From Chitinophagaceae bacterium (GTDB lineage Bacteria; Bacteroidota; Bacteroidia; Chitinophagales; Chitinophagaceae), in assembly GCA_024707305.1 (NCBI GenBank), contig JANPZZ010000010.1, positions 45,531 to 109,530 of the forward strand: DNA of 64,000 nt, in the 5' to 3' direction. This document shows positions 1 through 64,000 of the stretch, in pieces. Both the position numbers and the translations under genes were made by a program. The notes below the pieces were generated by a model. That model was not told the origin of the DNA. It worked only from the letters and a program-made list of their open reading frames with translations, and searched no databases. Numbering within the stretch: position 1 is the stretch's first letter; the number at the start of each line of letters is the position of its first letter.

Positions 1-339
1 GCCGTGCATTGGGCACTAACGAGTCAGTGGGTTTATAAAGTTGCCGGCATGCTCCTGGTTGCCCCCGCCGATACGGATCATTCGAATATACCCGCAGTAG
101 CCCAATTTGGCTCTGTGCCACTGGAGCCACTTCCAGTGAAGAGTATTGTTGTTGCCAGCATCAACGATCCACATGCTGTCATCTCACGCCAGGCCGCCTT
201 TGCTGCCTACTGGGGCAGCAAATTTAAAACCGTGGGCTACAAAGGACATATTAATGCATTGTCGGGGTTGGATGAGTGGCAGGAAGGAATAACATATCTT
301 TTGGAACTTATTAGAGAGGAGAATAATGTGGCAATGTGA
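1..339 (+). CDS. alpha/beta hydrolase, YdeN/RBBP9-type serine hydrolase (C-terminal part; 5' end outside window)
   Basis: ORF 4..339 is open to the window edge. The C-terminal motifs VASINDPH and GYKGHINALSGLDEWQEG resemble YdeN-type serine hydrolases. The last residues and the stop (337-339) lie inside the adjacent repeat arm. Confidence 0.55.
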   Translation, partial: AVHWALTSQWVYKVAGMLLVAPADTDHSNIPAVAQFGSVPLEPLPVKSIVVASINDPHAVISRQAAFAAYWGSKFKTVGYKGHINALSGLDEWQEGITYLLELIREENNVAM

Positions 340-510
340 CAATTGAAAATGTGGAAATTAGGAAATGAGGAAATGAGAAAATGAGAAAATATGTCTCTTC
401 CCCAGCGGACTTCACTAAACTTTAATGGTCACATTTTCCCATTTCCACATTTCCTCATTTCCACATTTCCTCATTTCCTCATTTCCTAATTTTCTAATTT
501 TCACATTTAC
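324..510. repeat. hairpin element: GGAAATG-type 7-nt tandem arm (324-390), 40-nt centre (391-430), CATTTCC-type arm (431-510)
   Basis: Read directly: gtggaaattaggaaatgaggaaatgagaaaatgagaaaat ... cccatttccacatttcctcatttccacatttcctcatttcctcatttcc. The arms are reverse complements with period 7. The element sits between convergent gene ends. Confidence 0.85.
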
Positions 511-704
511 TTCTCTATTTCCTTCAATATCTTATTCACGTCTTCTTCCGTGCTGCTCAGTTTTTCGCGGCAGATGCGGATGAGTTCGCTGGCGCGTTTT
601 ACTTTTTGGGAGAGTTCGTCCACCGATATTTCACCAGATTCAATTTCTTTGGTGATGGTTTGCAGTTCAAAAAATGCGTCTGTATAAGTAATAGATTTAC
701 TCAT
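507..704 (-). CDS. xseB: exodeoxyribonuclease VII small subunit
   Basis: 65-aa ORF that looks like a helical hairpin protein (TDAFFELQTITKEIESGEISVDELSQKVKRASELIRICREKL). It overlaps the stop of xseA by 8 nt, the classic xseA-xseB arrangement. Confidence 0.85.
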   Translation of the reverse strand: MSKSITYTDAFFELQTITKEIESGEISVDELSQKVKRASELIRICREKLSSTEEDVNKILKEIEK

Positions 705-2112
705 TCGGTTCCTGTTTGTGCAACGAAGTTACAACGCTGCTGATATTTCCTTCGTATAAATGCGTACTGATCTCATCGCCGGGTTTCAGGTCTTTAATGT
801 CTTTAACTAATTTTCCATTGATGCGCGTAATGCTATAACCACGCTGCAATACACTTGCAGGACTCATCAAATCCACCTGTTTGGCGATGTTATGCAATTC
901 CGTTTGTTTATCACGCAACGTCTGCGCGGAATGTTGCTGCAGTTGCTGTCTAAACTGTTTTAAAACCTGATACGCTTCTTTCAACACCACTTTTGAATCT
1001 TTCCTCAACAGCACCGCGTGTTGTTTCAATTGTTGCTGGTTATCATTCAGCGCGCGTTGTGTTACCAGTTTAAAAGAACGGAATTCGGCGGTAAACCGGT
1101 TATTTTCATTTGCCAGCAGTTGACGCGATTTTTCTATAATGTTCTTTTCCGCCTCCTGAACTGGTACAGAGAAATTGTGAAACAACTGCATCAGGTATTC
1201 CGCCAGTTTGGTGGGTGTTATTGCATTGAAATGTGAAACCATTTCAGTAATGGTTTCATTGGTGCTGTGCCCGATACCTGTAATTACCGGGATCGGGAAC
1301 TGGCACACTATGCTGGCCAGTTTATAATCGTTGTAACAGGTGAGGCCAACATCGCCGCCACCACCACGTATGATGGCGACAACGTCAAAGTGGTGACTCA
1401 CACTGCGGATGCGATTGAGTTGCCGCGTAATATCTGCCGCCGATTTATCGCCCTGCAAAAGCGCGGGAAAAAGCATGTGAAAGAATCGATAACCCCAGGG
1501 ATTATTATCCAGCACGCTCATAAAGTCGGAATACCCCTTGCTGGTTTCAACGGATATAATTGCGATGCGCTTTGGCAACAGCGGCATCTCCAGCAGTTTG
1601 TTGAGATTAAACAAACCTTCATTGCGAAGCCTTTGCAGGTTCTCCTGTTTCTCGCGCTCCAGGTCGCCCAATGTAAATGAAGGATCAATATCCAGAATGG
1701 TAAGGGATAAGCCATACACAGGATCGTAGCCTACTTTGGCAAGCATCAATACTTTGATACCATCTTTCAGCGGCTCGTGCAAAACTTCCTGGAACAGGAG
1801 GTTAATGCGTCGGTAATCATCACGCCAAAGGTTGGCGCGGATTTCCGCAATTATTTTCCCCTCTTTTTTCTCCACCAATTCGGGATAAGCGTGACCCGAT
1901 TGCCGGTAAAAGTTCAGCTTATTCATTTCAGCCTTCACCCAAAAGCTGCTGGTATATCGCTCCATCAGCGTTTTTTGAATGCTGCGCGTTACTTCCAAAA
2001 GGGAAAATACTTTTCTATCGTTTATTTGTTCTGCCAACAAATTCAAATTTCGGTCTTTTTGAAATATAAAATTTGCGACGTCCGCAACTCTGAATATCTT
2101 AGAATATACCAT
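697..2112 (-). CDS. xseA: exodeoxyribonuclease VII large subunit
   Basis: 471-aa ORF with an N-terminal OB-fold region and a catalytic core containing IIRGGGG and GIGHSTNETI, followed by a coiled-coil C-terminus. Confidence 0.9.
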   Translation of the reverse strand: MVYSKIFRVADVANFIFQKDRNLNLLAEQINDRKVFSLLEVTRSIQKTLMERYTSSFWVKAEMNKLNFYRQSGHAYPELVEKKEGKIIAEIRANLWRDDYRRINLLFQEVLHEPLKDGIKVLMLAKVGYDPVYGLSLTILDIDPSFTLGDLEREKQENLQRLRNEGLFNLNKLLEMPLLPKRIAIISVETSKGYSDFMSVLDNNPWGYRFFHMLFPALLQGDKSAADITRQLNRIRSVSHHFDVVAIIRGGGGDVGLTCYNDYKLASIVCQFPIPVITGIGHSTNETITEMVSHFNAITPTKLAEYLMQLFHNFSVPVQEAEKNIIEKSRQLLANENNRFTAEFRSFKLVTQRALNDNQQQLKQHAVLLRKDSKVVLKEAYQVLKQFRQQLQQHSAQTLRDKQTELHNIAKQVDLMSPASVLQRGYSITRINGKLVKDIKDLKPGDEISTHLYEGNISSVVTSLHKQEPNE

Positions 2113-2746
2113 GCCTTCAAAAGCTACATATCGCGTTTGTCCGAAGGGCCATCGTTATAAAAAAAGCAGTGATTGTCCTGTTTGTCCAAAATGTGAAGCA
2201 TTAGAGAAACCTGTCTCAAGTTTTTTGGTTGCCCTTGCAGCACCCGCACGCCGTGCGCTGGAAAGTGCGGGAATAAAGACACTGAAAAAGCTTTCAACCT
2301 TTACAGAAGAGCAAATCCTTAGCTTACATGGAATGGGAAAATCGAGTTTGCCCCAATTGCGCCAGCAGTTGAAAGCAAATCAACTTGATTTCAAAAAGGC
2401 GAAACCTACGAATGCTACAAAAAAGGGAGACGAAGAATGGTTGCGAAAACTTTGCCTGGCTTTACCCAATACATCGGAACAGCCGCATTTTGAAAAAACA
2501 TCCTTCCGTGTAGGCAAAAAGATCTTTGCGAGTTTCGACGTAAAGAATAATAAAGCCTGTTTTAAACTACCCGCCACCGAACAGGATATCTTTTCGCAGG
2601 CTGCAGGCGGATTCATTTATCCTATTCCCAATAAATGGGGCCAACAGGGATGGACATTCGCCGAACTGGACAAAGCAGATAAACGCGTGGTAAAACAAAT
2701 GATCGAAGTAGCTTACAAAGAAATCAGCGATCCCAAAAAGAAGTAA
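2111..2746 (+). CDS. MmcQ/YjbR family DNA-binding protein with N-terminal CxxC..CxxC zinc ribbon and helix-hairpin-helix segment
   Basis: 211-aa ORF with CPKGHRYKKSSDCPVCPKC at the N-terminus, an HhH-like LSLHGMGKSSLPQLRQQL, and a YjbR-like C-terminus (PHFEKTSFRVGKKIFASF .. YPIPNKWGQQGWTFAEL). Confidence 0.5.
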   Translation: MPSKATYRVCPKGHRYKKSSDCPVCPKCEALEKPVSSFLVALAAPARRALESAGIKTLKKLSTFTEEQILSLHGMGKSSLPQLRQQLKANQLDFKKAKPTNATKKGDEEWLRKLCLALPNTSEQPHFEKTSFRVGKKIFASFDVKNNKACFKLPATEQDIFSQAAGGFIYPIPNKWGQQGWTFAELDKADKRVVKQMIEVAYKEISDPKKK

Positions 2747-2819
2747 TCGTTGTATTATACCCGCTTCAAGGTATTTCCCGCCACAACCACCATGTTATTT
2801 TTGGAAAAACGTCTTTCTC

Positions 2820-3293
2820 ATGAAAAAAGTAATACTCGCCATTTCGGCTTTGTTGTTCTCAGGACTTTTATATGCACAGACCAATCCAAATAAAAGAACG
2901 GTTTGCTTTATTTATAAAGGTGAATTGATATCTGCCGAAAGCGAATACAATCCCAGTGATCTATCCTACACAGTAATCATTGATAACACGAAAATCAAAA
3001 TCGACCTGACTGGTGAACATGCAAAGGGCAAATCCTATGCAGCTAACCATAATTGGTATCTCGATAATGAAACAATTGAGATAAATAAAGTCAAATATCA
3101 AAAATTCGGATTGCCGCGTGTACTCTCTACAGAAGAGATTAAAAAGTATGACGAATACCAGGGAGTGGGTGCTTACCGGGAAACACCAAAAACAAGAAAA
3201 GGTGCCGAAAGCCCTAAAGAGGAAACTCCTTTTATACTGTATATTCCCGTGAGGCCACTATGCGAGTTTCAACCATATGTTCGCTCCAATTAA
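2820..3293 (+). CDS. hypothetical secreted protein
   Basis: 157-aa ORF with a signal peptide (MKKVILAISALLFSGLLYAQ). I recognise no family. A strong terminator follows it. Confidence 0.5.
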   Translation: MKKVILAISALLFSGLLYAQTNPNKRTVCFIYKGELISAESEYNPSDLSYTVIIDNTKIKIDLTGEHAKGKSYAANHNWYLDNETIEINKVKYQKFGLPRVLSTEEIKKYDEYQGVGAYRETPKTRKGAESPKEETPFILYIPVRPLCEFQPYVRSN

Positions 3294-3302
3294 AAATAAA
3301 AA

Positions 3303-3328
3303 AGCTCCCGGCAAACCGGGAGCTTTTC
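3303..3328. terminator. bidirectional rho-independent terminator
   Basis: The stem agctcccgg / ccgggagct has a caaa loop. An A-run lies upstream and a T-run downstream. It sits between convergent genes ending at 3293 and 3338. Confidence 0.65.
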
Positions 3329-3337
3329 TACCTTTTA

Positions 3338-4587
3338 TCAAAATGCGCGTTTCACCCTGAACTTACCGTTAAATGATGTTGTTGACAACAATAACGGTCC
3401 GATTCCGGCAGGGTTAGCCTGGAAGGTTCCGCTAATATAACCGTCGTCTTCACCCATACTGGTAATAGTTACACCACCGCCGCTTTTTGCAGCCTGCCTT
3501 CTGCGGTTGCATAAAAACAGGTATAAGAAGCTCCGCCCGCAATTTCGTAGTGAGCGTGCGTGCCTAACACTTGCTCTGGTTCCTTAAACGCGTGTGAGCC
3601 TACACCGCCTTCCCACATCACGAATACATAGCTGCCAACATCATCACCGTCGGCATCACCAAAACCATACAGGTTTTCAGCAAACTTTACCACCGGCGAC
3701 GCCATCCTTTTTGTAGCAGCTCCACCGCCTACTGCAATTTCAAGTTCGCTTTCATCATCTGTGATGGTGATATGTGCGACTAACAGAAATTTTCCTCTTT
3801 GTTTAAAATCAAGTTCCACACTCACAGCAACAGGGTTGGGTGCGGTAGGGACAGCCGAAGGCGCTTTGTAGGTGCCTTTTGCGCCATTTCCTGTAAGACG
3901 GCCTGCTCCTGCCAGCTTCCATTTTTTTACATAGGTTCCGGTAAGATCCACTACTTCACCAACCGGCCATTCTTCACCAGGTGCCAGCGGTACAAAATAG
4001 GCCGCCGACCAAACTTCCATTTCCACAGTACCATTTACCGGTACCGTTGCTGTAGGCGGAACGATTTTACAGGTCTCATAAAAACTCCAGTCGCTGAAAT
4101 GCGTGGTTGTTACGGTAAATGTTTTCTGCGTTTTGTTAAGCACTCCTCCTCTCGATTGCCATACACGGTTTTCGTCCTGGTATGCAATACCAAGCAATTC
4201 AGGAGCGCTGCTTTTCACGTCTGCATCCGTATAATTAAATCGGATATTGACAGGTTTTTGAAATGTAATTCCGTGTGGTTGCAGGCGATAGGCTTTTTCA
4301 GCACCCATCGGGTTTTCATCCGTAATGGGCGTAATGCTGATTTCAACATTCTCTGTTACTGCGCCTGCCGGGAACTCAAGTGTGATACGTCCATCTGCAC
4401 TTGATAAAGTGCCGCCAGCCGTGCCGATTGTTTTTCGGGCTACGGTTCCATTCAACACAGTGCCTATTGCAGTTACCTTGCCTTCGGGCCGCAGCGGATC
4501 GATGGAATTATCTTTCGAATCTTTTGAGCACGACAGCAGTCCCGTCAACAGCATCATGCTGCACAAAACAACACAAATCTTTTTCAT
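3338..4587 (-). pseudogene. hypothetical lipoprotein (one frameshift near 3470-3500 as sequenced)
   Basis: ORF 3469..4587 has a lipoprotein signal (LLTGLLSCSKD). In another frame the reading continues as GGGVTITSMGEDDGYISGTFQANPAGIGPLLLSTTSFNGKFRVKRAF and stops at 3338, directly next to the terminator. Confidence 0.5.
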
Positions 4588-4671
4588 AAATAAGGTCTAA
4601 TGGTTTACAGTAATTAATCTGCTGCAAAATGCAGCCGATAAATCCGTAGAAAAAACGGCGATAGAATGAAT

Positions 4672-5130
4672 TGAAGAATGAGGGGGATGAAGTGGAGGGA
4701 GATCGATGATCGATGATCGATGATCGTTGATCGATGGTCGATGTCCGATGACCGACTAAGACGGAACCTTCGGGAGTTTGGGGCTTGGTCGATGATCGAT
4801 GACCGATGTCCGATGACCGATGTTCGATGGAGGAAACAAATTTTTGTTCGATGGATGCGTCGTCCCGAAGGGACGGGATATCTGTAGCAACGAAATTCAT
4901 CAAATCGCCTGAGTCCCGAAGGGACGACATGTGAGCGGGGAATCGATGACGGGTAATCGATGACCGATGATCGATGATCGATGGTGAATGGATGCCGAAT
5001 GTGCGTGATCCCACTCCCTACGGCCGGAGCGAACTTTTGGCCTGTTAGGCGAACATCGGACCTCGGACATCGATCATCGGACATCGGTCATCGATCATCG
5101 GACATCGATCATCGGACATCGATCACCGAT
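4672..5130. repeat. composite hairpin element: CGATGAY heptamer arrays (4701-4757, 4788-4830, 4941-4985), centre 4986-5052, inverted RTCATCG array (5053-5130)
   Basis: Read directly: gatcgatgatcgatgatcgatgatcg... on the left and ...catcgatcatcggacatcggtcatcgatcatcggacatcgatcatcgg on the right. It fills the divergent intergenic region between 4587 and 5149. Confidence 0.85.
4788..4945 (+). repeat. dispersed ~150-nt module, copy A (heptamer array + twin GTCCC-GAAG-GGAC hairpins)
   Basis: 4857-4945 aligns by hand to the reverse complement of 39160-39252 at about 74 of 89 positions. The only divergent part is an 11-nt segment between the two hairpins. Confidence 0.8.
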
Positions 5131-5148
5131 TCTCTCTATCTTTACCCC

Positions 5149-5631
5149 ATGCCTAAATCACATCACTACACCGCAAACATTGAATGGACCGGGAATATGG
5201 GAACCGGAACTTCCGGCTATCGGGATTATGGACGTGAACACGTGATCCGGATTGAAAACAAGGAAAGCATTTATGGTTCTTCGGATCCTGCATTCAGAGG
5301 TGATCCGCTGAAACATAATCCGGAAGAAATGTTGGTGAGTTCGTTGTCAACCTGCCACATGCTTACGTATCTGCACCTTTGTGCTGTAAACAACATCGTG
5401 GTTGTAAAGTATGAAGATGAAGTAACGGGAACAATGGAAGAAACGCCCGATGGTGGCGGGCATTTTACGGAAGTAGTGTTGCATCCCAGGGTTTGGGTAG
5501 CCAATGAATCAATGAAAGCGAAAGCAAGAGAATTGCATCATCAGGCGAATCAGCTTTGTTTTATTGCGAACTCTGTAAACTTTCCGGTAAAACACGAGCC
5601 CGAAGAGGTATACGATCCATCAATCAGTTAA
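5149..5631 (+). CDS. OsmC family peroxiredoxin-like protein
   Basis: The start is taken at MPKSHHYTANIEWTGNMGTGTSGYRDY; the upstream 56 codons of ORF 4981..5631 are repeat translation. OsmC-type motifs are present (NPEEMLVSSLSTCHMLTYLHLC). Confidence 0.8.
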   Translation: MPKSHHYTANIEWTGNMGTGTSGYRDYGREHVIRIENKESIYGSSDPAFRGDPLKHNPEEMLVSSLSTCHMLTYLHLCAVNNIVVVKYEDEVTGTMEETPDGGGHFTEVVLHPRVWVANESMKAKARELHHQANQLCFIANSVNFPVKHEPEEVYDPSIS

Positions 5632-6391
5632 TGTTTTTCTTCCGCGCCCATCGCGAATAAAGCGAAATCATATTTCACCGGATCATTAGCATCGAATGTT
5701 TTTAATCGCTCCGTTAATTCCACAGCGGCACGCCAGTCGGTTGGCTCACGTTTCAACAACCCAAGTTTTCTTGCCACCCGGGCTACGTGTACGTCAATGG
5801 GAATAATCAATTGAGAAGAGGAAATATTTTGCCAGAGGCCGAAGTCAACGCCTTTGTTATCTTTTCGCACCATCCATCTTAGAAACATATTCAGCCGTTT
5901 GCAGGTAGATCCTTTATGCGGGCTGGCAATATGCTTTCGCGTGCGCGCTGGCACATCTTCGAGCGAGAAAAAATAATGATGAAAACCGGTGAGTTTTTCT
6001 TCCATACCACCATCAAATTGCGTGAACGCCGTTTCAAGACTCTCATGCCTTTGATAGTGGTATCGGAAGAACTCAATAAAATAAAGCAGGTCAGTATCGT
6101 TGAATGTACGATGCCTGAAGCCTGCCAGTTGTTCTAATTGCGACCGCGATGGGATGCGCATACAAAATTCATAGGGTACACGATCCATTCTATCCATCAG
6201 TTCCGCTGTTTTGCGGATGATGGTCGTACGATTTCCCCAGGCGAAAATGGCAGCAAAGAATGCAACAATTTCGATATCCTGCTTACGGGTAAATTCGTGA
6301 GGAATACGGATAGGTCTTCCTGGATAAAAAACGTACGGTTAAATTCGTTTACCTTTTTATCGAGAAATAACTTTAAAGCTGCATCATTCAT
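5628..6391 (-). pseudogene. TIGR02757 (DUF2400) family protein, one frameshift near 6318
   Basis: ORFs 6197..6391 and 5628..6197 join if one C is added in gaagacctatcc. The restored reading is IQEDPIRIPHEFTRKQDIEIVAFFAAIFAWGNRTTIIRKTAELMDRM, the typical family N-terminus. Confidence 0.7.
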
Positions 6392-6411
6392 GCAGCGAAT
6401 TTACAAAATCG

Positions 6412-6558
6412 CTAAGCGACCCGATCACCACGAATCAAACGCAACAAGATTGCAACAATGGCAATAACAAGCAACACATGAATAAGTGCTCCCGCTGAAT
6501 AAACAAAAAATCCGAGAAGCCATCCGATGATTAATATAACGGCAATAACGTAAAGCAT
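6412..6558 (-). CDS. lmo0937 family small membrane protein (48 aa; below the ORF-track length cutoff)
   Basis: My own translation is MLYVIAVILIIGWLLGFFVYSAGALIHVLLVIAIVAILLRLIRGDRVA. This two-TM micro-protein pattern is typical of the family. Confidence 0.65.
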   Translation of the reverse strand: MLYVIAVILIIGWLLGFFVYSAGALIHVLLVIAIVAILLRLIRGDRVA

Positions 6559-6700
6559 AGCTGATCCATTTAGGTTAAGGAAATATGATAGTTAATCTAA
6601 TTAGTGCCAATACAATGCCAACCCAATTTGTGCTGAAATGGTGTGCGATAAATTCCCCAAAGTGTGGAGACGCAGGGAAATAATGCGTAGTGGATCCTTA

Positions 6701-6868
6701 AATCCCTGTAATCTGTGTCGCAATCCGTGTTGTAATCTGTGTTCATCTGTGTTGTCATCTGTGTACATCTGTGTGAAACATCCTCGAAATGAAATCTTCT
6801 TCTTCTTGGGGAGGTCTCCCACAGATGTCACACAGATGACAACACAGATTTACACGGATAATTGCACG
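6701..6868. repeat. hairpin element: ATCTGTGT-core units with 10-12-nt period (6701-6775), centre, CACAGAT-core units (6819-6868)
   Basis: Read directly: taatctgtgtcgcaatccgtgttgtaatctgtgttcatctgtgttgtcatctgtgtacatctgtgtg ... ccacagatgtcacacagatgacaacacagatttacacggat. Confidence 0.8.
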
Positions 6869-6899
6869 AAATATCCAGAGAAATAGATAGCTTCAAAAT

Positions 6900-7406
6900 A
6901 TGATAACCCTTCGCATACTCACCCACCAGGATGTGCCTGCGCTTTGTAGTCTGCTGATAAACACAGTAGCCGATGGCGGCTCCGTTAGTTTTATGCACCC
7001 ACTTTCGGAAAATGATGCAAAATCGTTTTGGGAAAAATCACTGGACCTCTCCGCGCAGGGAAAAAGAGTGGTGCTTGGTGCTTTTAATGACAACACACTA
7101 ATTTCTACTGTTACACTCTTGCTCGATTTTCCTCCTAATCAACCACACCGGGCTGAAATAGGTAAGATGATGACAGCAACTTCTTTCCGCGGAAAAGGTA
7201 TTGCAGGCATGCTATTAAAGGAAGCTGAAAAAATCGCTCGTGACAAAGGGCGATGGCATATTGTACTGGATACAGCAGAAGATGAAGGTGCTGCCGGATT
7301 TTATGAGAAGATGGGCTATCAAAGAATTGGCGTGATTCCTGAATTCGCCCTAAAACCATACGGCGGGCTCACGGGAACTATTCTATTCTACAAAAAGCTC
7401 ACGTAA
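6900..7406 (+). CDS. GNAT family N-acetyltransferase
   Basis: 168-aa ORF with an acetyl-CoA binding motif region (FRGKGIAGMLLKEAEKIARDKG .. AAGFYEKMGY). Confidence 0.8.
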   Translation: MITLRILTHQDVPALCSLLINTVADGGSVSFMHPLSENDAKSFWEKSLDLSAQGKRVVLGAFNDNTLISTVTLLLDFPPNQPHRAEIGKMMTATSFRGKGIAGMLLKEAEKIARDKGRWHIVLDTAEDEGAAGFYEKMGYQRIGVIPEFALKPYGGLTGTILFYKKLT

Positions 7407-9864
7407 CCCGCCGCGCGGTTGTTGATTATTTTTCAGAAACGTAAGTACTTCAGCACGACCATTTTCAATCACTCTTATTTTATACACACCCGCTGGCCAT
7501 GATTGAGACGAAACTGTGATAGGGTTGCCGGTATGTACGGATTGATACAACTTTTGTCCATTTGCATTTATTACAATGACAGTAGATGTACCGTTGGATT
7601 CCTTTTGTAATTGTATATCTCCATTTGAAGGATTGGGATATACACGCAATTTAGATTGTTCCGTTACCACCAGTTTCCTGATTGCGCTATACGACTGGCG
7701 GTTATCATTATCAACCTGGAGTAGACGATAATAATGTGTACCGGCTGTTAAGTCACGATGTTTGAACTGGTATGATTTCAACTGCTCACTATTGCCTGCA
7801 GCAGCAACCACACCCAACTGCTCCCATGCTTGTGCATCAACGCTATGCTGAATCCTAAACTCGCGGCTGTTTTGTTCGGAAGCAGTTGACCAGGTAAGCA
7901 GTCCATCTCCTGCCTGCAGTTTTGCATCAAATTGTTTCAACTGCACAGGTAAGGTAGAACCATAGTTCACTAAAAACTTATGATCATTCGATCCCAACAT
8001 CGCAAACTGATTTCCACTTGCAACTATACAGTTAATTTCACTCGCAGCGTTGGTAGCATGTGTAGACCAGTTAATGCCATCTGTAGATAGGAGGAAGATT
8101 GCATTCCCTGCATTTAGGTCCATTGCTGTTGCAACAAATTTTCCATTTGAATACTCCAGCACGTTTTCGGTGAAATATGAACCCGGGAGTACTCCACCCG
8201 TTACGCTTATGTTACCCTTGTTGGTATAACTACCCGCGTCGGCGGGATTAGTGGTTGTCAATGAGAGAAACTCATAATACCAGTCACTTCCAATCATCAC
8301 ATATTTTGAACCATCCCAGGCAACATCGTTGTACAAGTATGACCCATAACCCGAAGGAGTTTTATCGCTCCACGACGTTCCATCCGTCGAATGCATCACA
8401 ATTCCCTCGTAGGTAATGGGATGAAGGCCAACTGCAAAGTATTGTCCATTTACATAACGAATTCGGCTGTATACATAATCCACGGAGTTCACTGTTGTCC
8501 AGGTAATCCCATCTGTAGACGTTTGAATAATACCAGTACCCCCGTTTGTTCCAACAGCCACATAACGAGTGCCATCATAAATCATGGAGTAAAAGAAAGT
8601 TGAGGGAGTTGAAAGCGTGGTCCAGGAAACGCCGTCAGGTGAAGTTGCTATGATCTTATCACCCGCAGCTACAAAACGTGATCCATCCCAAATCACCGAA
8701 TACAAAGTCGGTATTCTTTCCGTCAACTGATTCGTCCAGGTATTAAAATCGGTGGATGAGAAAATCTGTCCCGACGAACCAAGATAGCCTACGCCCACAT
8801 AAGTGCCGCTGTTGTTTTTTTGCCAGGCTATTAAAATTCGATCCCAGATGTTTGTAAACAACTCCATCTGATGAAGTCACGATCCCTTCATTTCCCCACT
8901 GAAAATATTTACCATTGGCATATGCAGAACCATGACCAACGATGTAGGCCGATTGTGGTTGAAGCGTAAATGCAGTTCCATCCGTTGAAACAAACACACT
9001 ACCGTATGAACCCGGATAATATCCTGTTCCTCCGTAAAAAATCCAACGAGTGCCATCGTATATGCCATTGAATGCGTGATGGGGACTACTAAAGGGTTGT
9101 ACAGTTGAATTAGGAAGTGTAACCTCCATCAATGGAGAACTGTTTGTCCAGCTTGATGCATTTGTAGAAGTATAGATGGATGTACCTGATGTAAAAATAT
9201 AAAACCTGTCGCCAATGTATTGCAGCTTGTTGAGTGTACCCGGTGCTCCAATGGAGGTAAATGTCCAGGAGTTCGCTGCGGCTGTTGCAGAATAGTAAAT
9301 ATAAAGTCCAATCGAAAAATTATTCCGTGCACCAATCGCAAAAATACCGTTACCATAGTCAATATTCACGAGAACGTCTGTGTTCGTGCCCGTGTTTATA
9401 GATACAGATGTCCACGTAATGCCGTCTGCCGATTGCAGTAACGTACGGTTTTGCCCTACTACATAAAAAGTCCCGTTTAAAAATTTTACTTCGTTCAATA
9501 ATACTGCAGTTCCTGAGCTGCGACCGGTCCATGTGATGCCGTCGGGAGAAGTAGCAATTAAACCATTGCTGCCTACAACAACAAACAATCCGGCTCCGAA
9601 AGCCAGGCTTTGAAGCGAACCATTTGGCATAGTAACATTTTGTACCCTCGTCCAGTTTTCTCCATCTGTAGAACGGATCACAACTTTATTTGAGAAAACG
9701 CCAACGTAGGTTGAATTTCCCCAGGCAACCCCTTTCCCTGGTTCACCCACCTGCAAACCTTGCGTTATAGTAATGGTGGGAGTTTGAGCCTGAAGTACTG
9801 AAGCACTAAAAAAAGAAATGAAAATTGTAGCAAATACAATAATACGAAAGGGCCGAGCCAACAT
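7383..9864 (-). pseudogene. BNR/Asp-box repeat beta-propeller protein with T9SS C-terminal sorting domain (one frameshift near 8860)
   Basis: ORF 8743..9864 has a signal peptide and repeated SxDGxxW motifs (STDGENWT, SPDGITWT, SADGITWT). ORF 7383..8867 continues the same repeats and ends in a Por-secretion tail (VYPNPSNGDIQLQ ... GVYKIRV). The two fragments overlap out of frame. Confidence 0.7.
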
Positions 9865-9992
9865 AGTATTAGATTTTAGTCAGGTGCGGGGCAAGTTCTT
9901 CCCAATTATTTGCATTTCCAATAAGTGGAAATACTTAACCTGTGTTGTCGTAAAATGAGAATTAGCTTAATAAGCAGGAAACTCCGACCGGG

Positions 9993-11477
9993 TTACAACT
10001 CCTTCCTCAACCGGGCTACCGGTATGTTGAGTTGTTCGCGGTATTTGGCCACCGTGCGTCGCGCAATATTGTATCCTTTCTCCTGGAGTAATTCAGTCAG
10101 GCGTTCGTCTGAAAGTGGGCGCTTTTTGTTTTCGCCTTCAATCAGGTTGCTCAGTATCTTTTTCACCTCGCGCGTTGATACTTCTTCGCCACTCTCCGTG
10201 CTCAATGATTCACTGAAGAAAAACTTGAGACGATAAGTACCAAATTCAGTTTGTACAAACTTGCTGTTGGCAACACGGCTTACTGTAGAGATATCGAGGT
10301 TGGTAAGTTCAGCAATATCTTTCAGGATCATCGGACGCAGGCTGGTTTCATCACCCGTAATAAAGAAATCGTACTGGTGGTTCATAATAGCCGTCATGGT
10401 GCTCAACAATGTGTGCTGGCGTTGCTTGATGGCGTCAATAAACCATTTTGCTGCGTCAATTTTTTGTTTGATAAAAAGAACGGCTTCTTTTTGGCGTTTA
10501 TCTTTCTTTGCTCCGCGCTCGTATTCTTTCATCATATCGCGGTAACCTTCGCTGATGCGCAGTTCGGGAGCGTTGCGCGAGTTGAGTGTAAGCTCCAGCT
10601 TCCCACCATTATTCATAATGAAGAAATCGGGCACCACATAACTTTCTGCCTTGTTGATGCCGCCGACATTACCGCCTGGTTTGGGATTGAGTTTTACAAT
10701 TTGTTGCATTACTTCTTTCAGCTCGTCTTCTTCAATCGACAAACCGCGTTGTATTTTCTCGTAATGCTTTTTAGTAAACTCGTCGAAGTATTTGCTAAGC
10801 GCCTGGATCGCGGTGTCTACGTCGCGGCCTTCTTCCTTCTGACGTTGTAATTGTAATAAGAGACATTCCTGCAGATCGCGCGCAGCAACACCGGGAGGAT
10901 CAAAGCGCTGAATGCGACGAATCATTTCTTCTACTTCTTCTTCTGTAGCAATGAGGTTCTGGCGAAATGCGAGATCATCAACAATCGCTGAAGTTTCACG
11001 GCGCAGGTAGCCATCCTCGTCGATACTGCCTACAATTTGTTCAGCAATCTTTTGTTGCTTTTCATCCAGCTTTAATAATCCAAGCTGGTTTAATAGCGTT
11101 TCATAAAAACTGGCTTCTGTTTTAAAAGGAACCTGTTTTTCTGTTTCTTCTCCGTAATTATCATCGCGTGTACGATAATCAGCTACCTCATCATCACCAT
11201 CATGCACATATTCACTTACATCCACATTTTCATAATCTTCTTCGCTGCCGGTCTTCTCTTCGTATTCTGTGTCGGCTTCGCTGCTGAATTCATCAGCAAT
11301 CTCCTCCTGCCCTGCTTCGCCCTGGTCGTCCAGTTCCAATGCAGGGTTTTCTTCCAGTTCTTCTTTGATGCGCTCTTCCAAATTTGCCGTAGGCACCTGC
11401 AGCAACTTCATCAGTTGAATTTGCTGAGGCGACAATTTCTGTAACAGCTTCTGTTGTAACGATTGGCTTAAGGCCAT
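9993..11477 (-). CDS. rpoN: RNA polymerase sigma-54 factor
   Basis: 494-aa ORF with an N-terminal glutamine/leucine-rich region (LQQKLLQKLSPQQIQLMKLLQ), an acidic linker and a C-terminal RpoN box (ARRTVAKYREQLNIP). Confidence 0.92.
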   Translation of the reverse strand: MALSQSLQQKLLQKLSPQQIQLMKLLQVPTANLEERIKEELEENPALELDDQGEAGQEEIADEFSSEADTEYEEKTGSEEDYENVDVSEYVHDGDDEVADYRTRDDNYGEETEKQVPFKTEASFYETLLNQLGLLKLDEKQQKIAEQIVGSIDEDGYLRRETSAIVDDLAFRQNLIATEEEVEEMIRRIQRFDPPGVAARDLQECLLLQLQRQKEEGRDVDTAIQALSKYFDEFTKKHYEKIQRGLSIEEDELKEVMQQIVKLNPKPGGNVGGINKAESYVVPDFFIMNNGGKLELTLNSRNAPELRISEGYRDMMKEYERGAKKDKRQKEAVLFIKQKIDAAKWFIDAIKQRQHTLLSTMTAIMNHQYDFFITGDETSLRPMILKDIAELTNLDISTVSRVANSKFVQTEFGTYRLKFFFSESLSTESGEEVSTREVKKILSNLIEGENKKRPLSDERLTELLQEKGYNIARRTVAKYREQLNIPVARLRKEL

Positions 11478-11841
11478 AGTTATAAAGTGGATTTAAGCGG
11501 ACGGTGACTTCAAAAATTTTGGAAGGCCGGCCTATCATCAAAAATCAGGCCGTAAAATTACGGAACTATGATATACAAACCCGCGAACGCATTTTTTTTC
11601 CTTGTTGTTGTGCGTGGGGTGACATTTCCCCGTAAAATAAAAATGCCCCGGTTACAGGTTCAAACCAGCCTCAAAATCAACTCACTAATAAGAATTTACA
11701 AACCGTAAAAAATCTTCCTGTATAGTTAGGAAAATTCTGTGCCAAAAAATTTTTTCCTGCGGAAAAAATTTTTGCTGCGACAGGTGTTCTTTCAGGTATT
11801 TGAAAGGTTGTGGGTAAAGGTAGGTTGCTGTGTTGTTGCCA

Positions 11842-11900
11842 ACATCGATCATCGACATCGATCATCGTTCATCGACCATCGTTCATCTATCATCGATCAT
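11842..11900. repeat. one-armed RTCATCG heptamer array
   Basis: Read directly: acatcgatcatcgacatcgatcatcgttcatcgaccatcgttcatctatcatcgatcat. The stop codon of the downstream gene (11890-11892) lies inside the array. Confidence 0.75.
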
Positions 11901-13114
11901 TCAGCCACGGCATCTCCGGAATCAATGCCGGCACCTTATAGTAGTTGTTGCGCAGGCTATCATTCCAGCCGTTGGGGTTATTGTCAAATGTTTTTGAACT
12001 GAAGTAAATACTGCCGTGAATATTTTCGCTTTTACGCAGGAGCTTTATCTGGTTAGGCAACTCATTAGGATTCTTCCACGCGAGAGAGCGTTCATTTACT
12101 CTGTAAATACCGTGGCCGATGTATACGTGTCGGCCATAACTGTTTTTCGCCCACCAGTCCAGCATCGTTTTATAATCAATTTTGTCATGGCCGATTTCAA
12201 GATATAACTGAGGAGCTACATAATCGATCCAGCCTTTTTTCCAACCAAAGAAGAATGTCGGCATAGAGATCGTCGTAATTCGTTTGACCGGCTTTTGTAT
12301 TGCTACCACGCTCGTCTTTATCCTTGTTGCGCCACACACTGAAAGGAGAGATGCCAAATTTCACTTTTGGTTTCACCTGCCTGATGGCAACATGCAGTTT
12401 TTTTATAATTGAATCCACATTGCTGCGGCGCCAGTCGTCTTTGCTGAGTTTACTTCCTGATTTAACGTATGCAGCTGCATCAGGAAATTCTTTTCCGGCA
12501 ATACGATAAGGATAGAAGTAATCATCCATATGAATCGCATCCACATCGTAGCGGCTTACAATATCCTGCACCACTTTTACCACAAAAGCCTGCGCCTGTT
12601 TATTCGATGGTTCGAAGTATTTTTTGTCACCGTACGTTACAAACCAGTCGGGGTGCAGTTTGGTAACATGATTGGATGCGATAGAAGCTGTTTTTACATT
12701 GAAGTTGGCTCTATAAGGGTTCAGCCATGCATGAAATTCCATTCCTCTTTTATGCGCTTCATCAATCATGAACTGCAGTGGGTCGTAATAAGGAGTGGGT
12801 GCTTTGCCCTGAGTACCCGTAAGCCACTGGCTCCAGGGTTCAAGTGAAGAGGGGTAAAATGCATCACCCGAAGGACGCACCTGCACAATCACCGCATTCA
12901 TACCATTTTTCTTATGCATATCCAGTATCCGAATATAGTCAGCACGTTGATTGGTGGGATTATTATAATCGGCACGTTTTGGCCAGTCAATATTATCTAC
13001 TGTGGCAATCCATACACCGCGGAATTCATGCGTAGGTTGCGCAAATAATTGTACTGAAACAAAAAGCAAAAACAGAAAGGATAGTTTTTTCAAAAGCATG
13101 GTAATATTATTCAT
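11890..13114 (-). pseudogene. glycoside hydrolase family 10-like (YngK/GHL10-type) secreted protein, one frameshift at T6 run 12235-12240
   Basis: ORFs 12197..13114 (signal peptide, FRGVWIATVDNIDWP) and 11890..12357 join if one base is removed from the homopolymer. The restored reading is LLWLEKGWIDYVAPQLY. Confidence 0.65.
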
Positions 13115-13262
13115 AATCGGGTGTGAAGGTAGCGCTAATTACCCTGCAACAAAAGATGTAAAGGCTTGATAATTTGTTAATTCAAATATTTCTGTCGCCT
13201 TTTTAAACTTATAAATATTAAACAGTCTAACGCGGGCTTTTGAAAGAATGCAGCGCTGCGTT

Positions 13263-13739
13263 TTATTTTTCCCTGATCTTATCAAGCAGTTCACTTAGCT
13301 GTGCTGCTTCTTTTTTACTGAGGTTACTGAGAATGCCATCCATCTCATCCTGGCGAATATCGAGACGTTCCAGTAATTTTTTCCCTTTATCTGTAATGAT
13401 CACATCCACCAGTCTGCGATCTGTTTTGCAAACAGCCTTCTTCACCAACCCCTTTGCAATCAATCGGTCTACAATGCGACTGGTATCACTCATTTTATCC
13501 AACATACGATCACGGATCTGCAGCGTTGATAAGGGCTGCGGAAAACTGCCCCGCAATATGCGAAGGATGTTGAACTGCTGCGACGTAATGTCTTCCGAAG
13601 CAAATATTGCTTTCGACTTTTCCGTCATCCAGTTGTGTGTATAAACCAGGTTTATATACGCCTTCTGGTATTCGTTGCGAAATTTCGCCTGGTGGATATC
13701 CTGTTCAATGCCCATGGTACGATCGTTTAATTGCATCAA
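13263..13739 (-). CDS. MarR family transcriptional regulator
   Basis: 158-aa ORF with a winged-helix region (ITSQQFNILRILRGSFPQPLSTLQIRDRMLDKMSDTSRIVDRLIAKGLV). A TAACTTTG (TAnnTTTG-type) box lies on the minus strand at 13756-13763. Confidence 0.8.
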   Translation of the reverse strand: MMQLNDRTMGIEQDIHQAKFRNEYQKAYINLVYTHNWMTEKSKAIFASEDITSQQFNILRILRGSFPQPLSTLQIRDRMLDKMSDTSRIVDRLIAKGLVKKAVCKTDRRLVDVIITDKGKKLLERLDIRQDEMDGILSNLSKKEAAQLSELLDKIREK

Positions 13740-13877
13740 TGAAAACCAACTTATGCAAAGTTAATGGTTAAACATCGATTTTATAGTGTTGTCGGCGCTT
13801 ACTGTCAAATTTAGGAAGTCTTTATAATGCAAGAGGGATATTGGCTTACGAAACCTGAAAGATTGGGATGAATTGTG

Positions 13878-14907
13878 TTAGTCGCCCCACACTTTGGTTC
13901 CTTCCGAACAATTGGCACAGATGTCAATCTCTTTCCGTCCGCGTAAAATGCGTGCACGAAAAGCGCGGTACTCACCATTTTTTCCAGATATCACGGAAGC
14001 TCTCGTTGCGCAGGTTGCCCATACGATACTGTGCATCTTTATCAAAGCAACAGGGGGCAACCAGCCCGTCCCAGGTAATAACAGGATCGTGCCACAAACG
14101 CCAGCACTGATTTTGCATTTTGCCTTTAAAGCGCGTGCCCTGTGGTGTTTTTTTATAACGGCTGTATTCTTCTCGTGTCGGTATCAGGTTATTGGGATCG
14201 TTTTCATAATCGTAAATCTGTGCGGTTTTAAACCACACGTCGTCTACGCCTATTTCCTTACCCAGTTTTTTTACATCTTCAATCTGGTGCTCGTTAGGTT
14301 GTACCACCAGAAACTGAAATACCACAAAAGGTTTGGTGCTCTTCAGTTCTTTTTCCATTTTACAATGTTGCGGGCGCCTTCAATTACTTTATTAAGTTGT
14401 CCGCCCACGCGGTATTGTTCATATACTTCCTGCGTGGTGCCATCAATGGAAATGATGAGACGATCGAGTCCGCTTTCAATGGTGCGTCGCGCATTTTCAT
14501 CCGTCAGGTAATGCGCATTGGTAGATGTGGCCGTGTAGATCTTTTTTATCAGAAGCATACTTCACCATCTCCAAAAAGTTGGGATTGAGATAGGGTTCGC
14601 CCTGGAAATAAAATACGAGATACAGCAACTCCCGGTGCATCTCGTCGATCGTTTGCCGGAAGAAGTCTTTTTGCAACATGCCCGTTGGCCTCGTAAAGGA
14701 CCTTAACCCACTGGGGCACTCAGGGCAGCGAAGATTACAGAAATTGGTAGGCTCAAATGAAATGGAAATGGGATAACCCCATTGTACCGGTTTCTTTGTC
14801 CATTTACTGATGTAATAGCTGCTCCAAACCTTTAACCCATTCCACAACCTTCGCGCGGTCAGCTTCGATAAAAGATTTTTTGCATCCTGGGTATGAAAAC
14901 GGGACAT
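13878..14907 (-). pseudogene. radical SAM/SPASM domain protein, three frameshifts as sequenced
   Basis: Four overlapping fragments read continuously (14497..14907, 14343..14558, 13972..14358, 13878..14060). They carry FCNLRCPECPSG (CxxxCxxC), ISIDGTTQEVYEQYR, and SPASM-like cysteines (APCCFDKD .. ICANC). Confidence 0.7.
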
Positions 14908-14930
14908 GAGGCAAAGTTAGCGGGTTTACA

Positions 14931-15158
14931 GGAGGAATTGAGGGGGGAAGATGGGGGATGGGGGATGGTGGATGGGGGATGGAGGATGGTGGATGGGGGA
15001 TGGAAGATAGGGGAGGGAAGATAGGGGATGGAGGATGTATTTTTAGAGTGGGGGAAACCCGATCTTGCATTTAAATGGGGTATGTTTCCGCTCGCCCGGT
15101 CCTTCCACCATCCACCATCCCCCATCCTTCCTCCTTCCACCATCCACCATCCCCCATC
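14931..15158. repeat. hairpin element: GGGGATG-type 7-nt arm (14931-15037), 63-nt centre, CCATCCC-type arm (15101-15158)
   Basis: Read directly: gatgggggatgggggatggtggatgggggatggaggatggtggatgggggatgg ... ccaccatccaccatcccccatccttcctccttccaccatccaccatcccccatc. Confidence 0.85.
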
Positions 15159-15161
15159 AAT

Positions 15162-16579
15162 TTACACTTTCACCATCTTCCACTTCCCTTTCCGGAAAAT
15201 GAAATAAGCCGCGATGGCGATGGCGGTTTCGGCAACGGGGATGGCAATGAACGCCCCTACGGGACCCCAACCCAGCACCATTGCCAACAATATTCCCAAC
15301 GGGATCTGAAAAAGCCAGAATCCAAAGAAATTGATCAGTGTAGGCGTTTTTGTATCGCCGGCCCCATTAAGTGTTTGTATCATCACCATACCAATTCCAT
15401 AAAAAATGTAACCGGCGCCGATAATCTGCAACGCCTGCGCGCCGATGTCGACAACAGCAACATCATTTGAAAAAATGCTGATGATGGCTCCTGGGAAAAA
15501 CACAAACAAAACCGTAACGAATGACATAAACACAGCATTGTACTTCGCTGTAAGCAATGCACTGGTTTCCGCACGCTCAGGTTTTCCGGCGCCCAGGTTC
15601 TGACCCACCAGGGTTGCAGCCGCATTACTTAATCCCCATGCAGGAAGTATAAAGAATATTACATTGCGCATGGCTACCTGGTATCCTGCCGATGCTTCGG
15701 TACCGCCCGTATGCGCCACCAGCCATGCCAGCACTACCCAGCTGCCAGAAGCCAGCACAAATTGAAATGTTGCAGGCCATGCAAGTTTTGTGAGTGACTT
15801 CAACACGGTGAAATCGGGAAGAAAATCGGCTTTCTTCATGCTGATATTTCCCTTGCCACGCCACAGGTGCCAGCATTGATATAACACACCCACACCGCGG
15901 CTAATGGTAGTAGCCACTGCTGCACCTTCCAGTCCCATGCGAGGGAACGGCCCCAGGCCTTTAATCAATACCGGACAAAGGATAATATTGAGTATGCTCG
16001 CCAGCCAAAGACTTTGCATGGCCATTACAGCATTGCCGGCTCCACGGAAAATACCATTGATCAAAAAAGTAAAACGATCACAACACTACCTCCCAGCATA
16101 ATCCGCGCGAAATTCGTCCCTTCTTTCACCACATCGGGTTCGGCACCCATGATGCGAAGAACATCCGCAGCAAATACAAATCCGAGTATGCTGATAATGA
16201 TTGTGACCAGTAATGAAATAATAATCGCCTGCGCACCTGCATGCGATGCCCCTTCGCGATTCTTCTCTCCAATACGTCGTGCTACCGTAGCAGTAGCTGC
16301 TATACTTAATCCCATCGCGATGGCGTACACCAACGATATTACAGACTCGGTAAGTCCCACCGTTTGGATCGCATTCTTTCCCAATTCTCCTACGAAATAC
16401 ATATCCACCACAGCGAAAACGCTCTCCAACCCCAACTCAAGAATCATGGGTATGGCAAGTAATACAATTGCTTCGCGAATGCTTCCTGATGTATAATCAC
16501 GCTCTTCGCCACGCAGCGTTTGACGTATAAGTGCCCGGTAACGGGCAGATTTATTCCTGTTTGTCCCGGTTTGCGACAT
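15162..16579 (-). pseudogene. MATE family efflux transporter, one frameshift at A6 run 16063-16068
   Basis: ORFs 16061..16579 and 15162..16064 abut out of frame. Both are polytopic membrane sequence typical of MATE (N-terminal IREAIVLLAIPMILE .. VDMYFVG). Confidence 0.75.
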
Positions 16580-17117
16580 ATACCAATCTTGTTATGTAGT
16601 TGAATAAAATGAAATCACCCGCGTTCATCGGGTATCAACAGCGCTCGATGTTGTGTTCAACATCAGTGGTTTTTTAACAGATGGAGGAAACCCTCCCTTA
16701 ACACTTCATAGTTCGTAAGATTTGCAGAAAAACAAAGATAATGCAAACCCTTAATTCCTATATATGCATCAGAATTTTTATACATCAAAGGAGGATTAGG
16801 CTGATAGGCGGACGCCGACAGCATTGACGCGTGTATGAACTGAATATAAGATTTTGATTAAACGCAAATCTTTTTCGGTTTTTGAAACGATCCGCTCAAA
16901 AAACAATGGCTTCCACTTAGTTTTGAGTGTAAATCAGACATTTATTGCCCGGGATGGCGTATACAATCAAATTTTTTGGTTATTTTAATCGAATCATTTT
17001 GATGCTGTTGCGAGCATTTTTAATCCTTCCTGTAAAAACCGGTTAAGCTGATTTGTTCAAAACCCTATCGATGTACTTAAAACCGGATAGCCCGGCTCCT
17101 ACGCTAATCGTATACAC

Positions 17118-20100
17118 ATGTTATTACCTCCTGACCACTCATTACAGGAAAAATATAAACGCTGGTCCTATTACCTGCAGGTAGTCCTTATACTCCTGCC
17201 GATTCTGGTATTGCTGGGATGGCAATTTGAAATTCCCGTCCTGCGTAGAATGGGTTCTCCTGTCATTGGTATGGCGCCCATTACCGCAGTTTGTTTGTTG
17301 CTGGGCGCATTTTCGCTTTTGTTTATTCATTCAAAACCTGATAAACGATCTTATCAAAAAACGGGTTTGATATTCGCAGTTATTCTCCTCCTTATATCAC
17401 TCAATCGCTTTTTTGGAGAGTTTACAGGTTGGGATTTGCCATTGGATACATTGCTGTATGCAGAGCAAATGAATATACTGTCGGCCCAAAAAAATAGCAT
17501 CAATCGGCTTAGCCTCAATAATTCATTTTGCTTTTTGCTGATTGCCATTTCCCTGGTGCTGGCTTATAAAAAAACGGAGAAGTGTTATAGAATTGCGCAA
17601 TACCTGATATTGATGTTAGGTCTCATCAGCCTGATGTACCTGCTTAGTTATCTCTATCAAAATCCGCGATTTTTAGGTATGATGCGTATCATGCCAATGG
17701 CATTGAATTCAGCAGCGGGGTTTTTTATTTTCAGCTTTGCCTTTTTCTATGCCTGGCCCGACAGAGGATTGATGCGACAGATCACCACACGCCTCAGTGG
17801 AAGCCTTACCGCCAGGGTGTTGTTGCCGGCAGCAATCCTGTTGCCATCGTTTTTTGGGTTACTTCGCTTATGGGGTTACTGGCGCGGATTTTATGATAAT
17901 GAATTTGGCGTAACGATCCTTTCTCTCTTTACGATTATTACCATCATCGGTATTGCCTGGTTCACCGCCGTATCGTTGAATAAAAGAGAACTGGAACAAC
18001 TACGGATCCGTAAGCAACTGGTGGATCGCCAGCAGGAGATCAATGCCATTTTCCAAAATGCACCTGATGCAGTAGTGATACTCGACAGCAAAGGTCTTGT
18101 TGTTAAATGGAACCCTGAAGCAACGCGGCTCTTTGGCTGGAAAGAACATGAAGTGGTAGGCGGAGACCTTGGTGATTATATTATTCCGGAAGAGCTACGC
18201 GAAAAACACAGATCAAGTCTCGCCAATTATAATAGAGAAGGGAAAAAATACAATCATCGGTAATACCATCGACCTGTGGGCCGTAAAAAGAGACGGCACA
18301 CCAGTGGATATCGCCATCAGGATATCACCATTTGACCTGGAGGGAAAAACATTCTTTATCAGCTTTATCCGCGACATTACCCAGAAAAAACAACTTGAAG
18401 ACCGGCTTAAGACTTTCAACGAAGAACTATCAACACAGGTAAAGGAAAAAACAGAAGAACTTACTGATATTCTCGATCGTATCACCGATGGATTCATTGC
18501 CGTGGATCGTGATTTTGTTTATACTTATGCCAATAAAAAAATTGGTGAACTTACTGGTATAGATCCCAAAGAGATGATAGGACGCCGCGTATGGGATGTT
18601 TTTCCCGATGCAGTAGGGTCTGAAACCTTTAAGGCTTTTAAAAAAGCCATGCATACGCAAACATTTGTTTCCAATACCGACCATTTTCAACCTTTGAATC
18701 TCTGGCAGGAGAATCATATTTATCCATCGAGCAGGGGTCTTTCCGTTTTTATTCGTGATATCTCTGAAAAAATGCGCACCGAAAAAGAGATGGATAAAGT
18801 GAGATCAATGGCCGATACATTGATCGATAGCCTGCCGGGTGTGTTTTATTTCTACGACCAAAATGGAACGTTCATACGGTGGAACCGGCAATTTGAAATT
18901 GTGACTGGTTATTCCGGCGAAGAAATCGCAAAAATGCATCCCTCACAATTCTTTGCCGATGACCAACAGGAATATATTGCCGACAGAATACAGGGTGTAT
19001 TCGAAAAAGGAGCCAATGATGCAGAAGCTGATTTAGTACACAGGGATGGAACACGCACACCACATTTCTTCAAAGCCACACTTGTAATGTACGATGGTAA
19101 GCCATGCCTGTTAGGAACCGGAATCGACATGACAGAGAAACGACAGGCAGAAGAATTCCTGAAAATGTCGGAGTTGAAATATCGACTCCTCTTTTCAGCC
19201 AACCCGTTAGCCATGTGGATGCTGAGCCTGCCTGAATATAAAATCATTGAAGCCAACGATTCGGCATTAAAACAATACGGATACGAAAGGGAGGAGTTTT
19301 TGGATTTGGATGTAGCGAAACTGTATTCAACCGAAGACCTGGAAAAATTGAAAGAACAGACCAACATCAGTTTCCGGGGCATTCACTATGCTGGCGTATG
19401 GCGACATATGCGCAAAGATGGTAACGTTATTTATGTTAATATTGTTACGCACGACACCTGGTACGAGGGGCGCGCGGTTAGACTGGTACTGGGAAATGAA
19501 ATTACTGAACAATACCTGGCCGAAGAGCGATTGAAAGAATCCTATTCCAGCATTAAGCGTTTAACAGAGCACTTAAACAGCATTCGTGAACAGGAGCGTT
19601 TACATATTGCCCGCGAAATTCATGATGAACTGGGCCAGTTGTTGACCGTATTAAAGATGGATGTTTCCTGGTTAAACAGAAAACTGAAGTCCGAAGAGGG
19701 CCCTATTAAAGATAAACTCACTGATTTATCGGCATTGTTGGACACGACAGTAAGAACGGTACGCAGGATCAGCTCCGAATTGCGGCCCAGTCTTATTGAT
19801 GACCTTGGCCTGGTGGCTGCAATGGAATGGCATATGGATGAGTTTAGCAAACGCTCGGGAGTCATTTGTTCTGCCGAGTTCCCTGATACAGAACTGATAC
19901 TCTCAGACAGTGTGAAGATTGGTCTTTACCGGATTTTCCAGGAATCATTGACAAATGTGGGTCGGCATGCCGAAGCAAAAAATGCGCACATAGTGTTGCG
20001 AAAAACACAGAATCAATTAATTTTAACGATTCAGGATGATGGAATAGGATTTGATGAAACAAAGAGAAACAAAAAAGACTTTGGGATTGATTGGTGCCCG

Positions 20101-20215
20101 TGAACGTGCAGAAGGAATTGGCGGCACTTATTCCATAACGGGAGAACCCGGAAAAGGAACACTGGTAAAAGTGGTGATTACATTGTCCGAATCAGGCGAA
20201 AAAAATTCTAACTAA
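17118..20215 (+). pseudogene. membrane-anchored multi-PAS sensor histidine kinase (HisKA_3 type), frameshifts at A6 runs 18243-18248 and 20071-20076
   Basis: The N-terminus is a multi-pass membrane domain, followed by several PAS segments, the H-box HIAREIHDELGQLLTVLKMD and an ATPase domain. The out-of-frame tail reads TLGLIGARERAEGIGGTYSITGEPGKGTLVKVV up to the stop at 20213-20215. Confidence 0.8.
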
Positions 20216-20222
20216 GACTGCC

Positions 20223-20852
20223 ATGTTAAAAATTCTTATTGCGGATGACCATGCCATTGTGCGCCGTGGACTCAAACAGATTCTTCTTGAAGAGTATCCT
20301 TCTGCGCGTGTGGGAGAAGTTGCAGATGCGGAAAGCCTGGTGACCGAAGTGGTAACCAATGATTGGGAAATTATCATTTGCGATATGAATATGCCGGGTC
20401 GTAGCGGGCTTGATGCTTTAAGTCAGATCAAACAGATCGCTCCGCATATTCCTGTATTAATCATGAGTATGTATCCTGAAGATCAGTATGCGCTGCGTGT
20501 GTTGAAGGCCGGCGCGTCTGGTTATCTTGGAAAGGAAACCATTCACGAGCATATCATCAAAGCCATACAAACGGTGCAGTTGGGTAAAAAAATTTATTAC
20601 CCCTGCTGTTGCCGAAAAACTCGCCGATGCGGTGCGTGAGACAGCGAAAAGGAACCCCATGAGTTGCTTTCGGACCGCGAATTCGACGTATTTAAGCTGC
20701 TCGCCTCGGGCAGTTCCGTTTCAGAAATAGCCAACCAGCTCTCATTAAGCACTACCACCGTAAGCACCTACCGTACCCGCATCCTGAGCAAGATGAACAT
20801 CCGATCCAATGCCGACCTCACCCGGTATGCCCTGGAACGGAAACTCATTTAA
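20223..20852 (+). pseudogene. NarL/FixJ (LuxR-type) response regulator, two frameshifts (A7 run 20586-20592 and ~20655)
   Basis: Receiver domain (ILIADDHAIVRRGL .. ICDMNMPGRSG) plus an HTH read in other frames (LSDREFDVFKLLASGSSVSEIANQLSLSTTTVSTYRTRILSKM). Confidence 0.8.
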
Positions 20853-20871
20853 GGCGCAGGAAAATGAATCA

Positions 20872-20889
20872 TGTAGAATAAACTCTACA
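20872..20889. promoter_or_regulatory. TGTAG-N8-CTACA palindrome (candidate operator), site 1
   Basis: tgtagaataaactctaca lies about 95 nt upstream of the receiver gene at 20984. A related TGTACG-N14-CGTACA palindrome lies at 20939-20964. Confidence 0.4.
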
Positions 20890-20983
20890 GAATTATAAAA
20901 TGGCCTGCTACATCTGTTTTTTTGAATCGTAACTATCTTGTACGCGGCACTGTCTCCACGTACAGGCACTGAACATAACCAAT

Positions 20984-21349
20984 ATGCTCAAAATCCTTGT
21001 CGCTGATGATCACGAAGTTGTTCGGCAAAGCTTAGTAAAGTTCCTGGTCGAAGAATTTTCGCCTGTGGAAATACAGGAGGCTGCCGATGCGGATTCCCTT
21101 ATCGCGCTGGAATCAGGCGGTGGCTGGGACGTTATCATTTCCGACCTCGCCATGCCCGGTGGTGGTGGAATGGAAGCATTACGTGTTATTCGCAGCAAAG
21201 ATTCAACCGTGCCTTTTATTGTAATCAGCACATATCCACCCGAGCAATATGAAAGTCGCGTGCTCAAAGCAGGCGCCCAGGCATACATCAGTAAAGATGA
21301 ACTTCCCAATGCACTGATCAGGGCTGTAAAAACACTGCTGCCCCGATAA
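20984..21349 (+). CDS. stand-alone response regulator receiver protein
   Basis: 121-aa ORF containing only a REC domain (ILVADDHEVVRQSL .. ISDLAMPGGGG .. KAGAQAYISK). It is a close paralogue of the receiver domain of the 20223 gene. Confidence 0.8.
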   Translation: MLKILVADDHEVVRQSLVKFLVEEFSPVEIQEAADADSLIALESGGGWDVIISDLAMPGGGGMEALRVIRSKDSTVPFIVISTYPPEQYESRVLKAGAQAYISKDELPNALIRAVKTLLPR

Positions 21350-21491
21350 TCTTTCTCCAGGTTTCCGGTTGTTTTCAAAGTCAACCCAACTGCGTTATCA
21401 TTTTATAGAACGATAAACCGGCTGTTCGTATCGTGATACGAAAAATTATACAGCAGAAAATGCAACCTCTTAATAACACTAAGTAAATACC

Positions 21492-21509
21492 TGTAGTAAA
21501 TTAACTACA
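21492..21509. promoter_or_regulatory. TGTAG-N8-CTACA palindrome (candidate operator), site 2
   Basis: tgtagtaaattaactaca lies about 112 nt upstream of the receiver gene at 21621, in an AT-rich intergenic region. Confidence 0.4.
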
Positions 21510-21620
21510 AATAAAATACTTCGATACATACATAACATTCTTCTTCTTTTCTATTGATTTTAAGGCGCGTTAGCCTTTTCTTTGTTGTAGGTTAAGCTTT
21601 TTTATTTTCAATACCCTAAT

Positions 21621-21998
21621 ATGAGAAACAGTAAGGTTTCGGTTCTGATTGTTGACGACCACGCCTATTTCGCAAAGAGCATGAAAAACATGCTTGACGA
21701 AGTGGAGGAAATTGATTCTGTGGATCTCGCACTCAATTTTAATGATGGACTCCGTATGCTGGAGGCCCAGCAGCACGACGTTGTTCTACTCGACATTAGC
21801 ATGCCCGGCAAAAACGGGTTGGATCTGCTTCAGGAAATTCAAAACAAATCGCTGGACTGTACGGTCATCGTTTTATCAAACATGTCTGCTAATTATTACA
21901 GACAGGAATGTAAGCGACTCGGTGCAAGTTATTTTCTCGATAAATCCTGTGAATTTGATTTAGTGCCGGGAATTATCAGTTCGGTGCAGCTTAACTAG
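21621..21998 (+). CDS. stand-alone response regulator receiver protein
   Basis: 125-aa ORF with a REC domain (VLIVDDHAYFAKSM .. LLDISMPGKNG .. LGASYFLDK). Confidence 0.8.
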   Translation: MRNSKVSVLIVDDHAYFAKSMKNMLDEVEEIDSVDLALNFNDGLRMLEAQQHDVVLLDISMPGKNGLDLLQEIQNKSLDCTVIVLSNMSANYYRQECKRLGASYFLDKSCEFDLVPGIISSVQLN

Positions 21999-22049
21999 CA
22001 TAAATACAGACTCAAAAAATCCAAACCGAAATTAGCGAAAAACAGGAGA

Positions 22050-24250
22050 ATGAAAAAAAGCTGGAGTACTCTCAAACGAATCATCCAGGACTCACGCGCA
22101 GGAAGGGAATTGTTTCTCTCATTGATTGACGAAAAAGGTATCATTCGCTCAGCCAATGCGAGTATGCTGCGTAATCTTGAGATAGCTGACCCTCGTCAGA
22201 CTGCTACTAATTTTTTTCGATCTCGTACATCCTGTTAACCTCACTGATCTTCATAAAAAACTGGCTGACGCCCGTTTTCATGAGCGTCCGGTAGAAATCG
22301 AACTCTATATTCGCAATGGCCACTACCATCCAATGAAGTGGCAGATCAACCGACTTGTTGAACCCAACAACGAAGACACTACCTACTTTTGCCTGGGTTA
22401 TAAAATTCTCGATACAGAACGCCAGAACCGTTTTAATTCACTTGTTAGAAATCACTGTCAGTTAATCATTGAAGGATTGACAGGCGTATTATTTCAGGAT
22501 TCTACGGGTGAGCTGATTGCCGCCAACCAGAAACTGGCTTCCATGTTTGAAACAACACTGGAAAAACTGTATTGCATTAAAAATGTTGCATCGCTGTGGG
22601 ATAATGAATGGGCAATTGAAGATGAAAATGGCGCTACTGTCCCATTTGAAGAATCACCATTTCGTTTAACACAAAAAACCGGACAGTCGCATCGCAAGAC
22701 GATCGTGGTTACTTTACCCAATGGCAATAAGCACTGGCTTTTATTCAACAGCCAGATTTTAGCGGAAGAAGAAGAAAACGGTTTGCCCTTTGTGGTTTCC
22801 AGCGTTATTGACATCACGCGTGAACGGAAATTACATACTGAACTAAAAGACGGCGAACACCTGATGAAAGCATTTTTACAGGAGACGCCAAATCCTGCCT
22901 GGGTAATTGATGAAGATGAAACACTCCTCTTTGCCAGTAAAGCTTTTCTTGAACATTTCAATATAAAAGAAGCGGATGCGATTGGAAACAAAGTAACACA
23001 TTTGGTTCCGCCATCTATTTCGGAAGCTTTGTATAAGGATCACCTCGAAGTGTTATACAGCGGCAACCCACTACAAATTACACGGCAGTTGGAGCTTGCA
23101 ACAGGTCAGAATATCGTAACACTCATTAACATTTTCCCTATCAATATGCCTTCAGGTAGAAGGTTATTGGGCGGGCAGTCGGTAAGCCTCGCCGAAAAAA
23201 CGAAGCTGGAAAAAGAATTAATGCGGGCGCAGGAGCGTCTTTGGACCCTGAACCGTGCCACTTCCGATGCTATTTGGGAATGGGACATGCAAAATGGCCA
23301 GATCTTCCGCAATGAAACATTGATGGAAATGATCGGCTACCAACCCGACAATAGTCGTGGACTTTCCTGGTGGTTGCGGCGCATACATCCTGAAGACAGG
23401 AACCGTGTTGCCGACAAAGTGAAGGAAGCTACTGATCACTTACAACCGTCATGGCAGGATTCATATCGCTTTAAATGCGCAGATGGATCCTACAAATTTG
23501 TACAGGATCGTGGTTTTGTTGTGTATGAGAATGGCCTGCCGGTAAAAATGATCGGATCACTCCAGGATATTTCTGCTATCAAAGAACTGGAAACCAAACT
23601 CAACGACGAGCGTCTGCATCGCCAGAAAGAAATTTCTGAAACGGTCATTCAGGTTGCTGAAGATGAGCGTACCAAGCTGGGTCATGAACTGCATGATAAT
23701 GTAAACCAGGTACTGAGTACAGCGAAACTTTTTGTGGATATGCTGGCTGTATCAAGCCCCGATCAACAAACACTAAAAGATAAAGGCACTGACTATATCA
23801 CGCTGGCTATTGAAGAAATCCGTAAACTTTCCCGCGATCTCGTGGCACCACAATTGAAAGAAGAAAAAACTTTCAGATAGTGTACGGTTGCTGGTACAGG
23901 ATATTGAGATGGCACATGATATGGAGATTGTTTTTGAGAGTGATGCCGATACAGAAGTGCTGAGCAAAGGTAAAAAAGTAATGCTGTTCCGTATTGTACA
24001 GGAGCAGTTAAAGAATATTATCAAACACAGCGGGGCTACCTGCACAATCATTCTCCTACGCCGTAAAAGCGAGTTTGTTGAACTGCGAATTTCCGATAAT
24101 GGAAAAGGCTTTGATCCCACCCAAACACACCGTGGCATCGGCCTAAGTAACATTTACGAGAGAACTAAATTCTACAATGGTAATGTTGATGTTGAAGCTG
24201 CGCCGGGCAAAGGTTGCACGATTTCTGTATCAATTCCTGTAGAGGAGTAA
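22050..24250 (+). pseudogene. cytoplasmic multi-PAS sensor histidine kinase (HisKA_3 type), frameshifts at T7 run ~22205-22212 and A6 run ~23862-23870
   Basis: Three fragments read through (22050..22238, 22333..23880, 23888..24250). They carry PAS segments, the H-box HELHDNVNQVLSTAKLF and ATPase motifs (DNGKGFD .. GIGLSNIYERT .. APGKGCT). Confidence 0.8.
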
Positions 24251-24355
24251 ATGATTTTTTGCTAAATCCGGGAAGAACAACTTTTTGTATTTATTGTTAA
24301 ATGCATTTACTTCAATTAAATCCGGTTTGTACCGGTTCATTGAAAACGTAATTGC

Positions 24356-25438
24356 ATGCTGAAAAAAATCAACCTTCCTGTCTGGTCAATCTCATTGCCT
24401 GTTGTGGGTATCATTCTGATGCTGCTCGCATCTTCCTGGAGCGGCACTGTCATGAATCTTGTAATGACCGCAGGCCTGGTGGGTGTGGTGCTCGCCGCTG
24501 TACACCATGCCGAAGTGGTGGCTCACCGTGTGGGTGAACCCTTCGGAACGTTGATCCTTGCCGTTGCTATTACGATTATTGAAGTTTCCCTGATCGTTTC
24601 AATTATGCTCACCGAAGGTGAATCAGCTGCCGCGCTTGCGCGCGATACTGTATTTGCTGCGGTGATGATCATCCTTACGGGCATGGTAGGTTTATGCCTG
24701 CTGGTTGGCGGATATCGTTATCGCGAACAGGTTTTTGTAAAAGAAGGCGTAAGCGCAGCGTTGATTGTACTTACGGCCATTTCGGTACTTACGCTGATTC
24801 TTCCCAATTATACCACGTCGGTTGCAGGTCCTTATTATAGCAAAAGCCAGTTGATTTTTGTTGCGATCGTATCTTTTGTGTTATATGGCGCTTTCATTAG
24901 TATGCAGACGATCCGGCACCGTGATTATTTCCTGCCAGCCACACGTATTGAAGATGAAGAGGAACACGCTGCCCCGCCCAGCAACCTTACAACTTTTACC
25001 AGCCTCGGGTTACTGATGGTTTCCCTGGTTGCCGTGGTTTTGCTGTCGAAAAAACTTTCTCCTGCGCTCGAACTACTGGTAGCAGACATGGGCGCACCCA
25101 AAAGCCTCGTGGGCGTACTGATTGCAACGGTAATCCTGTTGCCCGAAGGAATGGCGGCTTTGCGCGCAGCAAGGCTCAACCGTTTACAAACAAGTCTTAA
25201 CCTCGCATTGGGCTCGGCCCTTGCATGTATCGGGCTCACTATTCCCGCCGTTGCAATTGTATCGCACGTGCTGGACTTCCCCATTACATTGGGCATCGAT
25301 ACAAAATCGACAGTTCTGTTTATAACATCTCTGCTTGTGTTGAAACTCTTCCTGGGAGCGGGGCGAAGTAATATCCTACAGGGAATTGTACTGCTGGTGC
25401 TGCTGGCAACCTATTTCTTTATTACAATCGTTCCGTAA
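24356..25438 (+). CDS. ChaA-type calcium/cation:proton antiporter (CaCA family)
   Basis: 360-aa polytopic ORF with a conserved alpha-repeat (HAEVVAHRVGEPFGTLILAVAITIIEVSLI) and a second repeat (ATVILLPEGMAALRAA). Confidence 0.7.
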   Translation: MLKKINLPVWSISLPVVGIILMLLASSWSGTVMNLVMTAGLVGVVLAAVHHAEVVAHRVGEPFGTLILAVAITIIEVSLIVSIMLTEGESAAALARDTVFAAVMIILTGMVGLCLLVGGYRYREQVFVKEGVSAALIVLTAISVLTLILPNYTTSVAGPYYSKSQLIFVAIVSFVLYGAFISMQTIRHRDYFLPATRIEDEEEHAAPPSNLTTFTSLGLLMVSLVAVVLLSKKLSPALELLVADMGAPKSLVGVLIATVILLPEGMAALRAARLNRLQTSLNLALGSALACIGLTIPAVAIVSHVLDFPITLGIDTKSTVLFITSLLVLKLFLGAGRSNILQGIVLLVLLATYFFITIVP

Positions 25439-25449
25439 TTATCGCGCGG

Positions 25450-27277
25450 CTATTTGATTTCGATCGGCGTTTCAATATTCATAGATGCTACCAGCTCGCA
25501 GCCATTACCCAGCGATGAAATCACCTGGATATCACCGTTGAAAAGTGATGCCCTTGTCTTCATATTCATCAAACCAACACCTCCGGTTTTTAATTGCGGG
25601 TCAAATCCTACACCATCATCTTTAATGGAGAGCGTAATACGTTCGCCATCCGATTGAAGCCGCACAGAAACAGATTTTGCCTGTGCATATTTAAGAATAT
25701 TATTGAATTGTTCCTGTACAATCCGGTAAATGGTAAGTTTCAGTTTATCTGAAAGTTTCGATTCATCCACGCCCTGGTATTGACGTGTAATCGCGAGCCC
25801 ACTGGTGCGGCGTGTGATGGCGACAATATCATCCAGTGCTTCCAGCAATGCAGATTCATTGAGCGAAGGCGGTATCAGCGAATGAGAAAGATTTCTGATT
25901 TCATCAATGGCCCTTGTAATTAATTTATCCGTTTCGTCTACAAAAGAACCTTGTTCTGGCACAGAAGACTTCACCAGTCCAAGATATAAACGAGCACTTG
26001 CCAGCACCTGGTTAATATTATCGTGCAACTCAATTCCAATTTCCCTGCGTTCATGTTCCTGTGCAGATAGTACAGCATCAGTTACCATTTGTTGACGCGC
26101 CAGTCGTTCCGCATCCAACATTGCTTCCAGCTCCAGCTTTTCGGTTACATTTTGTTCCATTAGAAATGCAGCATGTGCGCCGGTGTAAGTTACCAGGTGT
26201 GCATGATACTCCATCATCATCACCTGCCCATCACGTCGAATGCGGCGGGAGATGCCTTTATTGCTTACGGCACTTTCCTTATTCTCGCCCAGCAATACTT
26301 TCTTTATTTCTTTTACAAAACCCGGGTCGGCCATAATGCTGCTAACCGGCAAACCCCTGAACTGTTCGCGCGTATAGCCGTACTCTTTTTTCTGCAGTTT
26401 CATTTACCTGCAGGATTAATTCCGATTCAATATCCCAAACAACAATTGATGCCGGCGACACTTCAAAGAGATTACGATATCGTTCTTCGGAAAGTTTTAA
26501 CCTGTCTTCGGCATTTTTACTCTCTGTAATATCCCAGAATGTAAGCACCAGCGAGTTCACCTGCTCATCGTTCAACATATTGGTGATACTCTTCTCACAC
26601 CATATGTACCGACCATTTGCATGTCGCTCACGCACTTCTACATTTACCTGTTGATTGGGGTTGGCCAGGCTATTGGATATAGCATTGCGCAGCAGTGAAA
26701 TGTCTTCAGGATGTACAAAATCAAATACATGTTTTCCTATAAGATCGGCTTCGTCGTAACCTTTGATAGTTTTTACCGAATGAGTACAAAAAGTGAATTT
26801 GCCTTCTGGTGTGATGAGTGCTTTTGCGGTAGGACTGTTATCAGTAATCAATCTAAACAGTCGATCTTTCTTCGTCATTGCCTGGCGTGCGCGGCTCCGT
26901 TCAATACTGTATCGAATGCTTTTAACCAGTAGCGGACCGTTGATCTGGTCTTTTACAAGGTAATCCTGTACGCCCATCTTCAAACTGTCTACTCCGTATT
27001 GTTCATGTTCAATACCCGTCAATACAATGATCGGTGTATTCGGCTGAAGGGGCAGCATGGTTTTGAGTGAATCAAGTCCTGAACTATCGGGAAGGGTAAG
27101 ATCGAGAAGAATAACATCAAGCTGCTCATTTTGCGCGAGCCGGGTAGCTTCAGCAAGACTGCTTGCATGAAAGAGTAATGGCAACCAGGGACCTTCTTTG
27201 AGGTATTCGCCTACCAGGAAATAATCGCCGGGATTATCTTCCACTATTAGTAAACGCAACTTTCCTTCTCTCTCCAT
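25450..27277 (-). pseudogene. hybrid receiver-PAS-histidine kinase (HisKA_3 type), one frameshift at T6 run 26386-26391
   Basis: ORF 26342..27277 has REC (LLIVEDNPGDYFL .. LLDLTLPDSSG) plus PAS. ORF 25450..26403 has PAS, the H-box GIELHDNINQVLASARLY and an ATPase domain. Confidence 0.8.
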
Positions 27278-27278
27278 T

Positions 27279-27710
27279 TTACTTTTTTACTGGTAATTGT
27301 ACAATGCTGATCCAAAATTCTTCGATGGAGCGGATTACCTTTGTAAACTTTTCAAAATCCACGGGCTTGGTAATATAACAATTGGCAAAGGATGCATAAA
27401 CATCGGAAATGTCTTTTTCCGAAGATGAAGTAGTAAGTACAACGACCGGTATTAATTTAAACTGGTCGTGACTTTTAATATACAACAGCACTTCTTTCCC
27501 GTCCATCCTGGGCAGATTGATATCCAGAAGAATGATGTCGGGCAGGGTTGCATTCAAATAAGGACCCTGTTGGTGTAGATATTGCAGCGCTTCCTCGCCG
27601 TCTCTTACCACCTGAATAGAATTCTTCAGCTTACCATCCTTGAATGCTTCCAGCGTCAATACAATGTCGCCTTCATTATCTTCCACGAGTAATATGTGCA
27701 CAGGAGTCAT
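27279..27710 (-). CDS. stand-alone response regulator receiver protein
   Basis: 143-aa ORF with a REC domain (ILLVEDNEGDIVL .. LLDINLPRMDG .. ANCYITKP). The gap to the downstream hybrid kinase is 1 nt. Confidence 0.85.
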   Translation of the reverse strand: MTPVHILLVEDNEGDIVLTLEAFKDGKLKNSIQVVRDGEEALQYLHQQGPYLNATLPDIILLDINLPRMDGKEVLLYIKSHDQFKLIPVVVLTTSSSEKDISDVYASFANCYITKPVDFEKFTKVIRSIEEFWISIVQLPVKK

Positions 27711-27924
27711 AATGATAAATATTGCCCAGTTAGTTTGCGCGGTAATCTAAGGAATCTATTTCCTAATAACAAAGTTTCTGTTACCAAAAGTTGGCAGGAT
27801 CTGATTGCTGGCCATAGTTCCGGATTATTCTCGTTTGGTAGATGCAGGTGCGGAACCCACATGCCAGTTCTCTTAATTGCAGCAATGCAAGTGCCAGATT
27901 TTGCAGGCACCCGATACAGAGCAA

Positions 27925-29631
27925 TCAGCTCACGGATTTTTTGGGTATGGTAAAGCAAAAACTTGATCCAACTCCCTCTTCAGAGGATACTCCAATTCTT
28001 CCTCCCCATTTCTCCACAAGTCGTTTGCAGGTGGCAAGTCCTATACCCGAACCTTCATATTCCGTTTTGCCATGTAGCCGTTTAAAAATCACAAATATCT
28101 TATCAAAAAATTCAGGGCGGATTCCAATTCCATTGTCGGCAACAACAATTTTCCAGAATGCTCCGGCTTCCATTGCCGTAATGGAAACCTGTGGCGCCGC
28201 ATTTTCTTTCTGGTATTTCAGTGCATTTGAAATGAGATTTTGCAAAACTGTTCGCAATGCCGCAGGTTGTATAGAAACGGAAGGAAGCGTATCCCAGGAA
28301 AGCGTTGCCTGTTTCTGTTCCAGCATGGGTTGGTATAACTGGCAGATATCATTCATCATCTCATTCATATCCACCGTTTCCATTTCGCCGCTGGTGCGCG
28401 TAGCCCGTGAATATGATAACAGGTCTTCCAGTAATATATTCATTCTCCTTGCACCATCTGTTGCAAAGTGCACATATTTGCGTCCGGTTTCATCCAGGCG
28501 ATCGCCATAGTTTTTCTCCAGCAGTTTCATAAAACCATCCACCATACGAAGTGGTTCTTTCAAATCATGAGAAGCTGTATAGGCAAACTGCTCAAGTTCG
28601 ATATTCGAATCCTGTAATCTTCTCAAACTTTCTTTCTCTGCTGTAATATCTTTTAACTGTACAATGAGTTGATGCGGACTTCCATCTTCATGACTTACAA
28701 AAGCCATCGATTGTTGAACCCATATCGCATCCCCATGTGAGTTGATCAATTGCTTTTCACGCTCATGGGTTTTAATATTGCCCTGTATCAACATCGATAT
28801 TACATTCAAATCCTTTTGATATTCAGCAGGAGTGGTGAGATCGGCAAATCGCTTTTTTGTCAGTGTTTCCTCATTATAATCGAGCAGTTCACAAAGACTT
28901 TTATTTACCCGTGTGCAATAGCCCTGTCTGTCAACAATTACTTTTCCAATCGGTGCATGGTGAAAAGCCACTTCAAATTCACGTTCTTTTTGCTGAATCT
29001 GCAACTGATAAAGCTGGCGGATACGTGCGGCATTTAACCGGTAGGCAAAAACCAGTACCAGGATCGTAATCACCAACAGTCCGATAAAACCAACCATGTT
29101 GATCGTAGTAAGCCTGTTCAACCGGTGCAGGTAATTTTCGCGTGCAGTGATAATATTTTTCGCCAGCTGGTTGTATTTATCAAAAACAGATGTACGTAAA
29201 TCGGTATAGTAGGGAGATCGGAGGTATTGAAAGAGTTGTGCTGAATCGTTGTAGAATGGTTTTGCAGCAATCGATTCAAGCTGGGAAATCCAAAGCTGTG
29301 TCTCGTTGATGACTTCGCTCATCTCCGGATCAAAGAGGTGGTTGACAGGTGAGCTTTCCAGGTTTTTTACATAATTCAGCAATTTGGTTTTATGTTCGCT
29401 GAATGCTGTAAGGTTATGCGTTTCGCCAGTTGCTGCATAGTGATATGCTTCGGCCGAAAGCCTCGACTCAGTAATTTCAATCGGGTAAATTTCATCCAGT
29501 ACGCGCTCCATCGCAAAAATCACATTGCGACCCTGCACCTGTTTCCAGTACGAATACATGAATACAGCCCCCGCAATCAAGATACAGGCGATTGAGAATG
29601 GCAGAATGATTTTAATGATTGGACGTTTCAC
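27925..29631 (-). CDS. sensor histidine kinase with extracytoplasmic sensor domain between two TM helices (CHASE3-like), PAS, HisKA, HATPase
   Basis: 568-aa ORF with one TM helix at the N-terminus and another near residue 190, then PAS, the H-box FAYTASHDLKEPLRMV and ATPase motifs (DNGIGI .. GSGIGLATCKR). Confidence 0.8.
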   Translation of the reverse strand: MKRPIIKIILPFSIACILIAGAVFMYSYWKQVQGRNVIFAMERVLDEIYPIEITESRLSAEAYHYAATGETHNLTAFSEHKTKLLNYVKNLESSPVNHLFDPEMSEVINETQLWISQLESIAAKPFYNDSAQLFQYLRSPYYTDLRTSVFDKYNQLAKNIITARENYLHRLNRLTTINMVGFIGLLVITILVLVFAYRLNAARIRQLYQLQIQQKEREFEVAFHHAPIGKVIVDRQGYCTRVNKSLCELLDYNEETLTKKRFADLTTPAEYQKDLNVISMLIQGNIKTHEREKQLINSHGDAIWVQQSMAFVSHEDGSPHQLIVQLKDITAEKESLRRLQDSNIELEQFAYTASHDLKEPLRMVDGFMKLLEKNYGDRLDETGRKYVHFATDGARRMNILLEDLLSYSRATRTSGEMETVDMNEMMNDICQLYQPMLEQKQATLSWDTLPSVSIQPAALRTVLQNLISNALKYQKENAAPQVSITAMEAGAFWKIVVADNGIGIRPEFFDKIFVIFKRLHGKTEYEGSGIGLATCKRLVEKWGGRIGVSSEEGVGSSFCFTIPKKSVS

Positions 29632-29772
29632 CTTCAGATTGGATTTTTAGTTTTTCATATAAATTGGCACCTGTTTAAAGAATTATTACCGAACAAATAT
29701 TCGAAACAATTTACCAGATTCCCAAATCAATACAGCATGTGTACTTCATCGTTTCTCTTACAACGTGCTGAG

Positions 29773-32700
29773 TTAATGCTGTCCATTTTCTTCCATCGAT
29801 TCGATTTTGGGTATCGTAAAATAAAATGTACTTCCACTACCCGGCTTCGATTGTACCCAAATACTACCACCCGCACGTTCCACTATTTTTTTACAAACCG
29901 ACAGACCGATACCCGTTCCCGAATACTGGCTACGTGTATGCAGACGTTGGAAAATGGCAAATATTTTATTGTAATGTCTTTCTTCTATTCCAATACCATT
30001 ATCATGTATTTCGAATAACCAGTGATCAGACTGATCCAACGCATTAACAGATACTTTGGGATGCGGTTGGTCGTTATATTTTAAACCATTGCTTACCAGA
30101 TTTTGCAAAAGCTGGAACATTTGTGTACGATGTGCGATGATTACGGGTAGCGGACCCACGTCGACCGTTGCATTTGCCTGGCGTATACGATCACCTAGTG
30201 TATAAATCACCTCTTGCATCACCTGCCCCATATCTGTTTCGTCAGGTTCATCCGATTTTGAATCGAGGCGGCTGTACTCAAGCAGGTCTTTTATCAGCTG
30301 CTTCATTCTATCCGCACCATTTACGGCAAAATCAATATAGGCCTGCCCGGTTTCATCAACCTGCTCGTGGTATTTTTTCTTAAGTAATTGTAAAAAGCTC
30401 GACACCATTCGCAAAGGCTCCTGCAAATCGTGCGAAGCAACGTATGCAAAACGTTCCAGCTCTACGTTGGAGGATGCCAGCTCTTCTGTTCGTGTAATCA
30501 GTTCACGGTTCAACTCTTCAAGCTGGCCCGTAATTTTTACACGTTCTGTAACATCCATTGCAACCGACATGATCACATCACGGTTAAATTGTGTCATGAT
30601 GTGACCGGCTACTTCCATGTAAAGTGTTTCACCATCTGCTTTTATGTGACGCCATTGTCCAAAGTTGACTGTAGCTCCTTTCACGGCACTTTGAGCAGCC
30701 GCTTTTACGCGTTCCCAATCCTCTTCAGGTATTACATCAAGAATCGTCATCTTCAAAAACGCTTCACGTGAATATCCATATTTCTTAATGGTGGCCTCAT
30801 TCACTTCGTAGATCTGCATTGTTTGGATATCGTAAATGCATTTCGGAAGTGGGCTCATCAGGAACAAATAGCGGTATTGGGCTTCCGATTCTTCCAGGCG
30901 TTGCAGTGCCAGTGTACGTTCTGTAATATCCTGCGCCGTTCCTTCAACGCGTATAGCTTCCCCATCCTCATTTCTCACAATTTCTGCTATCTCATGTATG
31001 TACCGAATGCTGCCATCGGGAAGTATAATGCGATGCTCAATTTCAATTTTCTTATCGTCGTCATATTTCCTGGTTTCGAATCCGATAAATGGCTCGCGGT
31101 CTTCGGGATGAATTGTCGAGAAAAATGACTTCGGTGTTAATTCAAAACTTTCAGAGTCCACACCCCAGATGGTATACACTTCCCGCGTCCAGAACATTGT
31201 TCCGTTCTTTAAATTCAACTCCCAATAGCCAAGTCTGGCAATCTGCTGGGCTGTTTCAAGACGACGGTTCATCGTCATAAATTTCGCCTCATTCTTTTTC
31301 GCTTCTGTTACGTTCCTTGAGAAACAGGCGATACCAATTACACGCTCAGCGCCGAAAATCGGATTCAACTGCACTTCCAGCCAGGTTTCGTTCGGAGTAC
31401 CTTTGTCGGTATGTACTTCAGCCTGGTACGAATCACCTTCCAGGCAGCGGTCGTAAAGTGCCTGCCAGTATTCGAGCGACTCTTCCGGAAAAACATCCAA
31501 CATCATGAAATCATCACCGCGTTTAAGATCCTTCCCGGTTAGTTCTTTCATATAGTTTAAGAAAGTGCGGTTGGCCGTTATCAATCTGTATTCGGCGTCT
31601 ACACTCCAAACAAAATCATTGGTACTATTGATGAGGGCTTCCTGGTTGGCCTGCAAACGCTGCAGTGCACGCTGTGCGGTCAGCTGTTCACTGATGTCGC
31701 TAAAAGCAACTACCGCACCCACGTGTTCACCATCTTCTACAATTGCATTGCACGTAAACCTCACGGGCAGGGAATGTCCGTCTGAACGCCAGAATCGATC
31801 CTGTTCCACAGAAACGCCACTCCGCGCAGCGATGGCTTCATTAAACGCACAATGTTCTCCATTGCAGGGCGATCCATCGGGTCTTGTATGATGAATTAGT
31901 TCGTGAAGGGATCTGCCAACACAAGCTGAAGGTGGATAACCAAGCATCCACGCGCCCGACCGGTTGATGAATGTACATTTCCCCTCACGATCCACTCCAA
32001 AGATTCCCTCTGCAGTGGACTGCAGCAACTGATCCAGGCTCTTATTTACCTGTTGTAATTGCTTTTGCGCAAGCAGTTTTTCCGCCACACTGGCTTCCAG
32101 CTGTCTTTTTGCTTCTATCTGTATAGAAATGTCAATACCATAAATGATAATCCCTTTTGCCTCTCCTTCAGAATTTCGATAAGGATGCGCAACAAAATTG
32201 ATAAAGCGGGCCGGTTTATCGGGCCGGTGCACAGTACGTACCGCCACTTCCCCTTCCGTAATCGTTTCTCCGGTAGCATCCAGTTCTCGCAGTCGCTTTC
32301 TGATGTGCTCATCCTTTTCGAATAATAAAAATTCAAAAACGGATTTGCCTACCACATCGTTCGTACCTGCCAGGTGTTCAAAAGGAGGGTTGTTAAATTC
32401 AACAACATAATCACTTCCTGATAATATGCAAATGAAGGCGGGCGCATTGCGGAACAGCTCCGCATATCGCTCTTTTTCGCTACGCAATACTTTTTCAACT
32501 GCTTTCAGCCTGCGCGCATCACGCCCGATGGCATAAAACAGGTTGTCTTTTTCATCCCACCTTGTGTTCCAGTAAATGGTTACAATGTAACCATCCTTGT
32601 GCCAGAACTCTGTTTCGGTATGCGCTATACCCATCCCGGCTGTTTGCTCCAGGTATTCGTCAATGCTGTCTATCTGTCCGGGTAAAATGAAATCAAGATA

Positions 32701-34118
32701 ATTCCGCCCTTCCAGCTCATGCGGCTCATAACCCAGCAAGGCGCGTGAGCCGGCGCCCACTTTTTGCCAAATGCCTTTACTGTTCATGGTACAAACCATA
32801 TCGGGTGACGAATCCATGATCTTTCTCAACTCCTCACGACCCGCCTGCAACTTTTGGTGGTTGATAATTTGTGCCAGATGGAGTGTCAGGTTATTGGCAA
32901 TGGTATCAACCATTGAAAACTCTTCTGCAAGAAAATCAAATTGTCGGTTGCCATCCTCATGGTACCACACCATTAGCTCGAGCGTTTTGTCGGCAATCAC
33001 CTTTTTTGCAACGCGGATTTCTTTCTGTGATTTCGAATAGCCTTTGGTGCAGGTTTCATTTCCATCGAAAGAAATGCAGGCTGATATTCCCTCCGGATAC
33101 TGAAATCCGGAAGGCAAAAGGTCGATAACCCTCTGCAACAGCACTTCAATGCTATAACTGTAATTAGAGAGGTTCGTTATTTCGTATAGACAAGCGTGCT
33201 GCTTTGCCCTTTCGTTGAGCGTACGCATCGTTTGCAGCAATCGCTGCTCGGTAGCTTTCGTTTCAGTGACATCTTTCATGATGCCTACAAGACTTGCTGG
33301 TGTATCTGAACTTGCCGCTTCCACACGTCCCAGGCATTCTACAAACCGAAGGTTGCCATCTTTTCTGCAAATACGGAATGCTGCTTTGAAATCTTCTCCC
33401 GTTTGAATCGCATTTGCCAAAGCATTTTCAACTTCGAGTATATCATCGGGATGAATGAGTTCAAAAGCAAGCGCACGTGCATTCGCATAATACAATTCAT
33501 CAATTCCGCAAATGCGGGCAAACTCTGCAGACCATTGCGACATGCCAGTATCCCACACAAACTCGAAACTTCCAATATGTGAAATGGATTCAGCCTGTAG
33601 CAACAGGTTGCGCGCGCGTTTTTCGTTTTCCTCCGATCTTCTTAAATCAGTTGTGTTAACTGCCGTAACAATAACACCGATGATGTTCCGGTTTTCATCA
33701 CGCGCCGGACTATACTTCATTAAAAAATATAACCGTCCATCGTCCTTTGTATCAATATAAGCTTCAAAAGTTTCAGTTTGACCTTCAATCGCTTTCTTAC
33801 AAAGACGATCGGTCATGTCCCTGCTTACTTCTGTTGTATAATCGAAAATGCTACTACCGCGCGATACAGGTCTCTCAAAAAGATTTCGCAAAGCGAGTTG
33901 AACTTTTGGTTGAATGTTACCACGTTTAGTTCCCGGTCTACAATCATAAAAGGCTCATCGGTATTGTTGATAAGCCATCTAAGTTCTCGTTCCACTGAAA
34001 ATGGACTGCCGGACTCCTGTTCGTTTACGGCTGGCGACGACGCTTTTTTCGAAGTACGTGGGGGCTTCGGTTTTCCGGAATTTTCGGCCGGGGAGGTTTT
34101 AGGAGTGCGCGCTTTCAT
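29773..34118 (-). pseudogene. very large cytoplasmic multi-PAS/GAF sensor histidine kinase (~1450 aa), one frameshift near 33890
   Basis: ORF 33825..34118 and ORF 29773..33891 overlap out of frame. There are many PAS/PAC segments, the H-box FAYVASHDLQEPLRMV and an ATPase domain (DNGIGIEERHYNKIF .. GTGIGLSVCKK). Confidence 0.8.
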
Positions 34119-34293
34119 GTGTGTTCATTCTGCCTTCAAAAGAATGATCCCTGAAATTTAATCAAATGTTTTTGATTATCAATATGATAGAAAAATCTGT
34201 TTTCCGTCGGATATTTGGACCAGGTTTCATTTTTGGAATGTCAAGTTAGTTCAGGAAGCTGAGGGTTAATTGTAGAAGAAACTTGTTATTTAC

Positions 34294-34311
34294 TGTAGGT
34301 AATATGCTACA
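34294..34311. promoter_or_regulatory. TGTAG-N8-CTACA palindrome (candidate operator), site 3
   Basis: tgtaggtaatatgctaca lies 15-24 nt upstream of the LuxR-type regulator gene at 34326/34335. An extra TGTAG half-site lies at 34271-34275. Confidence 0.4.
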
Positions 34312-34325
34312 TTGCGATTGAACAA

Positions 34326-34964
34326 TTGTGCGAGATGAAAAAATTTCTCATAGTAGATGATCATGAGATTGTAAGGAATGGACTGAAAATGGTTCTGAAA
34401 GAATTCTACCCCTCTTGCCAGGTCGACGAAGCGAGTGATGAGTCGCAGGCCATGGCGTTATTACATAAATCAGAATACGATCTGGCCATCTTAGACATCC
34501 ACCTCCCGGAATCTGACAGCATCCGACTTACCGAATATATCAGCCGTAATACAAAAAATACCCGTGTATTAATCTACAGCATGGGGCAGGAAAGCATTTA
34601 CGCCCGCCGCCTGATCAAAGCAGGTGCATCAGGTTATGTTTCCAAAAATTCAAAACTCACGGATTTACGAAATGCCCTGGAAACAGTTTTAAAAGGAAGA
34701 ATTTATCTGAGCCAGGAAGTGATTGAACAACTGGCCAATGACCTGGGGCAGCCACAAAACGAAAATCCTTTTGAAACATTAAGTCCCCGCGAATTTGAAG
34801 TGGCGACACTTTTAATGACCGATAGAAGCATCACAACGATTTCAGAAATATTAGGAATCGGCATCAGCACCGCTGCCACACACAAAGCGCGACTGTTTGA
34901 GAAGTTGCGGGTGAAATCGGTGTCAGAATTAATAAAGCTCGCGGAGCTCTACCAAAAGAAATAA
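34326..34964 (+). CDS. NarL/FixJ (LuxR-type) response regulator
   Basis: 212-aa ORF with REC (FLIVDDHEIVRNGL .. ILDIHLPESD) plus a LuxR HTH (LSPREFEVATLLMTDRSITTISEILGIGISTAATHKARLFEKL). The start could instead be the ATG at 34335. Confidence 0.85.
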   Translation: MCEMKKFLIVDDHEIVRNGLKMVLKEFYPSCQVDEASDESQAMALLHKSEYDLAILDIHLPESDSIRLTEYISRNTKNTRVLIYSMGQESIYARRLIKAGASGYVSKNSKLTDLRNALETVLKGRIYLSQEVIEQLANDLGQPQNENPFETLSPREFEVATLLMTDRSITTISEILGIGISTAATHKARLFEKLRVKSVSELIKLAELYQKK

Positions 34965-34990
34965 GAGGCCCTGGCGGGCCTCTTATTTCT
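34961..34990 (+). terminator. rho-independent terminator
   Basis: ataagaggccc-tggc-gggcctcttat followed by ttctttg. It overlaps the stop of the regulator gene. Confidence 0.6.
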
Positions 34991-35070
34991 TTGCTGCAGT
35001 AGAATGTGGTTTGCTGATGTGGGAAGTTCGACTGTAAATCAAAAACCGCCAAAAGCTCTACCACATCAAT

Positions 35071-35099
35071 TTTGAACGGCCCTTATCGGGCCGTTCAAA
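35071..35099 (-). terminator. terminator-like hairpin downstream of the PLP enzyme gene
   Basis: 12-bp stem tttgaacggccc / gggccgttcaaa with a 5-nt loop, immediately after the stop at 35101. The U-tract is partly inside the stem. Confidence 0.45.
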
Positions 35100-35100
35100 A

Positions 35101-36258
35101 TTATTGGATCGCGTTGTTTAGATCAGCAATCAAATCGTCGGCATCTTCAATGCCAACGCTTAACCGGATCAATCCATCGCTCAATCCGTTTTTAATCCTT
35201 TCTTCACGTGGAATAGAAGCGTGCGTCATGGTTGCAGGATGATTGATTAACGACTCTACGCCACCCAGACTTTCAGCCAGTGAGAATATTTTGGTAGACG
35301 AAAGCACGCGTTTAACATTTTCAGCGCTGTCATCTTTCAATTCAAAACTAATCATACCACCAAAGCCGCTCATTTGTGTTTTGGCAATGGCGTAGCCGGC
35401 ATTCTCTTCAAAACCCGGCCAATACACGCGTGAAACTTTTGGATGTTGACGCAACCAGTGTGCAATTGCCGCACCGTTTTCGCAATGCTGGCGCATGCGC
35501 ACATGCAGTGTTTTGATGCCACGCAACACGAGGAAACAATCCATTGGACCCGGAACTGCGCCACAGCTTTTTTGAATAAAATATAATTGCTCACGCAAAT
35601 CCGCATCATTCATCACGAGTGCACCCTGAATTACATCACTATGTCCACCAAGATATTTGGTGCTTGAATGCATCACAATATCTGCACCCAGATCAAGTGG
35701 ATTCTGCAGCGCTGGCGATGCAAAAGTATTGTCAACACATAACAATGCGCCCGCTTTTTTCGCAATGGCAGAAACGACTGCAATGTCAGTTATATTCATC
35801 AACGGGTTGGTAGGCGTTTCCAGCCATATCAATTTTGTATTGGACGTAACGGCGGCTGAAATATTTGATGGCACCGTTGTATCAACATATATAAAACGAA
35901 TGCCGAATTTTTCATAAATCTTGCTAAACAGGCGATAGGTTCCACCATACATGTCGCTGGCAGTAATCACCTCATCGCCGGGTTTCAATAATTTGATTAC
36001 AGCATCTGTTGCTGCAACACCACTACTGAAAGCCAGGCCGAATTTTCCATTCTCGATAGTAGCAAGCGCTTCTTCCAATGCTTTGCGTGTTGGGTTTTGG
36101 CTACGCGCGTATTCAAATCCTTTGTTTACGCCGGGCGCTTCCTGCACATAAGTGGAAGTTTTGAAAAATGGGCGTCATAATTGCGCCGGTAGAGGGGTCG
36201 GGCTCGGCACCTGCATGAATGAACCTGGTTGCAGGTTTCATTTGTTTATTCTGAGACA
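35101..36258 (-). pseudogene. trans-sulfuration PLP enzyme (cystathionine gamma-synthase / beta- or gamma-lyase family), one frameshift at T4 run 36159-36162
   Basis: ORF 35101..36147 matches the Cys/Met-metabolism PLP family (HSSTKYLGGHSD with the lysine site). The upstream frame gives MSQNKQMKPATRFIHAGAEPDPSTGAIMTPIFQ. Removing one base restores TSTYVQEAPG. Confidence 0.8.
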
Positions 36259-36557
36259 TATTAACCGGTTTTGAGCTACAAAGATAGTATTCCTGAACCG
36301 CTCATCCCGGATACGCTTCCTTTAACATTCCTTTACCGCCACACGGCTTCGGTTTTCCGCCAATGCTTCATGTATTTGATCGGCGGTTTCAGTCGCTAAA
36401 TTATTGGGTTCAGTATTTTTTATGATTTCGTAAAAAATGAAACGTGAACAGGCACAGATACCGACGATGGATAATCACTTGTTGCCGCTATTATGCCGAC
36501 ATACTTTAGCTCTATCAAAATGATCGAAAAGCCTTTTATCATCTTAAATTTTTTGCC

Positions 36558-37004
36558 ATGAAGAAGTTATTACTGATTGCAGCCATCGCTACCACATTCG
36601 CTGCAAATGCAAGCAATCCTCCAGTAGAAGTTACAGAACGCATATTGAAAGCATTCAAAGAAACATTCAAAGCTGCCACTGATATCACCTGGCATGAGTA
36701 CAGCGATTATTACCAGGCCAACTTCCGTGTTGCCGAAGTGCAGGTGCGTGCACAATACAGCGATGATGGTACGCTGTTAAAAACTATCCGCTACTATGGC
36801 GAAGATCAGCTGCTGCCTAATATCGTAGCAAAACTGAAAAGCAAATTCAAAGGAAAACTGATACACGGTGTTACCGAAACATCATCTAACGAAGAAGTAA
36901 GCTTTGTAATCAATCTGAAAGACAAAGACCATTGGTATACTGTGAAATCAGATGTGTTTGGAAACCTGGAAGTAACGAATAAGTTTAAACGTGCTGATAA
37001 CTGA
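36558..37004 (+). CDS. small secreted protein, PepSY-like/BLIP-like (tentative), paralogue 1 of 3
   Basis: 148-aa ORF with a signal peptide and the motif ILKAFKETFKAATDITWHEYSDYYQANF. It has the same architecture as 42610..43047 and 43223..43660. Confidence 0.5.
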   Translation: MKKLLLIAAIATTFAANASNPPVEVTERILKAFKETFKAATDITWHEYSDYYQANFRVAEVQVRAQYSDDGTLLKTIRYYGEDQLLPNIVAKLKSKFKGKLIHGVTETSSNEEVSFVINLKDKDHWYTVKSDVFGNLEVTNKFKRADN

Positions 37005-37022
37005 GGGATAATGTTGCGAGCC

Positions 37023-37233
37023 GGCAAACGACAAACGGCAAACGGCAAACGGCAAACGTGAAAAGAAATTTGCAAATGATGAGACCTATGCGTATTCTGC
37101 GTAAAAGTTTCTCTCCGGAGAAGGTTCTCACAGATTACACGGATTTGATCACAGATTACGCAGATTTTTAACTTTCATATTTGCCGTTTGCCGTTTGCCG
37201 TTTGCCGTTTGCCGTTTGCCGTTTGTCGTTTGG
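37023..37233. repeat. nested hairpin element: GGCAAAC arm (37023-37058), 121-nt centre containing CACAGAT-type units and a TCTCCGGAGA palindrome, GTTTGCC arm (37179-37233)
   Basis: Read directly: ggcaaacgacaaacggcaaacggcaaacggcaaacg ... ctcacagattacacggatttgatcacagattacgcagat ... tttgccgtttgccgtttgccgtttgccgtttgccgtttg. Confidence 0.85.
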
Positions 37234-37246
37234 CGAATCTCACGCC

Positions 37247-39113
37247 TCACATCAGCAACGCTCCCGCCGCAAGGTATCTCCATTCATACGCTTTGGCATC
37301 ATACGCATCAGTTGCTGCGTGGGTAGTTGCCAAAGCTTTTTCATTCAACACTTTTTGTTTTACCAGTTCGCGTTTTGATTCGTGAATTAGTTCCTGCATA
37401 CGCGCATCCTGCATCCATTTTTTTTGCGGAGGCTCAAAGCCAACTTTGTCTTTGCGCCAGGTGATGCTTTCCGGTAAACAGGATTGCATACTGGTTCGGA
37501 GCAGCCATTTAGTCCAGCCGTCTCTTATTTTGAACGAGGCAGGAAGCGTAAAGAGGAACGCTACCATTTTATGATCAAGGAACGGAAGGCGCAGTTCACG
37601 ACCATGATGCATGGCATTCCGATCCGCATAGCGCAGCAATTCTTCCAAACCATGTACACAAGTGTTGAAATGAAGAAGTCCATTCAGGTTTCTTATTTCG
37701 GGTGCTGTATAGTACGCGGCACGACTTTGTTTTTTTACAAACTCCTGATGCAAATCTTCATGACGTAGTGCATTCACGAGGTATTGCCGTTCCAGGATTA
37801 CAGCAGCAAGTTCAGGGAACAAAGCCGCCATCACATTCTTAAAACCAAATTCTTCCGTCACACCCAGCTCGCGGGCTTTGCCGATTTCTTTACTTCGCAG
37901 CAATTTTCTTTTTGAAATAATTCCTGCCAGTACCACTTATAGTATTTATTATACCCTGCAAGTGTTTCGTCGGCGCCTTGTCCGTCGAGTAGTACAACCG
38001 TGCCCTGTTGTGCTGCCGCCTCAAAAGTTTTGAATTGTGCAAACACGCTGGCAGACCCTATTGGCTCTTCCTGTATGTTAATCAGTTTCCGCCATTCATC
38101 GGCAAGATCAAAAGCTACCGGCTCCACCGTATGATGACAAAATCCAAAATGCGCGGCAACCTGTTGCGCCATTGCCAGTTCATCTTTTTCAAAGCCGGGG
38201 GAAATGCGCCGTAAAACAATCAAACGAAGAAGGGTCGGCAATATGTTGTTGTATAAAACATGCAATGCTACTGCTGTCGAGCCCACCGCTTAAGGATGAT
38301 CCAACTTTTACATCGCTGCGCAATCTCCGCTTTACCGATGCGGACAGCATCGATGTGAATTTTTCCTGTGCCTCTTCCGGTTTAATTTTTACGTTTTGTT
38401 CATCCGTATCAATATCCCAGTATTTTTCAATCTCCAGCTTGTGGTTGTGTAACGAATAAAATAACCGGCTTGCAGCAGGAAGTTTATGTATTCCCTCAAA
38501 AAACGTCTCTTCGGGTTTTGCAGGATTATCGGTGTATCCGATTGTAATAAAATTGAAAAGCATGCGGGGATTTACCGTGCGCATCACACCTGCTGCCCAC
38601 AGTGCTTTCATCTCTGAAGCAAAAAAGAAACTGTTGTTTATCCTTAAAAAAATAAAGAGGTTTTTCACCAAAACGATCTCGCGCGGCAAACAATTCTTCA
38701 TTCTCATGATCCCAAATAGCAAAGGCAAACATGCCATCGAAGTGTTCCACACAATCGTCCTGCCAGTAGTCATAGGCGGCAAGAATTACTTCCGTGTCCG
38801 ACTGCGTCTTAAACTGGTAACCCTCGTTTCCGAGCTCTTTACGTAGTTCAATGTAATTGTAGATCTCGCCGTTGTGTACAATGCTGTATTGGATGGTGTT
38901 CCTTTCCCGGTCCGAAAAATGCATCGGCTGCGCCGCATTCTCCGAGAGATCGATTATGGCAAGTCGGCGATGGCCAAGCATTACCTTCTGGTCGCTTCGG
39001 CTCCAGTGCCCTTCACCATCCGGCCCCCGATGCGCCAGCGCATCCGTCATGCGATGCAAATGCACGGGACCAAAACGCGGCGTTGATTGTATGATTCCTG
39101 CAATTCCACACAT
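37247..39113 (-). pseudogene. asnB: asparagine synthase (glutamine-hydrolysing), three frameshifts as sequenced
   Basis: The start is at MCGIAGII (Ntn Cys2). The fragments 38526..39197, 38189..38782, 37858..38286 and 37247..37936 read through, with the PP-loop SLSGGLDSS in the second fragment. Confidence 0.85.
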
Positions 39114-39159
39114 GATTCGTTGCCCGAAGGCTATGTAAAAAATTAAATTTATCGACCCT

Positions 39160-39310
39160 CGATTCCCCCGCTCATATGTCGTCCCTTCGGGACTCATTTC
39201 ATGGGGAGAAATTCATTGCTACAGATATTCTGTCCCTCCGGGACGGCGCGTGTATGCGATCAAATTTACGACCTCCCCCGGACATCGATCATCGATCATC
39301 GACCTTCCAT
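39160..39310 (-). repeat. dispersed ~150-nt module, copy B (inverted relative to 4788-4945)
   Basis: The reverse complement reads gcgccgtcccggagggacagaatatctgtagcaatgaatttc...tgagtcccgaagggacgacatatgagcgggggaatcg. It is flanked by the catcgatcatcgatcatcgac array (39281-39314). It fills the whole asnB / DUF2911 intergenic region. Confidence 0.8.
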
Positions 39311-39954
39311 CATCTCACATCAATCCCCAGCTTCGCCACCACATCATCCCAGGCCAGCACTAAATTCGCGCCATTTTCACTATTCTCAAAAGTGATAGTG
39401 AAAAATTCCAGCCGTGGATTTTCGCGCGTTACAGGAACCACTACTCTTTGCACATCGGCCGTTGTATCCTGTTGCAATCCCCAGGTATCTGTATTACTGT
39501 TGATTACAATCGTCCATTCATTTTCCTGGGGAATACAGTAAAGAATATAACGGCCCTGCTTCAGGCTCTTACCGTCAATCTTAACATCGCGGAAGAATTC
39601 AATCTCGGTTGATTCATTCGCGCCAAGTCGCCAGGGAACTCCATAAGCCAAAATTTCAGAGAAATTTCGGCGTGACAGATGCGGTCTGCTATACACAACC
39701 CGTATTAGCGGACGCGCAACCAGTTTACCATTGGCCATCTTCAACTTGGGATAGTCCAAAGGAAAATAAACCATGTCCATGGGCGACCGGTCAGGACTGG
39801 TATAATAAGGGTTGTTGGCTACAACATCAACTGTATCGTTCTGCTCCAGCTTTGCAGTATCTTCTGGCGGCGGCTTCGGCGGCTCAGCTGAATTGTTGCA
39901 GGAGAACAATACAATTCCGAGAAAACAGGTTCCAATCAGTTTTACTTTGTTCAT
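39310..39954 (-). CDS. DUF2911 domain-containing protein
   Basis: 214-aa ORF with a signal/lipoprotein N-terminus and family-typical motifs (RVVYSRPHLSRRNFSEILAYGVPWRLGANESTEIEF .. GRYILYCIP .. WTIVINS). Confidence 0.7.
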   Translation of the reverse strand: MNKVKLIGTCFLGIVLFSCNNSAEPPKPPPEDTAKLEQNDTVDVVANNPYYTSPDRSPMDMVYFPLDYPKLKMANGKLVARPLIRVVYSRPHLSRRNFSEILAYGVPWRLGANESTEIEFFRDVKIDGKSLKQGRYILYCIPQENEWTIVINSNTDTWGLQQDTTADVQRVVVPVTRENPRLEFFTITFENSENGANLVLAWDDVVAKLGIDVR

Positions 39955-39967
39955 ATATTATTTTTAA

Positions 39968-40531
39968 TCAGGGAATAAACGGTACCGCAATACGCGTCGT
40001 TTCCCAGGCGATAACAAGATTTGCAGCCGATGCTGATTTTTCAAATGTCATACACAACAACTCAACCGGTGTTTCCATTATTTCTACAGGAACTTCCACA
40101 CGCAGTGCGTCTTTTGCAGCATTATAAATAAATGAGCCCCAAACATCCGTTTCTTTATTGAATATGATTGTCCAGGTCTTTTCGTTTACAATTGCAAAGA
40201 GGGTATAACGGCCTTTTGCCAGTTTCTTTCCACCAATCGTTACCGGCTTAAAAAATTCAATCTCGGTAGCCTCATTTGCACCCAGCCGCCAGAGTTTTCC
40301 ATATTCAACGAGGTGGCCAAACACGGGTCGTCCTTCTTTTTTAGGGCGACTATAAATAACCCGGGCAACGGGCTGTTCTTTTGTCTGGCCCTGAATTTTA
40401 AGCATCGGGTAGTTTACAGGGTAATAGCTGACATCAAGCGGTGATTTATCAGCTTCCGGAAGTATTGTTTGTGCAAAGCCGTTTAAAAAAGCGAATAACA
40501 GGAACGTTAGAATTACGGATTTCTTCATCAT
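39968..40531 (-). CDS. DUF2911 domain-containing protein (tandem paralogue)
   Basis: 187-aa ORF with a signal peptide and the same motifs (RVIYSRPKKEGRPVFGHLVEYGKLWRLGANEATEIEF .. GRYTLFAIV .. WTIIFNK). Confidence 0.7.
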   Translation of the reverse strand: MMKKSVILTFLLFAFLNGFAQTILPEADKSPLDVSYYPVNYPMLKIQGQTKEQPVARVIYSRPKKEGRPVFGHLVEYGKLWRLGANEATEIEFFKPVTIGGKKLAKGRYTLFAIVNEKTWTIIFNKETDVWGSFIYNAAKDALRVEVPVEIMETPVELLCMTFEKSASAANLVIAWETTRIAVPFIP

Positions 40532-40575
40532 GATTTGTTTTTCGGGCGATGTGCAAAAGTATAGAACTCTGCGCT

Positions 40576-40650
40576 CTGCACACGGAGTTTTCGAACATAA
40601 GTTACGGAGTTGTCAGTTATGCAACCTCCGTGTGACTCCTCCGTTTGCAG
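40576..40650. repeat. short hairpin element with CACGGAG / CTCCGTG units
   Basis: Read directly: ctgcacacggagttttcgaacataagttacggagttgtcagttatgcaacctccgtgtgactcctccgtttgcag. The outer 12 nt are near-perfect inverted repeats. Confidence 0.7.
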
Positions 40651-40684
40651 GATGTTAAATCCGCAACAGGTATTCTTCCCGATT

Positions 40685-41269
40685 TTATAAACTCTCTAAC
40701 AGTTCCTTTGCAAAAGGCTTTACATCGGCCCAGAATTCCCGGTAGAAACTTTTCAATTCATCATAGTGCTGTTCCAAAACCGCCACTGCGGCGCTACTAT
40801 CGCTGAGATAGGTGGCGCGGTGCACCAAACCACCCAGACTTCGATGTGCCCCCTCGCGTTGTCTGTATCCATATAACCAGTTATGCGATTTCATATAAGG
40901 AAACATGGCCGCGAATTTTGCCGGCAACCATTGTTGGTTCGCATCCAGTGTTCCATATACTTTCTGCGAAAACTTTTTTAATAACTCGTCGCTAAACTCC
41001 GCTTCATCTGCTGCCAAAAAATGATCGTAAACCACATCCATTATCGCTCCGGCATAAAGTCGGTAAGCGGGTCTGAATAATTGCTTTCCCTCTACGGTGG
41101 CTTTATGCGTATCCGTAAATTCATCAATACAACGATGGAGGTAGATACCCTGTTGAATTCGCGATGGATAATCCAATTTTTTCCGCCCTTTCACAAAATC
41201 ACTGATCATATTGCCCACTAAAATCCCGGGATCGTTAAAGGAGAGATATGCGTGGGCGAGAAAATTCAT
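40685..41269 (-). CDS. acpH: acyl carrier protein phosphodiesterase
   Basis: The start is taken at MNFLAHAYLSF, the canonical AcpH N-terminus. The motif DFVKG is present. Product length is 194 aa. Confidence 0.75.
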   Translation of the reverse strand: MNFLAHAYLSFNDPGILVGNMISDFVKGRKKLDYPSRIQQGIYLHRCIDEFTDTHKATVEGKQLFRPAYRLYAGAIMDVVYDHFLAADEAEFSDELLKKFSQKVYGTLDANQQWLPAKFAAMFPYMKSHNWLYGYRQREGAHRSLGGLVHRATYLSDSSAAVAVLEQHYDELKSFYREFWADVKPFAKELLESL

Positions 41270-41383
41270 GTGTTGTGGACAGTGTTTAATGATGGTGCCG
41301 GACCCGTTATTTAACAAACGAAATCCGGCACACACAAGTTACACCATTTATTATTTAGCATCGGGGAGTTGAATTACTCGAGT

Positions 41384-42064
41384 CTAAACCCCGGAGGCAT
41401 CAATGCCTGTATTGTTTTTATTTTTTGCAAAATGGCGGTAAGAATAAATCACCGGAATTAAGATTGAGATAAATACAATGATCAAAAATGCGACAGGCAC
41501 CCTGTTATCAGGCATAATGAAAGCCAGTAGTATGATTAACAAACCGCTGGCAAACCAGATTTTGCCCGCGAGTCGATGGGTTAAGCGCCAGTTTTCTTCA
41601 TTATTTAATGTCCAGGGCAGGCGGATACCGGCAAAGTAGTTCGGTTTAAGATTGTACATATAGTTACCGAGCACACACCAGAAAGCACCCACAGCAGCGA
41701 TCAGCCATTTCGCCTGGAAATTGAGTTGCTGAGCGCCGGCGTTTTCAACAATTACAAACCCAACTACCGACAGCAGTAATACAGTGGCCACGGTAATTCC
41801 CTTGAGGCGGCTCTTGTTATCGGAAGCTGTTTTACGGGGATCGATCTTATATATACGTGGCAGGAAAAAGAAGGCCAACAGGTTGACGCCCGTTAAAATC
41901 AGCACGATTGTGAGCAGTTCAGATCGTGGTCCGAATCGGTCGGCCTGGCCATCCAGGCCATAATGTACCGGTACCGTTTCAGGAATTTCGGCCCACTTCT
42001 TCCATAAATAAGCTGCCGGGGCCAGGATGATCGGCAGGACAAAGAGGGAAATCCATTTTTTCAT
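41384..42064 (-). CDS. SdpI/YhfL-type membrane protein (DUF1648 + SdpI domain)
   Basis: 226-aa polytopic ORF (IPETVPVHYGLDGQADRFG .. NYFAGIRLPWTLNNEENWRLTHR). It lies 4 nt downstream of an ArsR-type regulator. Confidence 0.65.
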   Translation of the reverse strand: MKKWISLFVLPIILAPAAYLWKKWAEIPETVPVHYGLDGQADRFGPRSELLTIVLILTGVNLLAFFFLPRIYKIDPRKTASDNKSRLKGITVATVLLLSVVGFVIVENAGAQQLNFQAKWLIAAVGAFWCVLGNYMYNLKPNYFAGIRLPWTLNNEENWRLTHRLAGKIWFASGLLIILLAFIMPDNRVPVAFLIIVFISILIPVIYSYRHFAKNKNNTGIDASGV

Positions 42065-42068
42065 ACGC

Positions 42069-42332
42069 CTATTTTTTTCCGGTTTTAAATTGCATCACCC
42101 ACTTCAAAATCTCGTCTACTACGGTGGTATTCAATGAATAAAAAATATACTGACCTTCTTTTTCGGCGTTCACCAGCTGCGCCTGCTTCAGTAAATCGAG
42201 GTGATGTGAAATGCTGGGCCACGACATGTTAAAACGCTGTGCAATCTCGCCGGCCGTCATATCACGCTCCTGCAACATCTCCAGGATTTCACGCCTGGTT
42301 GGGTCATTCAACGCCTTAAAAATACTGTTCAT
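42069..42332 (-). CDS. ArsR/SmtB family (SdpR-like autorepressor) transcriptional regulator
   Basis: 87-aa ORF (ALNDPTRREILEMLQERDMTAGEIAQRFNMSWPSISHHLDLLKQAQLV). Confidence 0.8.
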   Translation of the reverse strand: MNSIFKALNDPTRREILEMLQERDMTAGEIAQRFNMSWPSISHHLDLLKQAQLVNAEKEGQYIFYSLNTTVVDEILKWVMQFKTGKK

Positions 42333-42355
42333 GTTACAATTGATCCGTTAAACAT

Positions 42356-42371
42356 TTAGACAAATATCTAA
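42356..42371. promoter_or_regulatory. TTAGA-N6-TCTAA palindrome, candidate ArsR/SdpR operator
   Basis: ttagacaaatatctaa lies 24 nt upstream of the regulator start codon (42332). Confidence 0.3.
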
Positions 42372-42390
42372 TTAATTTTTGAAAAAACAA

Positions 42391-42477
42391 ATGTCCGCAT
42401 GTATTAATTGTGGTACGCACGTGTACGAATGGTTGAAAAACGGGGATGAACGGGTGTTAGTGAAATGCGGCTGTTAA
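42391..42477 (+). CDS. possible 28-aa Cys-rich micro-protein (CxxC ... CxC)
   Basis: My own translation is MSACINCGTHVYEWLKNGDERVLVKCGC. The stop codon overlaps a perfect 9-bp hairpin (ggctgttaa / ttaacagcc, 42469-42492). There is no homology evidence. Confidence 0.2.
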   Translation: MSACINCGTHVYEWLKNGDERVLVKCGC

Positions 42478-42609
42478 GGGTGTTTAACAGCCATATCCAT
42501 TAATCCCTTTTGGCTTGTGAAGGGGTGTAACACGAAATACTTTTGTGTCGTCATACTTACCAAATGACAAGTTTTAAACAACAACGCTTAATCATTAAAT
42601 AATTAGAAA

Positions 42610-43047
42610 ATGAAAAAGATTATCCTGACACTGGCCATTGCGATCATGAGTATTGCCGCCTTTGCAAATGAGAAAAATGTAAACGCAACTGTATTGAAAT
42701 CTTTCAACAAAGAATTTGCAGGTGCTGAAAATGTAAGCTGGACAACTGGCAAATCAAGCTACAAAGCTTCATTTATGTTGAATCGTCAGCATGTAACTGC
42801 CTATTACAACTTTGAAGGCGAGTTGATGGGCCTCACACGCAATATCAGCTCACTGGATCTGCCTATGTCGTTGCAGACAAACCTGAAAAAGAATTATGAT
42901 GAGTACTGGATTTCTGACCTGTTTGAGGTAAGCAATGCAGAAGGAACCAACTATTACATCACACTTGAAAATGCGGATGAAACCCTGGTGCTGGAGGCTG
43001 TAGGTTCTGCAAAATGGACTACTTACAAACGCATCAGCAAGATCTGA
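42610..43047 (+). CDS. small secreted protein, PepSY-like/BLIP-like (tentative), paralogue 2
   Basis: 145-aa ORF with a signal peptide and the motif VLKSFNKEFAGAENVSWTTGKSSYKASF. Confidence 0.5.
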   Translation: MKKIILTLAIAIMSIAAFANEKNVNATVLKSFNKEFAGAENVSWTTGKSSYKASFMLNRQHVTAYYNFEGELMGLTRNISSLDLPMSLQTNLKKNYDEYWISDLFEVSNAEGTNYYITLENADETLVLEAVGSAKWTTYKRISKI

Positions 43048-43222
43048 TTCCGTTGTCTTTCACAACAACCCTTTTACAAGTATAGCCTATAATAGCAGTT
43101 AGTTTTGGTGTGTGGTAAACGAGCCCCGTCCTTCTGATGGAGGCGGGGCTTTTCTTCCGGTTTACTCGCCGCTATCTGTTCAACTCTTTAACAACCATTA
43201 TCAAAGTTTTAAAAGTAAAGCC

Positions 43223-43660
43223 ATGAAAAAAATAACTATTCTATTACCCGTATTACTCGCAGCGGTGCTGATGAGTTTTACAACTCCTGGTGAAAATGAT
43301 CTCGCTCGCCAGAATTTCAGCCGCCAGTTTGCCGGTGCGGAACATGTGAAATGGACTACGCTGGACAATGACTTCCAAAAAGCCAGTTTCGTTTGGGGCG
43401 GCAGCCGCACTGAAGCTTATTTCACAACAAAAGGTGAGTTTGTAGGTGCTATCCGCGGCCTGCTGTTTCAACAACTTCCGCTGGTAGTTGCACGTATGGT
43501 GGATCAAAAATTCCAGAACCGTGTAATTCTCGAAGTACGTGAAGTAACCAATGCCGAAGGCACATCTTACTCTATCCTGATGGACTGGAAAAACAAACGC
43601 TACCGTGCCCGCCTCCAGGCCGATGGTGCTGTAATTGAGAATGAGGTGGTGAGGAAGTAG
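43223..43660 (+). CDS. small secreted protein, PepSY-like/BLIP-like (tentative), paralogue 3
   Basis: The start is taken at MKKITILLPVLLAAVLMSF within ORF 43112..43660. The motif is ARQNFSRQFAGAEHVKWTTLDNDFQKASF. Confidence 0.5.
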   Translation: MKKITILLPVLLAAVLMSFTTPGENDLARQNFSRQFAGAEHVKWTTLDNDFQKASFVWGGSRTEAYFTTKGEFVGAIRGLLFQQLPLVVARMVDQKFQNRVILEVREVTNAEGTSYSILMDWKNKRYRARLQADGAVIENEVVRK

Positions 43661-43663
43661 GAA

Positions 43664-43830
43664 TTCGATGACCGATGTCCGATGACCGATGATCGATGAA
43701 GTCTGACAATGCAGGATACCCACCTGAATGCGGGATCGGTATACTTACAGTCTAAACCTACATCGACCATCGGTCATCGGTCATCGGTCATCGACCATCG
43801 GTCATCGGTCATCGGTCATCGATCATCTAT
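43664..43830. repeat. hairpin element: CGATGAC-type arm (43664-43700), 60-nt centre (43701-43760), GTCATCG-type arm (43761-43830)
   Basis: Read directly: ttcgatgaccgatgtccgatgaccgatgatcgatgaa ... catcgaccatcggtcatcggtcatcggtcatcgaccatcggtcatcggtcatcggtcatcgatcatc. Confidence 0.85.
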
Positions 43831-43850
43831 CTTTTCCTTACTTTTGCTCC

Positions 43851-44825
43851 ATGAAAAAAGGACCTGTTTCCCAATTTATTGAGCACCACTATCGCCACTT
43901 TAATGCGGCTGCTCTGGTGGATGCAGCCAAAGGCTACGAGCAACATATTTTAGATGGTGGTAAGATGATGATTACCCTGGCTGGCGCCATGAGTACCGGC
44001 GAACTGGGCATCTCACTTGCCGAAATGATTCGCCAGGGCAAGGTGGACATCATCAGCTGCACAGGCGCCAACCTGGAAGAAGATGTGATGAACCTGGTAG
44101 CGCACTCGCACTACAAACGTATTCCCAACTATCGCGACCTTACACCGCAGGAAGAATGGGACCTGCTCGAAAATCACTACAATCGCGTAACAGATACCTG
44201 CATTCCCGAAGAAGAGGCTTTCCGCCGCCTGCAGAAGCACCTGGTAAAACAGTGGAAAGATGCAGAAGCAAAAGGTGAACGTTATTTCCCCCACGAGTTT
44301 TTATATAAAACAGTTCTCAGCGGTGAGCTGGAACAATACTATGAGATCGATCCAAAAGACTCATGGATTGTAGCTGCTGCTGAAAAGAATATTCCAATCG
44401 TTGTTCCGGGATGGGAAGACAGCACAACCGGCAACATCTTCGCCAGTTATGTGATCAAAGGAGAACTGAAAGCAAGCACTGTTAAAAACGGAATTGAATA
44501 CATGGTTTGGCTGAGCGAATGGTATCGCGCCAATTCTTCAGGCAAAGGTGTTGGATTCTTCCAGATCGGTGGTGGCATCGCTGGTGATTTCCCGATTTGT
44601 GTGGTTCCTATGATGTACCAGGATCTCGAGTGGCATGATGTTCCGTTCTGGAGCTATTTCTGCCAGATCAGCGATTCAACTACCTCTTATGGTTCTTATT
44701 CAGGTGCTGTTCCTAACGAAAAAATCACCTGGGGTAAACTCGATATCAATACGCCTAAGTTCATCGTAGAAAGTGACGCCACAATTGTTGCGCCGCTGAT
44801 GTTTGCGTGGATTCTGGGCTGGTAA
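43851..44825 (+). CDS. deoxyhypusine synthase family protein (bacterial homologue)
   Basis: The start is taken at MKKGPVSQFIEHHYRHFNAAALVDAAKGY; the upstream 41 codons are repeat translation. DHS-like motifs are present (ITLAGAMSTGELG .. ISCTGANLEEDV .. GGGIAGDFP). Confidence 0.7.
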   Translation: MKKGPVSQFIEHHYRHFNAAALVDAAKGYEQHILDGGKMMITLAGAMSTGELGISLAEMIRQGKVDIISCTGANLEEDVMNLVAHSHYKRIPNYRDLTPQEEWDLLENHYNRVTDTCIPEEEAFRRLQKHLVKQWKDAEAKGERYFPHEFLYKTVLSGELEQYYEIDPKDSWIVAAAEKNIPIVVPGWEDSTTGNIFASYVIKGELKASTVKNGIEYMVWLSEWYRANSSGKGVGFFQIGGGIAGDFPICVVPMMYQDLEWHDVPFWSYFCQISDSTTSYGSYSGAVPNEKITWGKLDINTPKFIVESDATIVAPLMFAWILGW

Positions 44826-44921
44826 GATTGGTAATAATTTACTTTCCATATTATAAGAAGAGGGGCTATCAGATTGATAGCCCCTCTTCTATATAAGTTG
44901 TGCTTTGATATCAGCTCAGCA

Positions 44922-46459
44922 TTATCTGCCGGGCATATCCAGCTTGCGATCTCTCTTCAGCATTTCATCGCGATTCGCCATTTCAAGCGCAGTGTGATAA
45001 ATCAGCTTGGCTCTTTTCGCCATCAAAGGATAGTTGATTTTATCAGGAGTATCCGTTGGGCGGTGATAATCGGCATGTACACCATTGAAATAGAAAATAA
45101 CGGGAACACCTTTTTCAGCAAAGTTGTAATGGTCGCTACGATAGTAAAAACGATTCTTATCGTTAGGATCATTGTATTTACGATCAAGTTTCAGTTTAGT
45201 GTACTGGTTATTTACCTTGTTTGTAATAGGCTCCAGGTCTGAACTCAACTTGTCGTCGCCAATAATGTAAACATAGTTGGCAGAATCTTTCGCGTTATTC
45301 TGGTATTCTTCACCTACACGTCCCACCATGTCAATATTCAGGTCTACTGTTGTTTTTTCAAGTGGGAAGATCGGGTTGTTGGCATAGTAAGCAGATCCCC
45401 AAAGGCCTTTTTCTTCACCGGCAACCGTCATGAAGATGATTGAACGGCGTGGACCTTTTCCTGCTTTTTTAGCGAGTGAAAATGCTTCAGCCAATTCAAG
45501 CACGGTGGTAGTACCGCTACCATCGTCATCAGCACCATAATAGATAACGCCATCGCGTTTTCCTTCGTGGTCGTAGTGTGCAGTGATGATTACATATTCA
45601 TCTTTCTTGTCGGTTCCTTCCAGTACACCCAATACGTTAGATGTGTATTCAATGCTGGTTTTTTTCGCGAAACCAAGATCAATATTAGCTTTGTAAACTT
45701 TTGAAGCCAGTGGTGCAGTTTTCATTTTGTTAATGATGTCTTTACCATCAGCCCCCATGATGCTGGCAGCAACACCTTCAGACACAAAATAAGTTTGTGG
45801 CATGATAGAAGGAGTATAACCAGTCAACGTATAATTGCTGTTTGCAATAAATGTTTTGCGGGGGAAGTTTCCGTAAACAATTAATACGGCAGCAGCACCT
45901 TTAGCTTGTGCGTTGCGCATTTTTCCAAAAATATTGGAAGCTGCAGTCCAACCTGTCTGAGAAGGTTTAAACCCTGCAGGTGCACCATCAAGAATCAGTA
46001 CCACGCGTCCTTTTACATCGAGGTCGCGGTAGTCATCTGTTGCACCATCTACGATACCATATCCTGCAAATACAACTTCTGAAAAACGGAAGTCGGCAGT
46101 GTGGTTCATATTTGCGTTGGGCTGGAAGTCCTGTGTGAGTTCAAATGCAGTACCATTTACTTTCAGTGAAGTGCTGGTAACGGAATCACGATAAAGTGGG
46201 AATTGCTGGCGGTAGCTGCCATTGTTTCCGGGTGTAAGGCCAACGGCTTTAAAGTGGTTCTCAATGTAATCAGCCGCCCTTTCAAGACCGGGAGAAGGTG
46301 TATTACGACCTTCCATTTCGGGGCCTGCAATAATAAAGAGGTGCTTTTTCATGTCCTCAGCCGTAATTGTATTGGCAAACCAGGCCGGGGTGTTCTTTTT
46401 TGTGCGGAGGCCACCAGGCAGAAGCCCAGCGCAACCGGCAGCAAAAACTTTCTCATCAT
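44922..46459 (-). pseudogene. M28 family aminopeptidase with PA domain, one frameshift at T6 run 46396-46401
   Basis: ORF 44922..46352 carries M28 metal-ligand regions (ITAHYDHEG .. GADDDGSGTT .. GEEKGLWGS .. DYHRPTD). The upstream frame gives the signal peptide MMRKFLLPVALGFCLVASAQ. Confidence 0.8.
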
Positions 46460-46588
46460 TGTTATTTATTTTAGTAAAAGAAATTTCCCAAACTTAACTG
46501 AAAAACTGCGAGAAAAGCGGAAGAAATGATGAAAGGCGGGTCGTCTGGGCAAATATTACACGCCAAAACGGGCGTCACGAGGGGATCA

Positions 46589-47044
46589 TTAGCCGCAGGC
46601 GATCTTATTCACCCGGTTTGCATGCCTTCCACCCTCAAATTCAGTAGTAATAAAGGTTGAAACCATCTTTTCAGCATCGCCTTCGCGTACAAAGCGGGCG
46701 GGAATGCAGATGATATTCGCGTCGTTATGCTGCCTTACCAGCTTGGCAATTTCATCGCCCCAGCAAATAGCCGCACGAATCCCCTGGTGTTTATTGGCAG
46801 TAATCGCCACACCATTCGCGGTACCGCACAACAGGATGCCAAAAGCATAGTTGCCACTTTCCACCGCATTGGCCACCGGATGTGCGAAATCGGGATAGTC
46901 GACAGAATCTTTGCTGTGCGTCCCAAAATCCTCAAACGGAAGGCCCTTTCCTTCAAGAAAAGAAATCAGCTCTTCTTTATAATCAAACCCTGCGTGATCG
47001 CTACCAATCGCGATCGGTTTACTCAAATCAAATGGAGATGTCAT
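46589..47044 (-). CDS. rpiB: ribose 5-phosphate isomerase B
   Basis: 151-aa ORF (IAIGSDHAGFDYKEEL .. GILLCGTANGVAITANKHQGIRAA .. GGRHANRV). Confidence 0.88.
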   Translation of the reverse strand: MTSPFDLSKPIAIGSDHAGFDYKEELISFLEGKGLPFEDFGTHSKDSVDYPDFAHPVANAVESGNYAFGILLCGTANGVAITANKHQGIRAAICWGDEIAKLVRQHNDANIICIPARFVREGDAEKMVSTFITTEFEGGRHANRVNKIACG

Positions 47045-47080
47045 AGCGGAAGATTGAACTGTGAAGTTACACTATAAAAC

Positions 47081-47302
47081 AAATGTGGAAATGTGAAAAT
47101 GGGGAAATGTGGAAATGAGAAAATGAGAAAATGAGGAAATGTGACAATGTGGCAATATGTAAATATGTAAATGAGAAAATTTGGGGTTAAATAATTTCGG
47201 AAAATATAGAACACGGTTTCAATTTTCTTCATTGCCACATTGACACATCGTCATATTAGCACATTTCCCCATTTCCACATTTACCTCATTTCCACATTTC
47301 CA
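47081..47302. repeat. hairpin element: GGAAATG-type arm (47081-47180), 50-nt centre, CATTTCC-type arm (47231-47302)
   Basis: Read directly: aaatgtggaaatgtgaaaatggggaaatgtggaaatgagaaaatgagaaaatgaggaaatgtgacaatgtggcaat ... attgccacattgacac...cacatttccccatttccacatttacctcatttccacatttcc. It uses the same oligomer family as 324-510. Confidence 0.85.
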
Positions 47303-48159
47303 TCTAGCTCCATTCTTTCATCTGCAACTCCTGTCTTTTTGTTGATGCGCGTTGCGAGAATGATACTGGCTTCAAATAAAACATAAAGAGGAATGGTCAC
47401 AATCACCAAACTAAAAGGATCCGTAGTAGGTGTAATGATCGCCGCCATGATGATGATCACTACAAATGCGTGACGGCGGTATTTGCGAAGGAAACGGCCG
47501 GTGACGATGCCAATTTTTGCAAGTATCATCACCAGTAATGGCATTTGGAAAAGAACCCCAATGCCTACCGTTGTATAAATCAGGTTTTCGAGATAATCAC
47601 CGAATGTTGGTTTGATTTCAATCAGCGGGCTCAGCGAATATGAGAAGTAAAAGTTTACCATAAACGGCGTCAAAACAAAATATCCAAAGAATACGCCGAT
47701 AAAAAATAACAATGAAACCCAGAATATAACACCTGTGGTTCCCTTTCTTTCTTTTTCAGATAAAGCAGGTTTTACAAAACGCCAGAATTCCCAGATGATA
47801 TAAGGGAAGGCAACAATAAAACCACCCACAAATGCAATCGTAAATGATGAAATGAACTGTCCGGTAAGTTGTGTACTTAAGAAACTCACCTGTACGCCCT
47901 GCATACAAAGTCCGTCGCCCATACCGAGCTTTCTCCCTAACTGGCAAAACCAGTGATAGGTAATAAAATTATCCTGTGCAGGTGCGAGAATTACCTGGTG
48001 AACAATTTCACGTACATACATGAAAACAACAATCGCGCCGACGCCAATCGCGATCACTGAACGGATCAAATGCCATCTCAATTCCTCAAGATGGTCTATA
48101 AACGACATCTCTTCCGTACCCTGTTTCTTCCTTCGGTTAATAAAATTTAAAAATCCCAT
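47281..48159 (-). CDS. tatC: twin-arginine translocase subunit TatC
   Basis: 292-aa polytopic ORF containing MSFIDHLEELRWHLIRS (an alternative start at 48108 is possible). The last codons and the stop lie inside the repeat arm. Confidence 0.88.
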   Translation of the reverse strand: MGFLNFINRRKKQGTEEMSFIDHLEELRWHLIRSVIAIGVGAIVVFMYVREIVHQVILAPAQDNFITYHWFCQLGRKLGMGDGLCMQGVQVSFLSTQLTGQFISSFTIAFVGGFIVAFPYIIWEFWRFVKPALSEKERKGTTGVIFWVSLLFFIGVFFGYFVLTPFMVNFYFSYSLSPLIEIKPTFGDYLENLIYTTVGIGVLFQMPLLVMILAKIGIVTGRFLRKYRRHAFVVIIIMAAIITPTTDPFSLVIVTIPLYVLFEASIILATRINKKTGVADERMELDGNVEMR

Positions 48160-48239
48160 TGCTGTTTCAAAATGCGGGCAAAAATACGAAAGGAGTTTTA
48201 AGTGGGAGGACTTATTACTGGTTCCTTATTTCTGGTAGC

Positions 48240-49493
48240 TTACTTAAGTTTCTTGAGTTTTACTGTTTCGATCCTTGTGTCACTTACATTCACCACATCG
48301 AACTCATAGTTTTCTATGATGATACGTTCTTTCTGCCGGGGAATTGTTTCATGGAAATTGATAATATAACCAGAAAGAGTTTCCGACTCATTTTCAGGAA
48401 AATGAAGGTTATACTTCTCCTCCAGGTAGTCCAGCTCGAGGCGCCCGGAGAATATGAATTCGTTTTCGGCCAGTTGTTTTTCTACAAACTTCTCCGTGTC
48501 GTATTCATCCTGAATTTCCCCAAACAACTCTTCCAGCACGTCTTCCATCGTAATGATCCCAGCTGTTCCACCAAATTCGTCAACCACCCAGGCGATGCTG
48601 CGGCGTTCGCGGCTGAATTTGCTCATCAAATCGGCAGCACTCATACTTTCCGGTACGGCGGGTATTGCCAGCAACACCTCTTTAATACTGGCGGGCTTAC
48701 GAAACATATCAATCTGGTGAACATAGCCAATGATATGATCGATATTTTCCTCGTAAACCACGAGCTTGCTGAGCTTGGTGTCAACAAATTTTCTCCAAAC
48801 TTCTTCTATTGAAGCCTGCGCTGATACGCCTACAATTTCTTTACGGGGAACGAGGCACTGACGAATACGAATTTTGGGAAATTCCTGCGCGTTCTCCAGC
48901 AACTGCGTATTATGGTCCTGCCGTTCGTCGGTATCGTTCTGTTCAAAAAGGTTTTTCAGCTCGGCGTGACTCAGCGGCTCTTTGTGCTTATCGAGGCGGA
49001 CGTTGAAGATATATTTCAAAACCCAGGCAGCGAGTTGTGTCAGCTTATCGGCAATGGGTCCGGCCAGTTGGTAAAACACATCAATTACACCCGACAATTT
49101 GCTTAACAAACTATTGCTGCGGGCGCGGAATATGGCCCGGGGGATGAATTCCGCTGCCACAAGAACCAAAATGGTGGCTATTACAATTTCTACAAATATG
49201 TGAACAGCATCAGACCCAACCCTCCAGCGGCGCCAAAGCGGTTCCATCACGGTGCTGATCTGTAACCCCAGAAACACGAGGAAAAAAGTAAACCCAATCA
49301 GGGTCATTCCGATAAAGCGGGTGGGATTATCAATAAACTTGCCCAGCAGCAGTCCTTCTTTGGTACCCTGGTTTCTCCGCAGTTCCACATTCAGGCGATT
49401 GGCGCTGTAATAAGCCATTTCCACGCCAGCGAAAAACCCCATCAGTGAAATCGTGAGAAAAAACCAGATTATCGTTTTCAGCTCAGTGGTCAT
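48240..49493 (-). CDS. CNNM/DUF21-CBS-CorC_HlyC hemolysin family protein (GldE-like)
   Basis: 417-aa ORF with an N-terminal 4-TM DUF21 region, a CBS pair and a CorC C-terminal domain (TLSGYIINFHETIPRQKERIIIENYEFDVVNV). Confidence 0.75.
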   Translation of the reverse strand: MTTELKTIIWFFLTISLMGFFAGVEMAYYSANRLNVELRRNQGTKEGLLLGKFIDNPTRFIGMTLIGFTFFLVFLGLQISTVMEPLWRRWRVGSDAVHIFVEIVIATILVLVAAEFIPRAIFRARSNSLLSKLSGVIDVFYQLAGPIADKLTQLAAWVLKYIFNVRLDKHKEPLSHAELKNLFEQNDTDERQDHNTQLLENAQEFPKIRIRQCLVPRKEIVGVSAQASIEEVWRKFVDTKLSKLVVYEENIDHIIGYVHQIDMFRKPASIKEVLLAIPAVPESMSAADLMSKFSRERRSIAWVVDEFGGTAGIITMEDVLEELFGEIQDEYDTEKFVEKQLAENEFIFSGRLELDYLEEKYNLHFPENESETLSGYIINFHETIPRQKERIIIENYEFDVVNVSDTRIETVKLKKLK

Positions 49494-49667
49494 ATCGTAA
49501 AGATAGAGCGCAAAACGGGAAATTGGAAAAAGCCGTCCATTTTGGAATGGAATATGCTGAAAAGGAGGTAGTCCTTCAACAGGGAAGGAATCAATGCCCT
49601 GTAATAATCGCGCAGGTTCGACGCAACATCAGCACAAATTTCTTAATTTAATAGTTATTCATTCCCC

Positions 49668-50838
49668 ATGCGAATGTCGCCCGGAGAATATACGCATCTT
49701 AACCGCGCCAGTCTGCTTAAAGGAGGCCGGGAATATTTTGATGCCTTGCTCCGGGGAATAGAAACAGCACTGGATTATATCCATTTACAGGTATACATTC
49801 TCCATTACGACGAAACCGGTAAGCTGGTGATAGACGCCCTCATGAATGCCGCACAACGTGGCGTAAAAGTCTTTGTAGTGGTAGACGGATACGCTTCGCA
49901 AACGCTTCCGCGTCGCGTTATTCGCGAAATGCGGGTGGCGGGCATCGCCTTTCGTTTTTTCGAACCATTTTTTAAAAGCCGTTATTTTTATTTCGGCCGA
50001 AGGCTGCATCATAAAGTTTTTGTTGTGGATGGCCGTTTTGCAATCGTCGGCGGCATCAATGTAGCCGATCGGTACAATGATATCCATGGCCATCGCGCAT
50101 GGCTCGATTTTGCACTGGAAGTAGAAGGACAGGCGGCATTGCAGCTTTGCGTTTTATGCTGGAAAACATGGAAAGGATTTCCCCGCAAAATGGGTCTGAC
50201 TCCTTGCGAAAAAGAATCACCGCGAATTAATATCGCCCCGGAAGATGCCATGAAAGTGCGGCTACGCCGCAACGACTGGGTGAGAAGAAAAAATGAAATA
50301 TCCGCTTCCTACGTACAGATGTTTCGACGTTCGCAACGCGAGATATGTATCCTGTCGAGCTATTTTCTTCCGGGAAAATTCATTCGCAAAATGCTGACAG
50401 AAGCCGTTAACCGCGGCGTGAAAATCACAATCATTACCGCAGGTACGTCTGATGTACGAGTCGCCAAACATGCAGAGCGGTGGTTGTACGACTGGCTGCT
50501 TCGCAACAAAATCACATTATACGAATATCAGCCTTCTATCCTCCATGCAAAACTCGCGCTGTGCGACGGCGAATGGATGACCATAGGGTCCTACAACGTA
50601 AATAACATCAGCGCATATGCAAGTATTGAGTTAAACCTTGATGTCAGGAACAACAAGCTCGTTGAGTCGACACAATCAATGTTGGCAGAAATTATCGAGA
50701 AAAGATTGCATCCTCATTACCCATGAAACCCACCTAAAAAAGAAAAATCCGTTTGCCCAATTCCGGCGATGGATATCGTATCAGTTTATTCGAACGGTGT
50801 TTTATGCGTTGACGTTTTATTACAAGCGAAAAACGTGA
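49668..50838 (+). pseudogene. phospholipase D-family cardiolipin synthase (ClsB-like), one frameshift near 50698-50705
   Basis: Two HKD motifs (HHKVFVVDGRFAIVGGINV and LHAKLALCDGEWMTIGSYNVNN). The C-terminus continues in the frame of ORF 50638..50838. Confidence 0.75.
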
Positions 50839-50849
50839 AAGAACAATGT

Positions 50850-51701
50850 TCATATTTCCACATTTTCCTCTCGCGTCCTGGTCACCGCCAGCGCTGGGAT
50901 GTGCGCGTGCATCACCAACCGTGGCGATCGTCTGCGGCGGAAAAGTGATGCGGGGAATACCTGTTTTCGTGGAATCAAGATTAGCATATCCAACTGCTGC
51001 GTATCGGCCCAGGCCTGAATGCCACTTTCCACTTCTTCATCAAAAATGAAATGAAACTTCGGGTGCAAGTCTGAAAGGATATCGATGAGCCAGTCTTTTT
51101 CACCAATGCTTTCTTCACTGATATGTTCATCAGTTTCCACACATACATGAAGGATATGAAGTTTGGCTTTGAATTGCTGTACGAGTTCACGGATTTCCTG
51201 TGCAGGTATGTTATTGAGCACTTTTTTGAGATCACATGCCACGCCGATACGTCGGATATTGCGAAAATTTGCGCCCGCCGGTACCACCAGCAAAGGCCAG
51301 TTTAAATGCTTTTCTACTGCGAGTGTTTTCGCCTCCGCCAGCCATCGCTCAATGGGTCCCATCGTTTCAGCGCTTATTATCACGGCATAAGGTTGATAGC
51401 GGCTACACGCTTCGTCAATTTCCATTACCACATCGCCCGAATTTACTTCCGCAACAACGGGCACTTCACTTTGAACACGCTCCTCGATGTCGCTTTTGAG
51501 CGCCGTCATTTGTGATTGCGCATAGTCCATCCATCGGTCGGCCACCGAAGCAGTTGCCGACATTTCACGAAATGAAACAGGAACGGCGCAAACATGCAAT
51601 ATCACTAATTGTGCGCCCATAGTACGCGCCATATCCGCGGCATAATTTACAGCCTCCACTGAAGGCTCACTAAAATCGGTTGGTGCAAGAATCGTTTTCA
51701 T
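50850..51701 (-). CDS. universal stress protein (tandem USP domains)
   Basis: The start is taken at MKTILAPTDFSEPSVEAVNYAADMA within ORF 50850..51800. The second domain starts around IGVACDLKKV. Confidence 0.75.
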   Translation of the reverse strand: MKTILAPTDFSEPSVEAVNYAADMARTMGAQLVILHVCAVPVSFREMSATASVADRWMDYAQSQMTALKSDIEERVQSEVPVVAEVNSGDVVMEIDEACSRYQPYAVIISAETMGPIERWLAEAKTLAVEKHLNWPLLVVPAGANFRNIRRIGVACDLKKVLNNIPAQEIRELVQQFKAKLHILHVCVETDEHISEESIGEKDWLIDILSDLHPKFHFIFDEEVESGIQAWADTQQLDMLILIPRKQVFPASLFRRRRSPRLVMHAHIPALAVTRTREENVEI

Positions 51702-51910
51702 TACGCAAGATTTTGAGAGTTGAGTCGAAGATTTGATTACGCCCCGAAATCGGCAACTTTTTACACAGCCTGTGGTATACCGACGCGAAAGCGTTTCCAA
51801 ATAGCCTTTAGCTCCAGGAAATCTTCCTTGTTTTTATACAGCAATCGTTCTTCCGTTAATCTACTACATGAATCATGCCCCGAGGTATTTGGTACGGAAG
51901 TCGTATTTTG

Positions 51911-53092
51911 ATGAAAATGCATAGAACAACTATTTTACTGTTCCTGTTTGCCTTACAGGTTCCGCTGATTAGTAACTCGCAATCTACAAATGCCGGGCTT
52001 ATACAGCGCTACCCCTTTCTGAATATTTCGCAGAACCGGATACAACAGCCTTCACATCTCGACAGCTTTTTTCAACAGTTAGCGCTCACTGGTATAACAG
52101 AAGGATCTGTGGTTTCGATTGTTCATATTGGCGACTCGCACATTCAACCTGATTTGATGGGCCAGGTATTGAGGCAAAGTTTTCAGCAACGCTATGGCAA
52201 TGCGGGCCGTGGCCTGGTGTTTCCCTACCAGCTTGCGGCATCTAATAGTCCCGACGATGTGAGAACCAGTTCCCCACAACGCTGGCAATTTAACCGGCTC
52301 GCCCATCCCGAAATAAATACTCCATATGGAATTTCAGGATATGGTATCGTTAACAATAACAGCACAGCAGAATTCCGTTTGCAACTGCGCGGATCGGGTA
52401 GCACAGCAAACCACTTTTCGCGCATGCTACTTTTCACCGACAGCAGCAGCACCTGGACTGCAAAGCCCACCGGCAGCGATAGCACATTTGTTCTGAATAG
52501 ATCTGCGGAATACAATTTTCTACACGAACTTATATTGCCTGATACTGTAAACGACATCACTTTTTCCGCCATCGATTCTTTTCAAAAACCTTCGTTATAT
52601 GGAATTGAATTATCTAATAACAGACCCGGTGTTACATTTCACAGCATCGGCGTAAATGGCGCGCGGGTAGATCATTTCAACCGGGCTGAAAAATTCTGGG
52701 AGCAGTTGCCCATATTGAAAGCGAAACTTTACATCGTATCGCTGGGCACCAATGAGGCGCAGGCCCGCGTATTTAACGAAGCAAATTTTTTGAAAGAATT
52801 GCAGAAGATGCTGACGCGCCTGCGTGATATTTCTCCGGACGCGAGTTTTCTTTTTACTACGCCACCAATTTCTTTTCGGGGAAAAATGATCAATCCCAAT
52901 CTGGAGCGGATTCGGAAAACGATTGTCTCATTTTGCAAGGTGAATAATATCGCCTGCTGGGATCTGCGTTCTGTATTATCAACACGCAGCGGGTTCCTTC
53001 GCATTATGCACCGCGACCGGATCCATTATACTGCTGAGGGTTATCGATTGATGGGGAGGCTGCTGAGAGAATCGATGATCGATGGTCGATGA
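51911..53092 (+). CDS. SGNH/GDSL hydrolase family protein (secreted)
   Basis: The start is taken at MKMHRTTILLFLFALQ. Block I is IVHIGDSHIQPD, block III is SLGTNEA and block V is DRIHYTAEGY. The last codons are heptamer-array sequence (ESMIDGR). Confidence 0.7.
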   Translation: MKMHRTTILLFLFALQVPLISNSQSTNAGLIQRYPFLNISQNRIQQPSHLDSFFQQLALTGITEGSVVSIVHIGDSHIQPDLMGQVLRQSFQQRYGNAGRGLVFPYQLAASNSPDDVRTSSPQRWQFNRLAHPEINTPYGISGYGIVNNNSTAEFRLQLRGSGSTANHFSRMLLFTDSSSTWTAKPTGSDSTFVLNRSAEYNFLHELILPDTVNDITFSAIDSFQKPSLYGIELSNNRPGVTFHSIGVNGARVDHFNRAEKFWEQLPILKAKLYIVSLGTNEAQARVFNEANFLKELQKMLTRLRDISPDASFLFTTPPISFRGKMINPNLERIRKTIVSFCKVNNIACWDLRSVLSTRSGFLRIMHRDRIHYTAEGYRLMGRLLRESMIDGR

Positions 53093-53131
53093 TTGTTGAT
53101 CGAGCCCCCTTCGGGGTGTCGGGGGGCTACT
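53072..53131. repeat. one-armed CGATGAT array followed by a GC hairpin
   Basis: atcgatgatcgatggtcgatgattgttgatcg is followed by agccccc-ttcggggtgtcg-gggggct. It lies between convergent gene ends (53092 and 53141). Confidence 0.65.
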
Positions 53132-53140
53132 ATCGAAACT

Positions 53141-53491
53141 CTAAAATGGCAAATCATCATCACTGCTCGTGAATGTCTGATTTGTAAAGTCATCGTTGTT
53201 GTCGGGCTGGGGTTGTGCACCGGCAGCTCCAGCTGGTTCTATTCTCCATGCCTTTACGTCGGTGTACCAGCGACCGTTGTATTCGCGACTTTCAACGTCG
53301 AATGAAATATTCAACATCGCGCCGGGTTGCAATTGTGCGCTATTGATTTTATCTCCCCAAATTGAAATACATATCTTCTTGGGATACTGTCCTTCTGTTT
53401 CCACAATGATATCCTGCTTCTTCCACTCGCCATTACGGCCAGCGCCGGTTTGCAAGGGAAGCACCTGTGTAAGTTTCGCTGTAAGTTGCAT
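53141..53491 (-). CDS. DUF3127 domain-containing protein (OB-fold, SSB-like acidic tail)
   Basis: 116-aa ORF (GRNGEWKKQDIIVETEGQYPKKICISIWGDKI .. SREYNGRWYTDVKAWRIE) ending in SSDDDLPF. Confidence 0.7.
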   Translation of the reverse strand: MQLTAKLTQVLPLQTGAGRNGEWKKQDIIVETEGQYPKKICISIWGDKINSAQLQPGAMLNISFDVESREYNGRWYTDVKAWRIEPAGAAGAQPQPDNNDDFTNQTFTSSDDDLPF

Positions 53492-53565
53492 GTTGTGTTT
53501 GAATTGAGCGTCAAAGATAGGCTGTTTTACAGAACCTGCAGGTCGTACTTAACTTAGAATACCTG

Positions 53566-55227
53566 CTAAAACTGTAAATAAATCGGCATTACTGGTTCCG
53601 ACGATTTGAAGAATCCATACAATAATACAAAGCCAAAAAATACAGCCAGGTAATACAGCATCGGAATGCGTGCAAAACGACTGATAAACCGGTCGGCAAA
53701 GTTGTCGGGAATTGCATGCAGCAGATAAGCAACTGCCATCATAATCAGCACCGGCCAGTAATTATTGGCAAAAGCGCTCCATACCGAAAGATCCATGTTG
53801 TAGCCAATCTGGTACAACATCGTCATGGCTTTTTCAAAATCATTCGTTGCCGGATCCAGATCGGCAGCGTGGAAGAAAACCCATCCAAAACATACAAAGT
53901 GAAAAGTGATCAACACGGCAATGATGCGATAGATGGTTGTTCGCCGCGCACGCTCTAATGAACGTCCTGTAAACATCATCCATACTTTATGTAACGCGAG
54001 ACCGAGTCCATGCCAGGTGCCCCAGATCAAAAAATTCCAGTTGGCCCCATGCCAGAAGCCACCCAGCAGCATCGTGGTAAGTAGGTTTAAACTGGCTGAT
54101 ACCGATTTCTTTTCACGACGGATTAGTCCGGGAAGTATAAACAATAATAAAACACCTGATGCAATCGCTGCGGCAATTCCCGGATGTAACCCTGCTATTT
54201 TCCATGATGCAAAAAACACACCGCTAAAAAACAAAGTGGCAAACAACCAGGTGCCAAAACTACCTACCCGGTTTCCGCCTAATGGTATATACAAATAATC
54301 GCGCAGCCAGGTTGATAATGAAATATGCCAGCGTCGCCAGAATTCGGTGATGTTTTTACTTTGATATGGCGACAAAAAATTTGCAGGAATTGTGAATCCT
54401 AACCAGCGTGCAATACCAATGGCAATATCACTGTATCCGCTGAAGTCGCAATAAATCACAACGGCATAAGCATATACCGCCATCAGGTTTTCGAGACCCG
54501 TATATCGCGCAGGATCATCGAAAATATAATTAACGAAGTTGATAGTAATAAAGTCACTGATGATCAGTTTTTTTATCAATCCGGAAATGACCAGATAGAA
54601 CCCTTTTGCAAAATCATTCTCGGTTATTTCATAAGGTCTGTTGATCTGCGGTACAAAATCATGTGCCCGCACAATAGGACCCATCATCAATTTTGGGAAA
54701 AAAGAAAGAAACAACAGGTAATCACTGAATCGCTTCGCGGGTTCAAACTGGCCGCGATAAACATCTATCGTATAACTCAGGTTTTCAAAAGTGAAAAATG
54801 AAATGCCGATTGGAAGTAAAAGGTTGAGAGGATTAAATTGTGTATGTAATAAATCGTTGCTGATCGATATAAAAAAATCAGTGTATTTAAAACAAAACAA
54901 TAAACCCAGGTTGAAGATTATACTAAACGTCAGCAACGCTTTTCGTACACCACTTCGCTGTGCGCGCCAGATGGCATTGGAAAGATAAAAATCAACGATA
55001 GCCGACGCCACCACTAATCCCACAAATGCACCGCTGGCTTTGTAAAAAAAATAGAGTGAGAAAAAAATGAAGATATATCGCCGCGTCCGCAACTGATGCC
55101 GGAAAGCATAATACAACCCCATGAACAGTGCAAAGAACAGCACGAAGAACCCGTTGTTGAAAAGCAAGGGATCCTCAGGGTTATATAGAAACTGATTTAA
55201 AAATGCTTCGATATCAAATTGCAACAT
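53566..55227 (-). CDS. MBOAT family O-acyltransferase (AlgI/PatA-like)
   Basis: 553-aa polytopic ORF with the conserved region FWRRWHISLSTWLRDYLYIPLGGNR and a histidine block (GGFWHGANWNFLIWGTWHG). Confidence 0.85.
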   Translation of the reverse strand: MLQFDIEAFLNQFLYNPEDPLLFNNGFFVLFFALFMGLYYAFRHQLRTRRYIFIFFSLYFFYKASGAFVGLVVASAIVDFYLSNAIWRAQRSGVRKALLTFSIIFNLGLLFCFKYTDFFISISNDLLHTQFNPLNLLLPIGISFFTFENLSYTIDVYRGQFEPAKRFSDYLLFLSFFPKLMMGPIVRAHDFVPQINRPYEITENDFAKGFYLVISGLIKKLIISDFITINFVNYIFDDPARYTGLENLMAVYAYAVVIYCDFSGYSDIAIGIARWLGFTIPANFLSPYQSKNITEFWRRWHISLSTWLRDYLYIPLGGNRVGSFGTWLFATLFFSGVFFASWKIAGLHPGIAAAIASGVLLLFILPGLIRREKKSVSASLNLLTTMLLGGFWHGANWNFLIWGTWHGLGLALHKVWMMFTGRSLERARRTTIYRIIAVLITFHFVCFGWVFFHAADLDPATNDFEKAMTMLYQIGYNMDLSVWSAFANNYWPVLIMMAVAYLLHAIPDNFADRFISRFARIPMLYYLAVFFGFVLLYGFFKSSEPVMPIYLQF

Positions 55228-55273
55228 GGTTCGGTTTACGGCTCAATTGTTTTGGTGTATTTATAATATTCGT

Positions 55274-56591
55274 TCATGATGGCTTCATAAAAATGAGTAG
55301 CAAGAATTTCGCTCCGCGAAAATTAGGATGCACATGGTCCTGGTTTGCAAGTGCGGGTTTCGCCTTCGCCCACTCCACAATTGAATTCGTTCCACCCATC
55401 GTTGCAAACTGGTTATAAAATCGCGCTCCGGTTTGCAGCGCCAGGTTCGCCTGTATTTGTACAAGTGAATCCACGCCCCTGGCAGTCTGATATTTTCCTG
55501 CTGTTCTGAATGCACGATCTGCTGTACTCACCACAACAACTTCAGCAGGTGCAAAAACAATTTGAAAAGCGACGAATAATGGGCAACATGATTTCGGCGT
55601 ACCAGTCAAAATTCACGTCTTTTGGCCGGTACAAAAAGGTTTACGCCATATTGAAAAATGATCAGGTCGTATGCATTTTCGGCAGCAATCGCACTGAGAA
55701 ATGCTGAATCGATCCGGGCCAGCTCAATGCCCGTAATGCCACGAAAGGAAAAGTTGTCGACAAAAACACCATGCTCCGATTCAAAACTGATTCCATAAAC
55801 CGGCAATTGCGAAGAACCAATCCCAACGGCCACTTTATTACTTCCATTTGCTGAAAGAACAATACGGTTAAATATTTTATCGGGATGAATGGGAAAACGT
55901 TTGCTGTTTACATTGATATTAATTTCTTTCGAATAAGGACCGCACAGAAGACTTCTTCTCGATCGCAATTGATTTATCCCGAATCGTATTATCAGTCATC
56001 GTTACCCAGTCATTATCTGTTCGGAATAAATGTCCGGATAAATGTAAATAGCGGCTGTTGCCATCTTTGAAATTTTCATCTTTCCATCCGGAAGAAAATA
56101 CGGCAGATACAGTCTGGCGAAAATGCGAAACCTGTGAAGTGATCGGAACAAAGCCCACACCCTGTCCACCAAACTGTTCCTGCATTAGTTTGCGTAGTGT
56201 TTGTGACATCAAATCACCCTCAATCATACTATCACCAAAGTAAGCAATGCGTACTTTGCCGCGGCCTGTTGTCTTCAGTTGAGAAAGTTTCGCCGCGAGC
56301 GTGGGCAGACTGCTGCGTTGTGTATCGGTATAAAAATGCGTGATGTATTGAGGAAGATGGTAAAGATCAATGTTCTCAACAGGTTGCACATCTGGTGCGT
56401 CGGTCGCAATCTCAGGGATGTCGTCTTCAACAACAGGCTGTTGATGCTCTGTATTAAATAGATCACCTACCAGGTTGATCCGTTGCAGGGGGCGCCCACG
56501 ACCAATTGAGCGTAACCGCTAATACAGACAGCAGAAGATAAATCCCCACACTGTAAACCACAAAGAGGAGCACACGCTTGTTTGCGTTCAT
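55274..56591 (-). pseudogene. SGNH/GDSL hydrolase-fold protein (AlgJ/PatB-like partner of the MBOAT), at least three frameshifts
   Basis: The fragments 55919..56389, 55606..55968 and 55274..55609, plus an N-terminal TM anchor MNANKRVLLFVVYSVGIYLLLSVL starting at 56591, read through. Block I is VRIAYFGDSMIEGD and block V is DHVHPNFRGA. Confidence 0.6.
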
Positions 56592-56597
56592 ACCTGA

Positions 56598-57081
56598 TTA
56601 ATCGGCGGTGGCGTGAAGTTTGAATTTCCGTATGGCTGCCGATATCCTTTTTTTTCCATTCTACAGGCGCTTCGGAATATCCTGCTTTACTCATTGCCTC
56701 AAGCCAGCGTTTATAGTCGTTATTTCCCTTTAGTTTGGGATAAAATTTTTTGCGGGTTAACAGTTGGCAAAACCCAATATACGAGGCTTTCACAGATGGA
56801 TATTGTTTGTACCGCGAACGGATCCCTTTTGTTTTCAACAAATTATTTTTTCCAACTATACCAAAATGGTTGTTGAGAAGTTTGGCATTCCGGCTGGTTC
56901 CTGAACCCGATTCAATGATAGCGACACCCAGCATCACCGAAGAAGGAATTCCGTATACAACAGATAATGAGTCGGCTAATGGTCTGTAGGTTTGCAGGTA
57001 TTTACCCTGACCCTGAACTGTGGCCGCCGTAAGCATGCATACAGCCAGTAAAACTGTAATTCGCTTACATTGCTTACTCAT
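56598..57081 (-). pseudogene. glucosaminidase-domain (mannosyl-glycoprotein endo-beta-N-acetylglucosaminidase-like) protein, one frameshift at T8 run 56648-56655
   Basis: ORF 56467..57165 has a signal peptide (MSKQCKRITVLLAVCMLTAATVQG) and the motifs IPSSVMLGVAIIESGSGTSRNAKLLNNHFGI. Removing one base gives the C-terminus EWKKRISAAIRKFKLHATAD with a stop at 56598. The start could be 57102. Confidence 0.65.
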
Positions 57082-57189
57082 TATTTCTAAAAGTCCTGTC
57101 ATCGGTTTTTCATTGTGGTTGAATAGCCATAAATATAAGCAGCTGGTTTCTTTTTTAATAATCATTTACTTTGCAGAAAGCTGAATTAT

Positions 57190-57891
57190 ATGTCGAGCCG
57201 GTTATATGTTACCAATGAGCGTGCATTAAATGAGGTGGAAGAGCCTGCTCCTGAAGGAGTTAGCCCGGTGCTTCGATTTTTTGCAAAGCTTTTATCCGTT
57301 GTTTTTCACCCACTTTTTATTCCGGTTTATATCAGCGGGTTACTTATTATAACACCGCCATACTTTCTTGGTTTTGCCCCGCATGAAAAAGGGATCGCAT
57401 TTATGCGCTTTTTTATGATTTACAGCTTTTTCCCGCTCGTTACCGTATTGCTTATCAAGGGGCTGGGTTTTGTTGATTCCATTTTTCTCCGCACCCGTCG
57501 TGAACGCATTATACCGTATATAGCCTGTGGTATCTTCTATTTCTGGATGTGGTACGTGTTGCGCAACCAGCCGCACTTTGCCCGCGAAGTGGTGGAACTG
57601 GCACTGGGAATCTTCATTGCCTCATCCCTGGGTCTGATCGGCAATATTTACATGAAAGTGAGTATGCACGGCATTTCCATGGGTATACTGGTCGCTTTTG
57701 TAGGATATATCACTCTGCATAATAGTGGTAATCTCCTGCCCTGGCTGGTGCTGGCCATTTTCATTGCAGGACTGGTTTGTACGGCGCGGCTGCTTGTATC
57801 CAACCATACCCAACGCGAAATCTACGTTGGTCTTTTCATCGGCGCAATCTCCCAAATCATCGCCTTCAACGTTGATTTCCTCACCTCCTAA
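57190..57891 (+). CDS. polytopic membrane protein, possibly a degenerate PAP2-like phosphatase
   Basis: 233-aa ORF with about 6 TM helices. The motifs RRERIIPY, KVSMHG and SNHTQREI loosely resemble the PAP2 signature. Confidence 0.4.
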   Translation: MSSRLYVTNERALNEVEEPAPEGVSPVLRFFAKLLSVVFHPLFIPVYISGLLIITPPYFLGFAPHEKGIAFMRFFMIYSFFPLVTVLLIKGLGFVDSIFLRTRRERIIPYIACGIFYFWMWYVLRNQPHFAREVVELALGIFIASSLGLIGNIYMKVSMHGISMGILVAFVGYITLHNSGNLLPWLVLAIFIAGLVCTARLLVSNHTQREIYVGLFIGAISQIIAFNVDFLTS

Positions 57892-58019
57892 GCGTTAAAA
57901 AAACGCGGCCAGCGTGAAAAAAAATCCAAAAATAATTAGCAAGCAATTGCTAAATGTTTTAGTTTTGAATGTTCATAAGATTTTATAACCGGGAAAAAGG
58001 GAAGACGATAATTTTGGCT

Positions 58020-59051
58020 ATGGCAAAAACAGAAAAAACAACCGACATGTCAACGAACAATGAAAAATTGAAAGCGCTTAAGCTTACGATGGACAAAATC
58101 GAGAAAGATTTTGGTAAGGGAAGTGTGATGATGATGAATGAACGTGGAGAGGTAACCCAGGAAGTAGTATCTACCGGTTCTATCGGTCTGGATACAGCAT
58201 TGGGTATTGGTGGTCTTCCCCGTGGACGTGTTATTGAAATATATGGACCTGAATCATCAGGTAAAACAACCATTGCCACCCATGTTATCGCCGAAGCACA
58301 GAAGAAAGGCGGCATGTGTGCCATCATTGATGCGGAACACGCATTTGATAGCAGCTATGCGCAAAAGCTCGGTGTAGATGTTGATAACCTGCTGATTTCT
58401 CAGCCCGACTATGGTGAGCAGGCACTTGAAATTGCCGATCGCCTTATTCTTTCCGGCGCACTGGATGTGGTTGTGATTGACTCGGTTGCCGCGCTGGTTC
58501 CTAAAGGAGAGCTGGAAGGTGAAATGGGCGACAGCAAAATGGGTCTGCAGGCACGTTTGATGAGCCAGGCGCTGCGTAAACTCACAGCTACCATCGCTAA
58601 AACAAATACCATCTGTATATTTATTAACCAGCTGCGTGAAAAAATTGGGGTGATGTTCGGCAACCCAGAAACAACCACCGGTGGTAATGCGCTTAAGTTC
58701 TACGCATCGGTTCGTCTGGATATCCGTCGCAGCACTCAAATTAAAGACGGTGACGCAGCAATCGGTAACCGCGTAAAAGTGAAAGTTGTTAAGAACAAAG
58801 TAGCACCCCCATTCAGGTCTGCAGAGTTCGACATCATATTTGGTGAAGGTGTTTCTAAAACAGGTGAGATCATTGACATGGGCGTTGAGCTCGGTATCGT
58901 TCAAAAAAGTGGTAGCTGGTTCAGCTACAACAGCGATAAACTGGGCCAGGGCCGCGATGCAGTGAAACAACTTCTCCAGGATAACCCCGAACTCTCAAAT
59001 GAGATCGAAGGCAAAATCCGGGAAAAGATTAAAGAAATGCAATCAGCCTAA
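58020..59051 (+). CDS. recA: recombinase RecA
   Basis: The start is taken at MAKTEKTT within ORF 57969..59051. Walker A is GPESSGKTT, and further motifs are [37 protein letters not shown]. Confidence 0.95.
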
Positions 59052-59099
59052 AATTTTCATCCTCAGCGTTTAAGCTGATTGGATGGGTTAGTGAAAGAG

Positions 59100-59139
59100 A
59101 GCTGTCTCACTGTAAGGAGGCAGCTTTTTTGTTTTTTTA
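59100..59139 (+). terminator. rho-independent terminator of recA
   Basis: Stem agctgtctc / gaggcagct (one G-U pair) with an 8-nt loop, followed by ttttttgttttttt. Confidence 0.65.
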
Positions 59140-59232
59140 TCAGCCGGAAAATTCAGATCGATGTTTAAACATTGTATATTTGTCTACCAATTCAGTCAAC
59201 AAAAACATCCTCACGGATGTTGAACCAAATCT

Positions 59233-59736
59233 ATGAGCACAGGCAAAGCCCATAAATGGAGCACCAAAAAGAAAGTGTTGTTAGGCATCGGCATCATTGT
59301 CGTTGCACTGGCAGCAGTTTACATCTATTATGCCACGCAAAAATATGCTGCTACCAAATCGGTTAAAGAAGATTACACAAAGAACGCCATTGAACTGATT
59401 CGGGAGTTTCGCGTAAACGACAGCCTGGCGAATGCAACTTACACCAACAGGATTATTGTTGTAACGGGCACTGTATCGGAACTGGAATCTGCCGATAGTA
59501 CATCGGTAAATATCAAGTTTATCGATCCCGACACAGGTGATTACTTAATTGTTGCCTTTCAGCAGCAATACCTGGAAGAAGCAAGAACCGTACGTGTTGG
59601 CGACAGCATTGCCATTAAAGGAAGCAGCAGCGGATCAAGCTTCAGTGAAATCATGGAAGTGTACACAATTCCGTTTCAAAGAGGCACACTGCACGCCAAT
59701 TATTCAAAACCCGGCGAACAGGCAGGCAACCCTTAA
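59233..59736 (+). CDS. OB-fold (tRNA_anti-like) membrane-anchored protein
   Basis: 167-aa ORF with an N-terminal TM helix, then ANATYTNRIIVVTGTVSELES .. VGDSIAIKGSSSG, typical of this small OB-fold family. Confidence 0.55.
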   Translation: MSTGKAHKWSTKKKVLLGIGIIVVALAAVYIYYATQKYAATKSVKEDYTKNAIELIREFRVNDSLANATYTNRIIVVTGTVSELESADSTSVNIKFIDPDTGDYLIVAFQQQYLEEARTVRVGDSIAIKGSSSGSSFSEIMEVYTIPFQRGTLHANYSKPGEQAGNP

Positions 59737-59803
59737 TTCAAAGTTTTCATCTCATATTTTATCATAAATCCAAAAAAAGATCACCCATCAAAACTCAGTA
59801 GGT

Positions 59804-60349
59804 ATGAAAAAAATGATTCTCTTCGTGGCGCTTGTAACAGTTACAGGTAGCATTTTCGCCCAAAAGAAAACAACTACATCGGCAACAGTAGCATTTGATG
59901 CAAGCACCGCTATCGATGCACTTCCTAAAGCTGAAAACAAAACTGTTGTTGCTGCGATCGATACTAAAACGGGTTCTGTCGCTTTTGAAGCAACAGTAAA
60001 AAACTTCGCGTTCTCTAACCCCACTATCCAGGATCACTTTAATGGCGAAAAATGGTTGAACTCCGACAATTTCCCAACCTTCATTTTCAAAGGAAAAATT
60101 GTTGACCCTTCAGCTGTTAACTATGCTAAAAACGGAACTTATAAAGTTGACGTAGAAGGTACATTGACGGTTCGTGGCAAAGAATTGCCCCTCACAACGC
60201 CTGCTACCATTGTGGTAAAAGATGGTGCAATCAACACTACTTCTAACTTTACAATCAAACTGGCTGACTACGGCATCACTGGCGCACCAATCGATGGTGG
60301 AAAAGTAGCAAAAGAGCCCAAAATCACCGTTAGCGCTGATTTTAAATAA
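59804..60349 (+). CDS. YceI family periplasmic protein
   Basis: 181-aa ORF with a signal peptide and YceI-like beta-barrel motifs (KNFAFSNPTIQDHFNGEKWLNSDNFPTFIFKGK .. GTLTVRGKELPL). Confidence 0.75.
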   Translation: MKKMILFVALVTVTGSIFAQKKTTTSATVAFDASTAIDALPKAENKTVVAAIDTKTGSVAFEATVKNFAFSNPTIQDHFNGEKWLNSDNFPTFIFKGKIVDPSAVNYAKNGTYKVDVEGTLTVRGKELPLTTPATIVVKDGAINTTSNFTIKLADYGITGAPIDGGKVAKEPKITVSADFK

Positions 60350-60378
60350 TTGAAACTCTTTCGGGTCTTTCAAAAAAA

Positions 60379-60408
60379 ACCTTTCAGGACTTCCTGAAAG
60401 GTTTTTTT
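60379..60408 (+). terminator. rho-independent terminator
   Basis: acctttcagg-actt-cctgaaaggt followed by a T7 run. Confidence 0.7.
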
Positions 60409-60533
60409 GTTCCTGATCTGACGCGTCATTAGCCACCAGCATCAACCCAATTAAATTTGATAATTGCGTAACCGTTTTACTTCGTGCTTACCTGAAAGGT
60501 TTTAATATCTTCGTAAAAACCAAATAACCCAGA

Positions 60534-61003
60534 ATGTCAAACCGGATATTAAGCACGCGGAAAAGAATTGCCCTTGTTGCTCACGACAATATGAAAGACG
60601 AAATGATACAATGGGCTGTGTACAATAAAGCGGCACTGGCCAAGCATCGTCTTTATGCAACCGGTACAACCGGGACGCTGTTGGAAACCGCACTTGATCA
60701 GTCGATATCCAAATTTTTTAAGTGGACCCTTAGGGAGGCGACCAGCAAATTGGCGCATCGATAGCTGAAGGAAAACTGGATGTGTTGATCTTCTTTTGGG
60801 ATCCGATGGAAGCGCAACCACACGATCCGGATATTAAAGCACTCCTGCGCGTGGCCGCTACATGGAATATTCCCACGGCATGTAACCGCGCCACAGCAGA
60901 CTTTCTACTTACCTCTCCACTAATGTACGCCGAATACGAACCGATTCTGGCAGACTTCAGTGGTTATGTAAATCGCAAAATTAATATTGATAAAAAAGAC
61001 TAG
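60534..61003 (+). pseudogene. mgsA: methylglyoxal synthase, two frameshifts (T6 run 60714-60719 and G run ~60737)
   Basis: The gene reads [18 protein letters not shown] .. [12 protein letters not shown], then LSGPLG / [23 protein letters not shown] in shifted frames. The C-terminal fragment is ORF 60782..61003. Confidence 0.85.
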
Positions 61004-62756
61004 CGCTTCACGATTCGCAAACGGGTATCCTGCTGTCCATCATTTAAACGCAAGTAATAAATTCCCGGTGTTAATGACGCTATTGATACTTCCAGGCGAC
61101 CCGCACTGGCCGTAATTGTAGAAGACTGCATCACCTGTTTACCACTGTTGTCGAATACCTGGTAGCTAAGATTTCTTGTTGAGGCAAAATCACCGGTGAT
61201 CCAAATCCTGTCGTTTGCAGGAACAGGAAATAATTGAATATCGCGGCTTGTATTCAGGTTGATAACGATGACTGTTGAGTAGTTAAATCGTCCAAACAAA
61301 TCATTCTGGCGTAAACGATAATACACCACAGGTGCACCTGCAGCAGTTACATTTTCATCCGTAAATGAATAGAAATGCGTGCCTGGAGTATTGGCAGCAT
61401 CTACGCGGCCAATGGCAGCAAAATCGCGACCATTTGTGCTTCTCTCAACGATAAAGTTGTCGGTATTCTCTTCCTGCACAGTTTTCCATGACAGGAGCGT
61501 ACTATTGTTTTGAAGTTTACCTTCAAATTTCAGCCACACCAGTGGAAGAACCACAGAGAAATTAAGCGCATACAGTTCACGCCCCATGGTCGATTCCTGG
61601 ATAGAAGCGTAGATCTTCAAATCTGTTTCCTGCAGTTCTCTAATCGTTCCCGTACCAGCGTCGGCAGTAATATTACTAATGCGTGTTCCAACGCTACTAC
61701 CATCACTTTGCCAATTTTTATCGCCATTCACACCATCATTACCTGTAAAAATTAATTGATTAACGAGCGTGGTAAAGTTGCCATTTGCGCCACTTGGCGT
61801 TCCAGGCCATACATCTTTTACCAATACTGTTCCGGCAGCAGTTCCATCGCTCTTCCACAATTCCATCCCATTAGCACCATTGTCAGCTGAGAAAAACAAA
61901 GTGCCGCCAACATTGCGCAGGTTAAATGGATAACTCTCACTTCCGCCAGTCCAGATATCTTTTACCATTACTGTGCCTGCTGCTGTTCCATCCGATTTCC
62001 AAAGTTCAGTTCCATTAATGCCATTTGTTGCAGAGAAAAATAGGGTTGATCCCACTACAACCAGGTTGCTGGGGTCGGAGCCATTAACACCCGGATAAAT
62101 GTCTTTCACCATTACAGTGCCTGCCGCCGTTCCATCTGTTTTCCAGAGTTCACGACCATTGTTACCATTATCTGCAGAGAAATAAATGACGCCATTCATG
62201 TTCACAAGATGCAAAGGAGATGAAGCGCCACTGGTGTGAATGTCTTTCACCATCACCGTACCTGCGGCTGTTCCATCCGTCTTTCCATAATTCCGCACCG
62301 TTTGCACCATCTGTTGCTGAAAACAACAACGTGCTTCCCATTGCAGCCAAAGCTGCAGGAAAACTCGAACCGTTACCAGCGCGAATGTCTTTTACCATCA
62401 CGGTTCCATCTGTTGTACCATCACTCTTCCACAACTCCACACCGTTGGTACCATTGTTTGCAACGAAATATACCTGCGACTCAACCGCCGTGATATAACC
62501 TATGCTGCTGCTACCACTGCCAGGAAAAATATCTTTCACCAACACAGTGCCGCTGGCCGTACCATCGCTCTTCCACAACTCCATACCATTGGTTCCATCA
62601 TTGGCACCAAAGAATACCTGGTTGTTGACTTTTTGTGAGATAAGAAATATTACTGCTGGCTGGCCCTGGATTAATGTCTTTAATCAGGGAAAAGTGCTGC
62701 GCCTGAATAGCTGAAATGGCACAGCCCAAAAGGAGGGTGAATAATGGCTTTTTCAT
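61000..62756 (-). pseudogene. ELWxxDGT repeat protein with T9SS C-terminal sorting domain, at least two frameshifts
   Basis: The signal peptide MKKPLFTLLLGCAISAIQAQ starts at 62756. There are repeated ELWKSDGTAAGTVMVKDI units and a C-terminal Por-secretion tail (IQLFPVPANDRIWI .. GIYYLRL). One frameshift is at the T5 run 62630-62634 and another within 62170-62310. Confidence 0.7.
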
Positions 62757-62972
62757 ACAAGGATCGGATAGAATTGGATTGTCCCGTATCCCTTTACAGG
62801 TAACTGAAAAAGTATACGATCGTTACAAACATCATACTTAACACGCTCAAAAGCAAACAAATACACGGTATATTTTACCAATTAAGGGATAACCATTATC
62901 GCCAATATGTGGATGCTTTTAGTAAACTGAAGAAATTATATTCATTCAGATCAGGGTTATCGTCATGTCCAT

Positions 62973-63007
62973 AAAAAACGCCTTCCTGTCAAAAGACCCG
63001 GAAGGCG
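62973..63007 (-). terminator. rho-independent terminator (minus strand)
   Basis: Stem cgccttcc / ggaaggcg with a 13-nt loop. On the minus strand it is followed by a T6 run (62973-62978). Confidence 0.5.
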
Positions 63008-63033
63008 CTTGTTTGAATCCTGTTAATCGATCG

Positions 63034-63132
63034 TTATGATTCCATCTTGGTTGCACATGCAATCCAGAAAACTGCTATTAGTAAACAGATAATGATCGGG
63101 ATGAATTTTGTAGATTTGTTGATAGCTGACAT
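63034..63132 (-). CDS. possible 32-aa small membrane or lipoprotein-like peptide
   Basis: My own translation is MSAINKSTKFIPIIICLLIAVFWIACATKMES. It has one hydrophobic helix, and the terminator lies about 25 nt downstream. There is no homology evidence. Confidence 0.3.
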   Translation of the reverse strand: MSAINKSTKFIPIIICLLIAVFWIACATKMES

Positions 63133-63241
63133 ACGGCAGGAATTGTTATTAATCGTTACTTTTCCAGACACAAATTCATTGCCAACCGCTGCACTCAACC
63201 TCCAATCATTTTTGTTAAAAGAGCTGAAAGACTTGTAGTAT

Positions 63242-64000
63242 ATGGGTTTTCAATTACATGCACCTTATTCGCCAGCGGGAGACCAACCCGAAGCAATTCG
63301 CCAGTTGACCGAAGGACTCAACAACGGTGAGGAATTTCAAACCTTACTGGGCGTAACAGGAAGTGGAAAAACTTTCACCATCGCAAATGTGATTCAAAAT
63401 GTGCAACGACCTACACTTGTGTTGACACATAACAAAACGCTTGTTGCACAATTGTATGGAGAGTTTCGCCAGTTTTTTTCCTGAGAATGCTGTTGAGTAT
63501 TTTGTTTCGTACTACGATTACTATCAACCGGAGGCATATATGCCTGTGAATGATGTGTACATTGAAAAAGATCTAAGCATCAACGAAGAACTGGATAAAC
63601 TGCGTTTACGAGCAACCACAAGTTTATTAAGTGGTCGTCGCGATATCATTGTAGTTGCAAGTGTGAGTTGTATCTATGGTATGGGAAATCCAACGGATTA
63701 TGAAAATGGTATCATCCGCATCAATCGCAAGCAGACCATTTCGCGGCAGGCTTTTTTACATTCTCTGGTAAATTCACTTTACAATCGTACATCGGTAGAT
63801 TTTACGCGAGGCACTTTCAGGGTGAAGGGAGACACGGTGGATATAAACCTTCCTTATGTTGACTATGGTTATCGTGTAACATTTTTCGGAGACGAGATTG
63901 AAGAAATTGAAAGCATTGACGTAACCAATGGAAAACGTATCGCAAAAATTGAAAACGCTGCTATCTTTCCTGCCAACCTGTATGTTGCTCCCAAAGACAT
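63242..64000 (+). pseudogene. uvrB: excinuclease ABC subunit B (5' part, continues beyond window), one frameshift at T7 run ~63471-63478
   Basis: The N-terminus is [25 protein letters not shown] with Walker A GVTGSGKT. After the shift the reading continues as [23 protein letters not shown] .. DLSINEELDKLRL. Confidence 0.9.

Follow-up and report, generated by a model that had tools for sequence, protein, structure and literature searches.

Gene content and array elements of the window

The window, the whole stretch of 64,000 nt analysed here, corresponds to positions 45,531-109,530 (forward strand) of contig JANPZZ010000010.1 of Chitinophagaceae bacterium GCA_024707305.1. As previously stated, it has no transposase, integrase or RAYT gene; no such domain was found in about 60 of its ORFs. 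About a third of the larger intergenic gaps of this genome hold hairpins whose arms are tandem repeats of 7-12 bases. A preliminary description of the window listed 11 loci of one architecture, and Tandem Repeats Finder located arrays at 10 of them, with 20 rows in the real sequence and no such array in order-2 Markov simulations of the window (n=20). Seven loci contain full elements (E1-E7; Table 1), with an array, a unique centre and the reverse-complement array, forming long hairpins of 176-464 nt. Three loci show only a single ATCGATG array without a partner arm (S1-S3), and 40576-40650 was rejected as an array element: each of its sides has just two ACGGAG copies at irregular spacing, and the locus is no more than a common imperfect hairpin (z = -3.5). 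The inverted-repeat search paired arrays at 325-508, 4698-5130, 14950-15158, 37015-37242, 43652-43842 and 47081-47292, and the arms of E3 (6726-6868) were paired by fold.

Table 1. Position, arms and adjacent genes of the full elements (E1-E7) and single arrays (S1-S3) of the window
Feature	Position	Strand	Left arm or array (unit)	Centre	Right arm (unit)	Adjacent genes and remarks
E1	325-508	.	325-390 (AATGNGRA, 8-nt)	391-434	435-508	Ser_hydrolase (stop 337-339, inside left arm); xseB (stop about 508-510, right-arm end)
E2	4701-5130	.	4701-4755, 4790-4829, 4936-4983 (ATCGATG type)		5050-5130 (CATCGGA type)	Composite; ZU5-like gene (start 4587); OsmC (start 5149)
E3	6707-6868	.	6707-6775 (ATCTGTGT plus spacer, period 10-12)	6776-6819	6820-6868 (CACAGAT plus spacer)	DUF5670 (start 6557); GNAT gene (start 6900); z = -9.8
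E4	14950-15158	.	14950-15037 (GATGGGG)	15038-15099	15100-15158 (CCCCATC/CCACCAT)	MatE (end 15162); radical-SAM (start 14907)
E5	37022-37232	.	37022-37058 (CGGCAAA)	37059-37179	37180-37232 (TTTGCCG)	148-aa ORF (stop 37004); asnB fragment (stop about 37247)
E6	43666-43827	.	43666-43699 (CGATGAC)	43700-43760	43761-43827 (CATCGGT)	ORF (end 43660); deoxyhypusine synthase (start 43851)
E7	47081-47302	.	47081-47184 (AAATGTGG, 8-nt)	47185-47229	47230-47302	tatC (true stop TAG adjoins right arm directly); rpiB (start 47044)
S1	11843-11900	-	(ATCGATG)n			GHL10 gene, array in gene direction
S2	39283-39314	-	(ATCGATG)n			3' end of DUF2911 gene (stop 39310)
S3	53071-53103	+	(ATCGATG)n			GDSL-lipase gene (stop 53090-53092)

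As had been noted, the elements lie between convergent (E1 and E5), divergent (E2 and E3) and same-strand genes (E4, E6 and E7). All arrays are intergenic or reach only into the last few codons of a gene. The E1 array adds residues ENNVAM to Ser_hydrolase, and a variant unit, GATGGTG, is found within the MatE 3' end beside E4. In S1 the array replaces the last ~10 codons of the GHL10 gene and supplies its stop: the protein ends in MPWLNDR in the window and in MPWLPPRPAAGVQP in relative L013. In S3, the final ~7 codons of the GDSL-lipase gene, together with its stop, are formed by the array, which is followed by a small GC-rich hairpin. A dispersed ~95-nt repeat comes after the S2 array.

Units, arms and folding

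The units, initially given as 7-nt or 10-12-nt, are 7-mers in four elements and a 10-12-mer in E3; the remaining two elements have 8-mers, since the units of E1 and E7 are of 8 nt. At least five unit families, unrelated in sequence, are present in the 64 kb, and no motif is common to all the units. By Tandem Repeats Finder, ATCGATG arrays are found at five of the 10 array loci, and GGAAATGN and CACAGAT at two loci each. The arms contain 34-104 nt of tandem units, the spacers of the simple elements range from 44 to 121 nt, and arm complementarity in the inverted-repeat search ranges from 93% down to 70%. The centres are unrelated in sequence, even between elements with equal units; that of E5 contains a nested degenerate CACAGATTA array (37128-37167). 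The arrays fade gradually into their flanks with no sharp end, and the ends of the elements cannot be fixed precisely. The locus at 4672-5130 had been taken for a simple array-centre-array structure. Its arms do pair, but E2 is composite: three left arrays in the same sense and a single right array, with unique stretches between them. The dispersed ~95-nt repeat that also follows S2, separate from the arrays, lies between its second and third left arrays.

All seven elements form long hairpins when folded as RNA or as DNA, a check suggested at the outset: z-scores range from -5.6 to -11.2 for RNA, on both strands, and from -7.9 to -10.8 with DNA parameters, versus -0.6 to -4.6 in 11 array-free intergenic controls. 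As the preliminary description stated, complementarity and periodicity of the arms are common to the elements, and arm sequence differs between loci. A terminator search of the window found no T-tract or consensus terminator in any element, and canonical terminators elsewhere, at 3300-3327 and 60373-60408. The search of the whole window against Rfam 15 gave no match at gathering score, and E-value mode on 4600-5200 and 39100-39340 gave only sub-threshold chance matches.

Arm register and polarity

Arm-versus-arm alignments anchored at the outer ends show 85-95% identity in one register. Rare variants are matched between the arms: CGACAAA in E5, CAATGTGGCAAT in E7 and, for E6, AAGTAG/CTATCTT in the flank. 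The surplus of the longer arm consists of additional inner units or of a duplicated 28-nt block, as in the right arm of E6, where this higher-order block is present twice. The fixed arm order reported for the 7-mer elements holds and generalises: the G-rich arm is 5' in 20 of 21 pairs, one pair is neutral and none is reversed. Left arms have a positive GC skew in six of the seven window elements (neutral in E5) and in all 14 pairs at other loci. E2 and E3, located between divergent genes with no nearby 3' end, nevertheless keep this polarity. The G-rich-5' order, seen on both strands, would follow if the arrays arise from the purine-rich, stop-codon-bearing sense strand of gene ends; an alternative cause is selection against exposed C-rich unstructured RNA.

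Other strains and relatives

Short-read contigs from two other samples, L009 and L010, are 99.67% identical to the window and end inside arrays, stopping within the first left array of E2. They contain array edges and the complete E1 right arm, with 8 units versus 10 in the window, and L009 confirms the 8-nt unit of E1 and E7. That the arrays are assembly or sequencing artefacts of a long-read metagenome-assembled genome would fit the homopolymer indels of the window (two in 4.3 kb relative to L009) and its many frameshift-split genes. This explanation is effectively refuted by the short-read assemblies, which come independently from a strain of 99.7% identity and have array edges, the 8-nt unit and another copy number, and by comparable complete elements in four other assemblies (L137, L060, L059 and L078).

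The comparison of orthologous regions proposed in the preliminary description gave the predicted result at the tatC-rpiB junction: the arms are (GGAAATGN)n in the window and (GGTGTTR)x4 / (YAACACC)x3 in L137, with a hairpin in both (z = -6 in L137). In the more distant L002, L005 and L138, the junction consists of 27-45-nt spacers without array. Downstream of xseB, GGAAATGN is found in the window, CGTGAAR in L011, and a plain terminator hairpin in L140 and L013, which in L140 is a canonical bidirectional terminator at the E1 site. In the array-less L140, xseB ends in GAAGGAAATGGGAAAGTGA, the proto-units of the E1 array of the window. In L011 and L137, the stop codon is included in the first unit. 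L078 contains two elements with common arms and a conserved centre; therefore certain copies, in certain genomes, do spread as entire elements. ATCGATG arrays are present in more than 120 unrelated metagenome contigs.

Comparison with known repeat systems

The elements do not correspond to REP/BIME/REPIN sequences, conserved near-identical palindromes of 20-40 bp, since their arms are of 34-104 nt with locus-specific sequence and their centres are unrelated. CRISPR arrays (24-48-nt repeats with unique spacers) were likewise rejected, because here the 7-12-nt units are contiguous and the second array is inverted. The shared internal sequence and defined termini of MITE or foldback elements are not found, as centres are unrelated even among same-unit elements. 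Assignment to intrinsic (Rho-independent) terminators or to a curated RNA family failed on the searches described above.

The preliminary description knew of no element class with this architecture, but two precede it. In each Xanthomonas genome, GGGAATC heptamer arrays form 70-75 inverted pairs in convergent orientation, near the upstream ORF's 3' end, at a mean of 28 nt (Rehm et al., 2015, PLoS One, PMC4692102). As here, they are intergenic tandem 7-nt arrays, mostly with an opposite-strand neighbour, convergent and with the G-rich array first, whose length varies among close relatives although the type of site persists. They differ in showing one unit genome-wide, and were studied chiefly for G-quadruplex potential, whereas the window has at least five unit families, most of them G4-incapable; its arrays, in the phylum Bacteroidota, are also longer and reach 13 units of 8 nt. 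Arm register, seeding and unit turnover are not analysed in that paper (PMC4692102). Geobacter metallireducens has three classes of opposite-strand paired sites with tandem 8-, 9- and 7-nt units (GTTGCTYN x4, TCTCCGTS[Y] x3 and MTYCTGA x5), drawn as hairpins with a variable spacer, absent from the sister species and interpreted as binding sites of IHF/HU-type regulators (Aklujkar et al., 2009, BMC Microbiol, PMC2700814). Compared by published description, they share with the window several classes per genome and paired opposite-strand tandem repeats, and differ in having 3-5 units per site and a conserved consensus over 8-24 pairs per class. Features of paired arrays of this type recur in the window: opposite-strand arrays of one unit with a short variable spacer at seven loci, convergent orientation with the G-rich array first, and intergenic arrays of variable length near 3' ends, although E2 and E3, between divergent genes, lack this proximity. 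The earlier observation is partly confirmed, being real but overstated: the pattern is real and fast-changing, and had been seen in Xanthomonas and Geobacter, where it was left unexplained. The architecture is also present in Gemmatimonadota contigs; contig L060 shows a core hairpin flanked by arrays (z = -13).

Among long bacterial SSRs, 7-nt units predominate and polymerase slippage was proposed, according to the account of Mrazek et al. (2007) given in PMC4679880. Such heptamers, including cyanobacterial GGGGA(C/T)T and TAACTGA of Beggiatoaceae and Bacteroidetes, are also intergenic, lineage-specific and variable in copy number, but most are single direct arrays and inverted pairs are rare (one in Maribeggiatoa and a few in Nostoc). 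In quasi-palindrome template-switch mutagenesis, an imperfect inverted repeat has one of its arms copied over the other, which extends their identity; reporters in E. coli and yeast have demonstrated it at the scale of point changes and short tracts (PMC7202029; PMC3820800). Register-true arms such as those of the window require arm copying of this kind, and building repeat arms of 40-110 nt goes beyond the demonstrated cases; by analogy, this mechanism may be linked to the elements.

Origin of the elements

The chances seem to us evenly divided for and against the elements being palindromic microsatellites grown in place by slippage during replication, combined with template switches from arm to arm, which is the reading we prefer. 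Slippage would tandemly duplicate a stretch of 7-12 nt next to a stem-loop between genes, in many cases the very 3' end of a gene, which would fit the known heptamer-repeat excess of bacteria. The nascent strand would then fold on the central stem and use its opposite side as template (the quasi-palindrome mechanism, with switching of template within one molecule), writing the array inverted on the far side of the centre. We infer this switching from its presumed products, since the arms are register-true inverted duplicates, rather than from a directly observed event. Units or multi-unit blocks would be gained and lost in each arm, a turnover seen in the unequal arm lengths, the block duplications and the copy-number differences between strains. 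Outward growth would continue until halted by selection on coding sequence; stop codons are abutted or overwritten by the arms, as expected if growth is halted there. To judge from sequence, local seeding is strongly indicated at the xseB locus and only suggested at the others.

The preliminary description spoke of intergenic space as colonised, which implies mobility. That the elements are non-autonomous MITE or foldback elements, whose terminal inverted repeats are tandem arrays and whose transposase is encoded elsewhere in the genome, appears quite improbable. Drosophila FB Foldback transposons have a similar anatomy, a central loop between long inverted arms that consist of short tandem repeats, but they are eukaryotic and transposase-dependent with mutually related copies, and nothing shows mobility here. 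Units do recur (ATCGATG at five loci, GGAAATGN at two), the two L078 elements share arms and centre, and orthologous sites of relatives lack the element. However, centres are unrelated even among same-unit elements, the E1 unit derives from the adjacent gene's own 3' end, another unit occupies the equivalent site in L137 and in L011, array edges fade, and no transposase lies within 64 kb; the unrelated centres, the neighbour-gene-derived unit and the unit swap in relatives point to growth in place instead. In appearance, the pattern is closer to a side effect of DNA copying than to a mobile element or an RNA gene. Paired binding-site arrays for a nucleoid-associated or global regulatory protein, as proposed in G. 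metallireducens (IHF/HU), would agree with the Geobacter anatomy, the 7-8-nt periodicity and the intergenic location. We consider them very improbable, given at least five unrelated units without a common motif in 64 kb, different units in close relatives at one locus and between-strain variation in copy number.

It is unlikely that the elements are functional hairpins under selection, serving as terminators, insulators of operons, stabilisers of mRNA 3' ends or RNase III sites, although selection for hairpin function could produce the same picture as growth in place. Arrays would then be simply the mutational path by which a long stem is most easily reached, and compensatory change would keep complementarity. 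Such selection would account for the high stability on both strands, the arms adjoining gene 3' ends, E1 in place of the bidirectional terminator of L140, the hairpin kept with different units in two lineages at tatC-rpiB, and the polarity, which is a property of transcription order. Against it, no element has a T-tract or consensus terminator while the genome has canonical ones elsewhere, E2 and E3 are located in divergent promoter regions, which have no need of a terminator, short spacers suffice at tatC-rpiB in the more distant relatives, three loci are one-armed, and the range of arm complementarity, from 93% down to 70%, resembles decay. Transcripts across an element would form a 40-110-bp hairpin, probably a terminator-like barrier, insulator or RNase target, an effect that may be incidental. 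Growth in place itself meets contrary observations. If units are seeded locally, each should be confined to its locus, yet ATCGATG, GGAAATGN and CACAGAT recur, and ATCGATG in unrelated contigs needs either convergence, plausible because ATCGAT is a palindrome, or dispersal. The shared-centre elements of L078 and the divergent-gene elements E2 and E3 that obey the polarity also speak against it.

More tentatively, and rather doubtfully, a general, as yet unnamed mutational process may start at terminator hairpins or gene 3' ends and turn 7-8-mers prone to slippage into palindromes that extend themselves, with strict polarity. If so, it would be active in Bacteroidota, Gemmatimonadota, Gammaproteobacteria and Desulfobacterota, and thus in four or more phyla distant from one another, and its elements would remodel gene 3' ends and replace terminators. 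Its polarity, with the G-rich arm 5' on both strands, would imply coupling to transcription or to the RNA product, such as Rho avoidance or R-loop-primed template switching. Palindromic array elements would then be under-counted, because short-read assemblies break at them.

Array elements and gene context

Arrays of 7-12-nt units are found by Tandem Repeats Finder in 10 of the 11 loci for which the preliminary description proposed a single hairpin architecture. Seven loci are full elements (E1-E7), in which a left (5') array and its reverse complement, the right (3') array, enclose a unique centre. Three more loci have one unpaired ATCGATG array each (table). The remaining locus, 40576-40650, shows merely an imperfect hairpin on folding and was rejected as an array element. 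The feature is real and striking, and its sum is seven elements and three half-elements. Two of the elements previously listed among six with 7-mer units, E1 and E7, have 8-nt units. Comparable arrays are absent from 20 order-2 Markov simulations of the window. Arm complementarity is 70-93% by inverted-repeat search, and all seven elements form one long hairpin, with RNA folding z-scores of -5.6 to -11.2 on either strand. With DNA parameters the seven elements show z-scores of -7.9 to -10.8, against -0.6 to -4.6 in 11 array-free intergenic regions of the window taken as controls.

Positions of array elements and other features in the window
Feature	Position	Unit or description	Context
E1	325-508	8-nt AATGNGRA	between convergent Ser_hydrolase and xseB
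E2	4701-5130	ATCGATG type; composite	between divergent ZU5-like gene and OsmC
E3	6707-6868	ATCTGTGT + spacer, period 10-12	between divergent DUF5670 and GNAT
E4	14950-15158	GATGGGG	same strand, MatE to radical SAM
E5	37022-37232	CGGCAAA	between convergent 148-aa ORF and asnB
E6	43666-43827	CGATGAC	same strand, ORF to deoxyhypusine synthase
E7	47081-47302	8-nt AAATGTGG	same strand, tatC to rpiB
Single array	11843-11900	ATCGATG	
Single array	39283-39314	ATCGATG	
Single array	53071-53103	ATCGATG	
Inner array	37128-37167	degenerate CACAGATTA	inside E5 centre
Intrinsic terminators	3300-3327; 60373-60408	canonical, bidirectional	
Dispersed repeat	4855-4945 (+); 39165-39260 (-)	about 95 nt, GTCCCGAAGGGAC	adjoining ATCGATG arrays
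Tandem repeat	62369-62686	three copies of about 144 nt, 73% identity	
Kinase-rich stretch	16000-36200	20 kb	
Split ZU5-like gene	3469-4587	frameshift	
Split GHL10	11890-13114	frameshift	
Split MatE	15162-16579	frameshift	
Split histidine kinases	17118-20103; 22333-24250	frameshifts	
Split asnB	37247-39112	about 4 pieces	
Split tatC C-terminus	47281-47340	frameshift	

As described before, the elements lie between convergent, divergent and tandem genes alike. At every adjacent gene 3' end, the stop codon is directly bordered or overlapped by an arm, and the three single arrays also lie on a gene 3' end, where the array supplies the stop codon in the reading direction of the gene. Gene ends are overwritten by the arrays, and comparison with orthologues shows rewritten protein C-termini: GHL10 ends in MPWLNDR in the window versus MPWLPPRPAAGVQP in a 67% relative (L013), and Ser_hydrolase contains the additional residues ENNVAM. 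The tatC product ends in KEWS as in the relatives, once a homopolymer frameshift is corrected, and its TAG stop touches the E7 array.

None of the elements contains a consensus terminator, and an identity as intrinsic terminators was rejected; CRISPR and REP/REPIN were each considered and rejected. Two canonical terminators, each a perfect 12-17-bp stem between an A-tract and a T-tract, are present elsewhere in the window, so the genome uses ordinary terminators where array elements are absent; the elements can replace terminators. The Pfam scan of about 60 window ORFs shows no transposase, integrase or Y1/RAYT gene, which agrees with the preliminary description. Rfam, searched for a match to a catalogued ncRNA family, gave none in gathering or E-value mode, and no tRNA genes were found in the window.

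Anatomy of arms and centres

When each left arm is compared with its right arm in reverse complement, with the outer ends as anchor, the two are 85-95% identical in a single register over 43-77 nt. Rare variants are common to both arms: the second unit of E5 is CGACAAA in left and right arm, and the CAATGTGGCAAT variant is present in both E7 arms. In E6 complementarity reaches into the flank containing the stop of the left gene (AAGTAG/CTATCTT). The longer arm either has additional units on its inner side or carries a block of several units twice, such as the 28-nt block of E6. The arms thus do not stem from two independent expansions; an array that had already diversified was duplicated in inverted orientation and true to register, with slippage within each arm afterwards.

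The centres are unrelated: all-against-all BLAST and a MAFFT alignment of the E2 and E6 centres show no common core, and inspection of the sequences often reveals a small GC-rich tetraloop hairpin. The inner array of the E5 centre is of the type of the E3 right arm and has a weak partner at about 37085-37100. It has the look of a hairpin array around which a younger one has formed, so one element can be nested in another.

Assembly reliability and strain variation

The XseA of the window matches, at 100% identity, a protein of an NCBI Chitinophagaceae bacterium MAG encoded on a 190-kb contig. Over 4.3 kb, the window shares 99.67% identity with two short-read assemblies of other Logan runs (L009 and L010), and in both the contigs end inside arrays. 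They read through the E1 right arm, where 8 units are present versus 10 in the window and one variant unit differs. This shows that the arrays are real, unstable and variable among near-identical strains (99.7%). An assembly artefact is rejected, as these independent contigs carry array edges and the E1 right arm. The window shows two homopolymer indels in 4.3 kb against the short-read contig L009, and the frameshifts that split genes (table) probably reflect errors of long-read assembly and not pseudogenes. The window MAG is probably a long-read assembly, which would account for its running through the arrays at which the short-read contigs break. Elements of this kind are probably under-reported in MAG-based genomics, since short-read assemblies break there.

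Orthologous sites in relatives

Deoxyhypusine synthase is too conserved to select close relatives, and no arrays were found in the distant ones that it first matched (L002-L008). At the tatC-rpiB junction, three loci (L002, L005 and L138) show a spacer of 27-45 nt and none an array. In GCA_031423115.1 (L137), whose rpiB is 82% identical to that of the window, this junction contains a small hairpin of (GGTGTTR)x4, 24 nt and (YAACACC)x3 (z = -6). By sequence comparison it corresponds to E7 in site and architecture and differs in unit, so that unit turnover with complementarity kept, raised beforehand as a check, is seen at an orthologous site.

Downstream of xseB, an 85% relative (L011) shows a (CGTGAAR) array that starts at the stop codon, an 81% relative (L140) has a canonical bidirectional terminator instead of an array, and in the 67% relative the stop codon forms part of a simple hairpin. 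The xseB of L140 ends in GAAGGAAATGGGAAAGTGA, which contains an exact copy of the GGAAATG unit core of the window; by our estimate, 20 nt would hold an exact 7-mer match by chance with a probability of about 10^-3. Given this match, the E1 unit appears to derive from this gene's 3' end. Between the 3' end of tatC and the E7 unit just 5-6 of 8 positions agree, so this was left uncounted as a seed, and the YjbR-xseA element of L011 was not counted as a full element (weak hairpin, z = -1.4). In the distant relative L138, between sodA and mutL, an inverted pair of (CGCAAAGA)x3 and (CTTTGCGC)x3 (12526-12548 and 12794-12816), 245 nt apart, may represent a rudimentary form of these elements.

Occurrence in other genomes

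Heptamer repeat arrays of bacteria have been a puzzle since the 1990s. The ATCGATG unit is quasi self-complementary, ATCGAT being a palindrome, and its recurrence may be convergence for this reason. The metagenome scan with (ATCGATG)3 shows at least 120 stretches in contigs of 28-72% GC, where by our estimate fewer than one match is expected by chance; among loci L017-L136, arrays of 22-54 copies are present in L038, L040 and L116. In the flanks of the matches, arrays form inverted pairs whose units are quite different: GAGAAGC/CTTCTCG and GTCGTTA/CTTACGA in L060, CGAGAAG/CGCTTCT two times in L078, (GGATGAG)x15/(CTTCATC)x11 in L059, and various units in L020, L035, L131 and others. In L060, which belongs to Gemmatimonadota, the element at 6105-6290 shows a core hairpin between the arrays (z = -13), and the arrays abut two convergent stop codons. 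The two L078 elements (4917-5023 and 7406-7496), on a contig of 68% GC and separated by 2.4 kb, have in common the centre CGGGAAnATCnCTCCGCTA as well as CTGATCGAGAAG in the left flank; in that genome, whole elements may thus disperse to some extent.

Under a uniform criterion, 21 pairs were compared for polarity: seven in the six elements of the window paired by Tandem Repeats Finder and 14 elsewhere. The GC skew of the left arm is positive in 20 pairs and neutral in E5, with no reversed case. The fixed arm order first noticed with the GGAAATG-like array in front thus holds as a G-rich-first rule, in unrelated genomes too, and E2 and E3 follow it although they lie between divergent genes.

The preliminary description knew of no class with this architecture, a claim that does not stand. 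Xanthomonas genomes contain 70-75 convergent inverted pairs of GGGAATC arrays, about 28 nt from the upstream ORF, of species-dependent length and with no assigned function (Rehm et al., 2015; PMC4692102). Geobacter metallireducens shows three classes of opposite-strand paired sites, in which the tandem repeats are 8, 9 and 7 nt long and the spacing varies, and for which IHF/HU binding is the authors' guess (Aklujkar et al., 2009; PMC2700814). Heptamer repeats, including those of Bacteroidetes, have been reviewed together with the slippage idea of Mrazek et al. (MacGregor, 2015; PMC4679880). The paired-array architecture has therefore been reported already, without a name or mechanism; what is new is a member in another phylum, Bacteroidota, with several unit families side by side in one window.

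Origin of the elements

The most economical reading combines slippage, template switching and outward growth. A 7-12-nt unit, possibly seeded from a gene end (the strong case being E1/xseB only), would expand by slippage beside an intergenic stem-loop. Intramolecular template switching, the quasi-palindrome mechanism (PMC7202029, PMC3820800), would then copy the array across the stem, and the arms would grow outward until halted by coding constraint. Among the rival readings, a selected RNA hairpin would have complementarity kept for a function at the RNA level; the folding of all seven elements speaks for it, and the lack of a consensus terminator in any of them against it. A MITE or foldback element would spread as a unit, as may be the case in L078, and in the window the centres are unrelated and mobility genes were not found. 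Protein-binding arrays would be in line with the guess made for Geobacter, and here the units differ between elements. Slippage with template switching is testable through four clues, namely the putative gene-end-derived unit, the register-true arms, the unit swap in a relative and the fixed G-rich-first polarity, and the finding would gain weight if the polarity rule and this origin proved general.

Other features of the window

Arrays are absent from 15.2-37.0 kb. Histidine kinases with PAS domains, among them a multi-PAS kinase of 1372 aa, and response regulators lie densely in the kinase-rich stretch, which shows sizeable gaps between genes and no arrays. The two copies of the dispersed repeat are about 85% identical and hold two tetraloop hairpins of the form GTCCC(G/T)NNGGGAC, spaced by about 50 nt; one copy interrupts the E2 left arm. 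No more copies were found in 136 retrieved loci, and no Rfam match above threshold. The tandem repeat lies upstream of, or in the 5' part of, a gene whose product carries a Por_Secre_tail domain (T9SS sorting).

Follow-up and report, generated by a model that had tools for sequence, protein, structure and literature searches.

A twin-hairpin repeat in a Chitinophagaceae genome, probably a small mobile DNA element, and its likely partner, an IS200-like Y1/HUH transposase gene

In bacteria, mobile DNA that is long-lived and inherited vertically is exemplified chiefly by REP/RAYT systems, which have so far been characterised almost only in Proteobacteria and for class 2 enzymes. REPtrons, in which a tnpA-REP (RAYT) gene is flanked by REP/BIME sequences, are described in E. 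coli, Stenotrophomonas and Marinomonas (Nunvar 2010, PMC2817692; Ton-Hoang 2012, PMC3333891; Corneloup 2021, PMC8266576). The canonical REP carries GTAG (GT[AG]G) directly on the 5' foot of its stem or 1-2 nt away (PMC3733652, PMC8266576), and head-to-tail REP dimers are absent or rare (Di Nocera 2013). In Pseudomonas the REPINs are inverted REP pairs that form one long hairpin (Bertels & Rainey 2011, PMC3116915). The IS200/IS605 enzymes recognise subterminal hairpins on one strand (general model in PMC8266576). Among the TnpA_Y1 proteins, subclass 1.2, hosted by Bacteroidetes or Cyanobacteria, is entered as 'no' for REP-like sequences and in general lacks terminal hairpins; for class 3, ~600 atypical hairpins are reported in Solibacter usitatus (Quentin, Siguier, Chandler & Fichant 2018, PMC6006769).

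We report that a twin-hairpin module, present in two copies (A and B) in a 64,000-nt stretch of Chitinophagaceae DNA (the window; GenBank assembly GCA_024707305.1, contig JANPZZ010000010.1), is probably a small mobile DNA repeat, and that its partner is likely the only IS200-like Y1/HUH transposase gene of the genome. Specifically, we have good confidence that the module is a non-autonomous REP/RAYT-like (REPtron-like) DNA element. A preceding sequence-only reading of the window held that the module would lose its novelty if it matched a described repeat family; this applies to the kind, since REP/RAYT-like elements are already known, but not to the enzyme subclass and geometry, as we found no description of a subclass 1.2 enzyme with such a repeat geometry in the searchable literature. 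The genome offers a clear Chitinophagaceae case, in which some 250 cognate hairpins accompany one IS200-like class 1.2 enzyme, with a geometry (5-bp stem, 9 nt, GTAG) that is simple and testable.

Both copies are complete head-to-tail doublets, and the coordinates of their parts and neighbours are listed in Table 1. In tail 1 of copy A, GTAG starts exactly 9 nt past the 5-bp stem. Global alignment of 4857-4945 (+) with the reverse complement of 39160-39252 gave exactly 74 of 89 identical positions, in agreement with the earlier hand count, and the three shared blocks, the CGATG (CGATGNN) arrays before both copies (three units upstream of copy B) and the similar leader spacer, AGG....AAATTT, are all present as described. 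Over a wider region the mean column identity of the two copies is 81% (MAFFT), and in the 3.86-Mb genome they match each other with E=1.3e-18 (BLAST-type match), a likeness beyond chance. The suggested long-range helix that competes with the local hairpins is real: the minimum-energy ssDNA fold consists of an outer 8-bp helix and an inner 5-bp helix instead of the two local hairpins. Two details of that reading had to be corrected. The supposed 11-nt segment that differs completely between the copies is a spacer, 19-23 nt long in the family and not wholly different in A and B, and the orientation relative to the downstream gene, said to differ, is the same (osmC and copy A both on +, asnB and copy B both on -).

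Table 1. Features of the two module copies and their surroundings (positions in the window)
Feature	Position	Strand	Remarks
CGATGNN heptamer arrays upstream of copy A	4704-4830	+	4704-4756 and 4789-4830; break at 4757-4788
Copy A leader, AGGAAACAAATTTTTGTTCGATGGATGCGT	4831-4860	+	heptamer array on one side, hairpin 1 on the other
Copy A, complete head-to-tail doublet (H1, GTAG tail, spacer, H2, terminal tail)	4861-4937	+	doublet C16:50392; among the best nhmmer and covariance-model (CM) matches genome-wide
Copy A hairpin 1 (H1)	4861-4875	+	CGTCCC-GAA-GGGACG; 5-bp core 4862-4874 plus one C-G pair
Copy A tail 1	4876-4891	+	GGATATCT + GTAG (4884-4887) + CAAC
Copy A variable spacer	4892-4912	+	21 nt; last four letters CTGA, at hairpin 2's 5' foot
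Copy A hairpin 2 (H2) and terminal tail	4913-4937	+	GTCCC-GAA-GGGAC at 4913-4925; tail GACATGTGAGCG, without GTAG
CGATGNN heptamers downstream of copy A	4944-4984	+	
Inverted arm of the copy A heptamer array	5054-5129	-	NNCATCG units
osmC-like gene	5149-5631	+	PF02566, 58.7 bits; downstream of copy A, co-oriented
asnB	37247-39113	-	GATase_7 + Asn_synthase; downstream of copy B, co-oriented
Copy B, complete doublet	39169-39245	-	C16:84774
Copy B terminal tail	39169-39180	-	GACATATGAGCG
Copy B H2	39181-39193	-	
Copy B spacer	39194-39214	-	
Copy B GTAG	39219-39222	-	
Copy B H1 core	39232-39244	-	GTCCC-GGA-GGGAC
Three CGATGNN heptamers and leader upstream of copy B	39270-39302	-	directly after the DUF2911 stop codon
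DUF2911 gene	39310-39954	-	upstream of copy B

That the module is present twice is true of the window only. Genome-wide, nhmmer found at least 166 copies on 20 of the 26 contigs, and a strict pattern census gave ~254 hairpins and at least 85 head-to-tail doublets at ~53 mostly intergenic loci; these counts, as well as the single-copy status of the Y1 gene, are provisional, the assembly being a metagenome bin of 90% completeness. By position, 195 of 255 hairpins lie outside proxy ORFs in a genome that is 78.5% proxy-coding. The family unit is a 5-bp GC-rich hairpin followed, after exactly 9 nt, by GTAG, which stands at offset 9 in 116 hairpins vs about 4 at other offsets and is the top tetranucleotide at offset 9 by nearly 4-fold. 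In a doublet the second hairpin lies ~51 nt downstream of the first and has a truncated tail without GTAG, and the spacer measures 19-23 nt in 83 of 85 cases. Heterodimer doublets (H1 GCCCC or GGCCC with H2 GTCCC) keep the local hairpins while the long-range helix is broken. Tandem arrays have a period of 50-54 and their spacers are either the same or alternate between two types; a CRISPR array was rejected, the spacers being repeated within arrays and not unique.

A search for the variable segment at other loci, which the sequence-only reading had proposed, was informative: spacers with 81-90% identity to that of copy A occur at 3-4 dispersed loci (C15:49098, C16:12794, C14:26092) with unrelated flanks, which argues for movement as a unit. 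An exact-pattern scan for CCCGRAGGGACGNNATATCTGTAGCA over 185,579 species genomes gave no match; the family sequence is lineage-specific. In segmental duplicates (C16:151-153 kb vs 165-167 kb, and C7 vs C8) the arrays are too rearranged to give clean empty-site junctions, and no exact empty-site/filled-site pair marking the element ends or the target was obtained.

The assembly has a single PF01797 gene (C23:12747-13223; 102.9-103.6 bits), encoding a protein of 159 aa. It is preceded by four units on the + strand and followed by an inverted doublet, all pointing inward. The DHIH (HUH), WQ and RYIENQKSHH motifs, including D60-H61-x-H63 and Y121, are invariant across 13 homologues, and the predicted fold (pLDDT 86.8) matches E. 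coli TnpA-REP (4ER8) as well as ISDra2 and IS608 TnpA, the closest solved structures. The protein passes the NCBIfam IS200 model (77.4 vs cut-off 55 bits) and fails REP_Tyr_transpos (NF047646; 35.1 bits vs cut-off 80). On the evidence of its DHIH, WQ and Y---Q--HH sequence motifs, the gene belongs to TnpA_Y1 subclass 1.2. A search of the genome for TnpB (PF07282) gave no match, and a TnpB/omega-RNA reading was rejected on this ground.

Gene and repeats tend to occur together. Among 40 relatives, 14 have both, 7 the gene only, 2 units only and 17 neither (Fisher p = 3.7e-4), as scored with a covariance model trained in part on gene-flanking units from 8 of the scored genomes. Within the genus, both occur in G001, G005 and G006, and neither in G002-G004. 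The seven relatives with a homologue and no unit matching the model, together with the two that have a few units and no gene, count against the pairing with the Y1 gene. The homologues in relatives are flanked by hairpin-N9-GTAG units with other, compensating stems (GTTCC/GGAAC, CTCCC/GGGAG, GCTCC/GGAGC, GCCCC/GGGGC and GTGCC/GGCAC), as the suggested check for stem covariation called for, with the inner-stem pairing statistics partly circular because the unit-picking script demanded perfect 5-bp stems. In G005 the dispersed copies have the same stem as the copies flanking its Y1 gene. When the window module DNA was compared with the 40 relatives, one weak match was found, leading to a co-varying version in G006.

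The bracket extends further. In 80 further loci (Flavobacterium, Algoriphagus, Mucilaginibacter, Niabella and others) a strict test found the Y1 gene bracketed in 54, with 154 units carrying GTAG vs 2-18 carrying control tetranucleotides; within 200 nt of the gene, 44 units were upstream/+ and 37 downstream/-, vs 2 upstream/- and 12 downstream/+, and the inward-facing bracket is conserved at 60-80 nt from the gene ends.

At the two window sites the module is lineage-specific. The DUF2911-asnB pair is conserved in 6/6 same-genus genomes, and the spacer between the two genes is 196 nt here vs 27-46 nt in G005, G006 and G001; in G001 the region in front of osmC measures 129 nt and lacks the module. 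Overall, the orthologous asnB and osmC upstream sites of sister genomes are without the module, which suggests lineage-specific insertion, and carry heptamer-armed hairpins without doublets. Taken with the same enzyme-repeat pairing in relatives, this absence points to a REP/RAYT-like element rather than a conserved regulatory RNA. Two earlier proposals, a mobile miniature element and a protein-recognition module with a variable insert, both gained support: the repeat has a high copy number and is lineage-specific, its copies bracket the only Y1/HUH transposase-like gene, and orthologous sites in sister genomes lack it.

As in REPtrons, a single-copy Y1/HUH gene, with the HUH motif and Y1 tyrosine fold of a RAYT, is here bracketed by inverted cognate repeats; these are short GC-rich palindromes in hundreds of intergenic copies, species-specific, with co-varying stems and a conserved GTAG that accompanies the hairpin. 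Unlike the class 2 enzymes of REPtrons (Y---NP), the protein has Y---Q--HH, and it scores below the REP_Tyr_transpos cut-off. Moreover, whereas in characterised REPs GTAG abuts the 5' foot, here it is missing from that foot and stands at a fixed 9 nt on the hairpin's 3' side (on the opposite strand, CTAC 9 nt upstream of the stem), and the basic composite is the head-to-tail doublet. With the REPIN-RAYT system (PMC3116915) the module shares a mobile unit made of a hairpin pair with a spacer, which is non-autonomous, high-copy and served by one resident transposase-like gene; in contrast to the inverted pairs of REPINs and BIMEs, which fold into one long hairpin, its hairpins are direct with both tails on the same side. 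The protein resembles subclass 1.2 (PMC6006769) in its DH[IV]H, WQ and Y---Q--HH motifs, length of ~150 aa, low copy number and Bacteroidetes host, yet the Y1 gene is bracketed by hairpin-N9-GTAG units here and in 54/80 loci, and the published 'no REP-like sequences' description of subclass 1.2 does not fit these loci. As with class 3 in Solibacter usitatus, the Y1 gene here belongs to neither the classical IS nor the class 2 RAYT type and has many cognate hairpins; the protein class differs, as does the foot motif (CnGA). The only two matches to the Rfam motif Acido-Lenti-1 (RF01687) in the genome (23 bits, below the gathering score of 37) are at the two hairpins nearest the Y1 gene; that RF01687 is connected with class 3 genes is our conjecture.

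Conservation of the hairpins could instead reflect RNA folding, the doublet being either a small RNA or an element that acts on neighbouring genes from their 5' leader or 3' end. Doublet direction equals gene direction at 27/32 loci in co-directional gene contexts (p = 1e-4), so that the same strand would usually be transcribed, both window copies lie upstream of and co-oriented with a gene, and the stems change in a compensatory manner. A structured RNA, also among the earlier proposals, is nevertheless very unlikely. No Rfam family matched the window at the gathering score (at a permissive E-value only Acido-Lenti-1 appeared, sub-threshold at 18-23 bits vs 37), Flavo-1 had no match in the genome, copies A and B lack terminator-like sites (GC-rich hairpin plus T-run, the U-tract of an RNA terminator), and a promoter scan gave nothing relevant. 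The whole module is as stable as shuffles and not more (z -0.6 to -1.0), the sister genomes lack it at the orthologous sites, and single loci have dozens of tandem copies whose spacer is free to vary. Finally, the inverted placement of hairpin-N9-GTAG units around a transposase-like gene in many genomes fits recognition at the DNA level.

Two further readings stay at the level of DNA. The doublets might be passive passengers of the CGATGNN arrays, spread by slippage, unequal crossing-over or gene conversion, with the Y1 gene merely another site of accumulation: 134 of the 254 hairpins have such an array within 150 nt and are co-oriented with it 130:4, many arrays are plain tandem duplications with breakpoints in GTCC/GATG microhomology, and the heptamer-armed hairpins without doublets in relatives show the arrays to be an independent phenomenon. 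We find this unlikely given that ~120 hairpins have no heptamer array nearby, that units surround the Y1 gene without CGATG arrays in relatives and distant Bacteroidota, and that gene-repeat co-occurrence and an inward bracket at 60-80 nt are unexpected under passive drift. Alternatively, the doublet might be a PATE/MITE derivative of a classical IS200/IS605 element, hairpin 1 being its left and hairpin 2 its right end, as suggested by the direct hairpins, the IS200 score above the NCBIfam cut-off and the nearest solved structures, ISDra2 and IS608 TnpA, whose fold and catalytic motifs the protein shares. This is highly improbable, since the Y1 gene is not multicopy, lies between inverted doublets instead of being enclosed by the hairpins 1 and 2 of a single element, is found in a genome without a TnpB match, and carries the Y---Q--HH that marks subclass 1.2, a group without IS properties (Quentin et al. 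2018, PMC6006769). An IS200/IS605 insertion sequence proper, for which one expects multiple near-identical copies of the gene, each flanked by left-end and right-end hairpins in direct orientation and often accompanied by tnpB, was rejected on the same single-copy gene, inverted flanks and lack of PF07282.

For the REP/RAYT-like element that we favour, a mechanism can be outlined, modelled on those of IS608/ISDra2 TnpA and E. coli TnpA-REP. The Y1 enzyme would bind the folded hairpin on single-stranded DNA and may read the fixed 3' flank, N9-GTAG, as a recognition or cleavage determinant; the catalytic tyrosine Y121 would cut and rejoin, and doublets would thereby be copied or moved into intergenic DNA, with CGATGNN heptamer arrays as a frequent landing place in one orientation and unequal recombination as a putative cause of later growth of tandem arrays. 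In IS608, the cut is made at a fixed distance of a few nt from the hairpin; at the right end it lies about 10 nt to the 3' side. A replication-strand bias was not detected by GC skew (17:14 vs 12:9); such an orientation bias, absent here unlike in IS200/IS605, is expected of an IS608-like lagging-strand-template mechanism, and its absence counts against one.

More tentatively, subclass 1.2 Y1 genes and hairpin-N9-GTAG doublets may make up a distinct phylum-wide REPtron class of Bacteroidota and neighbouring phyla. Its rules, offered with the same reserve, could be a tetranucleotide placed 3' at a fixed 9 nt and a mobile head-to-tail doublet with a period of ~51 nt. A third rule, for this genome, is conceivable to a similar degree: insertion might be strand-specific with respect to transcription (27:5) and heptamer arrays (130:4), and not to replication. 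If true, this combination of biases would favour, as the substrate, single strands exposed by transcription or extruded as cruciforms over the lagging-strand template. The 159-aa protein and the 33-nt unit are a compact candidate enzyme-substrate pair suited to cleavage assays, for which the stems, co-varying with the enzyme from genus to genus, provide a natural series. Annotation calls for caution, as such hairpin units can pass for small RNAs, for terminators or for CRISPR-like arrays.

The heptamers around copy A comprise 13 CGATGNN units upstream, 5 downstream and 9 inverted ones at ~5054-5129, and the inverted arm and the 4704-4984 region together form a long heptamer-armed palindrome with copy A inside. 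Given the strong link to heptamer arrays, much of the spreading could come from recombination within arrays and not from transposition. The last GATG of the heptamers precedes hairpin 1 by 27 nt and GTAG precedes hairpin 2 by 29 nt, from which one might weakly conjecture that insertion takes place just after ...TG, the heptamer GATG mimicking the tail; the idea is left weak because the two distances are alike and unequal, and because hairpin 1 is joined straight onto heptamers in some lineages. The asnB reading is split across at least 4 frames. Leaders homologous to that of copy A occur at C4:44870-44900 and C16:12794.

The module that a sequence-only reading had described as present twice in the window recurs throughout the source genome: with copy A as query, iterated nhmmer searches gave 166 matches on 20 contigs of the assembly (an incomplete metagenome bin of 3.86 Mb in 26 contigs, 90% complete), of which the window is C16:45531-109530. 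The claimed identity of copies A and B is confirmed: when 4857-4945(+) is aligned globally to 39160-39252 in reverse complement, exactly 74 of 89 positions are identical, and the column identity of the wider regions around them is 81%. In each copy a hairpin, CGTCCC-GRA-GGGAC(G), with the tail GRRATATCTGTAGCAAY is followed by a 21-nt spacer, a second hairpin (GTCCC-GAA-GGGAC) and the terminal tail GACATRTGAGCGGGG; CGATGNN heptamers and an AGG....AAATTT leader are indeed present 5' of both. The two copies were also said to differ in orientation relative to the gene, which is wrong since osmC and copy A are both on the forward strand and asnB and copy B both on the reverse strand, i.e. orientation relative to the downstream gene is identical.

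Coordinates of repeats and associated features in the window, on other contigs (C) or contig positions of the source genome, and at a locus (L) of another genome
Feature	Location	Strand	Remark
Copy A	window 4861-4937	+	upstream of osmC
osmC	window 5149-5631	+	PF02566
Copy B	window 39169-39245	-	upstream of asnB
asnB	window 37247-39113	-	split gene
asnB start	window 39113	-	downstream of copy B; likely true start (MCGIAG...)
asnB, GATase_7 piece	window 38529-39113	-	
asnB, Asn_synthase pieces	window 38192-38782, 37861-38286, 37250-37936	-	
Mechanical ORF of first asnB fragment	window 38526-39197	-	begins at ATG 39197
Copy A spacer, recurrences	C15:49098, C16:12794, C14:26092		81-90% identity
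Short form	C19:246195-246228, C23:13430-13463		outside window
GACA-loop subfamily, examples	C2:12530-12714, C7:146330-146732, C8:40221-40292, C26:64831-65015		
Y1 gene	C23:12747-13223		outside window
Stretch 3' of Y1 gene	C23:13400-15600		outside window
Acido-Lenti-1 (RF01687)	C23:12576-12613	-	sub-threshold, 23 vs 37 bits; outside window
Acido-Lenti-1 (RF01687)	C23:13264-13301	+	sub-threshold, 23 vs 37 bits; outside window
Flavo-1 (RF01705), full length	L042:2112-2171	-	Flavobacterium sp. J49; 58.6 bits

A strict pattern (perfect 5-bp stem G..CC, loop GRA) gave 254 hairpins at 53 loci of the assembly, and 195 of 255 hairpins are positioned outside proxy ORFs, the proxy-coding share of the genome being 78.5%. 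GTAG is present exactly 9 nt past the stem in 116 hairpins, with approximately 4 at any other offset, and leads the tetranucleotides at the 9-nt offset nearly 4-fold. There are 85 head-to-tail doublets; the spacer past GTAGNNNN is 19-23 nt in 83 of these, which gives a hairpin-to-hairpin period of ≈51 nt, and in 76 the final hairpin has the tail GAYATRTGR and lacks GTAG. Of all hairpins, 134/254 have a CGATGNN array at a distance of 150 nt or less, with orientations agreeing 130:4. The doublets are co-directed with both neighbours at 27 of 32 loci having same-way proxy genes (p = 1e-4), and GC skew does not predict their orientation. Tandem amplification is seen at many loci, the joints being within GTCC/GATG microhomology. 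The copy A spacer recurs between unrelated outer flanks, which suggests that the doublet moves as a unit; this evidence is modest, given that background spacer identity has its 95th percentile at 73%.

A smaller subfamily (≈20 copies, none in the window) has the same GTCCC stem with tails GGTTGTGGTTAG or CGTTGTGA and GACA loops, and is usually found outside the heptamer arrays. In a recurrent short form GTAGCA[AG]C is fused directly to GAAGGGACGAC, with loss of the spacer and of the left arm of the second hairpin; slippage at CG(AA) microhomology could account for this, as could a specific cut within the loop.

The long-range pairing proposed as a competitor of the local hairpins is used in the minimum-energy fold of the module as single-stranded DNA, and the whole module shows no excess stability relative to shuffled sequence (z -0.6 to -1.0). 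Either fold is possible since the two stems are usually identical. Doublets with two different stems decide between them: in three independent lineages (GCCCC/GGGGC with GTCCC/GGGAC, GGCCC/GGGCC with GTCCC/GGGAC, and GTCCC/GGGAC with GTTCC/GGAAC as first and second hairpin, respectively) the local hairpins are perfect while the long-range helix would be mismatched. By this comparison, it is the local hairpins that are under selection.

In the assembly the Y1 transposase family PF01797 has exactly one match (103.6 bits), the Y1 gene, which is thus the only one available to serve both hairpin subfamilies. Four units precede it on its own strand, the last being of the terminal type, and it is followed by an inverted doublet and a 2.5-kb stretch with similar repeated doublets in both orientations. 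These appear every few hundred nt, together with period-51 arrays having two alternating spacers. The only two Acido-Lenti-1 matches in the genome coincide exactly with the two hairpins nearest the gene, and in Acidobacteria and Lentisphaerae this "sRNA" motif may itself represent a DNA hairpin associated with Y1 genes. The 159-residue protein, with the motifs DHIH, WQ and RYIENQKSHH, passed the NCBIfam IS200 model (77.4 bits, cut-off 55) and failed that of REP-associated tyrosine transposases (35.1 bits, cut-off 80). Among solved structures, the ISDra2 and IS608 TnpA proteins are closest to it both in sequence and in predicted fold (pLDDT 86.8); the predicted fold also matches E. coli TnpA-REP (4ER8). 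No TnpB was found in the genome. The motif Y---Q--HH, the protein length and the low copy number match the signature given for TnpA_Y1 subclass 1.2 by Quentin et al. 2018 (PMC6006769), a study that lists REP-like sequences as "no" for this subclass; we found no description of partner repeats for this subclass in the searchable literature.

The exact family sequence has no match among 185,579 species genomes and was found in only one of 40 relatives. Y1 gene homologues (42-59% identity) are present in 21 of the 40, flanked by arrays of hairpin-N9-GTAG[AC]AA units with other stems (GTTCC/GGAAC, CTCCC/GGGAG, GCTCC/GGAGC, GCCCC/GGGGC, GTGCC/GGCAC and CCCCGTC/GACGGGG), and the gene-proximal end of each array is a hairpin without GTAG. 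The architecture, unlike the exact sequence, is conserved. Stem covariation, suggested as a check, was seen as two-sided changes in 5 of 7 stem pairs. The script that chose the units required the inner 5 of these 7 pairs; the two outer, selection-free pairs are ≈76-80% paired. Overall, 93.7% of stem cells are paired vs 43-51% with the partner column slid (25 units, 9 genomes). A 33-nt covariance model, with training units from 8 positive genomes, gave 145 matches in the source genome, 3-107 each in 14 of 21 homologue-bearing relatives and 1-4 each in 2 of 19 relatives without homologue (Fisher p = 3.7e-4 for co-occurrence over 40 relatives, kin being non-independent and phylogeny uncorrected). 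The same-genus genomes divide cleanly into G001, G005 and G006, which carry the gene together with 14-90 units, and G002-G004, which lack both. In G005 the CTCCC/GGGAG stem is common to dispersed and gene-flanking units.

A profile of 13 homologues identified >585 loci, and the best 80 (253 kb; Flavobacterium, Algoriphagus, Mucilaginibacter, Pedobacter, Niabella, Dyadobacter, Balneolaceae, Ignavibacteria and others) were examined. The unit model gave 206 matches in these, and a strict regular expression found units in 54 of the 80; GTAG gave 154 units compared to 2-18 for control tetranucleotides. Within 200 nt of the gene, the gene strand carries 44 units on the upstream side and the opposite strand 37 on the downstream side, with 2 and 12 in the remaining configurations, and most are 60-80 nt from the gene end. 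This strand bias makes the inward-facing bracket a property of the protein family. In one Flavobacterium a Flavo-1 RNA lies ≈150 nt downstream of a subclass-1.2 homologue; the gene family may have a further cognate repeat in Flavo-1, which gave no match in the source genome.

These observations are best explained by a REPtron-like system comprising a resident single-copy Y1/HUH enzyme and, as its partners, non-autonomous hairpin doublets. By analogy with IS608, ISDra2 and E. coli TnpA-REP (summarised in PMC8266576), the enzyme would bind the hairpin on single-stranded DNA, the fixed N9-GTAG flank would serve as recognition or cleavage determinant, and cutting and joining would be tyrosine-mediated. 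The system would work in the manner of REP/RAYT systems, yet it falls outside three families: canonical REPs have GTAG at the 5' foot, where the present repeats do not; REPINs are inverted pairs while these doublets are not; and the Y---NP motif of class 2 RAYTs is absent from the Y1 protein.

Comparison of orthologous sites indicates that neither osmC nor asnB has the module as a conserved regulator. The DUF2911-asnB pair is kept in all six same-genus genomes, with a spacer of 27-46 nt in G005, G006 and G001 vs 196 nt in the source genome. The divergent ZU5-like/osmC pair is kept in G001, G005 and G006; its 129-nt spacer in G001 is without repeats, and upstream of osmC in G005 and G006 there are heptamer-armed hairpins of CGTGAGN units and no doublet. 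No terminator-like site overlaps copy A or B. Long hairpins with heptamer-array arms (GTATAAA- and CGTGAGN-type) are present in the G002-G004 DUF2911-asnB spacers (L132-L134) and upstream of osmC in G005 and G006 (L137, L138), and these sites are therefore hot spots for such palindromes, independent of doublets. In the window the asnB coding sequence breaks up into at least four reading frames that overlap, reflecting either a pseudogene or assembly frameshift errors. The ATG that opens the mechanical ORF of its first fragment lies within copy B and shares the frame of the probable genuine start at 39113, such that gene callers could annotate a repeat-encoded N-terminal extension on asnB.

What the first reader, a model, noticed from the sequence alone, without database searches (positions are those of the whole stretch)
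15038..15101. Elements with unrelated arm oligomers share a homologous centre
Two elements with unrelated arms have homologous centres.
- The centre of the GGGGATG-armed element is 15038-15082 (tatttttagagtgggggaaacccgatcttgcatttaaatggggtat).
- It aligns without gaps, starting exactly at the arm/centre junction, to the reverse complement of the centre of the CGATGAC-armed element at 43716-43760 (taggtttagactgtaagtataccgatcccgcattcaggtgggtat).
- I count 28 identities in 42 positions, plus TAT after a 1-nt gap.
- A weaker version of the core (GAATG-N-CG-N-GATC, ccgaatgtgcgtgatccc) lies in the centre of the composite element at about 4998-5015.

A conserved core flanked by arms that have been swapped or re-grown suggests a functional unit, with arms generated secondarily. 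That unit could be a protein-binding site, a small RNA or a recombination site.
Basis: seen in the sequence. Interest (0 to 1): 0.72.

Follow-up and report, generated by a model that had tools for sequence, protein, structure and literature searches.

The report
Two diverged copies of heptamer-armed hairpin
Two long hairpin-forming repeats that sit just after gene ends in an uncultured Chitinophagaceae genome do share a related 45-base centre, but this looks like common descent within a fast-changing, dispensable class of intergenic repeats, not a conserved functional core.

Summary
The core observation holds. The centre at 15038-15083 (+) aligns to the reverse complement of 43716-43760 with 28/42 identities plus TAT. 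In an alignment anchored at the arm/centre junction, no family-wise shuffle reached the score (0/2000). An unanchored local alignment gives family-wise p of about 1-3%. Against the whole 64-kb window it is not significant (E 0.2-1.2).

Two parts of the finding fail:
- The arms are not unrelated. Both are (GATG+3)n heptamer arrays, and the innermost units match 9/11.
- The "weaker version" at 4998-5015 is not above chance.

No third copy of the centre was found in the window, in 162 kb of relatives, or as an armed element in 596 Gb of genomes, the metagenome collection or viral contigs.

Other evidence bears on function:
- Elements with the same arms have unrelated centres.
- A sister strain with about 99% identical flanks carries a different element at the 43.7-kb site, with GATGGGG arms and an unrelated centre. 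That centre is therefore dispensable.
- At another locus the arm copy number varies (5, 3 or 2 units) on the same centre.
- Orthologous sites in relatives hold plain hairpins, differently armed hairpins or no element.

Best reading: two diverged members of one lineage of post-stop-codon palindromes, with rapid arm turnover. A small apical hairpin with compensatory changes (p about 0.01) keeps a functional core possible but unproven.

The parts
14912..14919 (-). TAACTTTG, a Bacteroidota-type -7 promoter box 4 nt upstream of the radical-SAM ATG (14905-14907). It marks the downstream limit of the intergenic space that holds element E5.
   Evidence: Read. The same box and spacing occur in relatives that lack the element. 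The TAnnTTTG consensus is from my own knowledge of Bacteroidota promoters.
14950..15037 (.). E5 arm 1: 12.6 tandem heptamers, GATGGGG with variants GATGGTG, GATGGAG, GATGGAA and GATAGGG.
   Evidence: TRF; inverted-repeat pairs I3, I10 and I13.
15038..15099 (+). E5 centre (62 nt), the unpaired apex of the long hairpin.
15038..15083 (+). Segment of the E5 centre that is homologous to E8 (28/42 identities plus TAT). Read this way it is antisense to the flanking genes.
15057..15081 (.). Apical small hairpin ACCC-GATC-TT-GCATTTA-AA-T-GGGT within the shared segment.
   Evidence: RNAalifold; column-shuffle control.
15100..15158 (.). E5 arm 2: about 8 heptamers (CCACCAT/CCCCCAT), complementary to arm 1. 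It ends 3 nt from the stop codon of the MatE gene fragment (15162-15164, - strand).
43666..43699 (.). E8 arm 1: 4.9 heptamers (CGATGAC, CGATGTC, CGATGAT). It starts 5 nt after the TAG stop (43658-43660) of the 145-aa hypothetical gene.
43700..43760 (+). E8 centre (61 nt).
43716..43760 (-). Segment of the E8 centre that is homologous to E5. Like the E5 segment, it is antisense to the flanking genes and abuts the promoter-proximal arm.
43717..43741 (.). Apical small hairpin of E8 (TACC-GATC-CC-GCATTCA-GG-T-GGTA).
43761..43827 (.). E8 arm 2: 8.6 heptamers (CATCGGT, with CATCGAC every fourth unit).
43839..43846 (+). TACTTTTG -7-type box 4 nt upstream of the deoxyhypusine synthase ATG (43851).
   Evidence: Read. 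It is conserved in the sister-strain allele.

Best explanation
E5 (14950-15158) and E8 (43666-43827) are two diverged copies of one lineage of intergenic palindromes.

Anatomy. Each element has two inverted arrays of 7-nt units with a GATG core, around a centre of about 60 nt. Each sits in the same slot of a transcription unit: it begins 3-5 nt after the stop codon of the upstream gene and ends before the TAnnTTTG box of the next co-directional gene. The centres have the same orientation relative to transcription.

Why the centres match and the arms differ. The shared 45-nt stretch is inherited sequence. The arms differ because they turn over much faster. Units are gained and lost in 7-nt steps, presumably by replication slippage, and variant units spread along an array. 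Whole elements can also be exchanged between strains.

Function (inferred, not shown). The part that matters is probably the long hairpin as a whole. When transcribed it folds at -82 to -112 kcal/mol at the 3' end of the upstream message. It could act as a terminator or a 3'-end protecting structure, or it could simply be tolerated there. The centre is the apex of that hairpin. Its small inner hairpin may persist because it nucleates folding or is copied with the palindrome, not because a specific factor reads it.
For: Homology:
- 28/42 identities anchored at the junction; 0/2000 family-wise shuffles reach the score.
- The two centres are reciprocal best non-self hits in the window.
- The centres have the same orientation relative to the flanking genes, and the elements have the same position relative to stop codon and promoter box.
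- Both arms share the GATG core, and the innermost units match 9/11.

Fast arm turnover:
- Copy number at the E6 element is 5, 3 or 2 units on the same centre in different samples.

Whole-element exchange:
- L035 and L036 have flanks 98.7-99.5% identical to the window but carry GATGGGG arms and an unrelated centre at the E8 site. L037 carries the window allele.

The hairpin slot, not the sequence, is what recurs across most relatives:
- Relatives have a plain 16-bp hairpin (L030, -30.5 kcal/mol, z -4.7) or a GCAAACC-armed hairpin (L031, -42.7, z -6.3) at the E5 site, and an ordinary terminator hairpin at the E8 site (L008). One relative (L045) has no array at the E5 site.
- Whole-element folds are -112 and -82 kcal/mol, z -7.4 and -7.65.

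The centre is not a general core:
- No third copy by pattern, HMM or covariance model.
- No armed copy in the public collections.
- Elements with the same arms have unrelated centres.

Other:
- A second dispersed repeat in the window (4856-4940 and 39165-39255, 88% identical, with its adjacent array starts) shows that array-associated sequences do get copied between loci.
- The element class is described elsewhere. In Xanthomonas, convergent pairs of heptamer arrays lie close to the upstream ORF and vary in length between species (PMC4692102).
Against: - Only two copies are known, and the rest of the source genome (an NCBI MAG, locus-tag prefix NVV59) could not be read. 'Family' therefore rests on one pair.
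- Against the whole window the similarity is not significant on its own (E 0.2-1.2; +2/-3 scoring).
- Divergence is not uniform. About 45 nt are similar, while the remaining 16-18 nt of each centre are unrelated.
- All five differences inside the hairpin part are transitions, four of them in compensatory pairs. That is what constraint on a structure would give.
- No target-site duplication, no transposase and no donor copy were found. The way copies reach new loci is unknown.
- A terminator role is inferred from position and stability only. The simple terminator scan finds nothing, and only E8 is followed by a T-rich stretch.
Confidence: 0.58

Rival explanations
1. The shared centre is a functional unit. 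A small hairpin with conserved flanks would be read by a protein (for example an enzyme that mobilises or processes the palindrome) or would act as a small RNA or recombination site. Heptamer arms would grow around it secondarily.
For: - The consensus hairpin keeps its pairing through 3-5 double substitutions. Column shuffles reach this in about 1% of trials, and reach the alifold energy in 0.25-2.9%.
- All differences in that part are transitions.
- The centres have the same orientation relative to transcription, and the alignment has the same register from the arm junction.
- The hairpin lies at the geometric apex of both palindromes.
Against: - There are two copies only.
- It is absent from orthologous sites in relatives and from 162 kb of related DNA.
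- No armed copy was found in genomes, metagenomes or viral contigs.
- It is replaced by an unrelated centre in a sister strain with about 99% identical flanks.
- Other elements of the same arm class lack it.
- The centres alone fold no better than shuffles (z -0.16 and -0.68).
- There is no Rfam match.
- No candidate partner gene appeared among the roughly 40 ORFs scanned.
Confidence: 0.2
2. Arms and centres are separate modules that are reshuffled by recombination between elements. On this view the E8 centre was acquired from an E5-like element (or the reverse), and the two elements did not descend as wholes from one ancestor.
For: - The two alleles at the E8 locus each share one module with E5. 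The window allele shares the centre. The L035/L036 allele shares the arms: 28 nt are 100% identical to 14948-14975, and 67 nt are 85% identical.
- Pairs with the same arms and different centres are frequent.
Against: - The E5 and E8 centres are only 67% identical while the strain flanks are 99% identical, so any transfer was old or came from an unseen third copy.
- Arm similarity between loci can arise from the limited set of GATGG-type units.
- No recombination junctions can be identified.
Confidence: 0.15
3. The resemblance is chance, found by eye among many repeat-rich intergenic regions.
For: - It is not significant with +2/-3 scoring.
- Whole-window E-values are 0.2-1.2.
- The third alleged copy is noise.
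- The core motif also turns up by chance in coding DNA, for example phosphoketolase genes.
Against: - The junction-anchored score was never reached in 2000 family-wise shuffles.
- The binomial probability of 28/42 at a fixed register is 4.6e-8.
- The pair is the reciprocal best hit, has the same orientation relative to the genes, and has related innermost arm units.
Confidence: 0.07

Closest known systems
Convergent (inverted) pairs of heptamer simple-sequence-repeat arrays in Xanthomonas (GGGAATC), and related G-rich heptamer arrays in Nostoc (Rehm et al. 2015, PMC4692102)
   Same: - Tandem 7-nt units.
- Two arrays in convergent orientation that can form stem-loops.
- Intergenic, close to the end of the upstream ORF (about 28 nt on average).
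- Mostly between co-directional genes.
- Length and sequence variation between close relatives.
   Different: - Xanthomonas has one unit type genome-wide. This window alone has at least five (GATG+3, AAATGTGR, CGGCAAA, CACAGATG-like and others), and relatives have more.
- Arms here are longer, and centres are 45-120 nt of unique sequence.
- A shared centre between two loci, and whole-element allelic replacement, were not described in what I read of that paper.
Long simple sequence repeats and STRR heptamers of cyanobacteria and some Bacteroidetes (Mrazek 2007 and Mazel 1990, from my own knowledge; TAACTGA repeats, MacGregor 2015, PMC4679880)
   Same: - Intergenic heptamer arrays with strain-specific presence and length.
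- Found in Bacteroidetes as well.
   Different: - Those are mostly one-sided direct arrays, often just upstream of start codons.
- Here most are paired inverted arrays placed just after stop codons.
REP/BIME extragenic palindromes and their RAYT transposases (Di Nocera et al. 2013, PMC3733652, abstract seen; otherwise my own knowledge)
   Same: - Hairpin-forming repeats between genes, after stop codons.
- Proposed roles in termination and mRNA stabilisation.
- Dispersed copies that diverge.
   Different: - REPs are 20-40-nt palindromes with a conserved GTAG or CGTC head and hundreds of copies.
- Here there is no such head, the arms are tandem arrays, only two copies are known, and no RAYT-like gene is in the window.
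MITEs that contain tandem repeats, such as the Porphyromonas gingivalis MITE with an internal minisatellite (PMC4596501, abstract seen) and pneumococcal BOX elements (my own knowledge)
   Same: - Small non-coding dispersed elements in Bacteroidota or other bacteria.
- They combine inverted ends with variable tandem modules.
   Different: - In those elements the tandem part is internal and the inverted ends are unique sequence. Here the inverted ends are themselves the tandem arrays and the unique part is internal.
- No target-site duplication was seen.

Membership tests
Inverted heptamer SSR pairs (Xanthomonas type, PMC4692102) | Tandem arrays of a 7-nt unit, three or more copies | tested here: met
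   TRF: 12.6 and 8.3 copies (E5); 4.9 and 8.6 copies (E8).
Inverted heptamer SSR pairs (Xanthomonas type, PMC4692102) | Two arrays in convergent orientation close together, able to pair | tested here: met
   Inverted pairs I3, I10, I13, I16 and I24 are 73-92% complementary. Folds are -112 and -82 kcal/mol, z about -7.5.
Inverted heptamer SSR pairs (Xanthomonas type, PMC4692102) | Intergenic, nearer the upstream ORF end; length variable between relatives | tested here: met
   The elements start 3-5 nt after stop codons. Copy-number variation is seen at E6. Relatives have different or absent elements.
Inverted heptamer SSR pairs (Xanthomonas type, PMC4692102) | A single G-rich unit type genome-wide with G-quadruplex potential | tested here: not met
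   There are several unit types in one 64-kb window. Only the E5 arms are GGGG-rich. Quadruplex formation was not tested.
MITE | Multiple dispersed copies with recognisable common sequence | tested here: inconclusive
   Two copies of the centre in 64 kb.
MITE | Target-site duplications flanking the terminal inverted repeats | tested here: not met
   No direct repeat brackets either element on reading the flanks. The allele comparison at E8 shows replacement between the stop codon and ATCGATCA, without a duplication.
MITE | A related autonomous element or transposase with matching ends | not testable with these tools
   None among the roughly 40 window ORFs scanned with Pfam. The whole genome was unavailable.
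REP/BIME with RAYT | 20-40-nt imperfect palindrome with a conserved GTAG or CGTC head | tested here: not met
   The apical hairpin ACCCGATC...GGGGT has no such head, and the arms are tandem arrays.
REP/BIME with RAYT | RAYT (Y1 transposase) gene in the genome | not testable with these tools
   Not in the window. The rest of the genome was not readable.
Intrinsic (Rho-independent) terminator | Stable hairpin shortly after the stop codon | tested here: met
   Position read.
Intrinsic (Rho-independent) terminator | Short loop and a U-tract directly after the stem | tested here: not met
   The scan finds no terminator-like site. The loop is about 60 nt. A T-rich tail (TCTTTTCCTTACTTTT) follows E8 only.
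Known RNA family (Rfam 15) | Match at or near a family's gathering score | tested here: not met
   No gathering-level hit in the window. Only generic long-hairpin (miRNA-precursor) matches far below threshold.

The most novel reading that the evidence does not exclude
The 25-nt apical hairpin and its conserved 5' flank (TAnnTTTAGAnTG) are the recognition site of a so-far unidentified hairpin-specific enzyme. That enzyme would copy these palindromes into the slot just after stop codons, and heptamer arms would then be built outwards from the site. This would be a new kind of small mobile element whose inverted ends are generated, not inherited. It would explain three things: the shared centre with different arms, whole-element replacement between strains, and the recurrence of GATG-type units.
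Probability: 0.1. Interest if true: 0.7.

Novelty: new member of a known kind. Interest (0 to 1): 0.3.

Why it matters
If the centre were a true functional core, it would point to a factor that seeds or moves heptamer-armed palindromes. That would give a handle on why heptamer arrays accumulate after gene ends in some bacterial lineages, which is still unexplained.

As it stands, the value is descriptive:
- It documents that in this Chitinophagaceae lineage a hairpin just after the stop codon recurs at orthologous sites in most relatives examined, while its sequence does not.
- It shows that arms change by unit gain and loss within a population.
- It shows that whole elements differ between strains with 99% identical flanks.

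These repeats also break short-read assemblies at exactly these sites. That matters in practice for MAG reconstruction.

Tried and rejected
- **Third copy at 4998-5015.** Not recovered by HMM (E<=100), covariance model (E<=10) or pairwise scoring.
- **Known RNA family.** None.
- **Peptide.** Both centres carry a small gene-sense ORF that ends on the same TAA: 43696-43755 (MKSDNAGYPPECGIGILTV) and 15111-15043 (MVEGPGERKHTPFKCKIGFPPL). Of the 11 aligned codons, 7 differ non-synonymously and only 1 synonymously. The ATGs come from the arm units. Rejected as coding.
- **Antisense promoter.** TATTTTTA and TAGGTTTA at the junction resemble the Bacteroidota -7 box TAnnTTTG, but both lack the final G and there is no -33 TTG in the arm. 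The sigma-70 scan is empty. Left as unsupported.
- **Ancestral local sequence.** The relative L030 has GATCTGGCATT 10 nt after the MatE stop, against GATCTTGCATT in E5. It is on the opposite strand relative to the genes, and the local score is at null level (p 0.16).
- **Wide conservation.** Core-motif scans returned 7 (genomes), 0 and 15 (metagenomes) and 2 (viral) hits. All are in coding or unrelated DNA without arms. Examples are phosphoketolase genes and, repeated on several contigs, one GC-rich stretch without arms. No plasmid match.
- **Reaching the rest of the source MAG or the E5 site in the sister strain.** The exact-protein look-ups failed.
- **Transposase or other mobilising gene in the window.** None found.
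- **Stability of the centres alone.** Not different from shuffles.

Full report
**What is in the window**

The window (GC about 44%) comes from an uncultured Chitinophagaceae bacterium.
- A 145-aa hypothetical protein and a MatE fragment encoded here are 100% identical to proteins of an NCBI MAG. The hypothetical protein carries locus tag NVV59_07515, and the contig is 190,849 bp.
- The deoxyhypusine synthase has its best relatives (up to 93%) in Chitinophagaceae and Chitinophagales MAGs.

Tandem Repeats Finder and the inverted-repeat search show about ten intergenic elements built from tandem 7- or 8-nt units. Most are two arrays in inverted orientation around a unique centre of 45-120 nt. 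I call the finding's two elements E5 and E8:

| | Arm 1 | Centre | Arm 2 |
|---|---|---|---|
| E5 | 14950-15037 | 15038-15099 | 15100-15158 |
| E8 | 43666-43699 | 43700-43760 | 43761-43827 |

**Checking the observation**

The sequences are as quoted. The E5 string is 46 nt and so ends at 15083. The ungapped alignment of E5 (+) to the reverse complement of E8 gives 28/42 identities followed by TAT after a 1-nt gap.

How far above chance it is depends on the search space.

| Test | Result |
|---|---|
| Stringent +2/-3 scoring | pair not distinguished |
| +1/-1 scoring, pairwise shuffles | 2/5000 reach the score |
| Family-wise over all nine centres | 3-13 of 400 shuffles reach it |
| Each centre searched against the whole window | reciprocal best non-self hits, E = 0.2-1.2 |
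| Junction-anchored prefix score | 14 observed; null maximum 11 in 2000 family-wise shuffles, also 11 when 3 nt of slack is allowed (400 shuffles) |

The alignment begins exactly after the last GATG of an arm in both elements. That is why the anchored test is the fair one. I take homology as probable, about 85-90%.

Two other statements in the finding do not hold.
- **The arms are not unrelated.** Both are GATG+3 heptamers. The units next to the shared centre are GATGGAGGATG|TA and GATGGTCGATG|TA, which is 9/11 identical.
- **The 'weaker version' at 4998-5015 is not real.** A profile HMM of the two centres does not return it at E<=100. A covariance model with filters off does not return it at E<=10.

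**Context**

Both elements lie between co-directional genes.
- E5 follows the stop of a MatE gene fragment by 3 nt (- strand). It precedes TAACTTTG-cctc-ATG of a radical-SAM gene.
- E8 follows the TAG of the 145-aa gene by 5 nt (+ strand). It precedes TACTTTTG-ctcc-ATG of deoxyhypusine synthase.

The homologous segment runs on the + strand in E5 and on the - strand in E8. The two centres therefore have the same orientation relative to transcription, and in both the segment abuts the promoter-proximal arm.

As RNA the whole elements fold into long hairpins: -112.2 kcal/mol (z -7.4) and -82.3 kcal/mol (z -7.65).

**A small hairpin in the shared centre**

RNAalifold on the two centres predicts an apical hairpin at E5 15057-15081 and E8 43717-43741.
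- The outer stem is ACCC/GGGT in E5 and TACC/GGTA in E8.
- The inner stem is TT/AA in E5 and CC/GG in E8.
- Three to five pairs are kept through changes on both sides.
- All five differences in this part are transitions.

Column shuffles of the alignment reach the observed number of compensatory pairs in about 1% of trials, and reach the energy in 0.25-2.9%. This is suggestive, but it rests on two sequences. Each centre alone folds no better than its shuffles (z -0.16 and -0.68).

**Search for further copies**

None was found in the window by pattern with 3 mismatches, HMM or covariance model.

| Collection | Pattern | Hits | Nature of hits |
|---|---|---|---|
| 185,579 species-representative genomes | CCGATCYYGCATTYARRTGGG | 7 | close to the roughly 9 I estimated by hand for chance; none with arms, two of them in phosphoketolase genes |
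| Metagenomes | 26-base strict pattern | 0 | - |
| Metagenomes | 18-base pattern | 15 | unrelated or coding |
| Viral contigs | core pattern | 2 | unrelated |
| Plasmids | centre as blastn query | 0 | - |

HMM and covariance-model searches of the related Chitinophagaceae loci fetched here gave nothing (162 kb for the HMM, 91 kb for the model). Rfam has no match.

**Orthologous sites and alleles**

This was the most informative part.

At the E5 site (MatE stop to radical-SAM start):
- Relatives with about 80% nucleotide identity have a plain 16-bp hairpin with no tandem units (L027, L029, L030).
- Relatives at about 75-82% have a short hairpin with GGTTTGC/GCAAACC heptamer arms and an 11-nt centre (L031).
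- GCA_046297935.1 has 140 nt without arrays.

At the E8 site:
- GCA_031423115.1 has an ordinary terminator hairpin.
- An 80% relative has an AATGTGA-type array.
- Short contigs from runs SRR25375766 and SRR25375755 have flanks 98.7-99.5% identical to the window. They carry a different element there, with GATGGGG/GATGGTG arms and an unrelated 80-nt centre with its own hairpin. Of those arms, 28 nt are 100% identical to E5's arm.
- Run SRR25375774 has the window allele.

At the 37.0-37.2 kb element (E6), different samples show 5, 3 or 2 CGGCAAA units in front of the same centre start.

An 80% relative carries many further heptamer-armed hairpins, with other units, at sites where the window has none. 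GATG+3 units are among them.

Three conclusions follow:
- A hairpin just after the stop codon recurs at orthologous sites in most relatives examined, while the sequence of the element does not.
- Arms change by unit gain and loss within a population.
- Whole elements, centre included, are interchangeable between near-identical strains.

**Same arms, different centres**

E1 and E9 share AAATGTGR arms. E8 and the composite element at 4.9-5.1 kb share CGATGAY arms. E5 and the L035 allele share GATGGGG arms. All three pairs have centres with null-level similarity. The E5/E8 centre is therefore not a general property of the class.

**Interpretation**

The simplest account is common descent of two copies of one palindrome lineage, combined with fast arm turnover. 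That predicts what is seen:
- a recognisable but diverged centre (67%);
- arms of the same GATG class whose outer units have drifted apart;
- no conservation beyond the lineage.

A second dispersed repeat in the window shows that array-associated sequence does get copied between loci in this genome. Its copies are at 4856-4940 and 39165-39255 (reverse strand), 88% identical, together with the starts of the adjacent CGATGAY arrays.

How copies move is unknown. I saw no target-site duplication, and no transposase among about 40 ORFs.

The function I think most likely is that of the whole hairpin at the 3' end of the upstream transcript: termination or protection against 3' exonucleases. It may equally be only tolerated there. 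This is inferred from position and stability. It is not shown, and canonical terminator features are not met.

The functional-core reading is kept alive mainly by the compensatory pattern in the apical hairpin. The sister-strain allele that lacks the centre argues against any locus-specific necessity.

**Relation to known things**

Inverted pairs of heptamer arrays close to the end of the upstream ORF, variable between close relatives, were described for GGGAATC in Xanthomonas. That paper also cites the idea that 7-nt units are favoured by polymerase slippage (PMC4692102). Intergenic heptamer arrays are known in cyanobacteria and a few Bacteroidetes (PMC4679880).

The present elements differ in three ways:
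- many unit types occur in one genome;
- the centres are long and unique;
- whole elements are replaced between alleles of the same locus.

I file the finding as a new member of a known kind. It is of modest interest unless a genome-wide scan shows that the centre recurs.

**Limits**

The rest of the source genome, and the E5 site in the sister strain, could not be reached. Short-read contigs break inside the arrays. All structural inference rests on two sequences.

Noticed in passing
window 4856-4940 (+) and 39165-39255 (-): A second dispersed repeat of about 85 nt, with two GTCCCGAAGGGAC hairpins around ATATCTGTAGCAA. The two copies are 88% identical, and the similarity continues into the start of the adjacent CGATGAY arrays. 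The only Rfam matches are weak partial ones to Acido-Lenti-1, far below threshold.
   Followed up: partly
L035 598-800 and L036 1122-1325 versus window 43661-43830: This is a within-species allele replacement. The flanks are 98.7-99.5% identical, but the whole element differs. The other allele has GATGGGG arms and an unrelated 80-nt centre with an AAAGGCTCC/GGGGGCCTTT hairpin followed by a T-rich stretch. The right boundary falls at a shared ATCGATCA.
   Followed up: yes
window 37022-37058 versus L041-L044 ends: Arm copy-number polymorphism among samples: 5, 3 or 2 CGGCAAA units before the same centre start (GTGAAA(A/G)GAAATTTG).
   Followed up: yes
window 13263-14907, 15162-16579, 37247-39197, 11890-13114: Several genes are split into consecutive ORFs: radical SAM, MatE, asparagine synthase (four pieces) and the GHL10 hydrolase. 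Relatives have them intact (342, 472, 625 and 402 aa). This is either assembly indel errors in the MAG or real pseudogenes. A short-read contig (L037) is 100% identical to the window over 1152 nt.
   Followed up: partly
window 47260-47302, 11843-11900, 325-339; L045 14458-14593: Arrays run into the 3' ends of coding regions. The last codons of TatC, of the GHL10 gene and of the ORF ending at 339 are made of array units. In GCA_046297935.1 a one-sided (GAGAGGT)19 array covers the GHL10 stop codon at the site where the window has (CATCGAT)8.
   Followed up: partly
window 14950-15037 and complement of 15100-15158: The E5 arms are (GGGGATG)n-like, with four or more GGGG runs spaced by 3 nt on the 5' arm of either strand. 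They could compete between G-quadruplex and hairpin folding, as discussed for GGGAATC and GGGGATT repeats in PMC4692102. Not tested.
   Followed up: no
window 37128-37167 inside the centre of the 37.0-37.2 kb element; window 6707-6849: The centre of the CGGCAAA-armed element contains its own direct repeat, TCACAGATTACACGGATTTGA x1.9. Its CACAGAT core resembles the arm units of the element at 6707-6849. This suggests nested or decayed arrays inside centres.
   Followed up: no
window 43696-43755 (+) and 15111-15043 (-): Small gene-sense ORFs of 19 and 22 aa start at an arm ATG and end on the same conserved TAA of the shared centre. The aligned codons are mostly non-synonymous, so the ORFs are probably incidental.
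   Followed up: yes
L008 3508-3585 versus window 47081-47302: At the rpiB-tatC intergenic site a relative (GCA_031423115.1) has a miniature version of the same architecture with another unit: TAGGTGT/AACACCC arms and an 18-nt centre. The window has AAATGTGR arms and a 75-nt centre at that site.
   Followed up: partly
window 53071-53135: A one-sided (ATCGATG)4.7 array overlaps the end of the ORF that stops at 53092. It is followed by a GC-rich hairpin with a UUCG-type loop (GAGCCCCCTTCGGGGTGTCGGGGGGCTAC). The site lies between convergent genes.
   Followed up: no
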